A stretch of 64,000 nucleotides of DNA from an uncultured bacterium (GTDB lineage: Bacteria; Bacteroidota; Bacteroidia; Bacteroidales; CAIXTV01): assembly GCA_903922465.1 (NCBI GenBank), contig CAIXTV010000054.1:18278-82277 (forward strand), read 5' to 3'. Numbering within the stretch: the first letter of the stretch is position 1; each line of letters opens with the position of its first letter. The translations under genes were made by a program, and so were the position numbers. The notes under the pieces are model-generated. The model was not told the DNA's origin and did not search any database. It saw only the letters and a program-made list of their open reading frames with translations. Of this stretch, positions 1-64,000 are shown in pieces.

Positions 1-428
1 AACGTCAGCGTCAGGTGTACAATGCCTGCCTTAATGTTTTCTATGGTGCTGTTAAAATGATGACACCGGGCACCACCATCAATCAATATCACGAAGAAGT
101 TTGCAAAATGATGGAAAAAGAACTCATCGACCTGAAACTCTTCACCCTCGAAGACGTTAAGAAACAAAACCCTGAAAGGCCTCTGTGGAAAAAGTATTTT
201 ATGCACGGAACATCTCATTTTATCGGTCTCGACGTGCACGATGTGGGCACAAGGGATATGGTTTTGCAAAAAGGCATGCTGCTAAGCTGCGAGCCTGGCA
301 TCTATATTCCTGAAGAAAACATAGGCGTACGCATCGAAAACGATATCATTGTCGATGTTGTTCCTATCGATTTAATGTGCGAAATCCCAATAGAAGCCGA
401 TCATATCGAAGACATTATGGCACAATAA
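1..428 (+). CDS. M24B Xaa-Pro aminopeptidase, C-terminal fragment (5' end outside window)
   Basis: The frame is open from base 3. Translation carries the pita-bread metallopeptidase motifs HGTSHFIGLDVHD, EPGIYIP and VRIENDI. Stop at 426-428. Confidence 0.8.
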   Translation, partial: RQRQVYNACLNVFYGAVKMMTPGTTINQYHEEVCKMMEKELIDLKLFTLEDVKKQNPERPLWKKYFMHGTSHFIGLDVHDVGTRDMVLQKGMLLSCEPGIYIPEENIGVRIENDIIVDVVPIDLMCEIPIEADHIEDIMAQ

Positions 429-452
429 TATTAACCTTAAAAATCAAAAATC

Positions 453-1841
453 ATGTTTAGTACCGAACTTTATATACAACGCAGAAACGAACTTAAAAAG
501 AATATACACACTGGTATCGCCCTTTTCTTAGGCAATACCGACACCCCGATGAATTACCCGGGCAATACCTATCACTTCCGTCAAGATAGCAGTTTCCTTT
601 ACTTCTTTGGTCTCGACCTTCCGGGATTAGCTGCCGCAATTGATTTCGAAAGTGGACAGGAAATCATCTTTGGAAATGATGTTGATATTGATGACATCAT
701 TTGGATGGGTCCTCAAGAAAGCATTCGCAACGAAGCTTCAAAGGTGGGAATAGGCGAAACTATGCCCTACAATTCTTTGAATGATTTTATTTCGAAAGCA
801 TTACAACAAAAACGTATGCTTCATTTTTTACCTCCCTATCGTGGTGAAAATAAAATCACTCTGAATCAGTTAACAGGCATTCCTGTGGCAGAACTTAAGT
901 CAAAAGCTTCGGTTGAACTGATAAAAGCAGTGGTTAAACTTCGTTCTATTAAAGATAAATATGAAATTGCAGAAATCGAAAGCTTTATGGATGTGGCTTA
1001 TCTGATGCACACCACCGCAATGAAAATGGCAAAGCCCGGCGTTTACGAACGCGAAATTGCTGGCGCCATCGAAGGCATTGCCCTTGCTCATGGCGGTGTG
1101 GTTTCTTTTCCTGTGATTTTATCGAAACGGGGCGAAACGCTCCACAATCACAATCATGGCAATCTTTTGAAACATGGCGATCTTGTTTTAATTGATGCAG
1201 GGGCAGAATCTCCCTTGCATTATGCCACCGATCATACAAGAGTGGCGCCTGTTGGAGGGAAATTCAGCCAACAACAAAAAGGTATTTATGAAATCGTGCT
1301 TAAAGCCAATATGGATGCCATCAAAGCCATTCGTCCGGGTATTCCTTATAAAACCATACATCTTTTAGCTGCCAAAGTTATTGCTGATGGCCTCAAGGAT
1401 TTGGGAATTATGAAAGGAAATATGGAAGAAGCCGTTGCAATGGGTGCTCATGCTATGTTTTTTCCTCACGGATTGGGTCATATGATGGGACTTGATGTTC
1501 ATGATATGGAAGATTTGGGTGAAAATTATGTTGGCTATGGTGACGGATTAAGCCGTAGCGATCAGTTTGGCACTGCTTATCTTCGTTTGGCAAGAGAATT
1601 GCAGCCAGGTTTTGTGCTTACTGTTGAACCTGGTATTTATTTTATACCCGAACTCATACATCAATGGAAAGATGAAGGTAAATTCAAAGACTTTATCAAT
1701 TACGAAAAAGCAATTGAATATATTGGTTTTGGAGGTGTAAGAATAGAAGATGATGTGCTGGTAACAGATGATGGATATAAAGTGTTTGGTAAACCCATAC
1801 CCAAAACCATTGCAGAGGTAGAAGAACTAATGAACTTATAA
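453..1841 (+). CDS. Aminopeptidase P family (M24B Xaa-Pro aminopeptidase), full length
   Basis: 462 aa. N-terminal AMP_N-like region, then HGLGHMMGLDVHD, EPGIYFIP and VRIEDDVLV metal-ligand motifs. Confidence 0.85.
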   Translation: MFSTELYIQRRNELKKNIHTGIALFLGNTDTPMNYPGNTYHFRQDSSFLYFFGLDLPGLAAAIDFESGQEIIFGNDVDIDDIIWMGPQESIRNEASKVGIGETMPYNSLNDFISKALQQKRMLHFLPPYRGENKITLNQLTGIPVAELKSKASVELIKAVVKLRSIKDKYEIAEIESFMDVAYLMHTTAMKMAKPGVYEREIAGAIEGIALAHGGVVSFPVILSKRGETLHNHNHGNLLKHGDLVLIDAGAESPLHYATDHTRVAPVGGKFSQQQKGIYEIVLKANMDAIKAIRPGIPYKTIHLLAAKVIADGLKDLGIMKGNMEEAVAMGAHAMFFPHGLGHMMGLDVHDMEDLGENYVGYGDGLSRSDQFGTAYLRLARELQPGFVLTVEPGIYFIPELIHQWKDEGKFKDFINYEKAIEYIGFGGVRIEDDVLVTDDGYKVFGKPIPKTIAEVEELMNL

Positions 1842-1926
1842 TCAATTATGAATTCCCAAGTCTCAAATTCCAAATTCAAAGACACAAGACCCTCCCCAGA
1901 GGATTTCTCTCCTTGGAATTTGGATC

Positions 1927-2760
1927 TTGAGATTTGGAATTTGGGTCTTAATAAAAATTATTGTGGATAAAACGCTAGCATATAAGAGAAGTAAGGTTCA
2001 TTACCGCAAAGCAGGTAAAGGACCTTGCCTTGTATTGCTGCATGGCTTCATCGAATCGCTTGATATTTGGGATGATTTTGTTGATGATTTGAAAAATCAA
2101 TTCTGCATCATCACCATCGACCTTCCGGGCCATGGGAAAAGCGATTGCATAGGTGACGTTCACACAATGGAGGAAATGGCAGAAGTGGTTAAAACGGTGT
2201 TGAACACAGAGAATATACAACATTGCGTTTTATGTGGACATTCGATGGGAGGATATGTTGCGCTTTCTTTCTTAGATCTGTTTCCTCAGATGCTCAATGC
2301 GCTCTGTCTTTTCCATTCAAATGCCAATGCCGATAGCGAAGGGGTGAAAGACAACAGAATTCGCACCATCGAACTCATTAATCAAAACAAACATCCTTTT
2401 TTAAGTGCCTTTATCCCTGATTTGTTTGCCCCTGAAAATACAGAAACCTTCGCCTCTGAAATCGATATTCTTAAACAAAGAGCTTTACTCATCACTCCGG
2501 AAGCATTAGCAGCTTCAATTAAGGGAATGATGCAACGTAAAGACCATTCCATGCTAATTCAACATGCACAAATTCCGTTTCTGTTTATAATCGGAAAGAA
2601 AGACAGTCGTTCCCCTTATCAACAAGTTCTGCAACAGGCTCAATTAGCCCAACATGCCGAAATTCTTTTATTAGATAAAGTCGGCCACATGGGTTATATC
2701 GAAAACAAAAAGGTTACGATGAGGGTGCTAAAAGATTTCACAAAAGCATATTCAAATTAA
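1927..2760 (+). CDS. Alpha/beta-fold hydrolase
   Basis: LVLLHGF oxyanion region, GHSMGG nucleophile elbow and a C-terminal GHMG histidine region. The start is uncertain: there is no ATG, the track start is TTG 1927 inside a repeat element, and GTG 1963 is equally plausible. Confidence 0.75.
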   Translation: MRFGIWVLIKIIVDKTLAYKRSKVHYRKAGKGPCLVLLHGFIESLDIWDDFVDDLKNQFCIITIDLPGHGKSDCIGDVHTMEEMAEVVKTVLNTENIQHCVLCGHSMGGYVALSFLDLFPQMLNALCLFHSNANADSEGVKDNRIRTIELINQNKHPFLSAFIPDLFAPENTETFASEIDILKQRALLITPEALAASIKGMMQRKDHSMLIQHAQIPFLFIIGKKDSRSPYQQVLQQAQLAQHAEILLLDKVGHMGYIENKKVTMRVLKDFTKAYSN

Positions 2761-2782
2761 AATCATTTTAAAATACTATATC

Positions 2783-3514
2783 ATGAAAACAAAAATCATT
2801 ATCATCACTATCCTCTTATCAGGACTCATTCGCACAGCCGATTCACAGGTTTTGGTTTGCACTAAAGGCGGAATTGGGTATAATAGTTTCATTGGATCCC
2901 TTCGTCTTTTTTCAGATTACAGCATTACTTCAACTCACAAATATTTTTATCCATTTGGAGTTGATGTTAAACTTAGAAAATACAAATTAATTAACCCCGG
3001 TATTTCTTTTGAATATTTTTTAAAGTCATATTCAATTGATATTACAAGCGAATCGAGCAACCGTAACTTTGAAAGAGACCTATATGAATCGCAGCAATTT
3101 GCTCTTACTTTGTATCCAGAACTGAGTTTCGGTGAAACTGTAAAATATCACTTTAATTTCGGACTTTGTTTAGGTTTTACTACAAACTCCACTCTTACAA
3201 AGACGACTACCTTATATAATTCATTAAATCAACCCACTTATTGGATTGAGAAGCAAAGTAACGGTAGCTATTTAACTGATTTAAACTTTGCAATACGCTT
3301 AGGCACAGGGTTTGATATTCCAATTTATAAAGGATTATATGTTAATCTTGATTTCGCAGCCCAAATAGGCTCTCATGGCATAAACAACCGTTTGCAAAAT
3401 CCTTTTGCCAGCTATAGTGTATTGGGCACTTTTGGCGTTTCCTATTTGTTTGGCTATGCTGCTCCAATTAAAAAGGTAAAGGTGGATGAGAATCCATCAG
3501 TGCTTCATCCATAG
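2783..3514 (+). CDS. Hypothetical secreted / outer-membrane beta-barrel-like protein
   Basis: N-terminal signal peptide (MKTKIIIITILLSGLIRTADSQ). Alternating aromatic/polar strands. No recognisable enzymatic motif. Confidence 0.5.
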   Translation: MKTKIIIITILLSGLIRTADSQVLVCTKGGIGYNSFIGSLRLFSDYSITSTHKYFYPFGVDVKLRKYKLINPGISFEYFLKSYSIDITSESSNRNFERDLYESQQFALTLYPELSFGETVKYHFNFGLCLGFTTNSTLTKTTTLYNSLNQPTYWIEKQSNGSYLTDLNFAIRLGTGFDIPIYKGLYVNLDFAAQIGSHGINNRLQNPFASYSVLGTFGVSYLFGYAAPIKKVKVDENPSVLHP

Positions 3515-3615
3515 TGTGACTTGTTTTAAAGAAATAAAAAGGATTTAAGAAAACCGCATATTCATTCTCTTTAAGAACTAATGAGTAGGCTTCATTAAAT
3601 TAAGATTCTTGAAAT

Positions 3616-4527
3616 TTAATTCATCTTCTCAGTAAGTGATTTAAATCCTTCACCCAAAATCTCATTTGCATTGATGACGGTTAGAAATGCCACGGGGTCA
3701 ATTTTATGTATGAATTCCTGCAAAATGGCCAGTTCGCGACGATTCACCACGGTGAAGATGATGGTTTTATCTGCCCCATTATACATACCTTTCCCATTAA
3801 TATAGGTGCCCCCTCTTCCAAGGTCATTAATAATTACGTCGCGTATTTCATCATATTTATCAGAAACAATAAACAGAGTTTTATCGTAGGACAAGCCTTC
3901 CATAATGCCATCAACTACTTTCCCTGTTATGAAAATCACTAGCCACGAATAGAGTGGAATGCGCCAATCACCGAAGGCAATCAAACCAAAAAGCACTATC
4001 ACCGAATCTACATAAATAAGCAATTGACCTAATGGTAAATGGGTGTATTTGGCAATAATCATAGCGATTATATCGGAGCCTCCTGAGGTTGCTTTCGCTT
4101 TAAAGATGAGTGCCAGCCCAATTCCTACCAACACCCCACCAAACACCGATGCCAACAATGCATCGTTCTCAACCAAAGGACTGTTTCCCCATATCATACT
4201 AATTCCATCAATAAAAATGGAGGTGAGGACGAAACCTACTATTGTTTTCACTCCGAATTTAGGTCCTAATATTTTCATCCCAACAAGGGTAAGAGGGATA
4301 TTTAGGATTAAACCCATCAAACCGATAGGAAATCCTTCAGGGGCAAAAGAAAAATAGCCTTTCGTAAGATAATGAATAACAATGGCAATACCATACACTC
4401 CTCCTGGAACCAACATATAGGGGCTGATAAAAAACACAAAACCCACAGCCACAATGAAGGACCCTAGTGTAATAAGTGTATACGATTTAAACCAACTTTT
4501 CGAGAATGCCTTTTCTTTTTGTAACAT
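3616..4527 (-). CDS. YitT-family membrane protein (C-terminal DUF2179-like domain)
   Basis: Multiple TM helices followed by a soluble tail (GGTYINGKGMYNG...VNRRELAILQEFIHKIDPVAFLTV...EILGEGF) typical of YitT. Start moved to ATG 4527 because the TTG at 4545 lies inside a TAccTTTG -7 box. Confidence 0.75.
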   Translation of the reverse strand: MLQKEKAFSKSWFKSYTLITLGSFIVAVGFVFFISPYMLVPGGVYGIAIVIHYLTKGYFSFAPEGFPIGLMGLILNIPLTLVGMKILGPKFGVKTIVGFVLTSIFIDGISMIWGNSPLVENDALLASVFGGVLVGIGLALIFKAKATSGGSDIIAMIIAKYTHLPLGQLLIYVDSVIVLFGLIAFGDWRIPLYSWLVIFITGKVVDGIMEGLSYDKTLFIVSDKYDEIRDVIINDLGRGGTYINGKGMYNGADKTIIFTVVNRRELAILQEFIHKIDPVAFLTVINANEILGEGFKSLTEKMN

Positions 4528-4542
4528 ATGTTTGTTTTCTTG

Positions 4543-4550
4543 CAAAGGTA
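4543..4550 (-). promoter_or_regulatory. Bacteroidota -7 promoter box (TACCTTTG) for the YitT-family gene
   Basis: Exact match to TAnnTTTG on the minus strand, 15 nt upstream of ATG 4527. Confidence 0.45.
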
Positions 4551-4807
4551 ATCTTAGTTGCTGAATTACACAACAAACCTGAGTTAAGACCTAAAGTCTT
4601 TTTTATTTAATGAAGCATAAAATAATTACTAGCGATAGGGACAATTATAGCCGATACATGTTATTTTGTAACAAAACATCAAAAATGAATTTGATAATAT
4701 GGATAAATAATGCGGAAAAAACATTCTAACAACTTTAATCAGATTAAAAGAAAAAGAGTTTGCTTACGTTATAAACTATCACCCAAAGCATATTCCTATT
4801 AAAAGTG

Positions 4808-4815
4808 TAATTTTG
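4808..4815 (+). promoter_or_regulatory. Bacteroidota -7 promoter box (TAATTTTG)
   Basis: Exact TAnnTTTG match 19 nt upstream of the TTG start at 4835. Confidence 0.4.
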
Positions 4816-4834
4816 ATTTCCAATATTCTGCCAT

Positions 4835-7800
4835 TTGTTTTTGCGTAAACTGATATACATCGTTATTTCAATTCTGTTTTTTAACGGATTTGTTGGGGCT
4901 CAGGATCTAAATAATCTTAGAACCCGCAACTTAACGTTACGAACTGATACTATTTTAATTGATACGTTAAGCATAATCCCCGGAAACCTCAGCATACGCG
5001 ATACGCTTGGAAATATTATTGAATCTGTCAACTATCATATTGTAGCCGAAAAATCATTGCTTATTATTGATCAGACTAGCATACTTCCAATTTCCATCAA
5101 GTTGCAATACAGGGTTTACCCATTTGCTTTTTACGGAAAATACCTTCATAAGAACAAAAACCTTGTCCCTGAAGATATCAAAGTGAGCAAAAACCCTTTT
5201 ATTTTTAGTAATTACAATTCCTCCACGGTTCAAAATCCTTTTCAAATGGATGGCTTATCAAAAAGTGGAAGCATTTCGAGGGGATTAAACATGGGAAATA
5301 ATCAGGATGTGGTTGTGAACTCTACTTTTAACCTGCAATTATCGGGTAAAATTGGCGATGATGTGGAAATTCTAGCAGCCATTTCCGATAATAATATACC
5401 CATTCAACCCGAAGGGAATACTCAACAAATACAAGAGTTCGATAAAGTTTTCATTCAACTCAGCAAAAACAAAACTAGCCTCGTAGCAGGAGATTTCGAG
5501 CTTAAAAAGCCCGATAGCTACTTTATGTCATACAACAAAAAGCTTCAGGGAGCTTCAATAAAAACAGAAGTTGCTCTTACAAAAAAGAAAACAAACCCCA
5601 GCTACCTCGAACTTGCAGGCGCCGGAGCCATAACCAAGGGGAAATACGCCAGAAATGTATTGAATGGAACCGAGTCGAATCAGGGACCTTATAAACTCAT
5701 TGGTAATAATAATGACCTTTATATAGTTGTATTAGCAGGAAGCGAAAAAGTGTATATTGATGGTCAGCTGAAAACAAGAGGGCAGGATAATGATTATGTA
5801 ATAGATTATAATATGGCTGAAGTTACTTTTACTCCGAAAAATTTAATCACAAAAGACCGTCGACTAGTGGTTGAATTTGAATACACCGATAAACATTACG
5901 CCCATTCGGCCTTCGCAGCACACGCTAAGCTCGTTTCAAAAAAGAGCAGCATTTCGTTAAACTTTTTTTCAGAACAAGATGCAAAGAATCAATCGCTCCA
6001 ACCTGAATTGGATGATAATCAAAAAAAGATTTTGAGTTTGACGGGCGATAGCTTAAACCTTGCTGTTTCCCACTCTATCGATAGTGTGGCCTTTTCGGCA
6101 AGCGATATTTTATATAAAAGAATCGACACCTTAAATAACAGCATAAGTTACGATTCTGTGTATGTTTATTCAACAAATGCCGATAGTGCTCATTATCAAT
6201 TGAATTTTAGTTATGTTGGCGCAGGGAAAGGCAACTATTTGCAAGTTATCGGAACAGCCAACGGAAGAGTTTTTTGTTGGGTTGCCCCGGATGGCGGGGT
6301 TTTAAAAGGTGCTTACGAACCAGTAATAATGCTGATTACTCCTAAGAAAAAACAAATGTATACCCTTTCGGGTGATTTTCATCTTTCAAAAAACACCAAT
6401 TTAAATATTGAAATCGCATTAAGCAATACCGACATCAATACCTTTTCCTCAAAAGATAAAAAAGATGATGTGGGCTATGCCCTTAAGGCCTCTCTGGATA
6501 ATAAATTTCATTTATCCAAAAAAGAAAACAATAAATGGATAATGCTATTGGATATTTCACACGAATGGGCTTATAAAAACTTTAGTCCAATCGAAAACTA
6601 TCGTCCAGTTGAGTTTAACAGAGATTTCAATCTCAATACCCAAACAGCAAATGCCAATGAATATTACACCCAACTAAAAATTGGCTTTACCAACGATTCA
6701 AACAAAACCATCAGCTATCAGCTTAAATCTCTAATAAAGGAAAGTAAATATGAAGGATGGAACAATTTGCTAGGAATAAACTATGGCTTTAAAGGATTTT
6801 CATTTAAAATAAACAGTAGTTTGCTTACAACAAACAGCTCAACAATTACCACAAATTTTTTCCGTTTCGATGCAGATGTCTCCAAAGCATTCAAATGGTT
6901 AATGTTAGGTATAACTCAATCGATGGAGGATAATGCTTTCAGAAAAGGGAATGATACTCTTTTAGCCAATAGTTATTCTTATAAAGAAAGCGGAATGTAT
7001 TGTAAAACTTCCGACACCCTAAAAAACACTGTAGAACTTAAATATAAGCACCGATGGGATTACTTACCCATAAACAACACTCTTACTGAATCAACTTCCT
7101 CAGACGATTTTTCTGCTTCTTATCAATTATTGAAACAAAAAAATAATCAGTTGAATATTATGGGCACTTATCGCCAACTTCAGCTTAAAAACGTTCAGTC
7201 AAATGCTAAACCAGAAAACACCCTCATTGGGAGAATAGAATATGTGACCCGAACCTTCAAAGAAATCATAACTTCATCTACTTTTTACGAAATAGGTTCC
7301 GGTCTTGAAACAAAGAAAGAATATTCTTTTCTTAAAGTCCCCAATGGAGAAGGTGTATATGCTTGGATTGATTATAATAATAACAGTATTCCCGAAATAA
7401 ATGAATTTGAAGTTGCTCAATTCAAAGATCAGGCAAATTACATTAAAATATTTATTCAAAGCAATTATTACACAAAGGTTTACACCAATCTTCTCAGTCA
7501 ATCCATCACTTTTAACCCCTCTTATACCTGGGTAAGTAAAAAAGGTATTCGGAAATTTCTTTCTCGCCTTTACAATCAATTTAGTTATAAAACAGATCAC
7601 AAAACTACACTCAACGATTTAACAAAAGCATATAACCCCTTTGAAACTAAATTAAATGACACAGTAACCTTATCATCAAATAATACCATTCGAAACATTT
7701 TTTCATTCAACCGCAATTCTAAAGCATTTGGGTTTGACCTTAATTATCAGAACAGTAATAATAAAATAATGTTGCTGAATGGACTCGAAATCAGAAAAAT

Positions 7801-8323
7801 TGAAAATATTGGCATTAAATTCAAATTTAACCTATTTAAAATATTTCTTTTTAATATAGAAGATAATTACAGCGAAAAAAGAACAAAGGAGGAGTACTTT
7901 ATAGATAAAAATTACTCCTTATATATAAATGAGTTACAATCTGAATTAATTTACCAACCCTTAAATACAATTCGAATAAGTTTGTTTTATAAATACTCTA
8001 ATAAGAGAAACATTATAAATGTCCCCAACGATTTAGCTGAAATGCATAGGGGGCAAATAGAATTTAATTTTCGTTCAGTGCAAAACGGAAACTTTTTGCT
8101 AAAATATTCATTGATTTCGATAGACTACAATTCGGCTCAAAACACTTCCATTTCATATGAATTATTAGAAGGGTTGCTAAAAGGCACTAATCAGGTGTGG
8201 TCATTAGCATTTCAGCAAAATCTATCAAAAAACATTCAACTGAATTTAATATATGATGGCAGACTTTCACCTGGAACAAAGGTTATACATGCAGGAAACA
8301 TACAAATTCGGGCCTTTTTCTAA
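4835..8323 (+). CDS. Large hypothetical outer-membrane protein (1162 aa), function unknown
   Basis: Signal peptide (MFLRKLIYIVISILFFNGFVGAQD). N/S/T/Y-rich amphipathic strand pattern throughout. The C-terminus ends IQIRAFF, the aromatic terminal residue typical of OM beta-barrels. No TonB-box/plug, TPR or T9SS C-terminal-domain signature recognised. Confidence 0.5.
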   Translation: MFLRKLIYIVISILFFNGFVGAQDLNNLRTRNLTLRTDTILIDTLSIIPGNLSIRDTLGNIIESVNYHIVAEKSLLIIDQTSILPISIKLQYRVYPFAFYGKYLHKNKNLVPEDIKVSKNPFIFSNYNSSTVQNPFQMDGLSKSGSISRGLNMGNNQDVVVNSTFNLQLSGKIGDDVEILAAISDNNIPIQPEGNTQQIQEFDKVFIQLSKNKTSLVAGDFELKKPDSYFMSYNKKLQGASIKTEVALTKKKTNPSYLELAGAGAITKGKYARNVLNGTESNQGPYKLIGNNNDLYIVVLAGSEKVYIDGQLKTRGQDNDYVIDYNMAEVTFTPKNLITKDRRLVVEFEYTDKHYAHSAFAAHAKLVSKKSSISLNFFSEQDAKNQSLQPELDDNQKKILSLTGDSLNLAVSHSIDSVAFSASDILYKRIDTLNNSISYDSVYVYSTNADSAHYQLNFSYVGAGKGNYLQVIGTANGRVFCWVAPDGGVLKGAYEPVIMLITPKKKQMYTLSGDFHLSKNTNLNIEIALSNTDINTFSSKDKKDDVGYALKASLDNKFHLSKKENNKWIMLLDISHEWAYKNFSPIENYRPVEFNRDFNLNTQTANANEYYTQLKIGFTNDSNKTISYQLKSLIKESKYEGWNNLLGINYGFKGFSFKINSSLLTTNSSTITTNFFRFDADVSKAFKWLMLGITQSMEDNAFRKGNDTLLANSYSYKESGMYCKTSDTLKNTVELKYKHRWDYLPINNTLTESTSSDDFSASYQLLKQKNNQLNIMGTYRQLQLKNVQSNAKPENTLIGRIEYVTRTFKEIITSSTFYEIGSGLETKKEYSFLKVPNGEGVYAWIDYNNNSIPEINEFEVAQFKDQANYIKIFIQSNYYTKVYTNLLSQSITFNPSYTWVSKKGIRKFLSRLYNQFSYKTDHKTTLNDLTKAYNPFETKLNDTVTLSSNNTIRNIFSFNRNSKAFGFDLNYQNSNNKIMLLNGLEIRKIENIGIKFKFNLFKIFLFNIEDNYSEKRTKEEYFIDKNYSLYINELQSELIYQPLNTIRISLFYKYSNKRNIINVPNDLAEMHRGQIEFNFRSVQNGNFLLKYSLISIDYNSAQNTSISYELLEGLLKGTNQVWSLAFQQNLSKNIQLNLIYDGRLSPGTKVIHAGNIQIRAFF

Positions 8324-8685
8324 TTTAGAATAAAAATAAATTAATAGTTTTCCGAAATAATTTTTCTTGAATACAAATGATTTAAATTATAAATTGAGAT
8401 GATTTAATTCCGCTTTATTGAGAGAAAAAATAAAATTTACCTGTCATTTTTTCGAGAAATTGTATTACATATGAGAAAATTAGTATTTTTACGGCCTGAA
8501 AGAGTATATTAATCAATGAAATTCGAAAAATTATTTTTGTAACCAAATTAGGAAAAAACAAGTACAACATGGATGTTTCGAATTTTTTTTTTTTATATAA
8601 ACGTGATTTTGTTGAAATCCATTTTATTTTTATACTTTAGCACTCGATTTAATAAAACCAAGTGCAACCTAATACCTAGCTGTAT

Positions 8686-9663
8686 ATGAAAAAATATTTA
8701 CTTCTTTTTTCCTTACTGTTTACCAGTGCTATTGCTTTTTCACAGCAAGAGCCTCAGTATACCCAAAATATGTTTAACATACTTTCGTTTAATCCCGCCT
8801 ATGCAGGCTCAAATGGATCAATCTGTTTAACAGGATTTTACAGACAACAAAACACCGGATTCAAGCAAGAAGATAAACAAGGCAATAAATCAAATGCCGG
8901 CCCTCAGGATATCTTAGTATCTATTGATGCTCCAGTAAAATTTCTTCATGGCGGAATAGGATTAATCGTAAACCAAGATAAGTTAGGGTTTGAGACAAAT
9001 CTAAACCTTAAACTTGCTTATGCTTATCGTTTTAACATGGGACTAGGCAATTTAAGTATTGGGTTACAAGCTGGGTTTAATAATAAATCAATAGATTATT
9101 CAAAATTTAAACCAGGAGATGAACTTTCAGGAGGAAGTACAACTGATCCTGTAATATTAAATGGTCAGAGTGGGACTCAAAGTGATATGATTACAGATAT
9201 TTCATTTGGTGTTTTCTATAAAATTCCTCAAAAACTTTATGCAGGTATCTCCTCAACTCAATTAATTCAATCTACAGGCACTAAAACAGGTGTTTCTCTA
9301 AAGCGACATTACTTTATACAGGGAGGATACGAATGGGCCTTCCCCAATAATCCCTCTTTTGAATTATTGCCATCTGCTATGATTAAAACTGATTTCGTTT
9401 CTGCTCAATACGATATCGATTTATTACTTCGTTATAATAATAGGTTTTGGGGTGGATTAGGCTATAGAGTTCAGGATGCAATTATGATTATGGTAGGAAT
9501 GGAATGGAAAAACTTTAATATTGGATACTCCTATGATCTTACAACTTCAGCTCTTGGATCAAATAGCAGAAGCAGTGGAACTCACGAAATTATGTTACGT
9601 TATTGTTTTAAAATTGAAATACCAAAAGTACTTAGGAGTTATAAAAACACAAGATTCTTATAA
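8686..9663 (+). CDS. porP: T9SS membrane protein, PorP/SprF family
   Basis: Signal peptide, then QQEPQYTQNMFNILSFNPAYAGS and a C-terminal GTHEIMLRYCF, both characteristic of PorP/SprF. Sits directly upstream of gldK. Confidence 0.8.
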   Translation: MKKYLLLFSLLFTSAIAFSQQEPQYTQNMFNILSFNPAYAGSNGSICLTGFYRQQNTGFKQEDKQGNKSNAGPQDILVSIDAPVKFLHGGIGLIVNQDKLGFETNLNLKLAYAYRFNMGLGNLSIGLQAGFNNKSIDYSKFKPGDELSGGSTTDPVILNGQSGTQSDMITDISFGVFYKIPQKLYAGISSTQLIQSTGTKTGVSLKRHYFIQGGYEWAFPNNPSFELLPSAMIKTDFVSAQYDIDLLLRYNNRFWGGLGYRVQDAIMIMVGMEWKNFNIGYSYDLTTSALGSNSRSSGTHEIMLRYCFKIEIPKVLRSYKNTRFL

Positions 9664-9765
9664 AAATTGAAACTATTATTGATATAGCTCGTTAAAAATA
9701 TAATCTAACACAATAAATTGAAATCTATTCACGTTATAATAAATAAACCTATAAAATCAACATCT

Positions 9766-11121
9766 ATGAAAAATTTGGTTTTATCACTAATCGTAATTTT
9801 AATCCTTGGGAGTTGTAAAAACTCTGGTAACGGGGAATTAATTGGTGTACAAAACAGAGAACGTTTCTATCAACCTGACCCTTATGGCATGTTATTTATC
9901 CCAATGGGGAGTTACACTATGGGTGCAGGCGATCAAGATGTTCCATATGCGCATGTACAACAATCCAAAACTGTTTCAGTTCAATCCTTTTTTATGGATG
10001 AGACAGAAATCACTAACAATGAGTACAGACAATTTGTACATTGGGTTAGAGATTCTATCGCCCATTTACTTTTAGGTAATGCTGGAATGGATAAACATTT
10101 AATCCAAGAAGATGAAAATGGAGAACAGATTAATCCTCCTTTTATCAATTGGAAAGAAAGAATTCGTTGGGGTGAAAAAGAAACTGAAGAAGCCATTCAG
10201 GAAATGTATTTACCTGAACACGAAAGATTTTATCGATTAAAAGAAATTGATTCCAGAAAACTAAATTTTGCATATTATTGGATAGACAAAAGAGCAGCAG
10301 CATTAAAGGATTTTAAATCTGAAGGAGCTGCAAATGCCTCAAGTTTTTCAAATCGTCCAAAAGGACTAAAAGATCGCTCCGTATTTATCAGAAAAGAAGT
10401 CATTAATGTTTATCCTGACACACTTGCCTGGATACATGACTTTACTTATTCATTTAACGAACCAATGCATGACAATTATTTCTGGCATCCGGCCTACGAT
10501 AATTATCCTGTAGTAGGAGTTAGCTGGAAACAAGCACGTGCTTTCTGTATTTGGAGGACACAGTTGATGAATTGGTATCGATATAATAACGATGAAGCAT
10601 TTGTTAATGAGTTTAGGTTACCTACAGAAGCCGAATGGGAATGGGCAGCACGTGGTGGAATGTCCCTAAGTCCATTTCCTTGGGGTGGTCCATATATTCG
10701 TAACAGCAATGGATGCTTCCTTGGTAATTACAAACCACTTCGTGGAAATTACGTTGATGATGGAGGATTTCATACAGTTATTGTAGGACATTATGCACCT
10801 AACGATTTTGGTCTTTATGATATGGCAGGAAATGTTTCAGAATGGTGCGCCGATGCCTATGATGAATCTTCATACAACTTTACCCACGACCTAAATCCTT
10901 ATTACGCTTACGAAGCTGAAGCAAATGATCTGCCTGTTATGAAACGCAAAACTATAAGAGGAGGCTCTTGGAAAGATTTTGGTTTATATATGAGAGTAGA
11001 TACACGTTCATATGAATTTCAAGACACAGGAAAATGTTATGTAGGTTTCCGCTGTGTTCAAACTTATTTGGGTCGTCAAAAGGATGATAATCCTTCTAAT
11101 GCATCTAATGTTTACAATTAA
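9766..11121 (+). CDS. gldK: Gliding motility / T9SS lipoprotein GldK (PorK)
   Basis: Lipoprotein signal (LILGSC). FGE-sulfatase/SUMF1-type motifs YPVVGVSWKQARAFCIW, RLPTEAEWEWAARGG, GNVSEWCAD and RGGSW. Start taken at ATG 9766 rather than TTG 9718. Confidence 0.9.
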   Translation: MKNLVLSLIVILILGSCKNSGNGELIGVQNRERFYQPDPYGMLFIPMGSYTMGAGDQDVPYAHVQQSKTVSVQSFFMDETEITNNEYRQFVHWVRDSIAHLLLGNAGMDKHLIQEDENGEQINPPFINWKERIRWGEKETEEAIQEMYLPEHERFYRLKEIDSRKLNFAYYWIDKRAAALKDFKSEGAANASSFSNRPKGLKDRSVFIRKEVINVYPDTLAWIHDFTYSFNEPMHDNYFWHPAYDNYPVVGVSWKQARAFCIWRTQLMNWYRYNNDEAFVNEFRLPTEAEWEWAARGGMSLSPFPWGGPYIRNSNGCFLGNYKPLRGNYVDDGGFHTVIVGHYAPNDFGLYDMAGNVSEWCADAYDESSYNFTHDLNPYYAYEAEANDLPVMKRKTIRGGSWKDFGLYMRVDTRSYEFQDTGKCYVGFRCVQTYLGRQKDDNPSNASNVYN

Positions 11122-11172
11122 TAATCACTAAATAATCTAAATACTAAAAATCATTTTAATTTAATCAACATT

Positions 11173-12060
11173 ATGGGAATTAATAACATAGTTAGAAGTA
11201 AGGGCTATAAAGCTTTCATGACAAAACTTTATGGATGGGGCGCATCAGTAGTAATTATCGGAGCCTTATTCAAAATCAATCACTATCCATTTGCAAATGA
11301 AATGCTCATTGTTGGGCTAGGGACAGAATCCCTTATATTCTTTTTCTCTGCGTTTGAACCTCTACATCGTGAATGGGATTGGTCATTAGTATATCCTGAA
11401 CTTGCTGGTCTTGAAGAAGAAACAACTAAAAAAGGAAAAGATAAAAATCTTCCTGTTACTCAACAATTAGATAAGATGCTTGCTGAAGCTAAAGTTGGTC
11501 CTGAACTTATTGAAAGCCTTGCAAACGGAATGAGAAATTTAAGTGAAAATGCAAATAAATTAGGCGTTGTTTCTGATGCTGCTTTTGCCACTGATAGCTA
11601 TGTGAGTAATTTACAGGCTGCTTCTGAATCAGTTCAACAACTTTCAAATGCATATAATAAAACGGCTGAAGCTTTAGGTAAAGATATTAACTCTTCAGAA
11701 GAATACTTAATGAATGTTCAAAAAGCATCTTCAGCAGTTGGTAATCTAGCATCTATTTATGATGAAACTTCGCGTTCACTTAAGAGTGATGGAAATTCTT
11801 ATAACGAACAGCTACAAAAAATTGCTGGTAATTTAACTTCATTAAATACTTTATATGAATTACAAATTCAAAGCTCAAATAAACAAATTGAAGAAACCAG
11901 TAAGATTCAGGAAAATATTACTAAGTTTATGGGTAATTTAAATGCTTCGGTTGAAAATACTATAAAGTATAAAGACCAAGTAGAAATGTTAACCAAAAAT
12001 GTTTCCGCATTAAATAGCGTTTATGGCAATATGCTTGCCGCGATGAACGTAACTCGTTAA
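11173..12060 (+). CDS. gldL: Gliding motility / T9SS motor protein GldL (PorL)
   Basis: Two N-terminal TM helices (YGWGASVVIIGALFKINHYP...) followed by a coiled cytoplasmic tail. Conserved gldK-L-M-N order. Confidence 0.9.
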   Translation: MGINNIVRSKGYKAFMTKLYGWGASVVIIGALFKINHYPFANEMLIVGLGTESLIFFFSAFEPLHREWDWSLVYPELAGLEEETTKKGKDKNLPVTQQLDKMLAEAKVGPELIESLANGMRNLSENANKLGVVSDAAFATDSYVSNLQAASESVQQLSNAYNKTAEALGKDINSSEEYLMNVQKASSAVGNLASIYDETSRSLKSDGNSYNEQLQKIAGNLTSLNTLYELQIQSSNKQIEETSKIQENITKFMGNLNASVENTIKYKDQVEMLTKNVSALNSVYGNMLAAMNVTR

Positions 12061-12102
12061 TTCAAAAAACTTAAGTAATCATAACTAAATCAACATAACA
12101 AT

Positions 12103-13716
12103 ATGGGTGCAACTAATTGTCCGGAAACCCCGAGACAACGAATGATCTCGATGATGTACTTGGTTTTAACTGCGCTATTAGCACTTAATGTTTCAAAAGA
12201 AGTATTAGAAGCTTTTGTGACAGTTAACGAAACCATGGAAGTTACTAATGAAAACTTCACAAAAAAAATTAATAATAGTTACGCTAATTTCGATAAAGCT
12301 AATTCTGAAGCTCCTGGTAAAGTAGGACCTTATTATAAGAAAGCAATGGAAGCCAAGAAAATATCGAAAGATTTAATTGACTACATTTATGACATTAAAG
12401 CTGAACTCATTGCTAAAGTTCAAGATATTCCTAAAGAAGAAGCTAAGACTTTTCCCTTAAAGAAAGTAAATAGGAAAGACAACTATGATGATCCAACTAA
12501 CTATTTTATTGGTGATTCACAAGATGGGTCTAAGGGTAAATCATTAGAATTGAAAAACAAAATCAATGATTTTAGAACCAAAATGATAGCTTTATTGGAC
12601 ATTAAAGTGCAAGACCACTACAGCAAATCATTAGGTTTAAAAACTGAAGGGCCTTATGAGGATGCTGATGGTAAAGTTCAAAACTGGGAAATGCACCATT
12701 TTTATCATACCATTATGGCTGCAACAGTAACCATTTTAAATAAACTAGTAGCTGAAGTTAAGAATGTTGAATTCGACATTATATCTCAACTATATACATC
12801 TGTTAGTGCAGCAGACTTTAAATTTGATAAAATCATGGCTAAGGTTGTTCCTAAATCAAGCTATGTATTAGTTGGTGATAATTACGAAGCAGATATTTTT
12901 GTTGCAGCTTTAGATACTAAACAAAATCCTGAGGTTTTAATCGGTTCGGGCGTTGATACTTCTACTAATAAAATACTAGGAGGTGCACGTACAGTTGAAG
13001 CAGTTGAAGGGATTGGTAAATTAAAAATACCTGCTGGTGCTGAAGGTCTTCAGAAATTTGGTGGATTAATTAATGTGAAATCACCTTCAGGTGGAATCCT
13101 TTCATATCCTTTTCAAGAAGAATATATTGTTGGCAGACCTTCTGCAACTGTTGCGGCTGATGCTATGAATGTATTTTATGTTGGAGTTGAAAACCCTGTT
13201 ACTATCTCTGTACCTGGTGTTCCTTTTGAAAAAATAAGAGCCAATATGACTAATGGAACCTTGACCCCAAAAGGCAAAGGAAAATATGTTGTAAAAGTTA
13301 CTACTCCTGGTCAAAAAGCTATGGTTAACATTTCTGCTGATTTCGGTGGTACTGTTAAACCAATGGGTAAATCAGAATTTCGTATTAAACGAGTTCCTAG
13401 CCCAACAGCTATGGTTGGTGGTATTTCCGAAGGTGTAATTTCTAAAGATAAGCTAGCTGCATCTGGTGGTATCATTCCACAAATGCCACAGGATTTCGAA
13501 TTTCAATTAAACTTTATCATTACTTCCTATTCGTTTGTTATTAGCAAAGGTGGTGAAGTATCTGAAAAAATTATTAAAGGAAATAAATTTACATCTGAGG
13601 TTATTAGTGCTATTAAATCAGCAAGCCGCGGACAAAAAATTTGGTTTGAAAATATATCTGCACAAGGTCCTGATGGAACACGTAAATTGTCTCCTATCAG
13701 TTTAAGACTTAATTAA
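12103..13716 (+). CDS. gldM: Gliding motility / T9SS protein GldM (PorM)
   Basis: N-terminal PRQRMISMMYLVLTALLALNVS anchor typical of GldM, then a long periplasmic region. Operon position. Confidence 0.9.
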   Translation: MGATNCPETPRQRMISMMYLVLTALLALNVSKEVLEAFVTVNETMEVTNENFTKKINNSYANFDKANSEAPGKVGPYYKKAMEAKKISKDLIDYIYDIKAELIAKVQDIPKEEAKTFPLKKVNRKDNYDDPTNYFIGDSQDGSKGKSLELKNKINDFRTKMIALLDIKVQDHYSKSLGLKTEGPYEDADGKVQNWEMHHFYHTIMAATVTILNKLVAEVKNVEFDIISQLYTSVSAADFKFDKIMAKVVPKSSYVLVGDNYEADIFVAALDTKQNPEVLIGSGVDTSTNKILGGARTVEAVEGIGKLKIPAGAEGLQKFGGLINVKSPSGGILSYPFQEEYIVGRPSATVAADAMNVFYVGVENPVTISVPGVPFEKIRANMTNGTLTPKGKGKYVVKVTTPGQKAMVNISADFGGTVKPMGKSEFRIKRVPSPTAMVGGISEGVISKDKLAASGGIIPQMPQDFEFQLNFIITSYSFVISKGGEVSEKIIKGNKFTSEVISAIKSASRGQKIWFENISAQGPDGTRKLSPISLRLN

Positions 13717-13737
13717 TAATAATTAATGGAGGTTACC

Positions 13738-14598
13738 ATGAAAAATGTTTTGTTTAATGTACTCGTATTCATGTTGTTTGGTTTAGGTTCTTCCTATGCG
13801 CAACAACAAGTGTTTGATGCTCCCCCAAGGGACGGAGTTTACGATAAAATTAATGTTCAGAATCATAAATCCGTACCCTATGTTGACGTCAGGGAAGCTG
13901 ACGTAATGTGGGAAAAAAGAATTTGGAGAGTTATTGATTTAAAAGAAAAAATCAACCATCCTCTTTATTACCCTGAAAAACCACATAATAATTGGAGAAG
14001 TTTAATTACCATACTTTTGGATGCTCTCAAAGAAGGTGCAATTACCGCTTATGATGCTCCAATTGGTGGAACGGATGAATTTCTACAACCTCTAACGTAT
14101 CAGCAAATAGAACAAAATCTTAACAGACAGGATACTCAACAGCTTACGCGCACTGAGCCTCCTTATGATACTTATGATACTGTTATTGCTATTACTTTTA
14201 ATCCAATGGATATTAAGCAATTTAAGCTTAAAGAAGATTGGTTTATTGATAAACAACGTTCTGTTTTAGATGTTCGTATTGTTGGTCTCTGCCCAATGGT
14301 TGCTTCTAAAGATGAAAAAGGTGAAGATAGAGGTGTTAAGGCTATTTGCTGGTTCTACTTCCCTGAGCTAAGAAACATTTTAGCTCATCAGGAAGTGTAT
14401 AATAGATATAATGATGCGGCACGTTTTAGCTTCGATGATTTATTCTGGAAAAGAATGTTTGGCAGCTATGTTATTAAAGAATCTAACGTTTATGATCGTT
14501 CAATAAATGAATATCTTCTAGGTATGGACGCTTTATTAGAAGCTGAAAAAATTAAAGACAATATCTTTAAATTTGAACACGATCTTTGGGAATACTAA
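13738..14598 (+). CDS. gldN: Gliding motility / T9SS protein GldN (PorN)
   Basis: Signal peptide MKNVLFNVLVFMLFGLGSSYAQQ. Last gene of the gldKLMN block. ATG 13738 is preceded by GGAGG; an alternative ATG lies at 13726. Confidence 0.85.
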   Translation: MKNVLFNVLVFMLFGLGSSYAQQQVFDAPPRDGVYDKINVQNHKSVPYVDVREADVMWEKRIWRVIDLKEKINHPLYYPEKPHNNWRSLITILLDALKEGAITAYDAPIGGTDEFLQPLTYQQIEQNLNRQDTQQLTRTEPPYDTYDTVIAITFNPMDIKQFKLKEDWFIDKQRSVLDVRIVGLCPMVASKDEKGEDRGVKAICWFYFPELRNILAHQEVYNRYNDAARFSFDDLFWKRMFGSYVIKESNVYDRSINEYLLGMDALLEAEKIKDNIFKFEHDLWEY

Positions 14599-14616
14599 AA
14601 TCTAAAGACTTAAAAG

Positions 14617-14650
14617 AACTCCCTGTATGGTAAATTCAGGGAGTTTTTTT
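14617..14650 (+). terminator. Rho-independent terminator after gldN
   Basis: AACTCCCTG / CAGGGAGTT stem followed by a T7 run. Confidence 0.7.
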
Positions 14651-14668
14651 GTTTTTGACTGTACATAA

Positions 14669-16777
14669 ATGAGCCATTTTAATTTTCTTCAAACTTCTAT
14701 TGAGTTTCTAAAAGGAGTCGGACCTGCAAGGGCCGAGATACTTAAGAAAGAATTAGGTATATACAATTACTCTGATTTGCTAACTCATTATCCCTTTCGC
14801 TATATTGATAAAACGAAGTTCAATACCATAAATGAAATCAGAGACGATGCATCTTGGGTTCAAATAAAAGGAATTATTCAGTGGGTTGGTGAATTGGGCG
14901 AAAAACATGGTAAGCGTTTCATAGCAAAACTTGTTGACGAAACCGGTGAAATTGAGCTCGTTTGGTTTAAGGGTGTCAATTGGGTTAAAGATAAAATACA
15001 TGTAGGTACTGAATACACTATTTTTGGTAAACCGTCTTTATTCAACAATAAATTCAATTTTGTGCACCCTGAAATAGAAGTGAGTAGCGAAGATGTCGTT
15101 GTGCAAACGGTGAAATTCTATCCTTTTTACAGCAGTACTGAAAAAGCTAAAGCTAAAGGTCTTGATAGTAAAGGAATCAGTCGGTTGACTTTTACTTTAC
15201 TGAACCTATGTGCAGGAAATATTCCTGAGAACTTACCTCAGCCTCTTCGAGTAGAACATCATCTAATCGATAGAGAAAGTGCAATTAGTCAAATTCATTT
15301 CCCTGATAATTTCGAAAAACTTTCGAAAGCCGTTCTTCGTTTGAAATTTGAAGAGCTTTTCTTCATTCAAATTCAACTTTTTAAAAGTAAATACATTCGA
15401 ATTCGGAAAAATAAAGGCTTTATCTTTTCAAAAGTTGGTGAATATTTCAATTTATTTTATTCTAAGTTTCTACCGTTTGAACTCACTGGCGCTCAGAAAA
15501 AAGTGATTAAAGAGATAAGAGCTGATATGGGTAGTGGCAAGCAAATGAACCGTCTACTTCAAGGGGATGTTGGAAGTGGAAAGACGCTTGTTGCCTTAAT
15601 GTGTATGTTGATTGCGATGGATAATAATTTTCAAGTTTGCCTAATGGCGCCTACCGAAATATTAGCTCAACAGCATTTAAAAACCCTTACTCGATTTCTT
15701 AATGAAATGGGCATACGTATTGATTTACTTACAGGTACTGTTAAAGGAAAAAAACGTAAAATTTTGCTGGAAGCGCTACAAAATGGGGAGATCGACATAT
15801 TAATCGGAACACATGCTCTTATTGAAGACTCTGTTCAGTTTAAAAATTTAGGCTTAGTGGTAATCGATGAACAACATAGGTTTGGGGTGGCCCAAAGAGC
15901 AAAAATGTGGAATAAAAATGAAGTTTTTCCTCATGTGCTTGTTATGACAGCCACCCCTATTCCAAGGACTTTGGCGATGACAGTGTATGGTGATTTGGAT
16001 ATAAGTATTATTGACGAGTTGCCTCCGGGAAGGAAGGCGATTAAAACCTTGCATTATTTTGATAATGCCCGATTAAAAGTTTTGGGCTTTATTAGAAGCC
16101 AAATTAAATTAGGCAGACAGGTGTATGTGGTGTATCCTCTTATCGAAGAGTCGGAGAAACTCGATTTGCTGCATTTAAACGATGGCTATGAAAGTTTGAG
16201 TCGTGACTTCCCTTTGCCCGAATTCGCCATCAGTATGGTGCATGGGAGGCTCTCAGCAGAGGTAAAGGATTTCGAAATGCAACGTTTTGTCAGAAACGAA
16301 ACTCAAATCATGGTTGCAACAACGGTAATTGAAGTAGGAGTCGACATTCCGAACGCAAGCATCATGATAGTTGAAAATGCGGAACGCTTTGGCCTTTCGC
16401 AACTTCATCAACTCAGGGGGCGAGTAGGACGTGGTTCGGAGCAATCCTATTGCATTCTGATGACAAGCTATAAATTGACCGAAGAGGGTAAAAAAAGAAT
16501 TGAGACTTTAGTTAGAACTAACAATGGATTTGAAGTTGCCGAAGTTGATTTACAATTGAGGGGGCCCGGAGATATGGCTGGCCTTATGCAAAGCGGTATG
16601 ATTAATTTGAAAATAGCTAATTTAGTAAAAGATGAACAAATCATTAAATTAGCAAGAGATTCAGCTTCTCAAATTATTGAAAATGACCCAGAACTCGAAA
16701 ACTTTGAAAATAAACCCTTGCTGTGGCATTTGCAGGAAATTGAAAAAACAAGTGGAAATTGGAGCAGTATTAGTTGA
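14669..16777 (+). CDS. recG: ATP-dependent DNA helicase RecG
   Basis: 702 aa. Wedge/OB N-terminus, Walker A GDVGSGKT, DEQHRFG, and QLRGRVGRG in helicase motif VI. Confidence 0.95.
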   Translation: MSHFNFLQTSIEFLKGVGPARAEILKKELGIYNYSDLLTHYPFRYIDKTKFNTINEIRDDASWVQIKGIIQWVGELGEKHGKRFIAKLVDETGEIELVWFKGVNWVKDKIHVGTEYTIFGKPSLFNNKFNFVHPEIEVSSEDVVVQTVKFYPFYSSTEKAKAKGLDSKGISRLTFTLLNLCAGNIPENLPQPLRVEHHLIDRESAISQIHFPDNFEKLSKAVLRLKFEELFFIQIQLFKSKYIRIRKNKGFIFSKVGEYFNLFYSKFLPFELTGAQKKVIKEIRADMGSGKQMNRLLQGDVGSGKTLVALMCMLIAMDNNFQVCLMAPTEILAQQHLKTLTRFLNEMGIRIDLLTGTVKGKKRKILLEALQNGEIDILIGTHALIEDSVQFKNLGLVVIDEQHRFGVAQRAKMWNKNEVFPHVLVMTATPIPRTLAMTVYGDLDISIIDELPPGRKAIKTLHYFDNARLKVLGFIRSQIKLGRQVYVVYPLIEESEKLDLLHLNDGYESLSRDFPLPEFAISMVHGRLSAEVKDFEMQRFVRNETQIMVATTVIEVGVDIPNASIMIVENAERFGLSQLHQLRGRVGRGSEQSYCILMTSYKLTEEGKKRIETLVRTNNGFEVAEVDLQLRGPGDMAGLMQSGMINLKIANLVKDEQIIKLARDSASQIIENDPELENFENKPLLWHLQEIEKTSGNWSSIS

Positions 16778-16910
16778 TCTCTTTCATATTAAGCTAATAT
16801 TAAGCTAGTTTATTTTCCTCACCTTAAAAATTTATTCCATGCTACGAATAATAAATTGGGTTTATCCAAATTTATATTTACCCATTTTATGGAAAATTCC
16901 CTAAATTTAT

Positions 16911-17024
16911 AATTTGGTCAAGCAAATTGCAAATTTGGTCAGGCAAATTGCAAATTTGGTCGGGCAAATTGTCAATTTGGTCGGGCAAATTGCAAATTTG
17001 GTCGGGCAAATTGCAAATTTTGAC
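16911..17024. repeat. Tandem array, 21-bp period, 5 full units plus a partial (AATTTGGTCRGGCAAATTGCA)
   Basis: Units phased by hand at 16911, 16932, 16953, 16974 and 16995. Lies between the convergent 3' ends of recG and sprA. Confidence 0.95.
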
Positions 17025-17328
17025 TTAGAAAATTTGAATATTGTTGAATATCAGCAAATTAAAAATCGATATGTTTTCTTTTCTTGATATACATGAAATA
17101 AAAAAAGAAAATAAACGGCTAATTTCCATAAAAAGCTTTACGAAAACATATTCGCTTAAACAAAACCCACCTTCACTCCTTCTGTGCTGAATCTAAAAGT
17201 AACTTCTGATAATAAGTGTTTTGATGCTAATCTGTCCCTTTTTGATTTATAACCTCAAAGATATTTGAGTAAACAGAGCACCTCCTCCCGTTTTTATCGA
17301 TTAGGACGCAATCTTAAAAAAATAATTT

Positions 17329-20300
17329 TTATAAAGTAAACTTAATGCTAATACCCGTATTCATATTAGTAATAGGGAATTGTGATGAGACATAAGGAGT
17401 GTTAATCCTATCGTCGAAAAACAATTTAGCAGTGACTTTCTGACTAATTTGATATTCAGCAGAGACATTAATAGAGGTTAACGTTTGCCCCGAAGAGATT
17501 TGGTCGACGGCTTCAACTATCTTACGAAGTACGGTGCGATTGTCTCTTACCGAGAAATCAGCTTTTATATTCAAATCGCTCTTTTGCTTTTTCCCTTTAC
17601 TTGAACTTAAGCCAATAGCACGGAAAATATACTCTATATTTTTAATTCTGTAACCCAATCCAATTACAAATTCAGAACTGGTAACATCGGTTAGCTGATT
17701 GTTTGAGAAGCTCAAAGAGTAGTTTCTCGACTTCTTGTATTCGAACTTAGTTAGTAAGCTGTTCTTCCATGTCATGTCAATACTGATTAAGGGCGAAAAT
17801 TGCTCCGTAATCAAAATCATTCCGATTTCTTTAGATGGAAGATAATTCCCCAAAACATCTTTCACGTATTGATATCCATCAGCATCGGCTTGATATCTAA
17901 TATTAGTAATAAAAGAACCAACACTATATGATGAAGTATATCCATGCGAAAGTGTAATAGAGGAAAACCACTTCTTTATCATTTTAATTTTAGAAAGGCC
18001 AGTATAAGTAATTCTCCAATTGGGTAAAGGCAGAGTTGGAAAAGCTTTCAGAGAGACCTTAGAGGCATTTTTCCCGGCATAAGCTGCTAAAAAAGCAGGG
18101 ATGAGCACATCCTGAGATGTTGCACCATATCCCATTGGGAAATTAGTTGTGTCGTTTCGGGTTCCATCCCAATTGGGATTAGCACTGGCTAATCTATTGG
18201 CAATTTCCATTCTATAATCTTTAAAACGCTCAAATAATATACTGGAGTTTTCTTTATTGGTAACATCCGTAAAGGAAGTTCCAATCATCATAAACGACAT
18301 GCTGAAGTTACCAGTAGTGGTGGGTGAATATTGAGCGAATTGATTGCTTACACTATTATATTTATAATATTCCTGATGCATTTCAGTATAATTCCTATTG
18401 GCAGTCAGCTCAATTTTAAAATCGGGCAAAGGTTCCAATGTGGCACGGAAATTCAACACTTCAGACTTCTTGGTCAGATAAGGATAGTTCATCAGCGTGT
18501 CTGTAGTAAGCCAATTATTCATTACTGCGTCGGGTCTGATGTTCCTTTGTCCACCAAAAACAAAATCCAAACCCGGAGCACCTGAGCCAAAATCCTGCCC
18601 AACCATAACAGGTGATTTTGTAAAACCAGGCAAGAGTATACCTTCATTAATTGAATAATTAACGGATGCCGAACGGGCACTCATAATTAAACGTAAAGTA
18701 TTATCAAGAATTATTTTCAAATAGTTAGGGGTTTCAACAACTTCTGTCGAATCTAAATTCTTCCCAGTTTTAGGTGATTTAGCCGACGATTTAATTACAA
18801 TGCCTTTGGCGTTTTTAACAGGAATTGTTTCCTTCTTGGTAGAAGTTGACTGCCCTGAGTTAATCTTTTTGAGATAATCTATTTTATTATATAGGTTAAC
18901 AAAATTAAGATTAGCGTTCACTTGCTTTGTATTCGAGTTCTCAATAGTATTTCCCATTTCCTTTAACGACAAAGGAGAAGCCTCCCAACGATAAGTGCCA
19001 CCGTATTTAGCATTAACCGACACCCAATTAAGAATAGGGATTTTATTAATAGGAATAGTATAATTGATATCAATATTCTGATTGTAACGAGTCATACGAC
19101 CAAAGCCAAGAATATTATTGAATATCGAATCTTGTTTTGTTTTGGTATCAATTTTACCAGGAGGCTCATCAATACGGGCATTAGATGTCGCTGAATAATC
19201 AATTTTAAGCGATTGAGTTAGGTCATATTTAAGAGTATAAAACCTATTCCACTCGAAGATTTTAATATAACTTGGATCTATAATAACATTCCCAATACTT
19301 TTAGCACGCAGGAGTTTTTCAGAAAATTCCCGGTTAATGTCGGTACGGAAACCAAGGGTACGTGGTGCATAATAGAAATTAAAGTCTTTTACGGCGGCTA
19401 AAGATTTACTTTTTAAGAATTTAAACTTACTAAAAGGTCGAACATTCTTAGGATTCATTGAAAAGTTGTAGCCCAAACCACCAACGTGTTTCTTCTTAGT
19501 GTCGTATTCAATATCGATGTTTCTGTGACTAATTTCAGAATAGGCGTACGATAAATCAAAGTTTTCTACATCCCAAAGATGAACCTTGTTTGAAGAGCCG
19601 GTCCTATCCTTTCTCATATTCATGAAATTAATATTTTTCCGAATTGTAACGTCGTTTACAATGTTTTTTATTGAATCGCTTTGAAGACTATTGTCATAAG
19701 AATCAAGATCGGATTGAAGTTTAGTATCAGGATTGAGGGGATTGTATAAAGGTTTGTTGGTAATGTTCGAATAATCGTAATGCATTGGAATACGAACACC
19801 TGATTTTGCCCCTAAAAATTTGCCTAGTTCAAGATTGGTAGCAATGTCAAACTGTGTGATTTGTTCTTTTTGTCTTTCATTTATCTTTTTTTCAAGACTA
19901 CCAAAACCTGGTGTGCTAATCTGTCCTGCAACCTGTAAATCTCCAAGATCAGCGAGATTGGTGCGTATACGTGCAGTTGCGGCCCATCCCCCATACTCAT
20001 TAAAATCGGTTAGTCTTAATTCGTTCACCCAAATTTCAGCAGATTTAGGAAGCATATCATCATTATCGCCCAAAGCCTTCTTTTTCGGATTTCTAATACC
20101 TATCATGATGGTTCTGACATCAGCTATATTAGGAGCACCCATAACAGTGATTCGGTTGCTACCATCAGGAACAATATAAGGATTTGAAATTGACACGCCT
20201 GCAACGCTATTACGGAAATCGATATTCCGATTTTGTTTTGCATCAATAAACTTTTGCAATTCAATCTCCAATTGATTTTGATCGGGCCAAATTGAGCGAT

Positions 20301-23300
20301 CGTCAGTTGCAGGAGTTCCCCAAGTGGTGAAAGCAAGAGGGAGTTCATATTCATAATAGTTCTGGGTGAAATCGGAACCCAAACGAATAAATAAACTTAA
20401 ATCACCAGTATACATATTTTCGCTTGCTTTCAATTTTTCAGCATGCACATACATTTTCAATTTCTTGAACTGTCTTAAATCAAAGGTGGTAGTTTTATAA
20501 CAAGCTCTGGCATCGCCATCCAATAAATCATACACCCTCATTACAAGTGATTGCTCATTGAGTTGTTGAAGGTTGGTGGTAGCCGAATTGATTTCTCTAT
20601 TAATATCAGGAGGCAAAACATAAGGAATAGGAATTCTTGCTCCATTTTCTTCAATGCTAACAGCTGATAATTCAAACTTCGTATCTGCCGCAGGTCCTCC
20701 AGGCACATAGTCTCCAGGAGATAATAAATCGTTGGTATATTTTCTCCAGTCGCTCTTTACCAATTCAAAAGTTGCAAAACGACAAACTACTTCTTGCGAG
20801 AAATTACTTAAAAACATACGCAAGAAACGAACCGATTGAAATCCGTTGATTTGTCCAATTACCTTTTCGGGACTACGAACAGGAATTTTAAACTGATACC
20901 ATTTACAATTGGCAGTTGAACCATTAGCTAAAGGAACACCAGTTGCTTCATACATATCCGTAATATAATTCTCACCAACAACCATTTTATCAGGTTTCAG
21001 ATCGATATGGTATTGATAATATTTTTCTTCTTCGCTTAATGTATTGTCGTTATTAATATCTTCCACGTTAGGAAGCGTAGTTCCTAGTTCTTGAGGTGTG
21101 GTTGAATTTCCATCAGGACCATTAAATAATTTATAACGGTCAAGTATTTTCACATCGGCATTGTCTAAATCAGTGCCTCTGAAATAATGAAAGTCATCAG
21201 CAGAAGGGTCATTTGAAGCATCAATATAAGCCTGAGAAGTTGGGCCAAGCGTAGTAGCGATATTTTGTACATATCCCGAGAAAAAAGCTTGTTCGTAAGA
21301 ATCTCTTAATCCATCATAACCCACATCTTGAAATGGACGGGCAGCCGGGTCATTATCAAAAGCATTTACAACTGGCTGTAGAGTAGGCACTATTCCCCAT
21401 ATCGTAGTATCGACATTTGTAATTGTAGCCGTTGTTGGCAAACCATTTTCAAAGCTTTTTCTACCGTCTCTTAAGATATCTTCAGAAATATCACCCAAAT
21501 TGAAATACAATTTTCCCCCTGTATGATTTGGAACCGTGATAAATGGATCCATCATCCAAAACTCAATATATTCAACGTTAGTAGCATCAAAATCGGTTGT
21601 CTCAATTTTTCGCATAATCCCACCCCAACGGGTTTCAGGATTCTTCAGAGTTCCATCGGCATTTAAACCAGCTGAAAAAGGAGTTGTGTTTACATCATAA
21701 TTATAGGGACCTCTTTCGGAGGGATAATAAGCAAGATTTAATACGGCAATATTGGTAGGTTGACCATTTGGTGCTTGTTTGTTTGGAAATATTTCATTCT
21801 CTAATATTTCACGGGCATAGGGTTTCGATTGGTCATCGCTAGTGATATTTGAAGGCTTTTCGCTTCCCGAACGGTAAAACAAGGGATCAATTACATACCA
21901 AGCTAGTTTTGCTCTGTTAAATCCATAAGCAAGTGTTCCCGTGGTAGCTTCAGGAAACAATGTAGATTGTCCCAAAGGAGTACTTGCAAGATTCCAAGTA
22001 GCAATATTCTTTAAATCAATAGAAGATTTTGTTCCTTCAAAGTCATCAATATAAGATGTCCCTGAAGTTCCGATGGCACTTGAATGCCCTGGGATAAATT
22101 GAGCGAACTCACCATAAAAATTGATTTTTGAAGGGGCCTTTGTTTGAATCAAAGGTAAGAAGTCAACCAATTTGGTAATAAATCTCGAATCGGTTTGATA
22201 AGCTAAATCTAATCCCCAAATTGTATTATTAATTGGTTCGTCACCAAAATTCACCTTTTGAGTTATAGGTTTTTCGCGAAGATTTAAAATGGTAGCACCA
22301 ATATTAAAATCTTTATTGAATTCATAGTTAACGTGAGCACCAATAAAGCGCTTGGTTTGAAAATTCATTAAAGTATTACTCTCAGTCGAAATATTAATAG
22401 GTGTACCTGAGTTTAATATTCCTTCATTTATTATACGAACTCTACCCATTGTATAATCGACAGTGTAATCAACATTTTCTGTTAGAACAATACCTCCAAC
22501 TGAAACTCTAACCGATCCTTGAGGAATATTACCCATTCCAATAGAAATTTCGGAACCAGAAGCAGACTTATAAAAACCCTCGAGTATATATTTGTTTTTG
22601 TCAGGAAATTGTTGTGCTCCAGTTTTTGTCAATGTATAGAGGGAATCGTAAGCATACTTATTTGCAAATGTTGTATCAGGACAATCCTTACAAAACAGGG
22701 CACGCATATCTTTACCAAAAGGTTCAACCGTTGGGAAAAAGATTCTTCCGTTTGAAGCCTGTATCGTTCCTCCGTTAGTTGCAGCCTGATCAATAAAATC
22801 GAATATTCCGTCAGGTTCCGGATCTAATTGTGTGTTTAAGCGATCTAAACCCATGAGTTTGATTAAAGGGATTCCTTGTTTAGGACCTTCAGTAAAAAAT
22901 CCATTAGGAACACCACTATTATCGCCAGAATATAAAACATTCAGACGAAAATCTTCTTTATTCACCTGATATGCCCCTAAAGAATATACATTCTTCATCA
23001 TCAATTTCCATAAGGAAGATTGAGTGTTGAGGGATGAACTCTTTACCAACTTTACTATAATTGAATTGGGGGCATTCACTTCGTTTGAAAATTCTCCTAC
23101 CTGATATACAGTTGTGTCTCCAATAATTTGGAATTGATAAGCAACAGCCAAAACCTGATCAGGATTAAGAGATGTGTTTAAGGAAATAAATCCTAATTTC
23201 GAATTGTAAGTGTATTCCTGAGGGGTCAGCTTACGGGCAAGTTCTACCTTTTCATAATCCTGACCTGCAATAAGACCTTTTCCTGAAAGATAACTGCTTA

Positions 23301-24576
23301 CTGTATTAATATTCCGTACTTGAGAAGAATCAATTTTATTAATATTGTTTGCCAAAAACATATTATTAGCATTCTTGTCAGGCAAGGAATCATATCCGTG
23401 AGGGAAAGCAAAATTCGGTTGGAAATAGGTATTTGCAGGAATAAATTCGCCAACATCTGTAAAAGCAATAATGTTTCTGTTATCAGTTGTAGCAGCACCT
23501 ATATTGGTTTTCCAAACTTCAATTTTAACGATATTTACCGGAGAAGAAATTAAGGGTATGCGATTTAAAAACCGATTATAATGATTGTAGAAATATTGAG
23601 AAGTAAAATAATGCTTACTTTCTTCATATTGATCAGCTTTAAAGGCATAAGAACTGGTTTGTGCACCACCAGCTACAGTTATGCTTGAGGTCTGACTCTT
23701 TTGTTCAGAATACACAGCTGTAACTGTTGTCTTTCCAAATTGAAGCTTGGTTTTTAATCCAAAAAGAGCTTGACTACCAGGTATCAATTGACTATTCAGT
23801 GGCATACTAACATCACCTGCTTCGATGAGTTTGATAATTTCATCTTCCTTGCCTTCGTATTTCAATTTGATTTTATTTTCAAAATCAAAGGTGGCTTCAG
23901 TATTATAATTGGTTTTAAATTTAATTTTATCACCAATATTTGCATCAACACTCATTTGAATTTTCATTTGAAAATCGAAATTGGTTGTACTTCGTTGTTT
24001 TACAGATATTGCCGGATCGTCGCGTTTATTATAAATAACCCCAAAAATCAATTCGGCAGAACCTGAAGGGCGGATATCAATTGAAGTATTTCCAAATATT
24101 TTGTCGAGCAATTCTCCGCCAAAATTTAATTTAGGAATTATAGAGTTTCTCGAACCAAATCCAGAATTTTTTGCACGTTCACGCCAATACTTTTGCAATT
24201 CCTTATCCATATCGAATTTTTGAAATTCGTTAAACGACATGGTATTAGAAGGACCATAAGGGGTTTCGCCTATCTTTTCAGTAAATTTATATTCACGACT
24301 TTGGGGTTCATATTCTATATTGGTTTTTATATTCTTTGGATCTTCCATATAGAAAGGATGCTCCTTATCGGTTCCAGTGAAAATTTTATCTTTTTCAATC
24401 AAAGGATAAATCAATTCACTGTTTAACAACTGAAAGGTATCGATAGGTATGCTATCAGGGGGTAAATTTTTCACTTGCCTGAAATCTCTTTCAATTCGTG
24501 CATTCGAACCAAATACAAATAAAATAATGGCAGAAAATAAAGTGAATTTAAATATATTAAGGATCAGTTTCTCCAA
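17329..24576 (-). CDS. sprA: T9SS outer-membrane translocon SprA (Sov)
   Basis: 2415 aa. Blocks such as SIDIRPSGSAELIFGVIYNKRDDPA and GDVSMPLNSQLIPGSQALFGLKTKLQFGKTTVTAVYSEQKSQTSS match my recollection of Flavobacterium SprA. TTG start, since no upstream in-frame ATG exists. Confidence 0.95.
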   Translation of the reverse strand: MEKLILNIFKFTLFSAIILFVFGSNARIERDFRQVKNLPPDSIPIDTFQLLNSELIYPLIEKDKIFTGTDKEHPFYMEDPKNIKTNIEYEPQSREYKFTEKIGETPYGPSNTMSFNEFQKFDMDKELQKYWRERAKNSGFGSRNSIIPKLNFGGELLDKIFGNTSIDIRPSGSAELIFGVIYNKRDDPAISVKQRSTTNFDFQMKIQMSVDANIGDKIKFKTNYNTEATFDFENKIKLKYEGKEDEIIKLIEAGDVSMPLNSQLIPGSQALFGLKTKLQFGKTTVTAVYSEQKSQTSSITVAGGAQTSSYAFKADQYEESKHYFTSQYFYNHYNRFLNRIPLISSPVNIVKIEVWKTNIGAATTDNRNIIAFTDVGEFIPANTYFQPNFAFPHGYDSLPDKNANNMFLANNINKIDSSQVRNINTVSSYLSGKGLIAGQDYEKVELARKLTPQEYTYNSKLGFISLNTSLNPDQVLAVAYQFQIIGDTTVYQVGEFSNEVNAPNSIIVKLVKSSSLNTQSSLWKLMMKNVYSLGAYQVNKEDFRLNVLYSGDNSGVPNGFFTEGPKQGIPLIKLMGLDRLNTQLDPEPDGIFDFIDQAATNGGTIQASNGRIFFPTVEPFGKDMRALFCKDCPDTTFANKYAYDSLYTLTKTGAQQFPDKNKYILEGFYKSASGSEISIGMGNIPQGSVRVSVGGIVLTENVDYTVDYTMGRVRIINEGILNSGTPINISTESNTLMNFQTKRFIGAHVNYEFNKDFNIGATILNLREKPITQKVNFGDEPINNTIWGLDLAYQTDSRFITKLVDFLPLIQTKAPSKINFYGEFAQFIPGHSSAIGTSGTSYIDDFEGTKSSIDLKNIATWNLASTPLGQSTLFPEATTGTLAYGFNRAKLAWYVIDPLFYRSGSEKPSNITSDDQSKPYAREILENEIFPNKQAPNGQPTNIAVLNLAYYPSERGPYNYDVNTTPFSAGLNADGTLKNPETRWGGIMRKIETTDFDATNVEYIEFWMMDPFITVPNHTGGKLYFNLGDISEDILRDGRKSFENGLPTTATITNVDTTIWGIVPTLQPVVNAFDNDPAARPFQDVGYDGLRDSYEQAFFSGYVQNIATTLGPTSQAYIDASNDPSADDFHYFRGTDLDNADVKILDRYKLFNGPDGNSTTPQELGTTLPNVEDINNDNTLSEEEKYYQYHIDLKPDKMVVGENYITDMYEATGVPLANGSTANCKWYQFKIPVRSPEKVIGQINGFQSVRFLRMFLSNFSQEVVCRFATFELVKSDWRKYTNDLLSPGDYVPGGPAADTKFELSAVSIEENGARIPIPYVLPPDINREINSATTNLQQLNEQSLVMRVYDLLDGDARACYKTTTFDLRQFKKLKMYVHAEKLKASENMYTGDLSLFIRLGSDFTQNYYEYELPLAFTTWGTPATDDRSIWPDQNQLEIELQKFIDAKQNRNIDFRNSVAGVSISNPYIVPDGSNRITVMGAPNIADVRTIMIGIRNPKKKALGDNDDMLPKSAEIWVNELRLTDFNEYGGWAATARIRTNLADLGDLQVAGQISTPGFGSLEKKINERQKEQITQFDIATNLELGKFLGAKSGVRIPMHYDYSNITNKPLYNPLNPDTKLQSDLDSYDNSLQSDSIKNIVNDVTIRKNINFMNMRKDRTGSSNKVHLWDVENFDLSYAYSEISHRNIDIEYDTKKKHVGGLGYNFSMNPKNVRPFSKFKFLKSKSLAAVKDFNFYYAPRTLGFRTDINREFSEKLLRAKSIGNVIIDPSYIKIFEWNRFYTLKYDLTQSLKIDYSATSNARIDEPPGKIDTKTKQDSIFNNILGFGRMTRYNQNIDINYTIPINKIPILNWVSVNAKYGGTYRWEASPLSLKEMGNTIENSNTKQVNANLNFVNLYNKIDYLKKINSGQSTSTKKETIPVKNAKGIVIKSSAKSPKTGKNLDSTEVVETPNYLKIILDNTLRLIMSARSASVNYSINEGILLPGFTKSPVMVGQDFGSGAPGLDFVFGGQRNIRPDAVMNNWLTTDTLMNYPYLTKKSEVLNFRATLEPLPDFKIELTANRNYTEMHQEYYKYNSVSNQFAQYSPTTTGNFSMSFMMIGTSFTDVTNKENSSILFERFKDYRMEIANRLASANPNWDGTRNDTTNFPMGYGATSQDVLIPAFLAAYAGKNASKVSLKAFPTLPLPNWRITYTGLSKIKMIKKWFSSITLSHGYTSSYSVGSFITNIRYQADADGYQYVKDVLGNYLPSKEIGMILITEQFSPLISIDMTWKNSLLTKFEYKKSRNYSLSFSNNQLTDVTSSEFVIGLGYRIKNIEYIFRAIGLSSSKGKKQKSDLNIKADFSVRDNRTVLRKIVEAVDQISSGQTLTSINVSAEYQISQKVTAKLFFDDRINTPYVSSQFPITNMNTGISIKFTL

Positions 24577-24592
24577 GTAGATTCGGTTTTGT

Positions 24593-25177
24593 TTATAAAA
24601 TTTTCAAGGCTCTTTTAATGAGTTCTTCCACACTTAAATTTTCCTCAGCACTTTTTATCACTTTCATAATAGCTTTTTCAGCAACAAGTCGGACAAATCC
24701 AAGCATAACTAAACCAGATAACGCTTCTTGTTGAATTGTATTGTATGCAACCGAATAATTTTCACTTAAAATGGTCTTTTTCGATAATTTATCCTTTAAT
24801 TCTATAATGATTCTTTGAGCTGTTTTACCTCCAATCCCCTTAATGGCTTGCAAGAGACTTACATTTCCCATAGCTACTGCCTGGCAAATATCATCAGGGT
24901 TCATGGCCGAAAGCATCACACGAGCGGTATTTGGTCCAATTCCCGAAACCGAAATTAAATGCCTGAAAATATCTCTTTCATTTTCATCAATAAAGCCATA
25001 AAGCGTATGCGAGTCTTCTTTCACAATCAAATGAGCAAATAATTTGCAACTTTCAATATTGTTAAGTTTCTCATATGTATACAACGATATGTTGAGCATA
25101 TAACCCACTCCTTGCACATCTATAACTGCGTATGCGGGATTCTTCTCTACAAGTTTTCCTTTAATAAATGCAAACAT
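24593..25177 (-). CDS. ruvA: Holliday junction DNA helicase subunit RuvA
   Basis: MFAFIKGKL... N-terminus, with the HhH motifs LISVSGIGPNTA and IKGIGGKTAQRI. Start set at ATG 25177 because a -7 box sits at 25208-25215, inside the longer ORF. Confidence 0.95.
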   Translation of the reverse strand: MFAFIKGKLVEKNPAYAVIDVQGVGYMLNISLYTYEKLNNIESCKLFAHLIVKEDSHTLYGFIDENERDIFRHLISVSGIGPNTARVMLSAMNPDDICQAVAMGNVSLLQAIKGIGGKTAQRIIIELKDKLSKKTILSENYSVAYNTIQQEALSGLVMLGFVRLVAEKAIMKVIKSAEENLSVEELIKRALKIL

Positions 25178-25207
25178 ATCTTCTAAGACGTTTCTGATTA
25201 ACGTTTG

Positions 25208-25215
25208 CAAAAATA
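25208..25215 (-). promoter_or_regulatory. Bacteroidota -7 promoter box (TATTTTTG) for ruvA-sprA
   Basis: Exact TAnnTTTG on the minus strand, 30 nt upstream of ATG 25177. Confidence 0.45.
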
Positions 25216-25467
25216 TGCAATTTTTTTCTAACACACTATGCTTAGTTTATATTAGAGATTTCTTTTGGGGGGGAAAGAGGTATTATTTAGAAATAAAGAG
25301 GTCGTAATATAAAAATGTTTTCAGAATAACTTTTCTAACTCACGTACTTTATGAGATACTGTCTTCTATCCCAAATCAGTGAAATTATGGTAATATTATT
25401 TTGGAGCTGTTAATGAATAAAGCAAAAACTTTAAATCACCATTTTTCGTTTTCATTTCTATCTAACT

Positions 25468-26559
25468 TTAATTTTCAATCATCGTCAAATTAAACTGCTG
25501 ATCCCGCATTACAGGTGTAAATCCGGCTTCTTTAATAGCTTCTTTCATCACTTCAATAGAAATTCGATGCTTGGCCCCTGCAGCCGAAACCACATGTTCT
25601 TCAATCATTACCGAACCTAAATCATTAGCCCCTGCCCAAAGACAAAGTTGAGCTATCTGCTTCCCTACTGTCAACCACGAAGGCTGAATGTTAGGCACAT
25701 TAGGCAGCATCAGGCGGCTGATAGCGATGGTACGAATATATTCTTCATCAGAAACAGTGTCAAATGTATGTTTTTTCGCAAGTACAGTGTTTTCCGATTG
25801 AAATGTCCATGGAATAAAAGAGATAAAACCCTTAGCATCTTGAGGCTTTTCCGATTGCACCTGCCTTATATCCGCCAATTGCTGAATGCGTTGCTCTTTG
25901 GTTTCAATATGCCCAAACATCATGGTGGCAGTTGTTGTCAACCTTAGGGTATGAGCCACTTTCATTACTTCAAACCAGTCGAAGGCCGAACATTTTCCCT
26001 TCGAAATCTTTTTTCTAATATTATCATTCAAAATCTCAGCACCTGCGCCTGGCAAACTATCTAGCCCGGCCTGCATAAGTTGTTTGAGCACTTCACTATA
26101 AGTAAGTCCTTCTTGCTTTGCTAAAAAAACAATTTCGGGCGGGCCTAATGCATGTAATTTCACTTCAGGGAAATCCTTCTTAAGTTCACTAAACAAATTC
26201 ACATAATCCATTAATTTTAATTTTGGATGCATGCCTCCTTGCAACAAAAGTTGATTTCCTCCCAAATCAAATAATTCTTTAATCTTCTCAGCATACTGCC
26301 CTTGAGTTGTAATAAAACTATCACAATGATTCAAAGGTCTATGAAAGTTACAAAACTCGCAACCTGAAACACAAACATTAGTAATATTTACATTACGGTC
26401 AATTATCCACGATACATTTTTCACAGGATGAAGCTTTTCCCTAACAGAATGTGCTGCTTGCATTAATTCAGCTAAGGGCGTTTTGGTATAAATTTCAAGC
26501 GCTTCATCAACATTTATCCACTCTAAATCAAGAGCTTTTTGAATTATTTTATTTGTCAT
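25468..26559 (-). CDS. Radical SAM enzyme, CofH/MqnC/MqnE family (MqnC-like, futalosine-route menaquinone synthesis)
   Basis: The IIDRNVNITNVCVSGCEFCNFHR CxxxCxxC cluster and overall layout resemble cyclic dehypoxanthinyl futalosine synthase. Subfamily assignment is from memory only. Confidence 0.7.
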   Translation of the reverse strand: MTNKIIQKALDLEWINVDEALEIYTKTPLAELMQAAHSVREKLHPVKNVSWIIDRNVNITNVCVSGCEFCNFHRPLNHCDSFITTQGQYAEKIKELFDLGGNQLLLQGGMHPKLKLMDYVNLFSELKKDFPEVKLHALGPPEIVFLAKQEGLTYSEVLKQLMQAGLDSLPGAGAEILNDNIRKKISKGKCSAFDWFEVMKVAHTLRLTTTATMMFGHIETKEQRIQQLADIRQVQSEKPQDAKGFISFIPWTFQSENTVLAKKHTFDTVSDEEYIRTIAISRLMLPNVPNIQPSWLTVGKQIAQLCLWAGANDLGSVMIEEHVVSAAGAKHRISIEVMKEAIKEAGFTPVMRDQQFNLTMIEN

Positions 26560-26669
26560 TAATTGAATTTATATTTCTTTTAAATTAAGCCATGATGAAT
26601 GGAAACTACTCTAGACTTGCAAAATAGTTTCACTCATAAATCAAAATTACTTTTTCTTCGGTGGTTTCT

Positions 26670-27122
26670 TCACTTTGGTAGCTTACCAAATAATTTCACT
26701 ATAAAACGATGAAATTTATGAGCACCAGTAATAGGTTCTAAAAACATTAGAATGCATTTTCCGTAAATAATATTTCGGTCTGAAGACTTTGAAATCTCTT
26801 TCACATAAGGTGTTTCTGAAGTTTGTTGTACCCATATTTTCGTAACTCCCTTTTCAATTGCTTGGTTTAGAACTAAATCTGTATTTGGTTTTCCTGTAAC
26901 AATAACACATGCATCAATTTCATCGGGCAAAGATAATAGGTCTTTAAAACAAGTTTTCTCATTCAAACTATCCATATTGGGATTTATTGGAAAACAGTTG
27001 TATCCTTTGTCTAAAAGTGCCTGATAAATTAGGAATCCAAACTTTTTAGGATTACGTGAAACGCCAACAACAGCAATATTTTGGCTATGAAGAAATTCAT
27101 CGATTTGTGCTTTACGAATCAT
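26670..27122 (-). CDS. CoA-binding domain protein (YccU/YneT-like)
   Basis: 150 aa. NIAVVGVSRNPKKFG Rossmann-like start typical of the CoA_binding_2 family. Confidence 0.7.
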   Translation of the reverse strand: MIRKAQIDEFLHSQNIAVVGVSRNPKKFGFLIYQALLDKGYNCFPINPNMDSLNEKTCFKDLLSLPDEIDACVIVTGKPNTDLVLNQAIEKGVTKIWVQQTSETPYVKEISKSSDRNIIYGKCILMFLEPITGAHKFHRFIVKLFGKLPK

Positions 27123-27172
27123 AATATTACATTTTTGAAGCCGTAAATTTACGCTTATTATGTATTATACTC

Positions 27173-27180
27173 TATATTTG
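27173..27180 (+). promoter_or_regulatory. Bacteroidota -7 promoter box (TATATTTG)
   Basis: Exact TAnnTTTG 19 nt upstream of ATG 27200. Confidence 0.45.
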
Positions 27181-27199
27181 TAAAAAATATTTTTACTTC

Positions 27200-28240
27200 A
27201 TGAAGCTGCCTTCACTTACTTCTTTTGCCGGAAAAAGAATCATCATCAGCCGCACAGATGGGATAGGCGATGTCGTATTAACCTTATTACTTGCAGGTTT
27301 ACTGAAAAAACACTTCCCTACATGCGAAATCTTTTTCATAGGAAAAGATTATACGATTCCCATAATAGAATGCTCCAAATATGTTGATAAAATTATATCA
27401 TTAGATACAATTACTTCTCTAGAAAAAGATGAACAAATACTTGCATTTAAAAAATTGAATGCTGATGTTATCATACATGTTTTCCCTCAAAAGGAAATCG
27501 CTAATTTGGCTTTACAAGCTTTAATTCCATTAAGGATAGGAACAACAAATCGTTTTTGGCATTGGAAAACTTGTAATTATCTTGTGCCTTTATCCCGCAA
27601 GAATTCTAATTTCCATGAGGCAGAGTTGAACTTACAATTGCTGAAATCATTTATCAAAAACCCTTTGCCTATAAAAGAATCAATTTGGCAGTATTATGGT
27701 TTTTCTAAGGTCCCAAAGCTTTCTGCTAAGCATTCAGGATTATTATCTCTTACCAAACCCAACATAATTTTACATCCATTCACTAAAGGAAGTGCCAGAG
27801 AATGGGGTTTGGAAAACTTTTATGCATTGGCCAAATTACTACAAAAGGATTTTCGTGTTTTTATTACAGGCAATCATAATGAGGGCGCATTGCTTCAAAA
27901 TCATCCTATTCTTTCCTTAGATGAAGTCATTAATGTAACCGGAGCCTTTTCCCTAAGAGAATTTATGGGTTTTATTAATCAATGCGATGGATTGATTGCT
28001 GCAAGCACTGGTCCTCTTCATATTGCCTCAGCTTACGGAAAATTTACGCTTGGGCTTTACCCTCCTATTCGTCCAATGCATCCAGGCCGTTGGGCACCTT
28101 TAGGACAAAATGCAACTTATCTTGTTAAGGATAATAAATGCAATAAATGTCGAAAGTCTTCACAATGTGAATGTATGAAAAGCATCTCTCCCGAAGAAGT
28201 ATCTGAAAACATATTTAATCATTTTAAAATTCAAACATAA
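27200..28240 (+). CDS. Glycosyltransferase family 9 (LPS heptosyltransferase-like)
   Basis: 346 aa. N-terminal RIIISRTDGIGDVVLT and C-terminal GLIAASTGPLHIASA motifs typical of GT9. Confidence 0.8.
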   Translation: MKLPSLTSFAGKRIIISRTDGIGDVVLTLLLAGLLKKHFPTCEIFFIGKDYTIPIIECSKYVDKIISLDTITSLEKDEQILAFKKLNADVIIHVFPQKEIANLALQALIPLRIGTTNRFWHWKTCNYLVPLSRKNSNFHEAELNLQLLKSFIKNPLPIKESIWQYYGFSKVPKLSAKHSGLLSLTKPNIILHPFTKGSAREWGLENFYALAKLLQKDFRVFITGNHNEGALLQNHPILSLDEVINVTGAFSLREFMGFINQCDGLIAASTGPLHIASAYGKFTLGLYPPIRPMHPGRWAPLGQNATYLVKDNKCNKCRKSSQCECMKSISPEEVSENIFNHFKIQT

Positions 28241-28250
28241 TTAATATCAC

Positions 28251-29402
28251 ATGAAAAAAATCATTTTTATTTTCCTCGGAATTTTAGTTTCCGCGATGTT
28301 TTTAGCCTATTTATTTGCTCCTCGTTATATCCAAAAAGCTCTAATTTACCAAACTGCCGACATCGATGATTACAAGATATTCGATAACGACACGGTTAAA
28401 GCTGGGAATTACCAACCATGGAAAGTATCAAGTAAATATAACACACATAAGTTTTCTGATAAAGCAATTAAAAACTTCATTGATTATAAGAGTGTTGCTT
28501 TTGTAGTAATTCAACATGATTCCTTATTGCAAGAGGATTACTGGAATGGATACAGCAATCAATCTTTGTCGAATTCATTTTCAATGGCAAAATCAATTGT
28601 AGGGCTACTCATAGGGATAGCAATTGATGAAGGAAAAATCAAAAATGTGGATCAGGCTGTTGTTGATTTCCTGCCAGAGTTCAACACTCCTGAACTCAAA
28701 GGAATTACAATTAAAAATCTGCTAACTATGAGTGCTGGTTTTGATGTTAGTGAAGCTTATTCTTCGCTGTTTAATATTACGACAGAAGCATATTATGGGG
28801 AAAATCTCTATAAACTTTCCACAGGATTAAAAGTTAAAGATAAACCGGGAACAATGTTTAATTATGTAAGTTTAGAATCCCAATTATTATCTTTTATTAT
28901 TGAAAAAGCATGTGGTATGTCTATCAGTAAATATGCTTCTGAAAAATTATGGAAGCCAATAGGGGCTAAGTATGATGCACTTTGGAGTCTCGATAAAAAA
29001 GGCGGTAATGAAAAAGCATTTTGCTGTTTCAATTCTAATGCCCCTGATTTTGCCCGAATTGGCCAGCTCGTATTAAATCATGGGAAGTGGAACGATTTGC
29101 AAGTAGTTTCTGATACTTTTTTAACTCAAGCATTGCAAGTTGATGATTTTTTAAAAGATGAAAGTAATGAAAATGTCACATATTATGGATATCAGTGGTG
29201 GATTTTAAATTACAAAGACACAAAGATTCCTTATTGCAGGGGTTTGTTGGGTCAGTATATATTTGTTATACCTTCGAAAGATGCAGTTGTGGTGAGATTA
29301 GGTGAAAAGCGCAGCGATAAAAACCGTCAGCATGCTACTGAAGATGTTTTCTTATGGTTAGACGCAGCTTGGGAAATTATCGGGGAATCCAATCATCATT
29401 AA
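28251..29402 (+). CDS. Serine hydrolase, beta-lactamase/transpeptidase-like family, membrane anchored
   Basis: N-terminal TM helix, S-x-x-K motif (SMAKS) and the general class C beta-lactamase-related layout. Confidence 0.75.
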   Translation: MKKIIFIFLGILVSAMFLAYLFAPRYIQKALIYQTADIDDYKIFDNDTVKAGNYQPWKVSSKYNTHKFSDKAIKNFIDYKSVAFVVIQHDSLLQEDYWNGYSNQSLSNSFSMAKSIVGLLIGIAIDEGKIKNVDQAVVDFLPEFNTPELKGITIKNLLTMSAGFDVSEAYSSLFNITTEAYYGENLYKLSTGLKVKDKPGTMFNYVSLESQLLSFIIEKACGMSISKYASEKLWKPIGAKYDALWSLDKKGGNEKAFCCFNSNAPDFARIGQLVLNHGKWNDLQVVSDTFLTQALQVDDFLKDESNENVTYYGYQWWILNYKDTKIPYCRGLLGQYIFVIPSKDAVVVRLGEKRSDKNRQHATEDVFLWLDAAWEIIGESNHH

Positions 29403-31242
29403 TAGTAATTAGTTCAATTAATGCATTTAAGGCTTCTTCTTCATCTATATTTTTTCTTACTAATTCTTTGCCTTTATATAAATTGACTTTGCCTTTTTGC
29501 GAGCCAACAACTCCATAATCGGCATCAGCCATTTCGCCTGGGCCATTTACTATGCAACCCATAACGGCTATTTTCAATCCTTTCAGGTGGTCGGTCCCTT
29601 GTTTTACCTGCTGAAGCACTTCGGTTATATTATACTGTGTTCTGCCGCAACTCGGACATGCAATAAATTCAGTTTTACTGAACCGCAAATGATTTGCTTG
29701 AAGAATGTTATACGAAAGAGAAACATAATCTTTATTACTCATTCCTGTTAACCAAATTCCATCGCCAAATCCATCGATTAATAATGATGAAATTCCTGCA
29801 GAGACTTCCATCATAAACTTTTCATCATCTTTTTGAGATTGATGAATTTTAAAGATTATGGGTTGATAAACTTCCAACTTAAAAGAGGTATAGGCGTTTT
29901 CTATTTTACGATATGCAGAAAGAAAATCTGCCTCTTTTGATTCGAGGACAACTACACAATTGTTATGATGTTGAAGTTTTTCAACTATTGAAGGGTTTGG
30001 AGATGAATTGAATTTATCAGCATCAATTATAAGAAAATGAAGAACCTCTGGCAAGACCATTTCCTCTAGCCATTCGTCAGTTCTAAATAGTGGAATAGCA
30101 TCGAGTGTCCCATCCCAATTTGAAAAATCAACCAAACATGGTTCTTTGATTTTAGCAGGATTTGATTTTTTATCAACATAATATATATCAGGCTTTAATT
30201 GGGAATTCACCTTTAGTTCAGCAAGCGTTCCTATGACAATCGGTTTCATTTTCCCACCGATAAGACCTAAATCATTGGTCTTTCTTTTCTCGTATGATGT
30301 TTTTAATGGTTGTGGAAACGAATTGAAATATACAGATTTAGCAGTATTATATTTACTAATCAATTTTTGGGCTACAGGTATTTCAAATTCGGGTGATTCG
30401 GTGAGAGAAACCCTAATGGTGTCGCCAATACCCTCGGCAAGTAGAGTTCCAATGCCTGCGGCAGATTTAATTCTTCCATCTTCGCCATCCCCTGCTTCGG
30501 TTACGCCAAGATGTATTGGATAATTCATTCCTTCAGAAATCATTTTTTCGACTAACAAACGGGTAGAATATACCATCATTTGTATTCGACTCGATTTCAT
30601 GGATACAATTAGGTTGTTGAAATTCTGTTGTTTGCAAATTCTTAGAAACTCCATTGCAGAAGCCGTCATACCAACAGCAGTATCTCCATAACGATTTAAT
30701 ATTCTATCAGATAATGAACCATGGTTGGTTCCTATACGAATCGCGGTTCCATATTCTTTGCATACTTTTAATAAGGGATATATATTTTCGGCTATTTTCT
30801 CCATCTCTACATTATATTCTGCATCCGAATAGCTAATCTTCTTAGTTTCTTTATTATCAATATAGTTCCCTGGGTTTATTCTTACTTTCTCGACAATACG
30901 AGCAGCTAGTTCAGCCACTTTTCGGTTAAAATGAACATCTGCAATTATTGGAGTATCGAAGCCTGCTTTTCGCAATTCATTTTTTATATTGATGAGATTT
31001 TCTGCGTCCTTGATAGTAGGAGTTGTTATTCGAACATACTCGCAGCCCGCTTCAATCATTTTAATGGACTGTTTTACGGTGGCTATGGTATCCATTGTTG
31101 GGGTGTTGGTCATGGATTGAATTCGTATTGGGTTTTTACCGCCAATAGGACTATTCCCTATTGAAACTTCGCGGGTTACCCATCTGTTGGCACTAAAAAT
31201 ATGTTTTCCCAATTTGAGTGAAGTTTTATAATTGAATTTCAT
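29377..31242 (-). CDS. ispG: 4-hydroxy-3-methylbut-2-en-1-yl diphosphate synthase IspG, long form with inserted domain
   Basis: NPIRIQSMTNT and VRITTP TIM-barrel motifs at the N-terminus. About 250 aa of insert. C-terminal Fe-S motifs FIACPSCGRT and GCIVNGPGE. ATG 31242 (MKFNYK...) preferred over 31269. Confidence 0.9.
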   Translation of the reverse strand: MKFNYKTSLKLGKHIFSANRWVTREVSIGNSPIGGKNPIRIQSMTNTPTMDTIATVKQSIKMIEAGCEYVRITTPTIKDAENLINIKNELRKAGFDTPIIADVHFNRKVAELAARIVEKVRINPGNYIDNKETKKISYSDAEYNVEMEKIAENIYPLLKVCKEYGTAIRIGTNHGSLSDRILNRYGDTAVGMTASAMEFLRICKQQNFNNLIVSMKSSRIQMMVYSTRLLVEKMISEGMNYPIHLGVTEAGDGEDGRIKSAAGIGTLLAEGIGDTIRVSLTESPEFEIPVAQKLISKYNTAKSVYFNSFPQPLKTSYEKRKTNDLGLIGGKMKPIVIGTLAELKVNSQLKPDIYYVDKKSNPAKIKEPCLVDFSNWDGTLDAIPLFRTDEWLEEMVLPEVLHFLIIDADKFNSSPNPSIVEKLQHHNNCVVVLESKEADFLSAYRKIENAYTSFKLEVYQPIIFKIHQSQKDDEKFMMEVSAGISSLLIDGFGDGIWLTGMSNKDYVSLSYNILQANHLRFSKTEFIACPSCGRTQYNITEVLQQVKQGTDHLKGLKIAVMGCIVNGPGEMADADYGVVGSQKGKVNLYKGKELVRKNIDEEEALNALIELITINDDWIPR

Positions 31243-31281
31243 CACAAAAATAATATTCATTCTAATCAATAAAACAATTTA

Positions 31282-31289
31282 CAAAAATA
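31282..31289 (-). promoter_or_regulatory. Bacteroidota -7 promoter box (TATTTTTG) for ispG
   Basis: Exact TAnnTTTG on the minus strand, 40 nt upstream of ATG 31242. Confidence 0.4.
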
Positions 31290-31484
31290 AATAATTAGGT
31301 GTAAAAGGGTTCAGGTTCGATGCAATGTTATTTCTGTTTAACATTCGCTTTATACTTGAATATTAGAGAGTTTTGAATTCACTGTATTTATGATTTGCCG
31401 ATTTATGATTTGGGATTTTACTTAATATCGAAAGAAAACATCTATTATCAGGCATTAAACCACCTAATCATTTAAAAATAATTT

Positions 31485-31492
31485 TAAATTTG
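31485..31492 (+). promoter_or_regulatory. Bacteroidota -7 promoter box (TAAATTTG) for the Rrf2 regulator
   Basis: Exact TAnnTTTG 33 nt upstream of ATG 31526. Confidence 0.45.
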
Positions 31493-31525
31493 CATGATTT
31501 TTAACCAAAACCCCATTATTATCTA

Positions 31526-31936
31526 ATGTCGAAGATTGTTCATTTTTCAGAAGCTGCATCCTTAGCAATTCATGCTATGGTTATTATTGCACGTGCGCCA
31601 AAAATTGTTAATGTTTTATCCATAGCGCATACAACCGGTTCATCAAAAAACCATTTATCGAAAGTGATGCAAAGGCTCGCAAAAGATAATTTAGTAAAAT
31701 CAACACGTGGTCCATCGGGTGGGTTCGAATTGAACAAACTTGCCGAAGATATTAGCTTGCTTGAGATATATGAATCGATTGAAGGGCCCATTCATCAAGG
31801 AGGTTGCCCTGTTGACAAGCAAATTTGTCCTTTTAATAAATGCTTAATGAGTGGTATTGTCGATGATGTTTCCAATCAACTGAGAGAGTACTTATCGGAG
31901 CAAAAACTCAACTATTATTTGGGTCGAAACTATTAA
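31526..31936 (+). CDS. Rrf2-family transcriptional regulator (IscR/NsrR-like, probable Fe-S binding)
   Basis: 136 aa. Winged-helix N-terminus (AIHAMVIIA...SKNHLSKVMQRLAKDNLVKSTRGPSGGFEL) and three clustered Cys (CPVDKQICPFNKC). Confidence 0.85.
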   Translation: MSKIVHFSEAASLAIHAMVIIARAPKIVNVLSIAHTTGSSKNHLSKVMQRLAKDNLVKSTRGPSGGFELNKLAEDISLLEIYESIEGPIHQGGCPVDKQICPFNKCLMSGIVDDVSNQLREYLSEQKLNYYLGRNY

Positions 31937-32006
31937 ACGATTATAGCAATAAATATTATTTTGCGACAAATGTTTATTTTTTTCTCTGTCGTATGCTTTT
32001 CTGTAT

Positions 32007-32014
32007 TAAATTTG
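32007..32014 (+). promoter_or_regulatory. Bacteroidota -7 promoter box (TAAATTTG)
   Basis: Exact TAnnTTTG 28 nt upstream of ATG 32043. Confidence 0.45.
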
Positions 32015-32042
32015 TAAGCATAATTAACTAAAACCTTTTTTT

Positions 32043-32654
32043 ATGAAAAAACTAAAGTATCTAATCATTATGGCATTGGTGTATTTTTTTATTCCCAATG
32101 CAGAAGCACAAAAAGTTAAGCTTGTAAGTGGCAATGCCACTGTGCTTAAGGGTCAAACGGAGTTGAACATTCAGTATACCTACGAAGGCATGACAGTTGG
32201 TAAAAAAGACGAACAAGTGTATGTTAAAGAAAAAGTAGCTGAAAGAAACAAATCGAAAGCTAAAGACGGTGAAACATGGGCTGCTAAATGGGTTGAAGAT
32301 CGTAATGCCAAATATCATCCTAAGTTTGAGTATACCTTGAATAAAGCTCTCGATAAATTTAAAGTTAAAGCTTTGCAAAATGCAAGTGGAGCTACTTATA
32401 CGCTAATAGTTAAAATTGTTTCGATTGAACCAGGTTATAATATTGGTATCTCGAGACAAAATGCTTATCTTGACGTGGCTGTTACTATTGTTGATAACAC
32501 TCAAAAAGAAATTGCTTTTATGACTATCGATAATTGCCCACCTTTCACTAGCTTTGGTGGATATGATTTTGATACCGGTGGCAGAATTGCCGAAACTTTC
32601 TCAAGCGCTGGTTATGCTCTCGGAAATTTCCTTGCTAAAAAAGTTTTCAAATAG
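32043..32654 (+). CDS. Hypothetical secreted protein
   Basis: Signal peptide (ALVYFFIPNAEAQ). No recognisable catalytic motif. Followed by a strong terminator. Confidence 0.5.
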   Translation: MKKLKYLIIMALVYFFIPNAEAQKVKLVSGNATVLKGQTELNIQYTYEGMTVGKKDEQVYVKEKVAERNKSKAKDGETWAAKWVEDRNAKYHPKFEYTLNKALDKFKVKALQNASGATYTLIVKIVSIEPGYNIGISRQNAYLDVAVTIVDNTQKEIAFMTIDNCPPFTSFGGYDFDTGGRIAETFSSAGYALGNFLAKKVFK

Positions 32655-32674
32655 AATCAATCTTCTGATCTTAA

Positions 32675-32706
32675 AAAGGCTAATTGAAAGATTAGCCTTT
32701 TTTATT
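32675..32706 (+). terminator. Rho-independent terminator
   Basis: AAAGGCTAAT / ATTAGCCTTT perfect 10-bp stem, 6-nt loop, T-run. Confidence 0.8.
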
Positions 32707-33196
32707 TAAACCAAGTTCTGCAGGCTATGGTGATTTAATTAGATATAAGGGAAAGGTTTTTAGATTAGCAATTACATACTTTTCTTTTGGGATCCACAAA
32801 GATTAAATATCTAGGCATAATGTTAAAAACAAGATTTTAGTAATTGGTCTGCCCCCCCATTAATCAGAAATCCTTATAGAATGTTATGCAAAAATTATTT
32901 CTAGTCAACAGAATTTGTAATTAGATATTATTATCAGCAGAAATATCTTTTTATCAATATATGTTTTTAGTATCTGAAAAGAATTTTGTATCTTTGAATC
33001 ATGAAATAGCAACATGAATATTCTTCTGTATCGGAGCTTAGTGGGGCGCATAAGCCATAGGGCTGCCCTTTGTTTTACGAAGAACAAAAAGCAGGATATT
33101 GTTTTGTCATAACAAGAAGAGGCTATTTTAAATATCAAGATATTTTCAGCATAACTTTTCTAACTTACACACTTTATGGGATACTGCCAATCTCAA

Positions 33197-33427
33197 GTCA
33201 TTCGATTCCCGAATTTAGTCATTTTATTCCCGAAAAAAATCATTCGCTTCCCGAATTTAGTCATTTTATTCCCGAAGAAAATCATTTTATTCCCGAATAT
33301 TGTTATCCGCTTGCCGAAGAAAATCATTTTATTCCCGAAGAAAATCATTCGCTTCCCGAATTTAGTCATTTTACTTCCAAAGAAAATCATTTTATTCCCG
33401 AATATTATTACCCTATTCCCGAAGAAA
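33197..33427. repeat. Tandem array, 21-bp period, 11 units (consensus RTCATTTTATTCCCGAAGAAA) with a 105-bp higher-order repeat
   Basis: Units phased by hand from 33197 in exact 21-bp steps. Units 3-7 are repeated as units 8-11. Open in several frames on both strands. Confidence 0.95.
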
Positions 33428-33831
33428 ATGACAAAAGAAGTCTAGCTTTTCAAGAAGTTAGGCATTTTAGAAATTTGTTGATGCTGCAGTTAAGCATGCA
33501 ATTAATTATATTTCAAATAGTTTTAAATCAGGCTTGCATAATTTGCATTTAAGTTTGATGTATTACAGAGGTATTAAGGCTGAAAATATTTTAAAGAGAA
33601 AGATAAACATTCAAATTGGCTAGCTGACTTTTTAAGGAGGTCTATTTAAGGTGCTAATACAAAAACGAAAACAATTCTACTTAAAAATATCTTATAGGAA
33701 TATCTCTAAAAGCTGATTTTGTTAATAATAAAACTAAATAGTTGAAATTAAAAAAGCAAGCCGAACAATGCCGCTTTTGAAATTTAGTTTTTCAATATAG
33801 ATTCAATTATGCTTATTATCATTATTTTTTC

Positions 33832-33839
33832 TACATTTG
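33832..33839 (+). promoter_or_regulatory. Bacteroidota -7 promoter box (TACATTTG)
   Basis: Exact TAnnTTTG 18 nt upstream of the TTG start at 33858. Confidence 0.45.
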
Positions 33840-33857
33840 CTCTTTAAAAACTAATTT

Positions 33858-34607
33858 TTGCTCAATCAAAAGAAAATAATAGTAGTTCTGCCGGCCTATA
33901 ATGCTGCAGCAACCCTCGAAGCAACTTATCGCGAGATTCCTTTCGATATTGTTGATGAAGTGGTTTTAGTGGACGATGCTAGTTCTGACGAAACTACCGA
34001 AGTAGCCAAAAATCTGGGAATTAGGAACATAATTATACATCAGAAAAATAAAGGCTACGGAGGTAATCAGAAAACATGTTACGATAAAGCCCTTTCCTTA
34101 GGTGCCGATATTATAATTATGTTGCATCCCGATTATCAGTATACTCCCAAGCTAATACCATCTTTGGCAAGTCTAATAGCTTCAGGCGTATATCCTGTGG
34201 CCATTGCTTCACGCATACTCGGAAACGGAGCACTAAAAGGTGGAATGCCATTGTATAAATACATATTTAACCGCATACTTACTCTTATACAAAATCTGAT
34301 GCTAGGCCAAAAACTTTCTGAATATCACACGGGCTATCGTGCTTTTTCGGCCGAAGTGTTACGTAAGATAAATTATGAGGCCAATTCCGACAATTTTGTG
34401 TTCGATAATCAAATGCTTGTACAAATATTCAATGCTGGATACGAAATTGCAGAAATCACCTGCCCCACCAAGTATTTCGAAGAAGCATCGTCAATTAATT
34501 TCACCCGAAGCTTAAGCTATGGTATGGGCGTTATAGGAACTTGTTTCTCCTATTGGCTGCAGAAATCAGGAATTATGAAATTCGACATTTTTAAGTTCAA
34601 TACTTAA
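33858..34607 (+). CDS. Glycosyltransferase family 2 (polyprenol-phosphate sugar transferase-like)
   Basis: IIVVLPAYNAA, VLVDDASSDET and HPDYQY (DxD-like) motifs of GT2/GT-A enzymes. Confidence 0.85.
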   Translation: MLNQKKIIVVLPAYNAAATLEATYREIPFDIVDEVVLVDDASSDETTEVAKNLGIRNIIIHQKNKGYGGNQKTCYDKALSLGADIIIMLHPDYQYTPKLIPSLASLIASGVYPVAIASRILGNGALKGGMPLYKYIFNRILTLIQNLMLGQKLSEYHTGYRAFSAEVLRKINYEANSDNFVFDNQMLVQIFNAGYEIAEITCPTKYFEEASSINFTRSLSYGMGVIGTCFSYWLQKSGIMKFDIFKFNT

Positions 34608-35002
34608 TTGATGAACAGCAATATGAACCATGGCCTTAGGCCCAAATTACAAATTCAATGGAGGGGAAGCCTTGTTGCCATCAGGAATATGTCAAATAAA
34701 CCTTATCATTCTAATCTCAATAATTAATTATGAGTTTCATGAAGATTAAGGGAAAGTCTAAAGTTGCAAATTACAAACTTCAAAATCTAAGCGAGGAAAG
34801 ATTTTTGGGTATCAGGATTAAACGGTCCAATAATGCTAAACGCTTTAGTATACATAACACTAGCTTTTCACTTTTTATTCTTTCTGAATTTGGAGTTTTA
34901 AAATTGGGTTATGCTACTAGGGGCTTGGGACTTGACACTTGAATTTGTCTTTTTCCTAAAATTTTTTTCTATTAAAATATGTTCAATTAAATAAATAACA
35001 CT

Positions 35003-35845
35003 ATGTCACACAAAACAAAATCAATTTTATTATGGGTAGTTGCAGTAGTATTTACTATGCTTTTTTTGGTTTATCAACGCTGGACAGGCCCAACCTACCC
35101 AGTGAGCGGCCATATGCAATATGCCAACACCGAAATTAAGTATAAATTATTGCGCACATCAGATGCTGCAGGCGACCAGGAAGTGAGAGTTATGGCTCCG
35201 GGCAACCTGATTAAAGGCAAATTTGAATTTAAACGGTTTAAAAGTCATGATACCTTAAGCGTTGTAGAGATGATAAGGTCAGGTGACACATTAATTGGGA
35301 TGGTCCCACATCAGGCACCTGCTGGGAAGGTATCGTATCAAATCAAACTATACACTGACACTGATATCAATGGAGTTTATATTAAACCTGAACCAACTGT
35401 TATCCGTTATAAAGGCCCTGTTCCACTTTGGGTATTGCTACCACATATTATTTTAATCTTCGGCGCATTCCTCTTTTCAACTCGGACAGGTTTAAGTGCC
35501 ATTTTCAAAGGAAAGAATACCTATTCGTGGGGAATCGTAACCGTGATTTGCCTCACAATAGCAGGTGGAATATTAGGGCCCGTGATGCAAAAATACGCTT
35601 TTGGAGCTTTCTGGACAGGCTGGCCATTCGGGCACGATTTGACAGATAATAAAACCGCTGTGGCTCTTATTTTCTGGATTATTGCAGTAATTAAAATGAG
35701 GAAAAATAAAGAAAACAGGAAGTGGGCTATCATTGCAATGATAGTGCTCATAGCCGTATACTTGATTCCCCATAGTGTGTTGGGTTCCGAAATTGATTAT
35801 ACTGCACAACCAGCACCTAAACCCATTTCTCAACTCATGTTTTAG
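35003..35845 (+). CDS. Hypothetical integral membrane protein
   Basis: N-terminal TM helix, a roughly 120-aa extracytoplasmic domain, then 4-5 TM helices. No family recognised. Confidence 0.55.
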   Translation: MSHKTKSILLWVVAVVFTMLFLVYQRWTGPTYPVSGHMQYANTEIKYKLLRTSDAAGDQEVRVMAPGNLIKGKFEFKRFKSHDTLSVVEMIRSGDTLIGMVPHQAPAGKVSYQIKLYTDTDINGVYIKPEPTVIRYKGPVPLWVLLPHIILIFGAFLFSTRTGLSAIFKGKNTYSWGIVTVICLTIAGGILGPVMQKYAFGAFWTGWPFGHDLTDNKTAVALIFWIIAVIKMRKNKENRKWAIIAMIVLIAVYLIPHSVLGSEIDYTAQPAPKPISQLMF

Positions 35846-36073
35846 AAGCATCAGCATTAAAAATGATGCTTTGAAAAAATATCAAATTCCAATACCCAAA
35901 TTTCAAACTTATAATTCAAAAAATGAAAACCTAAGTGGGATAATAATCATGAAAACTTCAATTGAAACACATTATTATTACACAAACAAGCTTCACTCTT
36001 TTTCATTTTTCGCGATTAGGGATTTGAAATTTGGAATTGGGGTCTTCAAATCCTAAGAACTTATTTTCATAAC

Positions 36074-36688
36074 ATGACTTTTATAATCATCTTTCTAACC
36101 TCAGCCATTTCACTGTTTGCATTAGCTAATATGCAATTGTCCGACAAATTGCGCTTTAATGCCTATTTAGCAAAACACAGCAACCAATGGTATCGTTTCT
36201 TCACTTATGCATTTGTGCATGCCGACTGGATGCATCTGATGGTCAACATGTTTGTGCTCTACTCTTTTGGGAGGATAGTGGAGATGTTTTATAAGTTAAA
36301 TTTCGGGGTCAAAGGCATCCTCTATTTCATCATGCTTTATATTGGTGGAATCATGTTTTCGGTATTAGCCAGCTTTGGCAAACATAAAGATGATTTCGGT
36401 TATAATGCGGTTGGGGCATCTGGAGCAGTTTCGGCCGTTGTGTTTGCCAGCATAATTTTTTATCCTACCGGGAAAATCTTCCTATTCTTTATCCCTATTG
36501 GGATACCTGCTTTTATTTTCGGAATTATCTACCTTGTTTATTCGGCTTATATGGCAAATCGTAACGTTGGGAATATTGGGCACGATGCTCACTTTTGGGG
36601 TGCAATATTCGGTGCAATGTTCACTGTGACATTAAAACCCACTTTGTTTATGAGTTGCATTGAACAAATTAAAGATTTGTTCTCATAA
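36074..36688 (+). CDS. Rhomboid-family intramembrane serine protease
   Basis: HADWMHLMVNM, GASGAVSAVV (catalytic GxSG) and a downstream HDAHFWG histidine within TM helices. Confidence 0.85.
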   Translation: MTFIIIFLTSAISLFALANMQLSDKLRFNAYLAKHSNQWYRFFTYAFVHADWMHLMVNMFVLYSFGRIVEMFYKLNFGVKGILYFIMLYIGGIMFSVLASFGKHKDDFGYNAVGASGAVSAVVFASIIFYPTGKIFLFFIPIGIPAFIFGIIYLVYSAYMANRNVGNIGHDAHFWGAIFGAMFTVTLKPTLFMSCIEQIKDLFS

Positions 36689-36815
36689 CAAAAAGCTATC
36701 AAATAAAGAAATAATTGAATTATATGAACTAACACAATCAACTTGTCGTTGCTTAACAAAAAGGGCGAAAGAAATTGCAAGGCTAAGTGGTCGACCCCCA
36801 AGTAGTGATATAGTA

Positions 36816-37409
36816 TTAGTTCATACTGGGGTCAACAGGGTATTTTGTCCAAAGGGTATATTGTTTACCAAGCCTGTTCACAATATTATTCCAAAGATTT
36901 TTTGGTGTACGTTCGAAAACCTCTTTAATGGAAGTGTCCGCAACCAACCACGAATTGCTTTTTAATTCATTTTCGAGCTGATTTGCCACCCATCCCGAGT
37001 AACCAACAAAAAACCTGATGTCCTTGGGCGATATTTTATTCATAGCAATCATTTCCTTAACGATATCCATATCTCCCCCCCAATAAACCCCATCTTTTGT
37101 GACTTTTATACTCCCTTCAATAGCATCGCCGACAGTATGAAGGAAGAAAATCTGCTCAGTATTCACGGGTCCTCCTAAATATAATTTGGTTTTAAATGAT
37201 GGAAATCCCATAATGACTTCCTCAACACCAATCTTTATTGGTTTATTAATAATAACCCCAAAGCTACCTTCATCGTTATGTTCTACAAGCAAAACAATCG
37301 AACGCCCAAAATAAAAATCATTCATTAAGGGTTCCGAAATCAATATTTTCCCTTCAGTTGGCTTAATATTATTGCTCTTGATTTGTATTAATTTATCGAA
37401 TTGATTCAT
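36816..37409 (-). CDS. YqgE/AlgH family protein (UPF0301)
   Basis: ILISEPLMNDFYFGRSIVLLVEHNDEGSFGVIINKP, GGPV and GYSGW motifs. Confidence 0.85.
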   Translation of the reverse strand: MNQFDKLIQIKSNNIKPTEGKILISEPLMNDFYFGRSIVLLVEHNDEGSFGVIINKPIKIGVEEVIMGFPSFKTKLYLGGPVNTEQIFFLHTVGDAIEGSIKVTKDGVYWGGDMDIVKEMIAMNKISPKDIRFFVGYSGWVANQLENELKSNSWLVADTSIKEVFERTPKNLWNNIVNRLGKQYTLWTKYPVDPSMN

Positions 37410-37446
37410 TTTTTTTCAATTTTAATCGAATTCATTGTCTATTTCG

Positions 37447-37454
37447 TAATTTTG
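37447..37454 (+). promoter_or_regulatory. Bacteroidota -7 promoter box (TAATTTTG)
   Basis: Exact TAnnTTTG 41 nt upstream of ATG 37496. Confidence 0.4.
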
Positions 37455-37495
37455 ACAGCTATTCAATGCAGACAAATATAATACCAATCTAATTA

Positions 37496-38881
37496 ATGAT
37501 ACAGTTTCGTCAACAAAAATATCTTCATCTTCGCAAAGAGTACCCTGTATTAACGTACCATAGTATGGAATATTTTATCGACCATGGGGAATTAAAACTG
37601 AAATATAATTTTAGCACTAACGATATAACTTATAGTCCTGAAATAAGCATACCAATAAAATCTTTCTTCAGCATTCAGGACGCTGAGGGTATTGAAGGCA
37701 ATCAACTTATCGAAAATCTTGTCTTTCATATTGGCATGATTGAATTGCTCAGCTATTGGAAAGCTACTTGCTCACCAACCATCCACATCAAACCCTATGT
37801 TTTAAACAAGGAACAAGTTGCATGGTGGAAGAAAATTTATTTTCATGGATTAGGCGAGTTTTTTTATGTGAATGGAATCAATAATAATATTGATGATTTT
37901 GTCAATATCACTTGTCAGGGGAATACCCTGCCAATATGTCAGAATTATATTTTTGATGACGGAGTTATTGTTCCTATTGGAGGAGGAAAAGATTCAGTGG
38001 TTTCACTTGAATTATTGAAATCAGGTAATTTCAAAGTGACTCCTCTTATTTTAAATCCCCGTGGTGCTACACTTCAAACAATTGGAGTCGCAGGAATAGC
38101 AAAGGAACATCTAATTGAAATTAACAGGAAAATAGATCATTCTCTAATAGCCTTAAATGACAAAGGCTACTTAAATGGCCATACCCCATTTTCTGCTTTA
38201 TTGGGCTTTATAAGCGTTTTATGTGCTGTTTTAACAGGCAAACAGCACATTGCCTTGTCGAACGAATCAAGCGCAAATGAATCAACAGTTATCGATACCG
38301 AAATAAATCATCAATATTCTAAGTCTTATGCATTTGAAAGCGATTTTAGGCAATACATTAAAACATATATCTCTGAGGAAGTAAATTACTTTAGTTTTCT
38401 TCGTCCTTTATTGGAAATCCAAATAGCGAAACTCTTTTCCAATTACCCTGATTATTATCCAGTTTTCAAAAGCTGTAACGCAGGAAGTAAAACAGATATT
38501 TGGTGTGGAAATTGTCCTAAATGTCTTTTTACTTTCATCATGTTATCGCCATTTATTTTGACAGAAGATATGATAAGAATCTATGGCTCAAATTTATTGA
38601 TAAACGAAAACCTTCAATCTTATTTTGATGAGCTATGTGGCATATCGGAAATAAAACCATTTGAGTGCGTTGGAACAACTGAAGAGGTAAACATTGCCTT
38701 GCAATTAATCCTTATTCAGATGCAAAAAAAAGAATTACCATTTTTGCTTAAACATTATCAATCTTCTCTAATAAGCCAACAATTTAATCATTTTGATCAA
38801 CATGCCTATCTGAAACAGTTCAATATAGAGCATTTTCTACTCCCCCAATTCGAAACTTTAGTAATCTCTGCTCTATCATGA
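37496..38881 (+). CDS. PP-loop-like ATP-utilising protein; candidate UDP-MurNAc-L-Ala-L-Glu epimerase (MurL-like)
   Basis: 461 aa. IGGGKDSVVSLELL resembles the SGGxDS PP-loop. CGNCPKCLFT Cys motif. The stop overlaps the start of the MurD paralogue (ATGA at 38878-38881). The functional call is by context and memory of the murD2-murL pair. Confidence 0.5.
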   Translation: MIQFRQQKYLHLRKEYPVLTYHSMEYFIDHGELKLKYNFSTNDITYSPEISIPIKSFFSIQDAEGIEGNQLIENLVFHIGMIELLSYWKATCSPTIHIKPYVLNKEQVAWWKKIYFHGLGEFFYVNGINNNIDDFVNITCQGNTLPICQNYIFDDGVIVPIGGGKDSVVSLELLKSGNFKVTPLILNPRGATLQTIGVAGIAKEHLIEINRKIDHSLIALNDKGYLNGHTPFSALLGFISVLCAVLTGKQHIALSNESSANESTVIDTEINHQYSKSYAFESDFRQYIKTYISEEVNYFSFLRPLLEIQIAKLFSNYPDYYPVFKSCNAGSKTDIWCGNCPKCLFTFIMLSPFILTEDMIRIYGSNLLINENLQSYFDELCGISEIKPFECVGTTEEVNIALQLILIQMQKKELPFLLKHYQSSLISQQFNHFDQHAYLKQFNIEHFLLPQFETLVISALS

Positions 38882-40260
38882 TTGCTCTACTATCAAAATT
38901 ATTACTTCAAGAACGTGTTTCCATTTTGGGTTTTGGGAAAGAAGGACAATCAAGCTATCAGTATATTAGGAAATACCATCCTGAAAAGAAGCTTTATATT
39001 TCCGATATTAATATTAATTTACTTACTGAAAATCCATACTTAAAAGAGGATAAGAATATTGAAATTATAATTGGAGAAAAATATTTGGATGTTTTAGACA
39101 ATACCGATATTGTGATAAAATCTCCTGGAGTGAATATAAATAGGGATTCAACAGCAATTCCCTGGCATAAAATTCATACCCAGACTTCCCTTTTCCTTTC
39201 AACTTTTCACCATCAAACAATTGGAGTTACAGGAACTAAAGGAAAGAGCACCACTTCTACCCTAATATATCATCTATTGTCCTATTCAGGGCTTCATTCA
39301 ATCCTGCTTGGGAATATTGGAACTCCACCCTTCGACCGAATTGAGGAAATAGGGGAACAAACTACTGTAGTTTTCGAAATGTCAGCTCACCAATTAGAAC
39401 ATTTATGCATTTCGCCCCACATCGCCGTTTTATTAAATCTATTTCAGGAACATCTTGATTATTTTGGGAATATTGACTCTTACTATAAATCAAAACTCAA
39501 CATTGCCAAATACCAGATTGAAGGAGATATTTTTATTTATAATGCTGATGAGGCTTCTATTCAACAATATCTTTCAAATATGGATATAAAAGGGGAAATA
39601 TTTCATATCTCAACAATTGGACTGCCCTCCAATGGAAGCTCCATTGATAAGAATAATAATATCTGCATTTACTTTGAAAATAAGTTGCAGTGGTCACTAA
39701 CCGTCAATCCTAATTGGAATTTGAAAGGAGCTCATAATTTATTTAACATACAAGCTGCAATTATTGCAGCTTTTTGCAGAGGTATAAGTCCTGAATCAAT
39801 TAACAGGGCCCTTACCACCTTTAAAGGTTTGGATCATCGACTCGAATTTGTAGGAGAATATGAAGGTATTATATTTTATAACGACTCCATTGCAACCATT
39901 CCAGAAGCAGTAATTCAAGCAGTTGAAACACTTGAAATTGTGGACACATTAATATTAGGCGGTTTTGACAGAGGAATAGACTATAGCATTTTGGTTGATT
40001 TTCTGAATAATGCAAACATACCCAATCTTATCTTTACTGGAAAAGCAGGTCAACGAATTTTCCAATTGCTAAAAGAAAATACATTAACCTCAAGTCAGAT
40101 GTTTATTTCAGAAAATTATGCTGAAATTGTGGAAATAGCAAAAAAACAAACAAACCCTGGAAGGGTTTGTTTGCTATCGCCCGCAGCAGCAAGCTACGAT
40201 GCTTTTAAAAATTTTGAAGAAAGAGGGAATTACTACAAATCCCTTATAAAAAACACTTAA
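38878..40260 (+). CDS. Mur ligase family, MurD paralogue outside a dcw cluster (MurD2-like UDP-MurNAc-L-Ala--glutamate ligase)
   Basis: GVTGTKGKSTT P-loop, Mur ligase central and C-terminal domains (DHRLEFV, NDSIATIPEA). The N-terminus ILGFGKEGQSSYQY differs from the canonical GLGxSG of MurD. Confidence 0.8.
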   Translation: MIALLSKLLLQERVSILGFGKEGQSSYQYIRKYHPEKKLYISDININLLTENPYLKEDKNIEIIIGEKYLDVLDNTDIVIKSPGVNINRDSTAIPWHKIHTQTSLFLSTFHHQTIGVTGTKGKSTTSTLIYHLLSYSGLHSILLGNIGTPPFDRIEEIGEQTTVVFEMSAHQLEHLCISPHIAVLLNLFQEHLDYFGNIDSYYKSKLNIAKYQIEGDIFIYNADEASIQQYLSNMDIKGEIFHISTIGLPSNGSSIDKNNNICIYFENKLQWSLTVNPNWNLKGAHNLFNIQAAIIAAFCRGISPESINRALTTFKGLDHRLEFVGEYEGIIFYNDSIATIPEAVIQAVETLEIVDTLILGGFDRGIDYSILVDFLNNANIPNLIFTGKAGQRIFQLLKENTLTSSQMFISENYAEIVEIAKKQTNPGRVCLLSPAAASYDAFKNFEERGNYYKSLIKNT

Positions 40261-40490
40261 TCAATAGCCTTTTCTTCTGAGAAAAGCTCTGGAGTTTCTA
40301 ATTTCTTAGTGGTTTTTTTAATTTTCTCAACTACATTTTCAGGAGTTTTCACTTCTTTACCAGTTACTTTATTAGCGTTATCAACCAGTTCCTTTGGTTT
40401 AATGCTATTACTTGGTTTTGCTTTACGACGAACACCTGTAGTGCCTCTATGAATTTTACCTCTCTTTGTTTTGATATCACCTTTTCCCAT
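40257..40490 (-). CDS. 30S ribosomal protein bTHX with a long C-terminal extension
   Basis: MGKGDIKTKRGKIHRGTTGVRRKAKP matches the Thx signature (GKGDxxTxRGKxxxGxxG). Start set at ATG 40490 because a -7 box overlaps the longer ORF start. Confidence 0.75.
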   Translation of the reverse strand: MGKGDIKTKRGKIHRGTTGVRRKAKPSNSIKPKELVDNANKVTGKEVKTPENVVEKIKKTTKKLETPELFSEEKAID

Positions 40491-40526
40491 TGCAATTAAC
40501 TTTTGTTTAATAAATTGATTAAAGCA

Positions 40527-40534
40527 CAAAAGTA
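40527..40534 (-). promoter_or_regulatory. Bacteroidota -7 promoter box (TACTTTTG) for bTHX
   Basis: Exact TAnnTTTG on the minus strand, 36 nt upstream of ATG 40490. Confidence 0.45.
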
Positions 40535-40869
40535 AATATATTTTTCATGCATTTTCATTTTTTATCCATTTGCTTTTTGAATAAGTACATATTGATACTT
40601 CTTAATGGTGTTTATTTTATCATTTACCTAAGAAAGCTTCATAATTGACCCAATTAAAAATTCAATGAAAAACCTTTATTTTTCGAATTGTTCTAATATA
40701 AAGATTTGTTTATTAGCTATATGAGTTACTAGGGGATTTGTTATAGTTTTCATTTCAAAAAACATTAACCATAAAAAAAACCAATTCTAATGTTTTATTC
40801 TTTTGAGTTTATTTGTTTAGAAATTTCTATCTGACAAAATGAAAAGCAAGGAAATTCAGTTGTTTTTTA

Positions 40870-41454
40870 TCAATTTTCATTGCATTTTATCACTTTCTCT
40901 TTGTTTTCCTTTAAGCTATTTTCAGCATTAAATAAAAGACTTTGCAAACTCTGTGTACCTTCATCGAATTGTGACGCTCCATAAGAAAATCTGACTTCAA
41001 ATGATTGTTTTGTAATAGGATAAGTAAAAGTTTTAAGCCGAAAACTCTCCTGAATTTGATTTATTTTTTCAATCGTTGCATTGAAATCGTTAGGGATAAC
41101 AATAACGAATTCATCTCCGAACTTAAATCGAGCAATCTTTGCTCCAAATGGTAATTCTTGCTTCAAAAATTGAACAAATTCCTTTAGAACATAATCTCCA
41201 AAAGCATATCCCTGTGAATTGTAATTGCGAAAACGATCAATATCAATCAAAACAAGAGTGAAGGGGGTGTTTCCTTTTCTGTGTTTTAATAGTATTTTCC
41301 TCATCAAAACACAAAAACCTCTATAATTTTTTATTGAAGTAATTTCATCAGTTTGTGATAAAACAACATAATACCTTAATAAAATAGTCAAAGTGAATAC
41401 TAATAAGCTCAGAATACCAATTAAGTAGTACAACACGGAATTAATACACATCAT
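40870..41454 (-). CDS. Minimal membrane-anchored GGDEF-domain protein with degenerate active site (FGDEF)
   Basis: One N-terminal TM helix, then the GGDEF-domain blocks DEITSIKNYRGF, LIDIDRFRNYNSQGYAFGD, RFKFGDEFVIVIP and SYGAS. No RxxD I-site and no sensor domain. Confidence 0.7.
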   Translation of the reverse strand: MMCINSVLYYLIGILSLLVFTLTILLRYYVVLSQTDEITSIKNYRGFCVLMRKILLKHRKGNTPFTLVLIDIDRFRNYNSQGYAFGDYVLKEFVQFLKQELPFGAKIARFKFGDEFVIVIPNDFNATIEKINQIQESFRLKTFTYPITKQSFEVRFSYGASQFDEGTQSLQSLLFNAENSLKENKEKVIKCNEN

Positions 41455-41621
41455 TTTACAATTTAAATATTGGTATAAAAAAGATTATTGCAAAAGTGAA
41501 TTATCAAATAAAACCATAAACACCGATTTACATACTCAGTCCGTCTATCCAAGACAATTTAAGTTTGGACATAAATACATTAAGGTCGATTTCTGGATTA
41601 TATCAATTATATTTAGCTTTA

Positions 41622-43046
41622 TTATTTATTTCTTTTGCGTAAAGGATATTCTTTTTTCTGAAGATAATCGTAACGGAGATTCCGACCTGGCTGGTAACAA
41701 AGTGCAAGAATAGAATCTTGGGCCTCTTTTATAGAACTGTATTCAGCAAAATCCAATGTTCTTATAATGGCTTCAAAAACCCTTATAGCACCAGAGTGGT
41801 CAGCTATTAGGATTCTTTTTCCTAAATTCCGATTTAACAAATCGACAAAGCTAAAAGCTATTCGCCAATCTGCTTCAATTAGAGTTTCTCCTTCAGGGAA
41901 GTGATAAAAACGGTTTTTAAACATTTTTGACACTTTCGATTTAAGTTCAGGAGTGATTTCTTTTCCTCCACTATAAATCTTAGTAGCCTCTTCAATAATT
42001 TCGTTTTTAAAACGGAAAGTTAAAGCTCCATATTTCTGAGAATTCAAGCCAAAAATTGCATTAAAGGACATGTTGGTGTATCCAGATTCCTGTAAGAAGT
42101 AACGTGCTGTTTGTTCAGTGTTTTCTGATTCGCTTCCATAAACTTGAATTGGAGCATCTTTTGACCATAGCCACAAAGGATATCCACTTTTGTCGAGAGT
42201 ATCCACTGCAACCTTAAAATCCTTTCCTAATTCTCTTGCAGTGGCAATACCATCTTCATTTAAGAAATTACTTTGTGAGCCAGAAATCCTACGGTTTTTA
42301 TCCCAAGTATCCCAATAGCCAGAACCAACAAATTCAGGGTTCTCACCTCCCGATTCGTGAATGGATTTTCCATGGCGAATCATAATGACGTGGGTTTGAT
42401 TCATGGGAACATATGCCTGAGGAAACATTGGTAAGGCTTTTTCATTTGATAACCAAACAATTCCTTCATTCATAATTAAACCACTTCCATCTTCAAGCAT
42501 TCTTCCCGAAATACGTCTTGTGCCATCCGGATTGGTCGCCATATCATCAGCTAAGATAAGTTTAGACCTATAGCGCGTCATTGTAGAACCAATTGGAGGA
42601 ATGTTTTGTGGGCACAACACATCACTAAATTTACTTATACTAAACCTCTGCAATAATAATCGGCGAAAACTATCATTTTTAATTAAACCATTCCATGCCA
42701 AATAAAATAATTTTTGGTCGGCATTAGGAATTCTGTGACGTATGAATTCATATTTACTTTTAATATAATTTTGAGGAGACATGTCTTTCTCCAAAGTATC
42801 GATGAAAAAATAAATATCCTTACTTATCATTTTAAGTTTATTCACAAAATCATTAGTAACATCTAATGCATCTAATTTTAATTTATTACCATAAACTAAT
42901 TTCAAAAAGGCGACATCATTTTTCACACTTTCAACGGTGTGGCAATTGTGAAATTCAGAATGTTCACGACGAGAGAAAACTTTATGATGGTTTCCTATTG
43001 GGCTGATTCCTGATTTATCTTTATTTTCTTTTTCACTTTCTTTCAT
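41622..43046 (-). CDS. Two-domain protein: unknown N-terminal domain (about 210 aa) plus histidine-phosphatase (PGM branch) domain
   Basis: VIMIRHGKS (RHG catalytic motif), SENTEQTA and ADHSGAIR (second catalytic His). The N-terminal half has no motif I recognise. Confidence 0.6.
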   Translation of the reverse strand: MKESEKENKDKSGISPIGNHHKVFSRREHSEFHNCHTVESVKNDVAFLKLVYGNKLKLDALDVTNDFVNKLKMISKDIYFFIDTLEKDMSPQNYIKSKYEFIRHRIPNADQKLFYLAWNGLIKNDSFRRLLLQRFSISKFSDVLCPQNIPPIGSTMTRYRSKLILADDMATNPDGTRRISGRMLEDGSGLIMNEGIVWLSNEKALPMFPQAYVPMNQTHVIMIRHGKSIHESGGENPEFVGSGYWDTWDKNRRISGSQSNFLNEDGIATARELGKDFKVAVDTLDKSGYPLWLWSKDAPIQVYGSESENTEQTARYFLQESGYTNMSFNAIFGLNSQKYGALTFRFKNEIIEEATKIYSGGKEITPELKSKVSKMFKNRFYHFPEGETLIEADWRIAFSFVDLLNRNLGKRILIADHSGAIRVFEAIIRTLDFAEYSSIKEAQDSILALCYQPGRNLRYDYLQKKEYPLRKRNK

Positions 43047-43095
43047 ATTAATATCATTACGTTTACATTATATTTTAAAGAGGAGACAAAATTAA

Positions 43096-43136
43096 GTAAA
43101 AATGAGGCTGCCTCAAAGAAAAAGACAGCCTCATTT
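43096..43136 (-). terminator. Rho-independent terminator after infB
   Basis: AAATGAGGCTG / CAGCCTCATTT perfect 11-bp stem, with a T-run on the minus strand. Confidence 0.8.
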
Positions 43137-43158
43137 GAAAATTTAATTTTTACGAATA

Positions 43159-46100
43159 CTATAACTTACGGCGTGTTTCAATTTGTTCGTATCCTTCAAT
43201 TATATCGCCAATTTTTATATCGTTAAAACTTTCGATATTTAGACCGCATTCCATACCAACATTTACTTCTTTTGCATCATCTTTGAATCTTTTAAGAGAG
43301 CCTAATTTTCCAGTATAAATTACGATACCATCTCTGATAAGTCTAATTTTTGTATTACGGGTAATCTTACCATCAAGCACCATACATCCTGCAATTGCTC
43401 CAACTTTAGTTATACGGAAAACTTCACGTACCTCGATATTGCAAAGAATCTTTTCTTCAATATCTGGTGACAACATGCCTTCAATAGCTAATTTAATTTC
43501 GTTAATCGCATTATAGATAATTGAATATAATCGAATGTCGATTTGTTCCTGCTCAGCAAGTTTACGTGCACTTGGAGAAGGACGCACCTGGAATCCAACA
43601 ATAATAGCATTAGAAGCCGAAGCAAGTAAAACATCCGACTCAGTAACCTGACCGACTGATTTATGAATTACATTCAACTGTACTTCAGGTGAAGAAAGTT
43701 TGAGCAAGGAATCAGACAAAGCTTCTATTGATCCATCAACATCACCTTTTACAATAATGTTTAGTTCTTTAAAGTCACCAATTGCAATACGACGTCCAAT
43801 TTCATCAAGTGTGATGTGTTTTTGTGTTCGTAGACCTTGTTCGCGAATAAGCTGTTGACGTTTTGTTGCAAGAGATTTAACTTGTTGCTCATCTCTCATA
43901 ACTTTAAATGTATCCCCTGCCTGAGGTGCATCATTTAAACCTAGTAATAATACTGGAGCAGAAGGTCCGGCCTGTTTGATTGGCTGATTCCTCTCATTAT
44001 ACATAGCTTTCACTTTTCCGTAGCAAGAACCTGCCAAAACCATGTCGCCCATCTTAAGGGTTCCGTTTTGAACCAATAATTTGACCACATAGCCTCTTCC
44101 TTTGTCGAGCGAGGACTCGATTACTGTTCCAACGGCTAAACGGTCGGGATTTGCCATAACTTCTAATAGTTCTGCTTCGAGAAGTACTTTCTCGAGCAAT
44201 AGTTCAATATTAACCCCTTTCTTAGCAGAGATTTCCTGGCTTTGATATTTACCACCCCAATCTTCAACTAAAATATTCAAATTAGATAATCCTTCTTTTA
44301 TTTTTTCGACATTGGCATTGGCCTTGTCAATTTTATTAATTGCAAAAACCATTGGAACACCAGCAGCCTGTGCATGATTAATAGCTTCAATTGTTTGAGG
44401 CATTATTGAATCATCAGCTGCTACAACAATAATTACCAAGTCAGTAACTTTTGCTCCTCTGGCACGCATAGCAGTAAATGCTTCGTGACCAGGAGTATCT
44501 AAAAATGTAATTTGCTTTCCATTTTGAAGTGTTACTTCGTAAGCTCCAATATGTTGTGTTATACCCCCTGCTTCTCCTGCAATTACATTGGTATTACGAA
44601 TATAATCGAGTAGTGATGTTTTACCGTGGTCAACGTGTCCCATAACGGTAACAATAGGCGCTCTTGGTAAAAGATCTTTTGGATCATCAGCTTCCTCGGC
44701 TTCGTCCTGCTGAGAATCGGCGGTAACAAATTGAACTTTAAAGCCATATTCCTCTGTAAGCAAAGCTATCGTTTCGGCATCCAATCGTTGGTTGATAGAA
44801 ACAAAAAGTCCTAAACTTAAACAGGTAGAAATAATTTGATTTACCTGAACATTCATTAAGGTAGCTAATTCATTAGCAGTAAGAAACTCGGTAACTTTTA
44901 ATGTTGATTTATCTTGTTCGAGTTGATCAAGGTCATCCTGATGAAGTTGGCTTACCATATCGCGTTTAATCCTACGATATTTCGATGCTTTCGATTTACC
45001 TGATGGACTTAGACGGGCAAGTGTTTCTTTAATTTGTTTATCGATTTCATCGCTGGTATATTCCGATTTTTCTTTTTTAACGAATCTGCCTTTTTTATCA
45101 TCCACTTTTGGTTTAACCGTAAGAGGTGGTTTAGGAGTAGTAACCGTTTTTGCAGGAACAGGAATGTCTGATTGTATGCGTTTGCGCTTCTTCTTTTTCG
45201 ATTTATTTCTTTCTTCTGAAGAAGTAGCATCGGGTTTACGAGTAGGATCTTTTGGAATGGGTAAGTCCATCCGACCTAATATCTTTGGACCGTCTAATTT
45301 ATTGAATTTTGTTTTAATAAAATTATATGGTTTCGGAACTAATGGAACTTCTGGAACTTCTACTATTGCTATAGGTTCTTCAGGAAGTTTCTCAGGGATA
45401 ATAATTTCTTCAGGAATGGAAACTTCAGGAACAGAAACTTCAGGTGCTTTCTTTAGTTTTGGTTTTGCTTTTTCTAAAGCTTCTTTAACCCTTTTTTCTT
45501 CTTTTTCAGTGAATAATTCTTCTTTCGACTTCTTTGAAGGTTTTGTCTTCTGGTTGAGCATTGACAAATCCATTTTGCCCACAATATTGGGTTGATCAAT
45601 TTTTATTTGATCAATTTGGGTAATATATTCGTTTGTGTTTTCAAACTCTATAACTTCCTCTTTCAAGGGTTTTTCTTCAACAGGAGGAGCAGGTGGTTCA
45701 ATTTCAATGACAGGTTCAACTACAACTGGCGCAACCACAACAGGTTCAACAATTACAGGTTCAGGCTCAACAACTACAACAGGAGGCTTTACTATAGGTT
45801 TGGGATCAAGGTCGATTTTCCCAAGCACTTTAGGTCCGGCATGTTTTTCAATTTCAATTCTTTCGATTTGAGGTGGAGCTTTATGCTCTTTTTCAATAAC
45901 AGTGCTTTTGATGTTGAGTTCTGGAAGTTCAGGCTCAATTTTAACTTCTTTGGGTTCTTCTTGCTTGTTAGCAATAGAAATTGTTTCGTGAGGAACATCG
46001 ATGAGTACCTTACCCGCAGATTCTTTTACGTTTTTTTCTGACTGATATTCCTTTGCAATCAACGCGTATTGTTCTGGAGAAATCTTTGTGTTCGGGCTTG

Positions 46101-46206
46101 GATCGACTTTATGCCCCTTTTTTGCAAGAAATTCAACTATGGTATTTATTCCAATATTGAATTCTCTTGCGATTTGACCCAGTCGTTTGATCTTGTCTTC
46201 TGACAT
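43159..46206 (-). CDS. infB: Translation initiation factor IF-2
   Basis: 1015 aa. GHVDHGKTSLLD, DTPGH and NKID GTPase motifs. Low-complexity P/V/E/K-rich N-terminal region. Confidence 0.97.
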   Translation of the reverse strand: MSEDKIKRLGQIAREFNIGINTIVEFLAKKGHKVDPSPNTKISPEQYALIAKEYQSEKNVKESAGKVLIDVPHETISIANKQEEPKEVKIEPELPELNIKSTVIEKEHKAPPQIERIEIEKHAGPKVLGKIDLDPKPIVKPPVVVVEPEPVIVEPVVVAPVVVEPVIEIEPPAPPVEEKPLKEEVIEFENTNEYITQIDQIKIDQPNIVGKMDLSMLNQKTKPSKKSKEELFTEKEEKRVKEALEKAKPKLKKAPEVSVPEVSIPEEIIIPEKLPEEPIAIVEVPEVPLVPKPYNFIKTKFNKLDGPKILGRMDLPIPKDPTRKPDATSSEERNKSKKKKRKRIQSDIPVPAKTVTTPKPPLTVKPKVDDKKGRFVKKEKSEYTSDEIDKQIKETLARLSPSGKSKASKYRRIKRDMVSQLHQDDLDQLEQDKSTLKVTEFLTANELATLMNVQVNQIISTCLSLGLFVSINQRLDAETIALLTEEYGFKVQFVTADSQQDEAEEADDPKDLLPRAPIVTVMGHVDHGKTSLLDYIRNTNVIAGEAGGITQHIGAYEVTLQNGKQITFLDTPGHEAFTAMRARGAKVTDLVIIVVAADDSIMPQTIEAINHAQAAGVPMVFAINKIDKANANVEKIKEGLSNLNILVEDWGGKYQSQEISAKKGVNIELLLEKVLLEAELLEVMANPDRLAVGTVIESSLDKGRGYVVKLLVQNGTLKMGDMVLAGSCYGKVKAMYNERNQPIKQAGPSAPVLLLGLNDAPQAGDTFKVMRDEQQVKSLATKRQQLIREQGLRTQKHITLDEIGRRIAIGDFKELNIIVKGDVDGSIEALSDSLLKLSSPEVQLNVIHKSVGQVTESDVLLASASNAIIVGFQVRPSPSARKLAEQEQIDIRLYSIIYNAINEIKLAIEGMLSPDIEEKILCNIEVREVFRITKVGAIAGCMVLDGKITRNTKIRLIRDGIVIYTGKLGSLKRFKDDAKEVNVGMECGLNIESFNDIKIGDIIEGYEQIETRRKL

Positions 46207-46254
46207 GTTGACGGTTTTGTTGATATTGTTGTTTATATGTTTGAGACCTTGAAA

Positions 46255-47490
46255 TTATTCAAATTCTGATTTCAAAATACGAATGATTTCTTTTATGGTT
46301 TCCTCTTCAAGATCCGTACGTTTAACCAATTCGTCAATGCTTAGATCCAGAACACTTTTTGCGGTATCACAACCTATTCCTTTCAGAATGTCAATAATCC
46401 ATTGATCGATTTCATCTGAGAATTCGTTCAAATCAACATCTTCTTCATCAATTTCGCTTTCGCGGAAAACGTCAATTTCATAACCGGTAAGTTTTGCAGC
46501 CAGTTTTATATTATATCCGCCCTTGCCAATGGCTAATGAAACCTGATCGGGTTTCATAAACACTTCGGCTCGTTTGGTTTCTTCGTCTATTTTTATAGAA
46601 ATAATTTTTGCGGGGCTTAATGAACGGGTAATATATAGTGATGGATTGGTTGTATAGTTAATCACATCGATATTTTCGTTTCTGAGTTCCCTAACAATTC
46701 CGTGAATTCGCGATCCCTTCATTCCAACACAGGCGCCAACTGGGTCGATGCGGTCGTCGTAGGATTCAACTGCTATTTTTGCTCTTTCGCCTGGGATGCG
46801 AACAATATTTTTTATGGTAATCAAACCATCGAACACTTCGGGAACTTCGGCTTCGAACAAACGTTCGAGGAAGGTTGGAGAGGTACGTGAAATAATGATT
46901 TGAGGAGTACCGTTGCGCATTTCAACTTTCGTAACAACTGCTCTTACGGTATCACCTTTACGGAAGAAATCGCTAGGGATTTGTTCTGATTTGGGTAATA
47001 TGAGTTCGATATTCTCGTCGTCAAGCACAAGAATTTCTTTTTTCCATACTTGATATACTTCGCCTATAACATTTTCGCCAACCTTTTTGCTGTACTTGGT
47101 GTGTATTAATCCTTTTTCGAAATCGCTTACTTTTGAAATAAGCACCTGACGAATTGATAGTATTTCTCTTCTTCCGAAATCTTTCAGAAAAAGTTGTTCA
47201 TTTACTTCTTCACCAATTTCAAAGTCGGGTTCTAATTTAATGGCGTCGGTATAGGCTATTTGTTTGTTTTCGTCTTCAACTTCTCCGTCTTCAACTATTT
47301 CGCGATATCGCCATATTTCGAGGTCTCCCTTATCGATATTAACGGTGATGTCGAAATTCTCGTCAGTGCCATATTTTTTAATAATCATATGCCTGAAAAC
47401 ATCTTCGAGAATTTTCATCATCGTTTCCCTATCGATGTTTTTATATTCCTTAAACTCGGAAAAAGGTTCAACTAAATTTAAATTGTCCAT
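46255..47490 (-). CDS. nusA: Transcription termination/antitermination factor NusA
   Basis: 411 aa. S1 and KH domains (GACVGMKGSRI, AIGKGGYNIKLA). rimP-nusA-infB order. Confidence 0.97.
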   Translation of the reverse strand: MDNLNLVEPFSEFKEYKNIDRETMMKILEDVFRHMIIKKYGTDENFDITVNIDKGDLEIWRYREIVEDGEVEDENKQIAYTDAIKLEPDFEIGEEVNEQLFLKDFGRREILSIRQVLISKVSDFEKGLIHTKYSKKVGENVIGEVYQVWKKEILVLDDENIELILPKSEQIPSDFFRKGDTVRAVVTKVEMRNGTPQIIISRTSPTFLERLFEAEVPEVFDGLITIKNIVRIPGERAKIAVESYDDRIDPVGACVGMKGSRIHGIVRELRNENIDVINYTTNPSLYITRSLSPAKIISIKIDEETKRAEVFMKPDQVSLAIGKGGYNIKLAAKLTGYEIDVFRESEIDEEDVDLNEFSDEIDQWIIDILKGIGCDTAKSVLDLSIDELVKRTDLEEETIKEIIRILKSEFE

Positions 47491-47503
47491 CGTTTGTGTT
47501 TAA

Positions 47504-47965
47504 TTATTCGCTGCTTGTAAAGAGTATTTTGATTTTTGTTTCATTAATTTCGCCAAAGGGGATAATAATGTTGACAAGGGGGGTTTTAGTTTTCTTTTTC
47601 AGGGGTATGGGTTTAAGTTCGATGTGATTTTCGTCGGCCTTCAGTAGGGTTCCTGAATGTTTTATGCCGTTTTTTAGTTTCACATCTATGTCTTTGCCAA
47701 GGTTTTTTGTGTATTGGCGAAGTAGTTTTAAGGGTTGGTCTAAACCAGCCGACGAAACATTAAGTTCGAAGTCATCTTCGTCGCGATTGAGTTTATGTTC
47801 TACATAGCGACTTAACTGTATGCAATCGTCAATGAGGATTTGCGTATCGCTATCGATGAAAACCATTATCTGATTCGATGGTTTTACGGTACATTCGACC
47901 AAAAACTTATCGCTACCGCTTAGGTTTTCGTTTATCAGACTTTCTATTTTTGCTTTATTCAACAT
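47504..47965 (-). CDS. rimP: Ribosome maturation factor RimP
   Basis: 153 aa immediately upstream of nusA. Typical RimP layout. Confidence 0.9.
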   Translation of the reverse strand: MLNKAKIESLINENLSGSDKFLVECTVKPSNQIMVFIDSDTQILIDDCIQLSRYVEHKLNRDEDDFELNVSSAGLDQPLKLLRQYTKNLGKDIDVKLKNGIKHSGTLLKADENHIELKPIPLKKKTKTPLVNIIIPFGEINETKIKILFTSSE

Positions 47966-48025
47966 GTGTTTAGTATAAAAGACAAGGGGACTCTCGTCCC
48001 CCCATTATTCACTTCTATTCGGTTG

Positions 48026-48033
48026 CAAATATA
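48026..48033 (-). promoter_or_regulatory. Bacteroidota -7 promoter box (TATATTTG) for rimP-nusA-infB
   Basis: Exact TAnnTTTG on the minus strand, 60 nt upstream of ATG 47965. The predicted leader contains a GGGGAC/GTCCCC hairpin. Confidence 0.45.
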
Positions 48034-48227
48034 CAACTTAATTGATAATTACATCATATTTCTTTTAAAAATAATATTTCTTTTCCGGTGTTCTGCATAT
48101 TTTAGTGGGCTTTTGTCGATATTCCATTTAAACAGCGCCCCTTGATGAATTTTATTTTAACGGCTAAATTATCATTATTTCGATGAAAATGCGAGGCAAT
48201 TATGTGATTATCAGGAAAGAAATTCCA

Positions 48228-48866
48228 TTAACCGACTTTCGATGCTAAAGCCTCTGGATATATCGCTTCAAAGGCATATCCTTTTAGAAGAAAATGTTCG
48301 ATAAAGCGAGGCAGGGCGAATATCATATTGCTATAGGCTTTCGAAAGGTCGTGGAAGACCACTATAGAACCCTGACCTGAATATTCTAACACATTTTTCA
48401 AACATTTTCGGGGGCTGATTTCGGGCCTGAAATCATAGCTTAAGACCGACCAAAGTATAATGCTATATTGTTTCGACAAATATTTTACCTGCAAGGGACT
48501 TATATGCCCATAAGGTGGGCGAAACAACTGAAAAGGGTGCAGTTTCTGGCATTTTTCAATATTATCATAATAAAAATCAATGCTATTTTTCAGTCCATCG
48601 GGGTGGTTGTGGGTGTGATTTCCTACATTATGCCCCTGTGCCAATATTGCCTGAAATACTTTAGGGTGTTTTATGATGTTTTCGCCAACGCAAAAGAAAG
48701 TTGCCCGGGCGTTGTAGTTCTTGAGAATTGAAAGTATTTCATAAGTAATATCGGTCGTGGGTCCATCATCGAAAGTAAGAAATATTTTTTTTTCGTGAGT
48801 GGGCACATTCCAGTGAACGGCTTCGGGAAGCATCCAACGCAAGAAGAATGGAGGGGTGACTATCAT
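48228..48866 (-). CDS. Polysaccharide deacetylase (NodB homology domain, CE4)
   Basis: TFDDGP, HNVGNHTHNHP and FRPPYG motifs. Confidence 0.85.
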   Translation of the reverse strand: MIVTPPFFLRWMLPEAVHWNVPTHEKKIFLTFDDGPTTDITYEILSILKNYNARATFFCVGENIIKHPKVFQAILAQGHNVGNHTHNHPDGLKNSIDFYYDNIEKCQKLHPFQLFRPPYGHISPLQVKYLSKQYSIILWSVLSYDFRPEISPRKCLKNVLEYSGQGSIVVFHDLSKAYSNMIFALPRFIEHFLLKGYAFEAIYPEALASKVG

Positions 48867-49006
48867 TAAATAGGGTCTAAAAAGTGTGGTTCTATGGTTG
48901 AAGTTTTCCCGAAATACTTTGTTTTACTAAAGTTTATGGACTTAATGGCCTATTTCGGTCTATTTTTGTGTTTTCGAGTTTTAAACTTTCAACAAAGAAT
49001 CAGAGT

Positions 49007-50338
49007 TTATTTCAGCAGTTCTTTTCTACGTTCTTCATAACCCTTTTTTCCCAGCAGGGCAAACATATTGTTTTTATAATCTTCAACACCGGGCTGGTCG
49101 AAGGGGTTTACGTCGAGCACATAACCGCTAAGGGCGCATGAAAATTCGAAGAAATAAATCAATTGTCCCATATAATATTCGTTGATTTTAGGAATTGTGA
49201 TCCTAATGCAAGGCACTCCCCCATCTTTATGGGCTATTCGGGTGCCTTGTTCGGCAATATGGTTAATTTCGATGAGGGATTTTTCGGCCATAAAGTTTAT
49301 GCCATCCATATTGTCGTTATCGAAAGGAACCTGGAGTGGAGCGTTGGCTTCATCGACCGAAATCATGGTTTCGAATATCACCCTCATCCCGTCCTGAATA
49401 TATTGACCCATCGAGTGAAGGTCGGTGGTGAAGCTTACTGCCGCGGGGAAGATGCCCCGATGTTGCTTACCTTCGCTTTCGCCAAAAAGTTGTTTCCACC
49501 ATTCGCCGAAAAAGCTAAGACTTGGCTCGAAATTCACCAGCAGTTCTATGGGTTTCCCTTTGCGGTATAAGGCATTGCGGGCGGCAACGTAGAGGGCAGC
49601 CGGATTATTTTCGAAAAGAGGACTTTTTTTCAATAAAGCTTCCATATGCTGGGCCCCTTCGAGGAGTTTTTCGATATTGAAGCCGGCCAAGCGGATGGGG
49701 AGCAGACCCACTGGCGTGAGAACCGAGTAGCGTCCGCCAACATCATCAGGAATATTAAACGATTGATAACCTTCGTTGTTAGCCATCTGTTTGAGTGCGC
49801 CATTTTTGCTATCAGTTATGGCAACAACCCTGCTTGAGTAGTCGGGGGTTCCGTATTTTTTTTGGAGATGTTGTTTCAGCATGCGGAAGGCGATGGCGGG
49901 TTCGGTGGTGGTGCCCGATTTCGAAATCACAACCACCGAATAATCTTTTGTGTCGAGCAATTCGAGCAGCGAAACCATATAATCCTGACTAAGATGGTTG
50001 CCTGCATATACTATTGCCGGACGGTTTTGTTTCAAATCGGGAAAAGGGTCTTGCAAGGCTTCGATGATGGATTTTGCTCCTAAATATGAACCTCCAATGC
50101 CAACAATCACCACCACATCTGACTTTTTTCGAAGTTGTTCGGTCGTAAATTCAATGGAAGCATGGGTGATATCGGAAATGCGTGTTGGCATATCGAGCCA
50201 ACCCAAAAAATCATTTCCTTTGCCCTGACGATTAATCAAAAGGCTATGCTGAAGGCTAATTTCGTCCTGTAGTTGATGAATTTCTTCTCTGCTAACGAAA
50301 GGAAATATAGAATCGATTTCTACTTTTAATGTATTCAT
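49007..50338 (-). CDS. pgi: Glucose-6-phosphate isomerase (short, Bacillus-type)
   Basis: GIGGSYLGAK, SKSGTTTEP, VGGRYSVLT and GESEGK motifs. Confidence 0.95.
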   Translation of the reverse strand: MNTLKVEIDSIFPFVSREEIHQLQDEISLQHSLLINRQGKGNDFLGWLDMPTRISDITHASIEFTTEQLRKKSDVVVIVGIGGSYLGAKSIIEALQDPFPDLKQNRPAIVYAGNHLSQDYMVSLLELLDTKDYSVVVISKSGTTTEPAIAFRMLKQHLQKKYGTPDYSSRVVAITDSKNGALKQMANNEGYQSFNIPDDVGGRYSVLTPVGLLPIRLAGFNIEKLLEGAQHMEALLKKSPLFENNPAALYVAARNALYRKGKPIELLVNFEPSLSFFGEWWKQLFGESEGKQHRGIFPAAVSFTTDLHSMGQYIQDGMRVIFETMISVDEANAPLQVPFDNDNMDGINFMAEKSLIEINHIAEQGTRIAHKDGGVPCIRITIPKINEYYMGQLIYFFEFSCALSGYVLDVNPFDQPGVEDYKNNMFALLGKKGYEERRKELLK

Positions 50339-50535
50339 GATGGAGTGTAATTTTAAAACTTAGCACGAAGGTAGAAAAATTTACGGATATGAAAATATCT
50401 TTAGAAAATAAAAACTTCAGAGGGCAGTATTTTTGCAATAAAATCCTGATTAAAAGGGTTCTTTTTCAGTAAATATCCCAATTTTAAAAGCATTAGCCTT
50501 AATAATTTCTATTTAAAACTATGATATTGCTGGTT

Positions 50536-50829
50536 AAAATCGCAGAATATTTTGCAGAAATCTCGGAATATTTTGAAAAAATCTTAGGATTTAAAGTTGA
50601 AATCCTGAAATTTAAAGTTGAAATCCCAGAATATTTTGCAGAAATCCCAGAATATTTTGCAGAAATCCCGGAATATTTTGCAGAAATCCCGGAATATTTT
50701 GCAGAAATCCTAGGATTTTTTGAAAAAATCCTAGGATTTTAAGTAGGAATTCGAGGATTTTAAATTGGAATTCTAAGATTTCAACTTTATTTTCTAGGAT
50801 AATTTCTTGAGATTCAAGGATTTTTTCGA
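50536..50829. repeat. Tandem array, 21-bp period, about 12 clear units plus 2 degenerate (core GAAATCCCRGAATATTTTGCA; flanking units carry the AAATCCTAGGATTT palindrome)
   Basis: Units phased by hand in exact 21-bp steps from 50536. Four near-identical core units at 50620-50703. Lies in the divergent region between pgi and the FN3 gene. Confidence 0.95.
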
Positions 50830-50991
50830 AAACTTCCGTAAATAAATATTACCATCACAACAAATATTTTTTATTGCCTCAAATAATATTAAAATAATAA
50901 TGATGTTTTGTAACAGCTAAAAGATTTATTTGTATTTTAGCACCCTAATTTAAAATCATCAAAAAATAAACTTTATAAAAAGGAGGCATTT

Positions 50992-51609
50992 ATGTTAATC
51001 TACTTATCAAACCTAAGAAATCGTTTTTTTCAATTACTCAACGGAGTAAGCCATCACTCTGTCGAATGGACAAATCAGGCAGAAACACCCGTAACCATAC
51101 AGGGAAACATGGATTCTATCGATGAGAAGCAAGCAGAAATCGACCAACTCGAATATCAACTTTCACAAAAAAAGAAAGAAGCAAGACTTCTTGAGAAAAG
51201 TTTAATTATGGTAGCAGACACTATTGAGAACAAGGCCATTGGGTTTCATACAGCCCACACCGAAGAACTTAAAAGTTACGGCATAAGCCTGCCTAAACCA
51301 AAAGAAAAAAAACCTATTCCTTCAGCTCCACTTGCCCCTAGCATTAAAGATGATGTTGATGGAGTTGGATTTATTTTAAGCACTACACTTGACCCCAATG
51401 CCGACCGCTACGAATGGCAAAGAGGCGTTGCTAATGACGCCAAAGACGTGAACACCATTCCTGCAATGCAACTCTATAAAAGCACAAGGAAACTCACATT
51501 TGTTGACGAAAATGTTGTTCCCGGGCTACGCTATTTCTATCGTGTTCGTGCCATTAACGCAACAGGCGAAGGAGCCTACAGTCCTATAGTAAATAAAGTA
51601 CAGTCCTAA
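50992..51609 (+). CDS. Hypothetical protein with coiled-coil N-half and C-terminal fibronectin type III-like domain
   Basis: RYEWQRG...YFYRVRAINATGEGAYSP is an FN3 signature. No signal peptide. AGGAGG lies 5 nt upstream of the ATG. Confidence 0.55.
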   Translation: MLIYLSNLRNRFFQLLNGVSHHSVEWTNQAETPVTIQGNMDSIDEKQAEIDQLEYQLSQKKKEARLLEKSLIMVADTIENKAIGFHTAHTEELKSYGISLPKPKEKKPIPSAPLAPSIKDDVDGVGFILSTTLDPNADRYEWQRGVANDAKDVNTIPAMQLYKSTRKLTFVDENVVPGLRYFYRVRAINATGEGAYSPIVNKVQS

Positions 51610-51629
51610 AAAATAAAAATATCACTTGA

Positions 51630-51668
51630 AAAAAAACTTGCCTAAAGTCTATAGGCAAGTTTTTTTTT
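51630..51668 (+). terminator. Rho-independent terminator
   Basis: ACTTGCCTA / TAGGCAAGT stem flanked by an A-run and a T9 run. Confidence 0.8.
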
Positions 51669-51773
51669 AACTGTCTAAGAAAGCCCCCGTTAAACAATCA
51701 CAATGAATCAGGCAATTGAACTATTATTTAAAACTTCTGTTAATATTTATTGTTCAGGCAACTATTTAATGTT

Positions 51774-51781
51774 TAACTTTG
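51774..51781 (+). promoter_or_regulatory. Bacteroidota -7 promoter box (TAACTTTG)
   Basis: Exact TAnnTTTG 43 nt upstream of ATG 51825. Confidence 0.4.
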
Positions 51782-51824
51782 TCTTGTCTTAAAAGTATTA
51801 CACATCACCAAAACTTCATACTAT

Positions 51825-54158
51825 ATGAAAAAGAAATTTGTTATTTATAAATGCCTGTTATTTATTCTTTTAGTTCTTCCTAATCTTGTGTTTTCGCAGT
51901 TAATCATAAACACTGCCACCACCCCACAACAATTGGTTCAAAATGTTTTAGTGGGAGGCGGGGTAACCGTCAGCAATATCACCTACACAGGCCCATTAAC
52001 AGCAAAAGCATCTTTCACAACCGGGGCAACTGCCACAGGTTTAGGATTTCCAGCAGGAGTTCTTCTTACATCAGGAACAGCCACAGCCGCAGCAGGAGCA
52101 GGCTCATCTTTTGCCTCTACTGATAATCTTGACAACACAGGCGACCCACAACTACAGACTTTAATTACACAAACTATTTACGATGCTTCTGTACTTCAGT
52201 TCGATTTCATCCCCGAATCTGATACCATTAAATTTCGTTATGTTTTCGGTTCAGAAGAATATCCTGAATGGGTAAACTCCTATAATGATGTATTTGGGTT
52301 TTTTGTTTCAGGTCCCAATCCCGCAGGAGGAAACTATGTTAATCAAAACATTGCTATCATTCCTGGCACTGTGTCCACTCCCGTTTCAATTAATAATGTG
52401 AATAATGGCTCTACAAATACTGGTCCTTGTGTTAATTGCGCCTATTATGTAAATAACAGCAGTGGAACTTATATTGCTTATGATGGATTAACTACTATAC
52501 TCACAGCTTGGATAAAAGTAATGCCCTGCATTCAATATCACATCAAACTTGCTTTAGGCGATGCCGGCGACCATGTTTATGATTCTGGTGTATTTCTCGA
52601 AGCCAATAGTTTTACCAGCCCTCACATCACAACTCACGTAAATTATTCATTGGCCTCAATGGATACCGTCGCAGTTGAAGGATGTAGCGATGCAAGCGTA
52701 ACCTTCAGACTTCCCTTCGTAACCACTACCCCTTGGATAGTTAATTTCAATGTAGCCGGAACCGCAGTAGATGGTGTCGATTACACCTCCCTACCCAGCA
52801 GCGCAGTTATCCCCGCCGGCTCCGACTCAGTAACCTTAACCATACATCCTATTATCGATGGCATACCCGAACTCACCGAAACCGTTATATTATATGTGCA
52901 AACCTCAATATGCGGCACCACCACCGACACAGTCACCATACGAATAATCGATAATATGCCCATTACGGTCAGCACTTTTGGCGATACCACCATTTGTGGA
53001 GGGCAAGCACCCATTGGAGCCACCGTCACCGGAGGAATTCCTCCCTATTCATATTATTGGAGCACCGCTGATACCACTGCAAATATTTTTGTCAGCCCAA
53101 CGGTCACCACCACCTATTATATTATCGTAACCGATGTTTGCCTAACCCCCGACACCGGAACGGTTGTAGTGGGCGTTGGCGGAACTTTCGCCGGTGCAGG
53201 TAGCGATGTAACTATATGTTTAGGAAATGTCACCACCCTAACTGCCTCAGGTGGCAATCAATATCAGTGGAGCACAGGCGAAACTACTCAAAGTATATCC
53301 GTAAGCCCACTAAGCGATACAACCTATTTTGTAACCGTAACTTTATTATGTAGCGATGTCGATTCGGTAAATGTATTTATAAACCCCTTACCCATCCTAA
53401 GTGCGGCTTCCGATCCCGATTCAATTTGTGCCGGATGGTCATCAACCCTTAGTTTGACAGGCGGAAATGTAATCAGTTGGTCATCCAATCCTGTCGATCC
53501 CAGCCTAGCTTCACAGGTAGGTTCGTCTAATCCTGTGGTTAGTCCTGTTTATACAACTACCTACACTGTTATCGGGAGCGATGCCAATCAATGCGAAAAC
53601 ACAACAACCACAGTGGTGGTGGTATATCCTCAGCCTATTGCCAGTTTCGTTGCCACGCCAAATCCGGTTTCGATAAGCAACACCAATATTTTCTTCTCAA
53701 ACACTTCAACGGGGAATTCCCCATTGTGCATTTGGGACTTGGGCGATGGAAACTATTCCGACCTTCAACAATTTTCACATCAATTCCCCAATCAAGATTC
53801 GGGAACCTACCTTGTTTCACTTATAGTCACCAATAGTTTTGGATGTGCCGACACCACTTACCGCACTATTGTGGTCAAACCCGACTACAGCATTTTTATC
53901 CCAACAGGATTTAGCCCTAACGGGGATGGTAGCAACGAGAAGTTTTATGTTTATTATACCAACATCCACGAATATCATATGCAAATATTCAATCGTTGGG
54001 GCGAACAAATGTTTGATAGTTTCGATTTAACTGAAGGATGGGATGGATCATTCAAAGGTAATTCTGTCCCAGAAGGAACCTATGTGTATCGCATATCTTA
54101 TAGCGATTCCGATAACATCAAACACCAAAAGCACGGTACCATAACCTTAGTTCGATAA
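51825..54158 (+). CDS. T9SS-secreted surface protein: choice-of-anchor-L-like N-domain, Ig-like repeats, type B (gliding motility-associated) C-terminal sorting domain
   Basis: Signal peptide. N-terminal QQLVQNVLVGGGVTVSNITYTG. Repeated C..G....L.ASGG..Y.WSTG modules. C-terminal IPTGFSPNGDGSNEKF...FNRWGEQMF...GWDG...EGTYVYRI is typical of the type B CTD. Confidence 0.8.
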   Translation: MKKKFVIYKCLLFILLVLPNLVFSQLIINTATTPQQLVQNVLVGGGVTVSNITYTGPLTAKASFTTGATATGLGFPAGVLLTSGTATAAAGAGSSFASTDNLDNTGDPQLQTLITQTIYDASVLQFDFIPESDTIKFRYVFGSEEYPEWVNSYNDVFGFFVSGPNPAGGNYVNQNIAIIPGTVSTPVSINNVNNGSTNTGPCVNCAYYVNNSSGTYIAYDGLTTILTAWIKVMPCIQYHIKLALGDAGDHVYDSGVFLEANSFTSPHITTHVNYSLASMDTVAVEGCSDASVTFRLPFVTTTPWIVNFNVAGTAVDGVDYTSLPSSAVIPAGSDSVTLTIHPIIDGIPELTETVILYVQTSICGTTTDTVTIRIIDNMPITVSTFGDTTICGGQAPIGATVTGGIPPYSYYWSTADTTANIFVSPTVTTTYYIIVTDVCLTPDTGTVVVGVGGTFAGAGSDVTICLGNVTTLTASGGNQYQWSTGETTQSISVSPLSDTTYFVTVTLLCSDVDSVNVFINPLPILSAASDPDSICAGWSSTLSLTGGNVISWSSNPVDPSLASQVGSSNPVVSPVYTTTYTVIGSDANQCENTTTTVVVVYPQPIASFVATPNPVSISNTNIFFSNTSTGNSPLCIWDLGDGNYSDLQQFSHQFPNQDSGTYLVSLIVTNSFGCADTTYRTIVVKPDYSIFIPTGFSPNGDGSNEKFYVYYTNIHEYHMQIFNRWGEQMFDSFDLTEGWDGSFKGNSVPEGTYVYRISYSDSDNIKHQKHGTITLVR

Positions 54159-54181
54159 AACTGCTAATATGATTTAATATT

Positions 54182-54209
54182 AAAGGGGGAAGATGTTTCC
54201 CCTTTTTTT
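54182..54209 (+). terminator. Rho-independent terminator
   Basis: AAAGGGG / CCCCTTT stem followed by a T7 run. Confidence 0.7.
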
Positions 54210-54310
54210 ATGAAACTAAGTTCTTAAATTGAATTTGCTCTATATCTGAACTCAATTATTAATAGTGCTTTCTGAATCTAAAATAAACAATACCCAACAA
54301 AAGCCCTTGT

Positions 54311-55408
54311 TTATTCTTTTACCCCTTCATTCATAATATCGGTTTGTATTTGAATTGCTTCGCGATGAACCAATTGAAATAGCTTAAGTAGAAATTCGCT
54401 TTTTAGTCCAGTAGATTCAGCTAAAGCCAACCTTTCGGTGAGCATTTGATTCCAACGGTTTAGTTGCAGAATAGTAATATTGTTCTGACGTTTATACTGC
54501 CCCATCTTTTCAACAACTTCCATGCGTTGCATAAGAGTATCAATCAGCCGTCGGTCGATTTCATCAATTTCTTGTCTAAGCATTTCAAGTTGATTCTGGA
54601 AATCAGACGTACCTGAAAAAGCTCTCACCTTAAGTTTTTCTAGCATTGCAGCCAAAGCTTCAGGCATAATTTGTTGACGAGCATCGGTAAGTGCCTGCGA
54701 AGGATGAATATGCGATTCTATCATTAGTCCACTCATTTCAAGGTCGAGTGCTTTTTGAGAAATGGCAGCCAGATGTTCTTTCTTACCACTAATGTGGCTG
54801 GGGTCGCATATAACTGGAAGTTCAGGACAAAGCCGTTTCAATTCAATAGGCACTTCCCATAAAGGTTCATTTCTATAAAGGGTTTTATTAAAAGAATAAA
54901 ATCCACGGTGCACAGCAGCTAAATTGGTGATTCCGGCATTATTAAGCCTTTCGAGGGTTCCCAACCAAAGCGTTAAATCGGGATGAATGGGATTTTTTAC
55001 CAGCACCGCAACCTTGCAACCTTTAAGTGCATTTGAAATTTCCTGCACCGAAAAGGGATTAACGGTTGTTCGCGCACCTATCCAAAGAATATCAATATCG
55101 TGCTGTAGGCAAAGTTCAACATGCTTTGGATTGGCAACCTCAACGGCAAGCTTAAGTCCGGTAATTTTTTTAACCTCACTCAACCATTCCAGCCCAATTT
55201 CGCCAACTCCTTCAAATTTAGAGGGTCGAGTCCGGGGTTTCCATATTCCTGCCCGGAATGCTTTAACCCCGGGTATTTTGGAAAGTTCAATAGCAGTATC
55301 AATAATCTGTTCGCGACTTTCGGCACTACAGGGTCCGGCTATCACTAAAGGGCTGCATTTTGTGCTTAGCCAGTTTTCTATGGGTTGTATTTGGAGGCAA
55401 TTTGACAT
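54311..55408 (-). CDS. Bifunctional 3-deoxy-7-phosphoheptulonate synthase (type I-beta) / chorismate mutase
   Basis: The KPRT motif region (WKPRTRPSKFEG) and CDPSH are DAHPS motifs. The C-terminal roughly 90 aa is an AroQ-type chorismate mutase helix bundle (LRQEIDEIDRRLIDTLMQRMEVV). Confidence 0.9.
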   Translation of the reverse strand: MSNCLQIQPIENWLSTKCSPLVIAGPCSAESREQIIDTAIELSKIPGVKAFRAGIWKPRTRPSKFEGVGEIGLEWLSEVKKITGLKLAVEVANPKHVELCLQHDIDILWIGARTTVNPFSVQEISNALKGCKVAVLVKNPIHPDLTLWLGTLERLNNAGITNLAAVHRGFYSFNKTLYRNEPLWEVPIELKRLCPELPVICDPSHISGKKEHLAAISQKALDLEMSGLMIESHIHPSQALTDARQQIMPEALAAMLEKLKVRAFSGTSDFQNQLEMLRQEIDEIDRRLIDTLMQRMEVVEKMGQYKRQNNITILQLNRWNQMLTERLALAESTGLKSEFLLKLFQLVHREAIQIQTDIMNEGVKE

Positions 55409-55493
55409 GAGAGGGTAAAATTATATAAAATAAGTGCGTGATGATAGAAATAAAAGAAATGTTATGTCAAATACACCTCAAATGCTTTAAACT

Positions 55494-55526
55494 AAACCTA
55501 CCAGGTTTTGAAAACCTGTTAGGTTT
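55494..55526. repeat. Imperfect palindrome AAACCTACCAGGTTTT G AAAACCTGTTAGGTTT
   Basis: 16-nt arms with one mismatch. Resembles a hairpin class I recall as common in Bacteroidota intergenic DNA. Confidence 0.7.
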
Positions 55527-55554
55527 TACTTACACTATGCTATTTAGTATAAGT

Positions 55555-55832
55555 GTCATTGCGTGTCCCCATTCCTTCGGCACACCAAATTTTATGACAT
55601 GGAGAAGGTAATATATTGCACTAAATGATAATATGAGCGTCATTGCGAGGGTTCCTCCCGAAGCAATCTCCTTTGTTTTAGATTGCTTCGCTACGCTCGC
55701 AATGGCGAACCCGACTTTACTAACAGTTTTCAAGTCATAAATAATCACCGTGTTACAAAATGTTGTCATTATTAGAAGAAAGGACGAAGCAATCTCTCCA
55801 AATACAGATTGCTTCGCTGCGCTCCCAATGAC
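55555..55832. repeat. Cluster of three GTCATTGCG...AATGAC palindromic (REP/MITE-like) elements
   Basis: Copies at 55555-55598 (partial), 55638-55707 and 55765-55832. The two full copies share a perfect inner stem CGAAGCAATCT/AGATTGCTTCG and outer arms CATTGCGAG/CTCGCAATG or GTCATT/AATGAC. Confidence 0.85.
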
Positions 55833-55900
55833 GCAATAGCACGAGAGTTTCGAAGAATTAAACCCAATAAGATTAAAATAAATCTCCATTCATAACGTTT

Positions 55901-56689
55901 ATGTTTACCTTTGTAAGCGAAATGAAACACTTTATATTATCTATTTTACTCTCTTCTGTGTTAATGCTTGCTGAAAAGCCAGCCTATTCACAAAGATCCC
56001 TTGTCGACTCGGCAGCCTTTGTTACTCTAATTTATGCCACCTATCAATATCAGTTTCCGGGAGGAGATATGGTCAATCGCTTTGGTGTTAATTCTAACAT
56101 TGGAGGTGGTATTTCCATCAAGAATAAATCGAACTGGATATTTGGATTAGAAGGGGGTTATATTTTCGGAGATGTTGTGAAAGGTGGTGACAATCTATTC
56201 TCAGGAATAGCCACTTCCGATGGAAATCTTATTGACGGAAACGGAATTCTTGCCGAAATTCACTTGTATGAAAGAGGCTATCATTTTCAGTTTAAAGCAG
56301 GGAAGATATTCCCTATATTTGGTTCTAACCCCAACTCTGGCTTGTTGATTCAGGCAGGGGCAGGCTTTCTCGAACATAAAATCCGAATTGAAAACCCCGA
56401 AAATACAGCTCCTCAAATAAAGGCTGATTATAAAAAAGGCTACGATAAATTATCGAACGGCTTATTACTCGACGAAACCATTGGTTATATTTATATGGGA
56501 AAACGTCGCCTTACCAACTTTTTTATTGGCTTCGAATTCATGCAAGCTTTTACTAAAAGTCGCCGCGACTACGACTTCAACCTTCAGGGAAAAGACAACA
56601 GCAGCAGAACTGATATTTTATCTGGCATTCGGGTTAGTTGGATTATTCCACTTTATAATCGAGGACAGACTCATTATTATATTAATTAA
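55901..56689 (+). CDS. Hypothetical outer-membrane-like protein
   Basis: Signal peptide (start possibly ATG 55922, MKHFILSILLSSVLMLA). Beta-strand-rich. Immediately upstream of kdtA (7-bp gap). Confidence 0.45.
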   Translation: MFTFVSEMKHFILSILLSSVLMLAEKPAYSQRSLVDSAAFVTLIYATYQYQFPGGDMVNRFGVNSNIGGGISIKNKSNWIFGLEGGYIFGDVVKGGDNLFSGIATSDGNLIDGNGILAEIHLYERGYHFQFKAGKIFPIFGSNPNSGLLIQAGAGFLEHKIRIENPENTAPQIKADYKKGYDKLSNGLLLDETIGYIYMGKRRLTNFFIGFEFMQAFTKSRRDYDFNLQGKDNSSRTDILSGIRVSWIIPLYNRGQTHYYIN

Positions 56690-56695
56690 AGCCGA

Positions 56696-57934
56696 ATGTT
56701 TTTACTCTACAATATTGGCATCAGAGTATTCAATGTTTTGATTTGGCTTTCTTCTTTTGCTAATATAAAAACCCGCCAATGGATTAATGGACGTAAAAAT
56801 CTGTTTAAAGAATTATCCAAAATAGATTTTCATAAGCATAATATTGCATGGTTTCATTGTGCTTCTTTGGGAGAGTTCGAACAAGGCAGACCGGTCATTG
56901 AGCAATTCCGCAAAGATTACCCTCACTTCAAAATTCTGCTCACCTTTTTTTCTCCTTCAGGCTACGATATCAGGAAGAATTACCCGGGTGCCGATTTTAT
57001 TTTCTACCTACCCATCGATACCCCTTCTAACGCCCGTCGCTTTATCGGACTGGTGAAACCTCAGCTGGCTTTCTTTATAAAATATGAGTTTTGGTATAAT
57101 TATTTGAAATGCTTACGTGCGAATAATATTCCCGTGGTTTTTATTTCCGTAATCTTTCGCCCTCAACAAATCTTTTTCCGTTGGTATGGAAGTTGGTTTC
57201 GCAGTCAATTAAAAGGTATTAATCATTTCTTTTTACAAAATCAGGCATCTGCCCACCTCCTTCAATCGGTCGGAATATCGCAATATACCATCGGCGGCGA
57301 TACCCGCTTCGACAGAGTGTATGCAATAGCACAATCCGCTCAATCCTATCCTTTAATTGAGGAATTTGCCAAAGGACATCGCGTAATACTCCTCGGCAGT
57401 TCCTGGGAAGAAGACGAAAAGCTTTTTCAAACCATTCTAAACGATTTGCCCGACGACATTAAACTCATCATTGCACCCCACGAGCCTTCGGCAAGCCATG
57501 TACAGCAAATCCATCAAATGTTTTCCCGCCCCCTGATGAATTATTCCGCTTTGATTCCCGAAAAAGCTGCTACTGCTGGCATCCTTTGCATCGATTCTAT
57601 CGGAATGCTTTCCTCCTTATACCAATATGCCGATATAGCCTACATAGGCGGTGGGTTTGGAAAAGGCATTCACAATATTTTGGAAGCCGCTACTTTTGGC
57701 AAACCCATTGTTTTTGGACCTAACTATCAAAAATTCGCCGAAGCCGTCGATCTTATTCAGCTCAATGCCGCATTTTCTATTTCAAGCAACCATCAATTAC
57801 TCTTGGTTCTAAATCAATTACTCACCCATAACGAACACTATCAAAAAGCATCCCATGCCTCTCAACATTATGTCGAAAGCAAAACAGGTGCCTGTAAAAT
57901 AATACTTGAACATATTAAAAATTATGTTCAATGA
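56696..57934 (+). CDS. waaA: 3-deoxy-D-manno-octulosonic acid (Kdo) transferase
   Basis: WFHCASLGEFEQGRPVIE and C-terminal GGGFGKGIHNILEAATFGKP motifs of KdtA/WaaA (GT30). Confidence 0.9.
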   Translation: MFLLYNIGIRVFNVLIWLSSFANIKTRQWINGRKNLFKELSKIDFHKHNIAWFHCASLGEFEQGRPVIEQFRKDYPHFKILLTFFSPSGYDIRKNYPGADFIFYLPIDTPSNARRFIGLVKPQLAFFIKYEFWYNYLKCLRANNIPVVFISVIFRPQQIFFRWYGSWFRSQLKGINHFFLQNQASAHLLQSVGISQYTIGGDTRFDRVYAIAQSAQSYPLIEEFAKGHRVILLGSSWEEDEKLFQTILNDLPDDIKLIIAPHEPSASHVQQIHQMFSRPLMNYSALIPEKAATAGILCIDSIGMLSSLYQYADIAYIGGGFGKGIHNILEAATFGKPIVFGPNYQKFAEAVDLIQLNAAFSISSNHQLLLVLNQLLTHNEHYQKASHASQHYVESKTGACKIILEHIKNYVQ

Positions 57935-58126
57935 AATTATAGCTTTGCTGAGTATAATTAGTCCATATTTTATATAGAGACAATGCTGATCATTCCCATT
58001 TTTATTCATCATTATTAATTGCATTTCATCTTTTCCCTTTTCCTCCTAGATATCTAAACCACTAAAAGCTTATTTTCCAAATGTCCCCAATGTCCCAATA
58101 GTCTCAGTTGTGCTGTTAATTTCACA

Positions 58127-58504
58127 ACATCCATTACGCTTGGAAGAACATCCATAGGCCATCCAACGATAAGCATTACGCTTAGAAAGACATCCAAACT
58201 ACTTGAAAGAGAAAGCATTACGCTTGGAATGACATCCATACCGCTTTCAACGATATCCATACCGCTTTCAACGACATCCATACCGCTTTCAACGACATCC
58301 ATACCGCTTTCAACGACATCCATACCGCTTTCAACGACATCCATACCGCTTTGAACGACATCCATACCGCTTTCAACGACATCCATACCGCTTTGAACGA
58401 CTTCCATACCACTTTGAACGACTTCCATACCGCTTTCAACGACTTCCATACTGCTTTGAACGACTTCCATACTGCTTTGAACGACTTCCATAGAACAAAA
58501 TGCG
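58127..58504. repeat. Tandem array, 21-bp period, 18 units (core ACATCCATACCGCTTTCAACG)
   Basis: Units phased by hand in exact 21-bp steps from 58127. Degenerate at the 5' side, near-perfect at 58232-58399, and an ACTTCCATA variant block at 58400-58504. Open in at least 3 frames. Confidence 0.95.
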
Positions 58505-58928
58505 ATAGGCATTGTATTAAAATCGATATATAACACACAATATGAACAAATTAAGAATTTTCGTTTTACAGCATTTTCACATCACTAAATCCCCAAACTC
58601 CTCATCTAAGCAACATATAAATAAGTGAAAGCGTTAAGCCGAATTGAAAATTCGGCTTTGAATACAGGATAATTTGTAATTATCCCCACTTCCCATCCCC
58701 ACATTAAATGCCCATAAAGCTTATTAAATTTCCCACCAGACTTATGAAGGAATGATAATCCAATAACTGCAGGAGAAATAGGTTAATGTGTTATTGGTTA
58801 TTAAGTAGCTCTTTGGAAAGCCCATCGGAGATATGGAGACATAATAACCCAATAACCTAATACACCCAATAACTAATTCAGCAAATCACCAAATCCTATT
58901 TTTCCCATCAATATTTATTGTAAAAGTG

Positions 58929-58936
58929 TACCTTTG
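58929..58936 (+). promoter_or_regulatory. Bacteroidota -7 promoter box (TACCTTTG) for the ZIP transporter
   Basis: Exact TAnnTTTG 17 nt upstream of ATG 58954. Confidence 0.45.
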
Positions 58937-58953
58937 CACTTCTAAAACTGTAA

Positions 58954-59685
58954 ATGATGAATTTTCTTGTTTTTTCTGCATTGTTTTTTCCAATTGTATT
59001 AGCTGGGTTTAGTATTTTTCTTTTCACAACCTCCTCGCGAAATTTAAAACTTATTACGGCTTTTAGTGGAGCTTTCTTACTTTCGATTAGTTTTGTGGAT
59101 ATATTGCCCGAAATCTATCAGTCGAAACAATCAAACATTATAGGATTATTCATACTGTTGGGCTTTTTCATTCAACTAATTCTCGATTTTCTCACCAAAG
59201 GAGTAGAACATGGACATGTGCATCATCAGCACGACCCCCACGAAAAACACGTTGTTTCGCCCATACCTGTGATGATTGGAATTTGCATACATTCTTTTTT
59301 AGAAGGAATGCCTCTTGCCGAGAACTTTCATCTGCAAACGCTCACCAATACACTGCTCACCGGAATTGTAATTCATAATATTCCTATATCAATTGTTTTG
59401 ATGAGTTTGTTACTCCATTATGGTTATAGTCGTCGTAAATCTATCATCCTATTAATGATATTTGCATTTTCCTCTCCTTTAGGTGTCATAATTAGTTATT
59501 TTGTAGGAGGTGCATTATTAATCAATACAGAAATGTTTTTTAATGTTATCATGGCTATGGTTGTTGGGATTTTTCTTCATATATCAACCACCATTTTATT
59601 TGAAAGTGATGAACATCATCGCTTTAACTTATTGAAATTTATAACCATAATGATAGGTGCAGGTTTGGCTTATTTGATAGGATAA
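58954..59685 (+). CDS. ZIP-family divalent metal (zinc) transporter
   Basis: 8-TM layout, His-rich loop HGHVHHQHDPHEKH, and the HSFLEGMPLA and HNIPISI motifs. Confidence 0.8.
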   Translation: MMNFLVFSALFFPIVLAGFSIFLFTTSSRNLKLITAFSGAFLLSISFVDILPEIYQSKQSNIIGLFILLGFFIQLILDFLTKGVEHGHVHHQHDPHEKHVVSPIPVMIGICIHSFLEGMPLAENFHLQTLTNTLLTGIVIHNIPISIVLMSLLLHYGYSRRKSIILLMIFAFSSPLGVIISYFVGGALLINTEMFFNVIMAMVVGIFLHISTTILFESDEHHRFNLLKFITIMIGAGLAYLIG

Positions 59686-59741
59686 TTAATTTTTTTTGGA
59701 TTCTAATTAGATTTTTTCGAACTTTGTGAACTTATTCAAGC

Positions 59742-59749
59742 TATGTTTG
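59742..59749 (+). promoter_or_regulatory. Bacteroidota -7 promoter box (TATGTTTG) for the peroxiredoxin gene
   Basis: Exact TAnnTTTG 32 nt upstream of ATG 59782. Confidence 0.45.
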
Positions 59750-59781
59750 TTTAAAAATAAACTTTAAAACATTAAAATATT

Positions 59782-60414
59782 ATGTCAGTATTAGTAGGAA
59801 AAAAAGCGCCTGTATTTCAGGCAGATGCAGTAATTAACGGAGGAGATTTCGTTGAAAATTTCTCTTTGGAACAATACATTGGAAAGAAATACGTATTGTT
59901 TTTCTTTTATCCACTCGATTTCACATTTGTTTGCCCAACCGAAATCATTGCATTTCAGGACAAATTAGCTGAATTCGAAAAAAGAAATTGTGAAGTAGTT
60001 GGATGTTCAATTGATTCGAAGTTTTCGCATTGGGCATGGTTAAACACCGAATTAAACAAAGGTGGCATTAAAGGAGTTAAATTTCCTTTGGTTTCTGACC
60101 TTTCAAAAACTATTTCAGTAAATTATGATGTTTTAGCTGGCGAATATGACTATACACAAGAAGGTGAAATGTCATTCGTTGGAGGCCCTGTTGCCTATCG
60201 CGGTTTGTTTTTAATAGACAAAACCGGAACTGTTCGCCATCAATTAGTTAATGATCTTCCATTAGGCAGAAGCGTTGATGAAGCTATCAGAACTTTAGAT
60301 GCATTGCAACATTTCGAAGAATTTGGTGAAGTTTGCCCTGCTAACTGGTCGAAAGGAAAAGAAGCAATGCAAGCAACTCAGGAAGGTGTTTCCAGTTACT
60401 TAGCTAAACACTAA
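59782..60414 (+). CDS. ahpC: Typical 2-Cys peroxiredoxin (AhpC/Prx1 type)
   Basis: DFTFVCPTE peroxidatic Cys and EVCPANW resolving Cys. Confidence 0.95.
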   Translation: MSVLVGKKAPVFQADAVINGGDFVENFSLEQYIGKKYVLFFFYPLDFTFVCPTEIIAFQDKLAEFEKRNCEVVGCSIDSKFSHWAWLNTELNKGGIKGVKFPLVSDLSKTISVNYDVLAGEYDYTQEGEMSFVGGPVAYRGLFLIDKTGTVRHQLVNDLPLGRSVDEAIRTLDALQHFEEFGEVCPANWSKGKEAMQATQEGVSSYLAKH

Positions 60415-60434
60415 AAAGAATTTGTTTGAATTTG

Positions 60435-60469
60435 AAAAACGATTGAGTTTCCTCTCAATCGTTTTTTTT
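60435..60469. terminator. Bidirectional rho-independent terminator shared by ahpC and deoC
   Basis: AAAAACGATTGAG / CTCAATCGTTTTT perfect 13-bp stem with T-runs on both strands. The deoC stop codon lies in the stem. Confidence 0.8.
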
Positions 60470-61303
60470 ATGCTCATCAATTATGCGATCGAGCAGGCGG
60501 CTGGCACCAATGCGCAAATATTTTGAGTTAACATATTCTTTACCCAGCAAATTTTCTGTGAGGGCACAATATTCTAATGCTAGCAATATTTCGGAAACCC
60601 CACCGGCAGCTTTAACTCCAATCATTTTTCTGGTTTTCAGGAAATGTTCCCTAACGGCCATTAACATGGTATAAATTGAAGTAGTGCTCGCCCCAACAGG
60701 AATTTTCCCGGTAGATGTTTTAATGAAATCGGCTCCAGCATCAATGGCAAGTATACTGGCTTTATAAATATTAGTCACCGAACCCAATTCTCCGGTTTCG
60801 AGGATGACCTTAAGCGTTTGTTGTTTGCAACATTCGCGTATGGCAGCAATTTCATCATACACTTCCTGGAAATTTCCTTCCAGAAATTTCCCTCTCGATA
60901 TTACCATGTCAATTTCATCAGCGCCTTCATCAATAGCATATTTCACTTCAGCCAGTTTCACGGCAATAGAAGTCTGTCCACTTGGAAATGCTCCGGCAAC
61001 CGAAGCTGTAAGTATGCCGCTTCCTCTTAGCTTTGCTTTTACGGTTTTTACAAAAGGGGGATAAATGCAAATGGCTGCCACTTGCGGAAGTTTCACTTCT
61101 GTCAATAAAATTGCTTTATCGCATAATGCCATCACTTTTTTTTCTGTATCTGTTGCCTCAAGAGTTGTGAGATCAATGAGAGATGTGAGAACTGCTAGCT
61201 GTTGATTGGTAATTGCGGTTTCATGTAGTGATGTGGTGATTTCTAAAATATCATCAATCATATCATCAATAGAAATTTCGGGAATGTTATCAAATATTTT
61301 CAT
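60455..61303 (-). CDS. deoC: Deoxyribose-phosphate aldolase
   Basis: FIKTSTGK Schiff-base lysine motif and a TIM-barrel aldolase layout. Longer N-terminus than the E. coli enzyme. Confidence 0.85.
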   Translation of the reverse strand: MKIFDNIPEISIDDMIDDILEITTSLHETAITNQQLAVLTSLIDLTTLEATDTEKKVMALCDKAILLTEVKLPQVAAICIYPPFVKTVKAKLRGSGILTASVAGAFPSGQTSIAVKLAEVKYAIDEGADEIDMVISRGKFLEGNFQEVYDEIAAIRECCKQQTLKVILETGELGSVTNIYKASILAIDAGADFIKTSTGKIPVGASTTSIYTMLMAVREHFLKTRKMIGVKAAGGVSEILLALEYCALTENLLGKEYVNSKYLRIGASRLLDRIIDEHKKND

Positions 61304-61374
61304 TTCAGTTAAAGTTTTGGGGTAAAATTATTGAATTGTGGCTATATTCGCCTTTACAATGTCCAAACGATTAT

Positions 61375-62454
61375 TTATTTGTTTTTTTTATTCAAATCAA
61401 TTCGTATCGAGAATAAATTAGAGTTTAAGGCAATTCCTGATTTTCCTATGTTAGTAAGAGCATAATCAATGCTAATAATATTTTTAATCTTAACTCCTAA
61501 TCCCACATTTGGTTGAATTGTTTTAGTCACACTACCATCCCATCCTTTTTCATCCTGAATATTTCCGAGGCCACCTCTTAAGAAAACTATATTTTTATAA
61601 GCTACTTCTAGGCCTAAATGTGGGTCAACGTTAACGAAGTCGGAACGGATTAGAACATTTCGCTTTTTATCAAAGGTTAAATCGAAATCTAATGCAGTCA
61701 ACAAAGAGAAGCTATTGGAAATTTTTAAGTTTCGTCCTGCACCTAAAATAAGTCTTGGAAGTGTGTTTTCGAAAGAATTGGATGGGAGTTCATTGCCAGT
61801 AGCTAAAAAAGTTTCTTTGGTTTTTTCGTTTAAACTATAAGACCATGCATTAAAAGTAGATGTAACGTCTTTCGCAGTTAAACCAAAATCCCACTTTTTA
61901 TATTGATATTGAGCACCTAAATCAATTCCAAAACCCCAGGCATGAGCGAAACTTCCAATCTGACGATAAATAATTTTCACATTAGCGCCGTATTTTAAGC
62001 CTTTTATTTTTGATTTTTTTGCATAGGAAATCAAAAAACCGTAATCAGCAGCCGAAAAAGTAGAAATACGGTTGTAGTCAATGTTTCCTTGATTGTCGAT
62101 TAATTCAGTAGTGTTTGGAATATTGTCAACCCCAAAGCGAATAATTGAAAAGCCTAAAACACTGTTGGTGTCAATTTTCATTGCAAAGGCACCATAATCA
62201 TACTGTGCTAAACCAGCAAAGTATTCTGAATGCATAAGGGATATCTGATAATCAGATGACAAACTTGCCAATCCTCCGGGATTCCAGTAGCCTGAAGTAA
62301 CGTCATCCACAATTGCAGTTTGAGTATTGCTCATTGCAAGACCCCTAGCCCCTACTCCTAATGTTAAAAACTCATTGCTATACTTGGGTGCCTGAGCCAA
62401 TGCCACATTCAAAAAGGAAAGATAAGCAATTATAATCAAAATTTTTCTTGTCAT
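61375..62454 (-). CDS. PorV/PorQ-family outer-membrane beta-barrel (putative T9SS component)
   Basis: Signal peptide, then NEFLTLGVGARGLAMSNTQTAIVDDVTSGYWNPGGLA, which resembles the conserved N-terminal block of PorV/PorQ-family proteins as I recall it. Beta-barrel pattern. Confidence 0.55.
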   Translation of the reverse strand: MTRKILIIIAYLSFLNVALAQAPKYSNEFLTLGVGARGLAMSNTQTAIVDDVTSGYWNPGGLASLSSDYQISLMHSEYFAGLAQYDYGAFAMKIDTNSVLGFSIIRFGVDNIPNTTELIDNQGNIDYNRISTFSAADYGFLISYAKKSKIKGLKYGANVKIIYRQIGSFAHAWGFGIDLGAQYQYKKWDFGLTAKDVTSTFNAWSYSLNEKTKETFLATGNELPSNSFENTLPRLILGAGRNLKISNSFSLLTALDFDLTFDKKRNVLIRSDFVNVDPHLGLEVAYKNIVFLRGGLGNIQDEKGWDGSVTKTIQPNVGLGVKIKNIISIDYALTNIGKSGIALNSNLFSIRIDLNKKNK

Positions 62455-62572
62455 ACAATAGTGAAATTGAAAATTTGTTACTCTAAAACGTTTTGATCGA
62501 ATTTTTATTATATCAAGCTATTCGTGGGATAAAATTAAAAATATATTTCTTTCCAAGAGAAATATTAGCAAT

Positions 62573-62626
62573 AAAAAAAGGTTGCATCCTCAAAATGTCT
62601 TGTCAGACTAGACGAATGCAACCTTT
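62573..62626 (-). terminator. Rho-independent terminator downstream of the tRNA
   Basis: AAAGGTTGCAT...ATGCAACCTTT 11-bp stem (large loop), followed on the minus strand by a T7 run. Confidence 0.6.
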
Positions 62627-62634
62627 AATAATTG

Positions 62635-62708
62635 TGGGCCCACCTGGACTTGAACCAGGGACCTACTGATTATGAGTCAGTTGCTCTAACCAACTGAGCT
62701 ATAGGCCC
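62635..62708 (-). tRNA. tRNA with CAT anticodon; probably tRNA-Ile2 (lysidine), alternatively elongator tRNA-Met
   Basis: Hand-folded cloverleaf: acceptor GGGCCTA/TGGGCCC, D arm GCTC/GAGC, anticodon stem ACTGA/TCAGT with loop CTCATAA, T arm CCTGG-TTCAAGT-CCAGG. 74 nt, no encoded CCA. The C4:G69 and C5:G68 pairs resemble E. coli ileX. There is no initiator C1xA72 mismatch. Confidence 0.9.
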
Positions 62709-62721
62709 GAAAAATCTTCTG

Positions 62722-62729
62722 CAAAATTA
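62722..62729 (-). promoter_or_regulatory. Bacteroidota -7 promoter box (TAATTTTG) for the tRNA
   Basis: Exact TAnnTTTG on the minus strand, 13 nt upstream of the tRNA 5' end. Confidence 0.5.
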
Positions 62730-62764
62730 GAAAAAAGTAGTTAATTTGCAATAAAAAATACGCA

Positions 62765-63391
62765 ATGATTTCTCTTTCTTCTTTCGATGCCCTAATATTT
62801 GATTTTGGAGGTGTAATTCTTAACATCGATTATGGGCTTACAGTGGCAGCTTTTCAGCAAATTGGGGTGCATTCGCCACACACCTTTAAATTAAAAGATA
62901 ATGGCAAGAATTTATTTGTCGAATTTGAAAAGGGAAGTATTTCACCTATGCAATTCAGAGAAGAGATTAGAAAGCAATCGAAAATGAAAAAGAATGATGA
63001 GAAAATAGACCATGCCTGGAATGCTCTTCTGATCAATACTACTTTGGAAAGATTGGAATTGCTTTCATCATTGAAACAAAAAACCCAACTATTCCTTTTA
63101 AGTAATTCAAATAGGATACATTACGATTGGTATATTCCATATATCAATAATTCGTTTTCTGTTAATTTTAAAACTTTGTTCGAAAAAACTTATTTTTCAT
63201 TTAAGTTGGGGATGCTAAAGCCTGATCCTTGTATATATCAACTTGTTATTGATGAGAATTCACTTAATCCTGCACGAACCTTATTTATTGATGATTCGGA
63301 AGCAAATATTGAGGGGGCAAAGAGAGTAGGAATGCAAACATATTGGTTACAAGTAGGAGAAGAAATTACTAATGTATTTGGGAAACAGTAA
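62765..63391 (+). CDS. HAD-superfamily hydrolase (subfamily IA)
   Basis: LIFDFGGV (motif I), LLSNSN (motif II) and FIDDSEANIEGA (motif IV). Confidence 0.85.
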   Translation: MISLSSFDALIFDFGGVILNIDYGLTVAAFQQIGVHSPHTFKLKDNGKNLFVEFEKGSISPMQFREEIRKQSKMKKNDEKIDHAWNALLINTTLERLELLSSLKQKTQLFLLSNSNRIHYDWYIPYINNSFSVNFKTLFEKTYFSFKLGMLKPDPCIYQLVIDENSLNPARTLFIDDSEANIEGAKRVGMQTYWLQVGEEITNVFGKQ

Positions 63392-63523
63392 TTATTTATA
63401 TCAAACACGATATTAATGTACTTTTTCTAATGCTTTAATATATGAAAGCTATTAGAAATTAAAGTTATTGAGCATATCAGCCGAATTTTCCTACTTTTGC
63501 CACCTCCTTTAATAAGAATATTG

Positions 63524-64000
63524 ATGAAATACTACTCCTTATATTATATATCACTTTTTCTACTTCTAAGTTCTTCTACATTTAGCCAGGATAGCCTGAA
63601 TAAACCGAAAATTAATTTCAGTTTTGGCGGTTTTGTTAACGCTTGTGCTATTTACGATTCTCGCCAAATTGTTGAAGTGAGAGATGGCTTCATGGCATTT
63701 TATCCCAAAAACAAACAAACTGATAAAGATGGGAAAGATATAAACTCTAAGCCATCTTTAAACCAATATGCTATGACCACAAGGTTAAATGTAAAGGTAA
63801 ATGGACCCGATGCTTTTGGTGCTAAATCAATTGCTTTTGTTGAGGGAGATTTCACTGGAGCCTCTAACTCTGAAAACAATAGCTTGCGTTTACGTCATGC
63901 TTATATAAAACTTTCATGGAATAGAACCCAATTATTAATAGGGCAATATTGGCATCCGCTTGATGTTCCTGAAGCTTTGCCTAATGTAGTTTCTTTGAAC
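63524..64000 (+). CDS. Putative outer-membrane porin-like protein, N-terminal fragment (3' end outside window; not in the supplied ORF track)
   Basis: I translated from ATG 63524: MKYYSLYYISLFLLLSSSTFSQ signal peptide, then ...LRLRHAYIKLSWNRTQLLIGQYWHP. The frame is open to the window end. Confidence 0.5.
   Translation, partial: MKYYSLYYISLFLLLSSSTFSQDSLNKPKINFSFGGFVNACAIYDSRQIVEVRDGFMAFYPKNKQTDKDGKDINSKPSLNQYAMTTRLNVKVNGPDAFGAKSIAFVEGDFTGASNSENNSLRLRHAYIKLSWNRTQLLIGQYWHPLDVPEALPNVVSLN

Follow-up and report, generated by a model that had tools for sequence, protein, structure and literature searches.

Why do four tandem arrays in one segment of a bacterial chromosome share a repeat period of exactly 21 bp? 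The window, by which we mean the whole 64-kb stretch of DNA that was analysed, contains four such arrays, with ∼6, 11, 14 and 18 head-to-tail units and no spacers between them:

Array 1, 16909–17034, no strand assigned: six units of 21 bp (five good and one decayed), consensus AATTTGGTCGGGCAAATTGCA.
Array 2, 33197–33427, no strand assigned: 11 heterogeneous 21-bp units with the core TCATTTTATTCCCGAAGAAAA and a higher-order repeat of 105 bp (five units).
Array 3, 50536–50829, no strand assigned: ∼14 units, each of 21 bp and strictly in register, with four near-identical central units (GAAATCCCRGAATATTTTGCA) and decayed edges.
Array 4, 58128–58505, no strand assigned: 18 units of 21 bp with the near-identical unit GACATCCATACCGCTTTCAAC; five degenerate left units with a 42-bp alternation are followed by 12–13 near-identical units.

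TRF detects four period-21 sites in the window: array 1 at 16911–17020 (5.2 copies, 93% match, 0 indels), array 2 at 33195–33429 (∼10–11 copies, and 42, 63 and 105 as higher-order periods), array 3 at 50537–50731 and 50733–50781 (9.3 and 2.3 copies), and array 4 at 58132–58492 (12.5 near-identical copies at 95%, the five preceding degenerate units being called as period 42). Hand phasing places the 6, 11, 14 and 18 units of the four arrays in a register of exactly 21 bp without indels; the 4% indels that TRF reports for array 3 reflect a choice of alignment. An autocorrelation scan of the full window at lags 5–69, which is independent of TRF, returns strong periodic tracts at these four sites only, at lag 21 or 42, and they are the sole strong tandem arrays within the 64 kb. 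The three approaches agree with the sequence-only reading of this DNA, which had described four intergenic, spacer-less 21-bp arrays with differing units and with conserved cores that decay outward, and whose unit counts are reproduced by hand phasing.

The common period is not a product of chance. With equal probability for every period from 13 to 60, finding all four arrays at period 21 would have P ∼2e-7, and P is ∼0.002 when the 22% share of period 21 among arrays of distant Bacteroidota is used instead. The arrays also recur in independent metagenome assemblies and are therefore not an artefact of a single assembly.

Apart from their period, the four arrays have nothing in common. Unit-to-unit matches between arrays fall within the null, the flanks of different arrays show no similarity, no solitary copies of the units occur elsewhere in the window and plasmid searches gave no match. 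An ungapped 11/13 core that had been pointed out in arrays 2 and 3 does exist, but it is not significant, lying within the null of best cyclic matches between shuffled units. No motif, flank, palindrome, predicted curvature, GC pattern or fold common to the four arrays was found; the ssDNA fold has z = −5.8 in array 1, whereas array 4 is unstructured (z = +1.6). The arrays are thus independent of one another.

Array 1 lies in a convergent gap (recG (+) ends at 16777 and sprA (−) at 17329), array 2 in a 1.2-kb tandem gap between a 203-aa ORF (+) and a family-2 glycosyltransferase gene, GT2 (+), array 3 in a divergent gap between pgi (−) and a 205-aa ORF (+), and array 4 in a tandem gap between kdtA (+) and a ZIP transporter gene (+). 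A promoter-like −7 box of GT2, at 33832, is outside array 2. The flanking genes (recG/sprA, glycosyltransferase, pgi, kdtA/ZIP) are housekeeping genes with no rep, par or cas gene among them, and none of the ∼20 ORFs scanned, which include all array-flanking ORFs, is a cas gene. Housekeeping flanks of this kind exclude CRISPR, iterons and partition sites. In the case of CRISPR the units also abut without spacers, as the earlier reading had held; in the case of iterons there is also no shared or dispersed motif.

We surveyed ∼3.6 Mb of related loci, which are gene neighbourhoods from MAGs; marker identity and record titles served to group them. In the Bacteroidales-like loci (1.47 Mb), 9 of the 19 arrays with at least three copies and a period of 13–60 belong to the 21-bp family (seven at 21 bp and two at 42 bp; P ∼2e-8). 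Repeats of 2–2.9 copies peak at 21 as well, with 13 cases compared with 3–6 at periods 17–20 and one each at 22–24 (P = 2e-5). Ordered by falling marker-protein identity, from at least 83% down to other phyla, the loci have densities of the 21-bp family of 61, 17, 7 and 8 per Mb; the value for the window is 62 per Mb, distant Bacteroidota have ∼7 per Mb, and the Flavobacteriales/Saprospiraceae loci (0.69 Mb) contain no array with at least three copies and a period above 12. Large independent 21-bp arrays with unrelated units are found at loci L041 (12.7 copies), L084 (14.7) and L273 (13.5), and higher-order repeats of 42 and 105 bp occur in arrays 2 and 4 and at L273. A 7-bp sub-period in the 21-mers is not significant once one heptamer-derived case is removed.

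Many MAGs from different studies show the peak, as do JGI contigs. A broad spread of periods had been named earlier as a result that would count against a shared mechanism; this partial survey instead shows sharp centring on 21, and the phenomenon, which had been framed as local to ∼42 kb, is a trait of the whole clade, newly found here. Turnover is fast: the nearest species-level relative, MAG ELA062 (83–91% aa identity), has 21- and 42-bp arrays whose positions and units differ from those of the window. Unit sequences always differ and positions are not conserved between species, yet the period persists. The arrays occupy ∼3 convergent, 4 divergent and at least 7 tandem gaps; they are not tied to a single kind of gene boundary, as would suit a process blind to promoters and terminators. 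In relatives, a few 21-bp repeats sit within real proteins (L058, L108). The clade consists of uncultured, mostly freshwater or anaerobic Bacteroidales-like bacteria.

Copy-number change is seen directly at array 4. The kdtA–ZIP gap measures 1053, 1032, 1032, 1011, 990 and 927 bp in six assemblies in which KdtA is 100% identical; the flanks are identical and every length difference is a multiple of 21. The array is therefore polymorphic, with 12–18 units across otherwise identical assemblies, although these alleles were obtained from short-read assemblies, in which repeats can collapse. Copy-number variation, which the earlier reading had proposed to tabulate, is present in array 4 at least, always in 21-bp steps. 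Arrays 2 and 3 do not vary among the few assemblies spanning them (array 2 is identical in L175 and L176, and array 3 in L170, L171 and L174). For array 1 the indication is indirect: in another contig the ORF ending at the same stop codon is at least 94 aa long, which implies more units there.

Some lineage-specific rule governs the making or keeping of these repeats, in the window and in its relatives. The reading that we prefer, at a probability of roughly 55%, is that they are fast-turnover non-coding minisatellites subject to a lineage-specific, sequence-independent 21-bp constraint, probably that of two helical turns. Each array would have been born independently from local intergenic sequence as a VNTR-type minisatellite, with no ancestor, motif or binding protein common to the four, and point mutation would decay its edges. 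We infer that slippage is the engine, such that replication slippage or unequal sister-strand exchange would drive growth, shrinkage and homogenisation in register. Within the clade, essentially only 21-bp units and their 42-, 63- and 105-bp multiples would expand and persist. The smallest integer number of base pairs equal to whole helical turns is 21 (2 × 10.5), so that successive units all share one face of the helix. That helical geometry or a ruler protein is the reason for 21 is speculative; the cause that we favour is geometric, with a lineage-specific DNA-bound factor that touches DNA at two-turn steps favouring 21-bp expansions. Candidates would be an architectural or filament-forming protein or a repair/recombination complex, indifferent to unit sequence. 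Were the filter purely geometric, it should act in all bacteria and let 20 or 22 bp pass in short arrays, and the reading therefore needs a clade-specific factor.

Such minisatellites would resemble the VNTR loci used for MLVA typing in Yersinia, Coxiella, Legionella and Mycobacterium, which are mostly intergenic, head-to-tail direct repeats of 10–100 bp without spacers, with a homogeneous core and decayed edges, rapid gain and loss between species and whole-unit copy-number steps between close strains, as in array 4. VNTR unit lengths in known species are scattered over many values, whereas here 21 bp and its 42-, 63- and 105-bp multiples dominate a whole clade with unit sequences that all differ. 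Eukaryotic satellite DNA likewise shows concerted evolution of units, higher-order repeats (here 42 bp in array 4 and L273 and 105 bp in array 2) and fast sequence turnover at constant period, and its period is thought to mirror a structural unit of chromatin. The present arrays are tiny (0.1–0.4 kb) and lie in a bacterial chromosome, and we know of no packaging particle that would set 21 bp.

An unlikely but possible alternative is that the arrays are rows of functional sites on one helix face, whether iteron-like or nucleation platforms, bound by a specific regulator or initiator or by an architectural protein, whose role would be to titrate, silence, insulate or organise neighbouring genes. 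Two helical turns is the spacing of plasmid and phage iterons (P1, F, pSC101, R6K, RK2), which are 17–22-bp direct repeats set ∼21–22 bp apart, and the sharp period fits a face-of-helix requirement. The array 1 unit is dyad-symmetric (AATTTG-N6-CAAATT, a 6+6 palindrome with P = 0.03 versus shuffles), L084 has a 6-bp dyad too, and short partial palindromes (ATTCnnGAAT, TCCnGGA) are visible in the sequence of arrays 2 and 3. However, a dyad-symmetric unit occurs in array 1 only, and palindromy is not general (mean P 0.60). Unrelated units without solitary copies would require one protein per array. By wedge-model calculation, a check suggested earlier, the units are bent no more than shuffles (mean percentile 0.50), and they contain no 10.5-bp or 21-bp compositional wave; their sequence thus bears no mark of selection for curvature or for a protein that reads DNA shape. 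Iterons are found at an origin or control locus next to a rep gene, with one conserved sequence per replicon, whereas here four unrelated units occupy 42 kb of housekeeping chromosome without an origin feature or a rep, par or regulator gene beside any array, their positions are not conserved even in the 83–91% identical relative, and convergent gaps host arrays as readily as promoter regions do. The iteron-like phased binding proposed from the sequence alone accordingly fails.

We regard as quite doubtful a second alternative, an enzymatic ruler, in which a lineage-specific nuclease-, transposase- or integrase-like activity makes 21-nt staggered breaks whose fill-in creates 21-bp duplications that slippage then amplifies. 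The pattern is indeed agnostic to sequence and position, clade-restricted and very sharp in period. Fixed-stagger enzymes leave such signatures in target-site duplications and in CRISPR repeat duplication, and in CRISPR a protein ruler fixes the repeat length regardless of the inserted sequence. Period 21 is enriched already at 2–2.9 copies (13 versus 1–6 at neighbouring periods). On the other hand, no 21-bp peak is seen among dispersed direct repeats of the kind that could flank insertions, near-perfect isolated two-copy 21-bp duplications are rare (outside larger arrays, L049 only), no transposase, integrase or cas gene was seen beside the arrays, and we know of no transposase that yields 21-bp duplications. 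The arrays share regularly spaced direct repeats with CRISPR, but their 21-bp units abut, without a leader.

Because 21 bp is also seven codons, the arrays could be the repetitive cores of small protein genes of 73–160 aa with a seven-residue structural repeat, which we consider very improbable. The heptad ORFs read from the sequence earlier (IPEENHF, EIPEYFA, MDVVESG) do exist and are annotated by gene callers in other assemblies; arrays 2 and 4 are each spanned by a 160-aa ORF, a 73-aa ORF has its ATG 15 nt ahead of array 3, and the repeats of L058 and L108 lie within proteins. The seven-codon interpretation nevertheless fails, and the arrays evolve as non-coding sequence. These frames show no purifying selection among units (pN/pS of 2.9 for IPEENHF, 0.88 with three stops for EIPEYFA and 1.14 for MDVVESG), column entropy of the units has no codon phase, the ORFs match no Pfam family above cut-off, and a search of 5.8 billion proteins gave no homologue of the 160-aa array 4 ORF at E≤1e-3. 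Several frames are open on both strands, as expected of any stop-free 21-mer (∼60% per frame), yet no frame is stop-free across the full array 3 and L041 has stops in all three + frames. A Pro or Gly in each heptad speaks against a coiled coil, orthologues are absent in the nearest relative, and frame maintenance alone would permit 18 or 24 bp equally.

We give equally little credence to transcribed repeat RNAs, that is, UTRs (3′ or 5′) or ncRNAs that would load Rho through unstructured, C-rich tracts or serve as sponges for RNA-binding factors. Array 4, directly downstream of kdtA, is C-rich and G-poor on its + strand (8 C versus 2 G per unit) as well as unstructured, in L273 and array 2, too, C exceeds G on the strand that is sense for the upstream gene, and Bacteroidetes-type −7 boxes (TAnnTTTG) lie 100–240 nt from each array. 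The strand bias is inconsistent, however, with L001, L039 and L071 G-rich on the sense strand; −7 boxes occur at 1.4 per kb, so nearby boxes are expected by chance; there is no Rfam match even at E≤1; and RNA function does not explain exactly 21 nt.

That the arrays are ordinary VNTRs sharing a period by luck, or repeats made by assembly, is largely refuted: short-read contigs do end or collapse at arrays, so exact copy numbers are uncertain, but several independent assemblies contain identical arrays and the 21-bp peak holds across many MAGs and JGI contigs (P ∼2e-8).

The minisatellites proposed here have a counterpart in the heptanucleotide STRR arrays of cyanobacteria, which combine a lineage-specific fixed period with several unrelated units in intergenic DNA, although in a different phylum and with a period of 7 rather than 21. 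Relatives of the present bacterium are themselves rich in 7- and 8-bp arrays, whose units vary.

TRF run on the whole window returns four intergenic arrays of period 21 bp, listed here with the genes on either side (loci fetched from other genomes and metagenomes for comparison carry L-numbers below).

Array 1, 16911-17020: 5.2 copies, period 21, 93% match, 0 indels; convergent gap between recG (+) on the left and sprA (-) on the right
Array 2, 33195-33429: ~10-11 copies, period 21, with alternative TRF periods of 42, 63 and 105; tandem gap between a 203-aa ORF (+) and a glycosyltransferase (GT2) gene (+)
Array 3, 50537-50731 and 50733-50781: 9.3 + 2.3 copies, period 21; divergent gap between pgi (-) and a 205-aa ORF (+)
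Array 4, 58132-58492: 12.5 copies at 95%, the degenerate left part being read by TRF as period 42; tandem gap between kdtA (+) and a ZIP gene (+)

When the sequence is cut every 21 bases, arrays 1-4 phase into 6, 11, 14 and 18 units, confirming the strict 21-bp register and the unit counts of the sequence-only reading; its remark that there are no spacers also holds, the units being contiguous and directly abutting. An independent autocorrelation over lags 5-69 identifies these arrays as the only strong periodic tracts in the 64 kb, at lag 21 or 42, with lag-21 values of 0.65-0.86. Array 2 is organized as a five-unit (105-bp) higher-order repeat, and two unit types alternate in the old left end of array 4 and in the array of a relative's locus, L273, giving a 42-bp period. 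The other TRF rows in the window are weak repeats of 2-3 copies or lie inside genes. The only near-21 repeat that is not at 21 is a weak two-copy 22-bp repeat (51577-51617, 85% match by TRF) at the 3' end of the 205-aa ORF (50992-51609).

The window is a low-GC (~35%) segment of Bacteroidota chromosome with gliding and type IX secretion genes (GldM, GldN, SprA and a CHU_C cargo protein) and housekeeping genes (RecG, PGI, IF-2, NusA, RimP, DAHP synthase, KdtA, the ZIP transporter and tRNA-Met). The nearest relative among representative genomes is 'Bacteroidota bacterium ELA062', an uncultured lake MAG with 83-91% protein identity to the window, and no closer relative was found among JGI contigs. 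Identical contigs also occur in the ENA/ERZ1426xxx and BUCK21 sample series from the source lakes.

The only property common to the four arrays is the period. Similarity among the four intergenic regions does not extend beyond 11-12-nt chance words and there are no shared flanks, unit consensuses aligned cyclically on either strand give best matches within the shuffled-unit distribution, and no solitary unit copies occur elsewhere in the window; shared ancestry and spread as a mobile element were rejected on these grounds. The 11/13 core noted in the sequence-only reading for arrays 2 and 3 does exist, but it lies within the shuffled-unit null and is not significant.

We also looked for structural or compositional features of the units. 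Dyad symmetry is not general, being limited to array 1 (AATTTG-N6-CAAATT) and a relative's array, L084, and array 1 alone folds as single-stranded DNA (z = -5.8), with array 4 less structured than its shuffles. Palindrome- or hairpin-driven slippage is therefore rejected. Intrinsic curvature is rejected as well because the bend per unit sits at the 50th percentile of shuffles in the Bolshoy-Trifonov wedge model. The units have no GC-core/AT-spacer architecture and no 10.5-bp compositional wave or harmonic. Derivation from heptamer arrays is rejected for want of a 7-bp sub-period: the arrays give no autocorrelation at lag 7 or 14, and the cyclic shift-7 similarity of units is not significant once a single locus, L071, is removed. 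There are no Bacteroidetes -7 boxes inside the arrays, and C-rich Rho loading is rejected because strand bias is inconsistent among the examples.

To ask how widely the period is shared, we ran TRF on the neighbourhoods of four window proteins in representative genomes and JGI metagenomes, a survey of ~3.6 Mb in 262 loci of partial MAG data from which same-species contigs were excluded. In the Bacteroidales-like MAG loci (1.47 Mb), 7 of the 19 arrays with at least 3 copies and a period of 13-60 bp have a period of 21 bp and 2 of 42 bp (P = 2e-8), while every period other than 21 is represented by two arrays at most. Repeats of 2-2.9 copies in Bacteroidales-like loci likewise favour 21 bp, with 13 cases (P = 2e-5) against 3, 6, 3 and 3 at periods 17-20 and 1, 1 and 1 at 22-24. 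In the Flavobacteriales/Saprospiraceae loci (0.69 Mb) we found no array of at least 3 copies with a period above 12 and no excess at 21. A survey of this kind had been proposed in the sequence-only reading, and on the relatives' loci it yields a 21/42 peak, not a broad spread of periods. The density of 21-bp-family arrays drops with distance from the window organism.

Density of 21-bp-family arrays by relationship to the window organism
Window itself: 62 per Mb
Marker-protein identity to the window at least 83%: 61 per Mb
Marker-protein identity 73-82%: 17 per Mb
Distant Bacteroidota: 7 per Mb
Other phyla: 8 per Mb

Several large, independent examples have units unrelated to one another.

L041: 12.7 copies of AACGCATGGTGCAGAATGAAT
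L084: 14.7 copies of GAGATGTGTTGTAACACAAGA
L273: 13.5 copies, TCCGTCTTCCCGATCATCTAT and TCGGGTTTCCCAATCATCTAT alternating
L160: 4 copies

About 17 of 20 such arrays in the surveyed relatives are intergenic, and convergent, divergent and tandem gaps are all represented. ELA062 carries 21- and 42-bp arrays at other positions and with other units; its orthologous gaps cannot be aligned with those of the window, and no orthologous arrays were found in sister species, the ELA062 comparison covering loci other than KdtA. Arrays are therefore gained and lost more quickly than species separate, with no change of period. The shared 21-bp unit is a property of the clade and not of these four loci, a pattern that is statistically robust, yet drawn from partial MAG data.

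The sequence-only reading had quoted heptad repeats (IPEENHF, EIPEYFA and MDVVESG), which belong to frames of arrays 2, 3 and 4. Heptad ORFs are indeed present in the arrays, and gene callers annotate them in public assemblies:

33176-33445: 89-aa ORF, array 2
33070-33552: 146-aa ORF, array 2
50521-50742: 73-aa ORF, array 3
58054-58536: 110-160-aa ORF, array 4

Such ORFs are expected because any 21-mer that is stop-free in a frame yields one, and ~60% of frames are open by chance at this composition. In a unit-versus-unit comparison within array 2, the IPEENHF frame has a pN/pS of 2.9. The EIPEYFA frame of array 3 has a pN/pS of 0.88 and three stops, in an array with stops in all six frames, and MDVVESG, the sole stop-free frame of array 4, has a pN/pS of 1.14. 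The column entropy of the units reveals no codon phase, no Pfam family scores above cut-off for the array ORFs, and a search of 5.8 billion clustered proteins with the 160-aa array-4 ORF, the one ORF so searched, gave no homologue at E<=1e-3. Rfam at gathering score returns tRNA-Met only, and at E<=1 gives no match for the two longest gaps. The heptad-coding interpretation is thus unsupported, a coding tandem repeat is rejected, and in our view the arrays are evolving as non-coding DNA. The array-ORF 'proteins' of 73-160 aa that gene callers have deposited in databases are probably spurious entries whose length tracks repeat copy number. In contrast to the intergenic 21-bp arrays, the in-frame 9- and 15-bp repeats at 45335-45763, which encode the N-terminal region of IF-2 (gene at 43159-46206, - strand), are ordinary coding repeats.

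Copy number varies in whole units. Six assemblies with 100% identical KdtA have kdtA-ZIP gaps of 1053, 1032, 1032, 1011, 990 and 927 bp; the flanks are identical, whole internal units are missing and all length differences are multiples of 21. These differences indicate that array 4 has 12-18 units in the population, as counted in short-read assemblies, in which tracts of this kind can be collapsed; the ORFs called across array 4 range from 110 to 160 aa. Arrays 2 and 3, which have heterogeneous units, are identical in the 2-3 assemblies that span them, and many other contigs terminate within them. For array 1, a contig downstream of an identical RecG has an ORF of at least 94 aa that terminates at the stop codon of the window's 40-aa array-1 ORF, which indirectly suggests a longer array there. 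Homogeneous cores and decayed edges, together with higher-order repeats and whole-unit polymorphism, are what slippage or unequal exchange with concerted evolution usually produces. A metagenome contig (L179, 1-790, compared with window 33146-33334) is 100% identical to the window from 33334 onward. In this contig a shortened left flank (GGGATACTGCC|CGAAG...) runs straight into the middle of array 2, and the sequence further upstream differs; the contig comes either from a strain that has a 145-bp deletion and another neighbour or from chimeric assembly at the repeat.

Among known classes, the arrays correspond to minisatellites, with which they share head-to-tail direct repeats, a unit of 10-100 bp and no unique sequence between units, as well as, for array 4 in short-read assemblies, whole-unit copy-number variation among close genomes. 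Arrays 1-4 are non-coding, fast-evolving minisatellites, and we class them as VNTRs whose period is fixed in the lineage. Like eukaryotic satellites, they keep one period through rapid sequence turnover and form higher-order repeats; like cyanobacterial STRRs, they have a lineage-specific fixed period with arbitrary sequences, but they differ from the heptanucleotide STRRs in having no 7-bp unit. Our search of the full-text literature turned up no account of a preference for 21-bp periods in Bacteroidota or in prokaryotes generally. The iteron-like interpretation of the sequence-only reading is not supported, the likeness to origin iterons extending to spacing only: the arrays lie in a chromosomal housekeeping context with no adjoining Rep initiator gene or origin features, plasmid records match none of their units, and whereas iterons reuse one conserved unit per replicon, here there are four unrelated units with no further copies in the window. 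More generally, no rep, par, cas, transposase or integrase genes adjoin any array among the flanking ORFs and the other neighbours scanned. The arrays are not CRISPRs, since they have no unique spacers between repeats, no leader and no cas genes among the scanned neighbours, the flanking ORFs being RecG, SprA, GT2, PGI, KdtA and ZIP. A partition centromere (parC, sopC or parS type) is rejected because no parA/parB-type genes occur among the flanking ORFs.

Why the period should be 21 bp is a separate question. Only one physical quantity matches it, a length of two helical turns (2 x 10.5 bp), and we infer that helical geometry is the likeliest cause. Only with units of 21 bp or a multiple would all of them lie on one face of the helix regardless of sequence, a geometry that would matter to a protein or complex contacting DNA in two-turn steps. 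Such a factor would be lineage-specific, because the trait is restricted to one clade. Selection on DNA shape as such is disfavoured because the units have no curvature or composition signature. The remaining and more interesting possibility is a sequence-blind ruler, enzymatic or architectural. We tentatively assign a probability of roughly 0.3 to the proposal that the clade has a sequence-independent 21-bp ruler, which might be an enzyme making duplications of exactly 21 bp or a chromosomal protein that polymerises on or pairs DNA in 21-bp steps. In the architectural version, only arrays in register would be amplified and retained. Near-perfect isolated two-copy duplications are rare in the survey and too few to place the bias at birth or at expansion. 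An origin resembling target-site duplication should leave a footprint among dispersed direct repeats, and these have no peak at 21 bp. Were a homology-length threshold for recombination responsible, the peak should be broad and should not exclude 20 and 22. Frame maintenance is dismissed because 18 or 24 bp would be equally allowed and there is no sign of coding.

Tandem repeats as such are ordinary, but one razor-sharp unit length imposed across a clade on sequences that are unrelated is unusual. This pattern implies a feature of DNA metabolism or chromosome architecture that leaves a measurable footprint in the genomes of abundant, uncultured freshwater and anaerobic Bacteroidales, and comparing the distribution of the trait with the gene content of many genomes could be used to find the factor responsible. 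If a ruler does operate, the arrays would be the bacterial equivalent of structurally phased satellite DNA, which to our knowledge is a class undescribed in prokaryotes. The pattern is directly testable with complete genomes and long reads. In practical terms, the arrays break short-read assemblies, with contigs ending inside them, and array 4 offers a strain marker for this population that can be used as it stands.

Other repeats occur near the arrays and in relatives. The octamers TCCCAATG and AATAACCC lie on either side of array 4, at 58076-58099 and 58842-58895, and a perfect 9-bp stem hairpin, AAGCCGAAT-tgaaa-ATTCGGCTT, is found ~120 bp downstream of the array (58627-58660); it was missed by a terminator scan because it has no T-run. 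The gap between the DAHP synthase gene and a 262-aa ORF (55545-55833) contains two or three copies of a nested palindromic element (GTCATTGCGAGG ... CGAAGCAATCTCC-loop-AGATTGCTTCG ... CTCGCAATGRCG) that looks like a REP- or MITE-type hairpin element; the 11-mer GTCATTGCGAG occurs 4 times there, with 0.5 expected, and nowhere else in the window. In relatives, ACCAATG x3.9 lies near the 21-bp-family array of L273 (6222-6248), and 9-, 14-, 15- and 16-bp repeats adjoin other arrays (L009 6125-6168; L160 7480-7521 and 7841-7874; L001 7724-7753). Short tandem repeats thus cluster in gaps with 21-bp arrays, and some gaps look like islands that are prone to repeats or tolerate them.

Relatives of the window organism also have many 7- and 8-bp arrays, and none with a period below 7 reached a score of 60 in related MAGs. 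These long heptamer and octamer arrays have varied units (CACTCAT x9.6, CACTCCC x16.6, AGCCAAC x22, TCTTAAC x16 and CATCAGCA x12.6 among them), recall the heptamers of cyanobacterial STRRs, and are found at L068 6160-6226, L138 2046-2161, L114 13237-13393, L081 2496-2606, L117 8189-8289 and other loci. Distant Bacteroidia MAGs contain large spacer-less arrays of other periods (L117 2887-3881 and L118 1-184; L275 12160-12681; L068 8595-9062), among them 20 copies of a 50-bp unit with the palindromic core GACCCCTTCAGGGTC, 3.5 copies of a 149-bp unit and 4 copies of a 115-bp unit.
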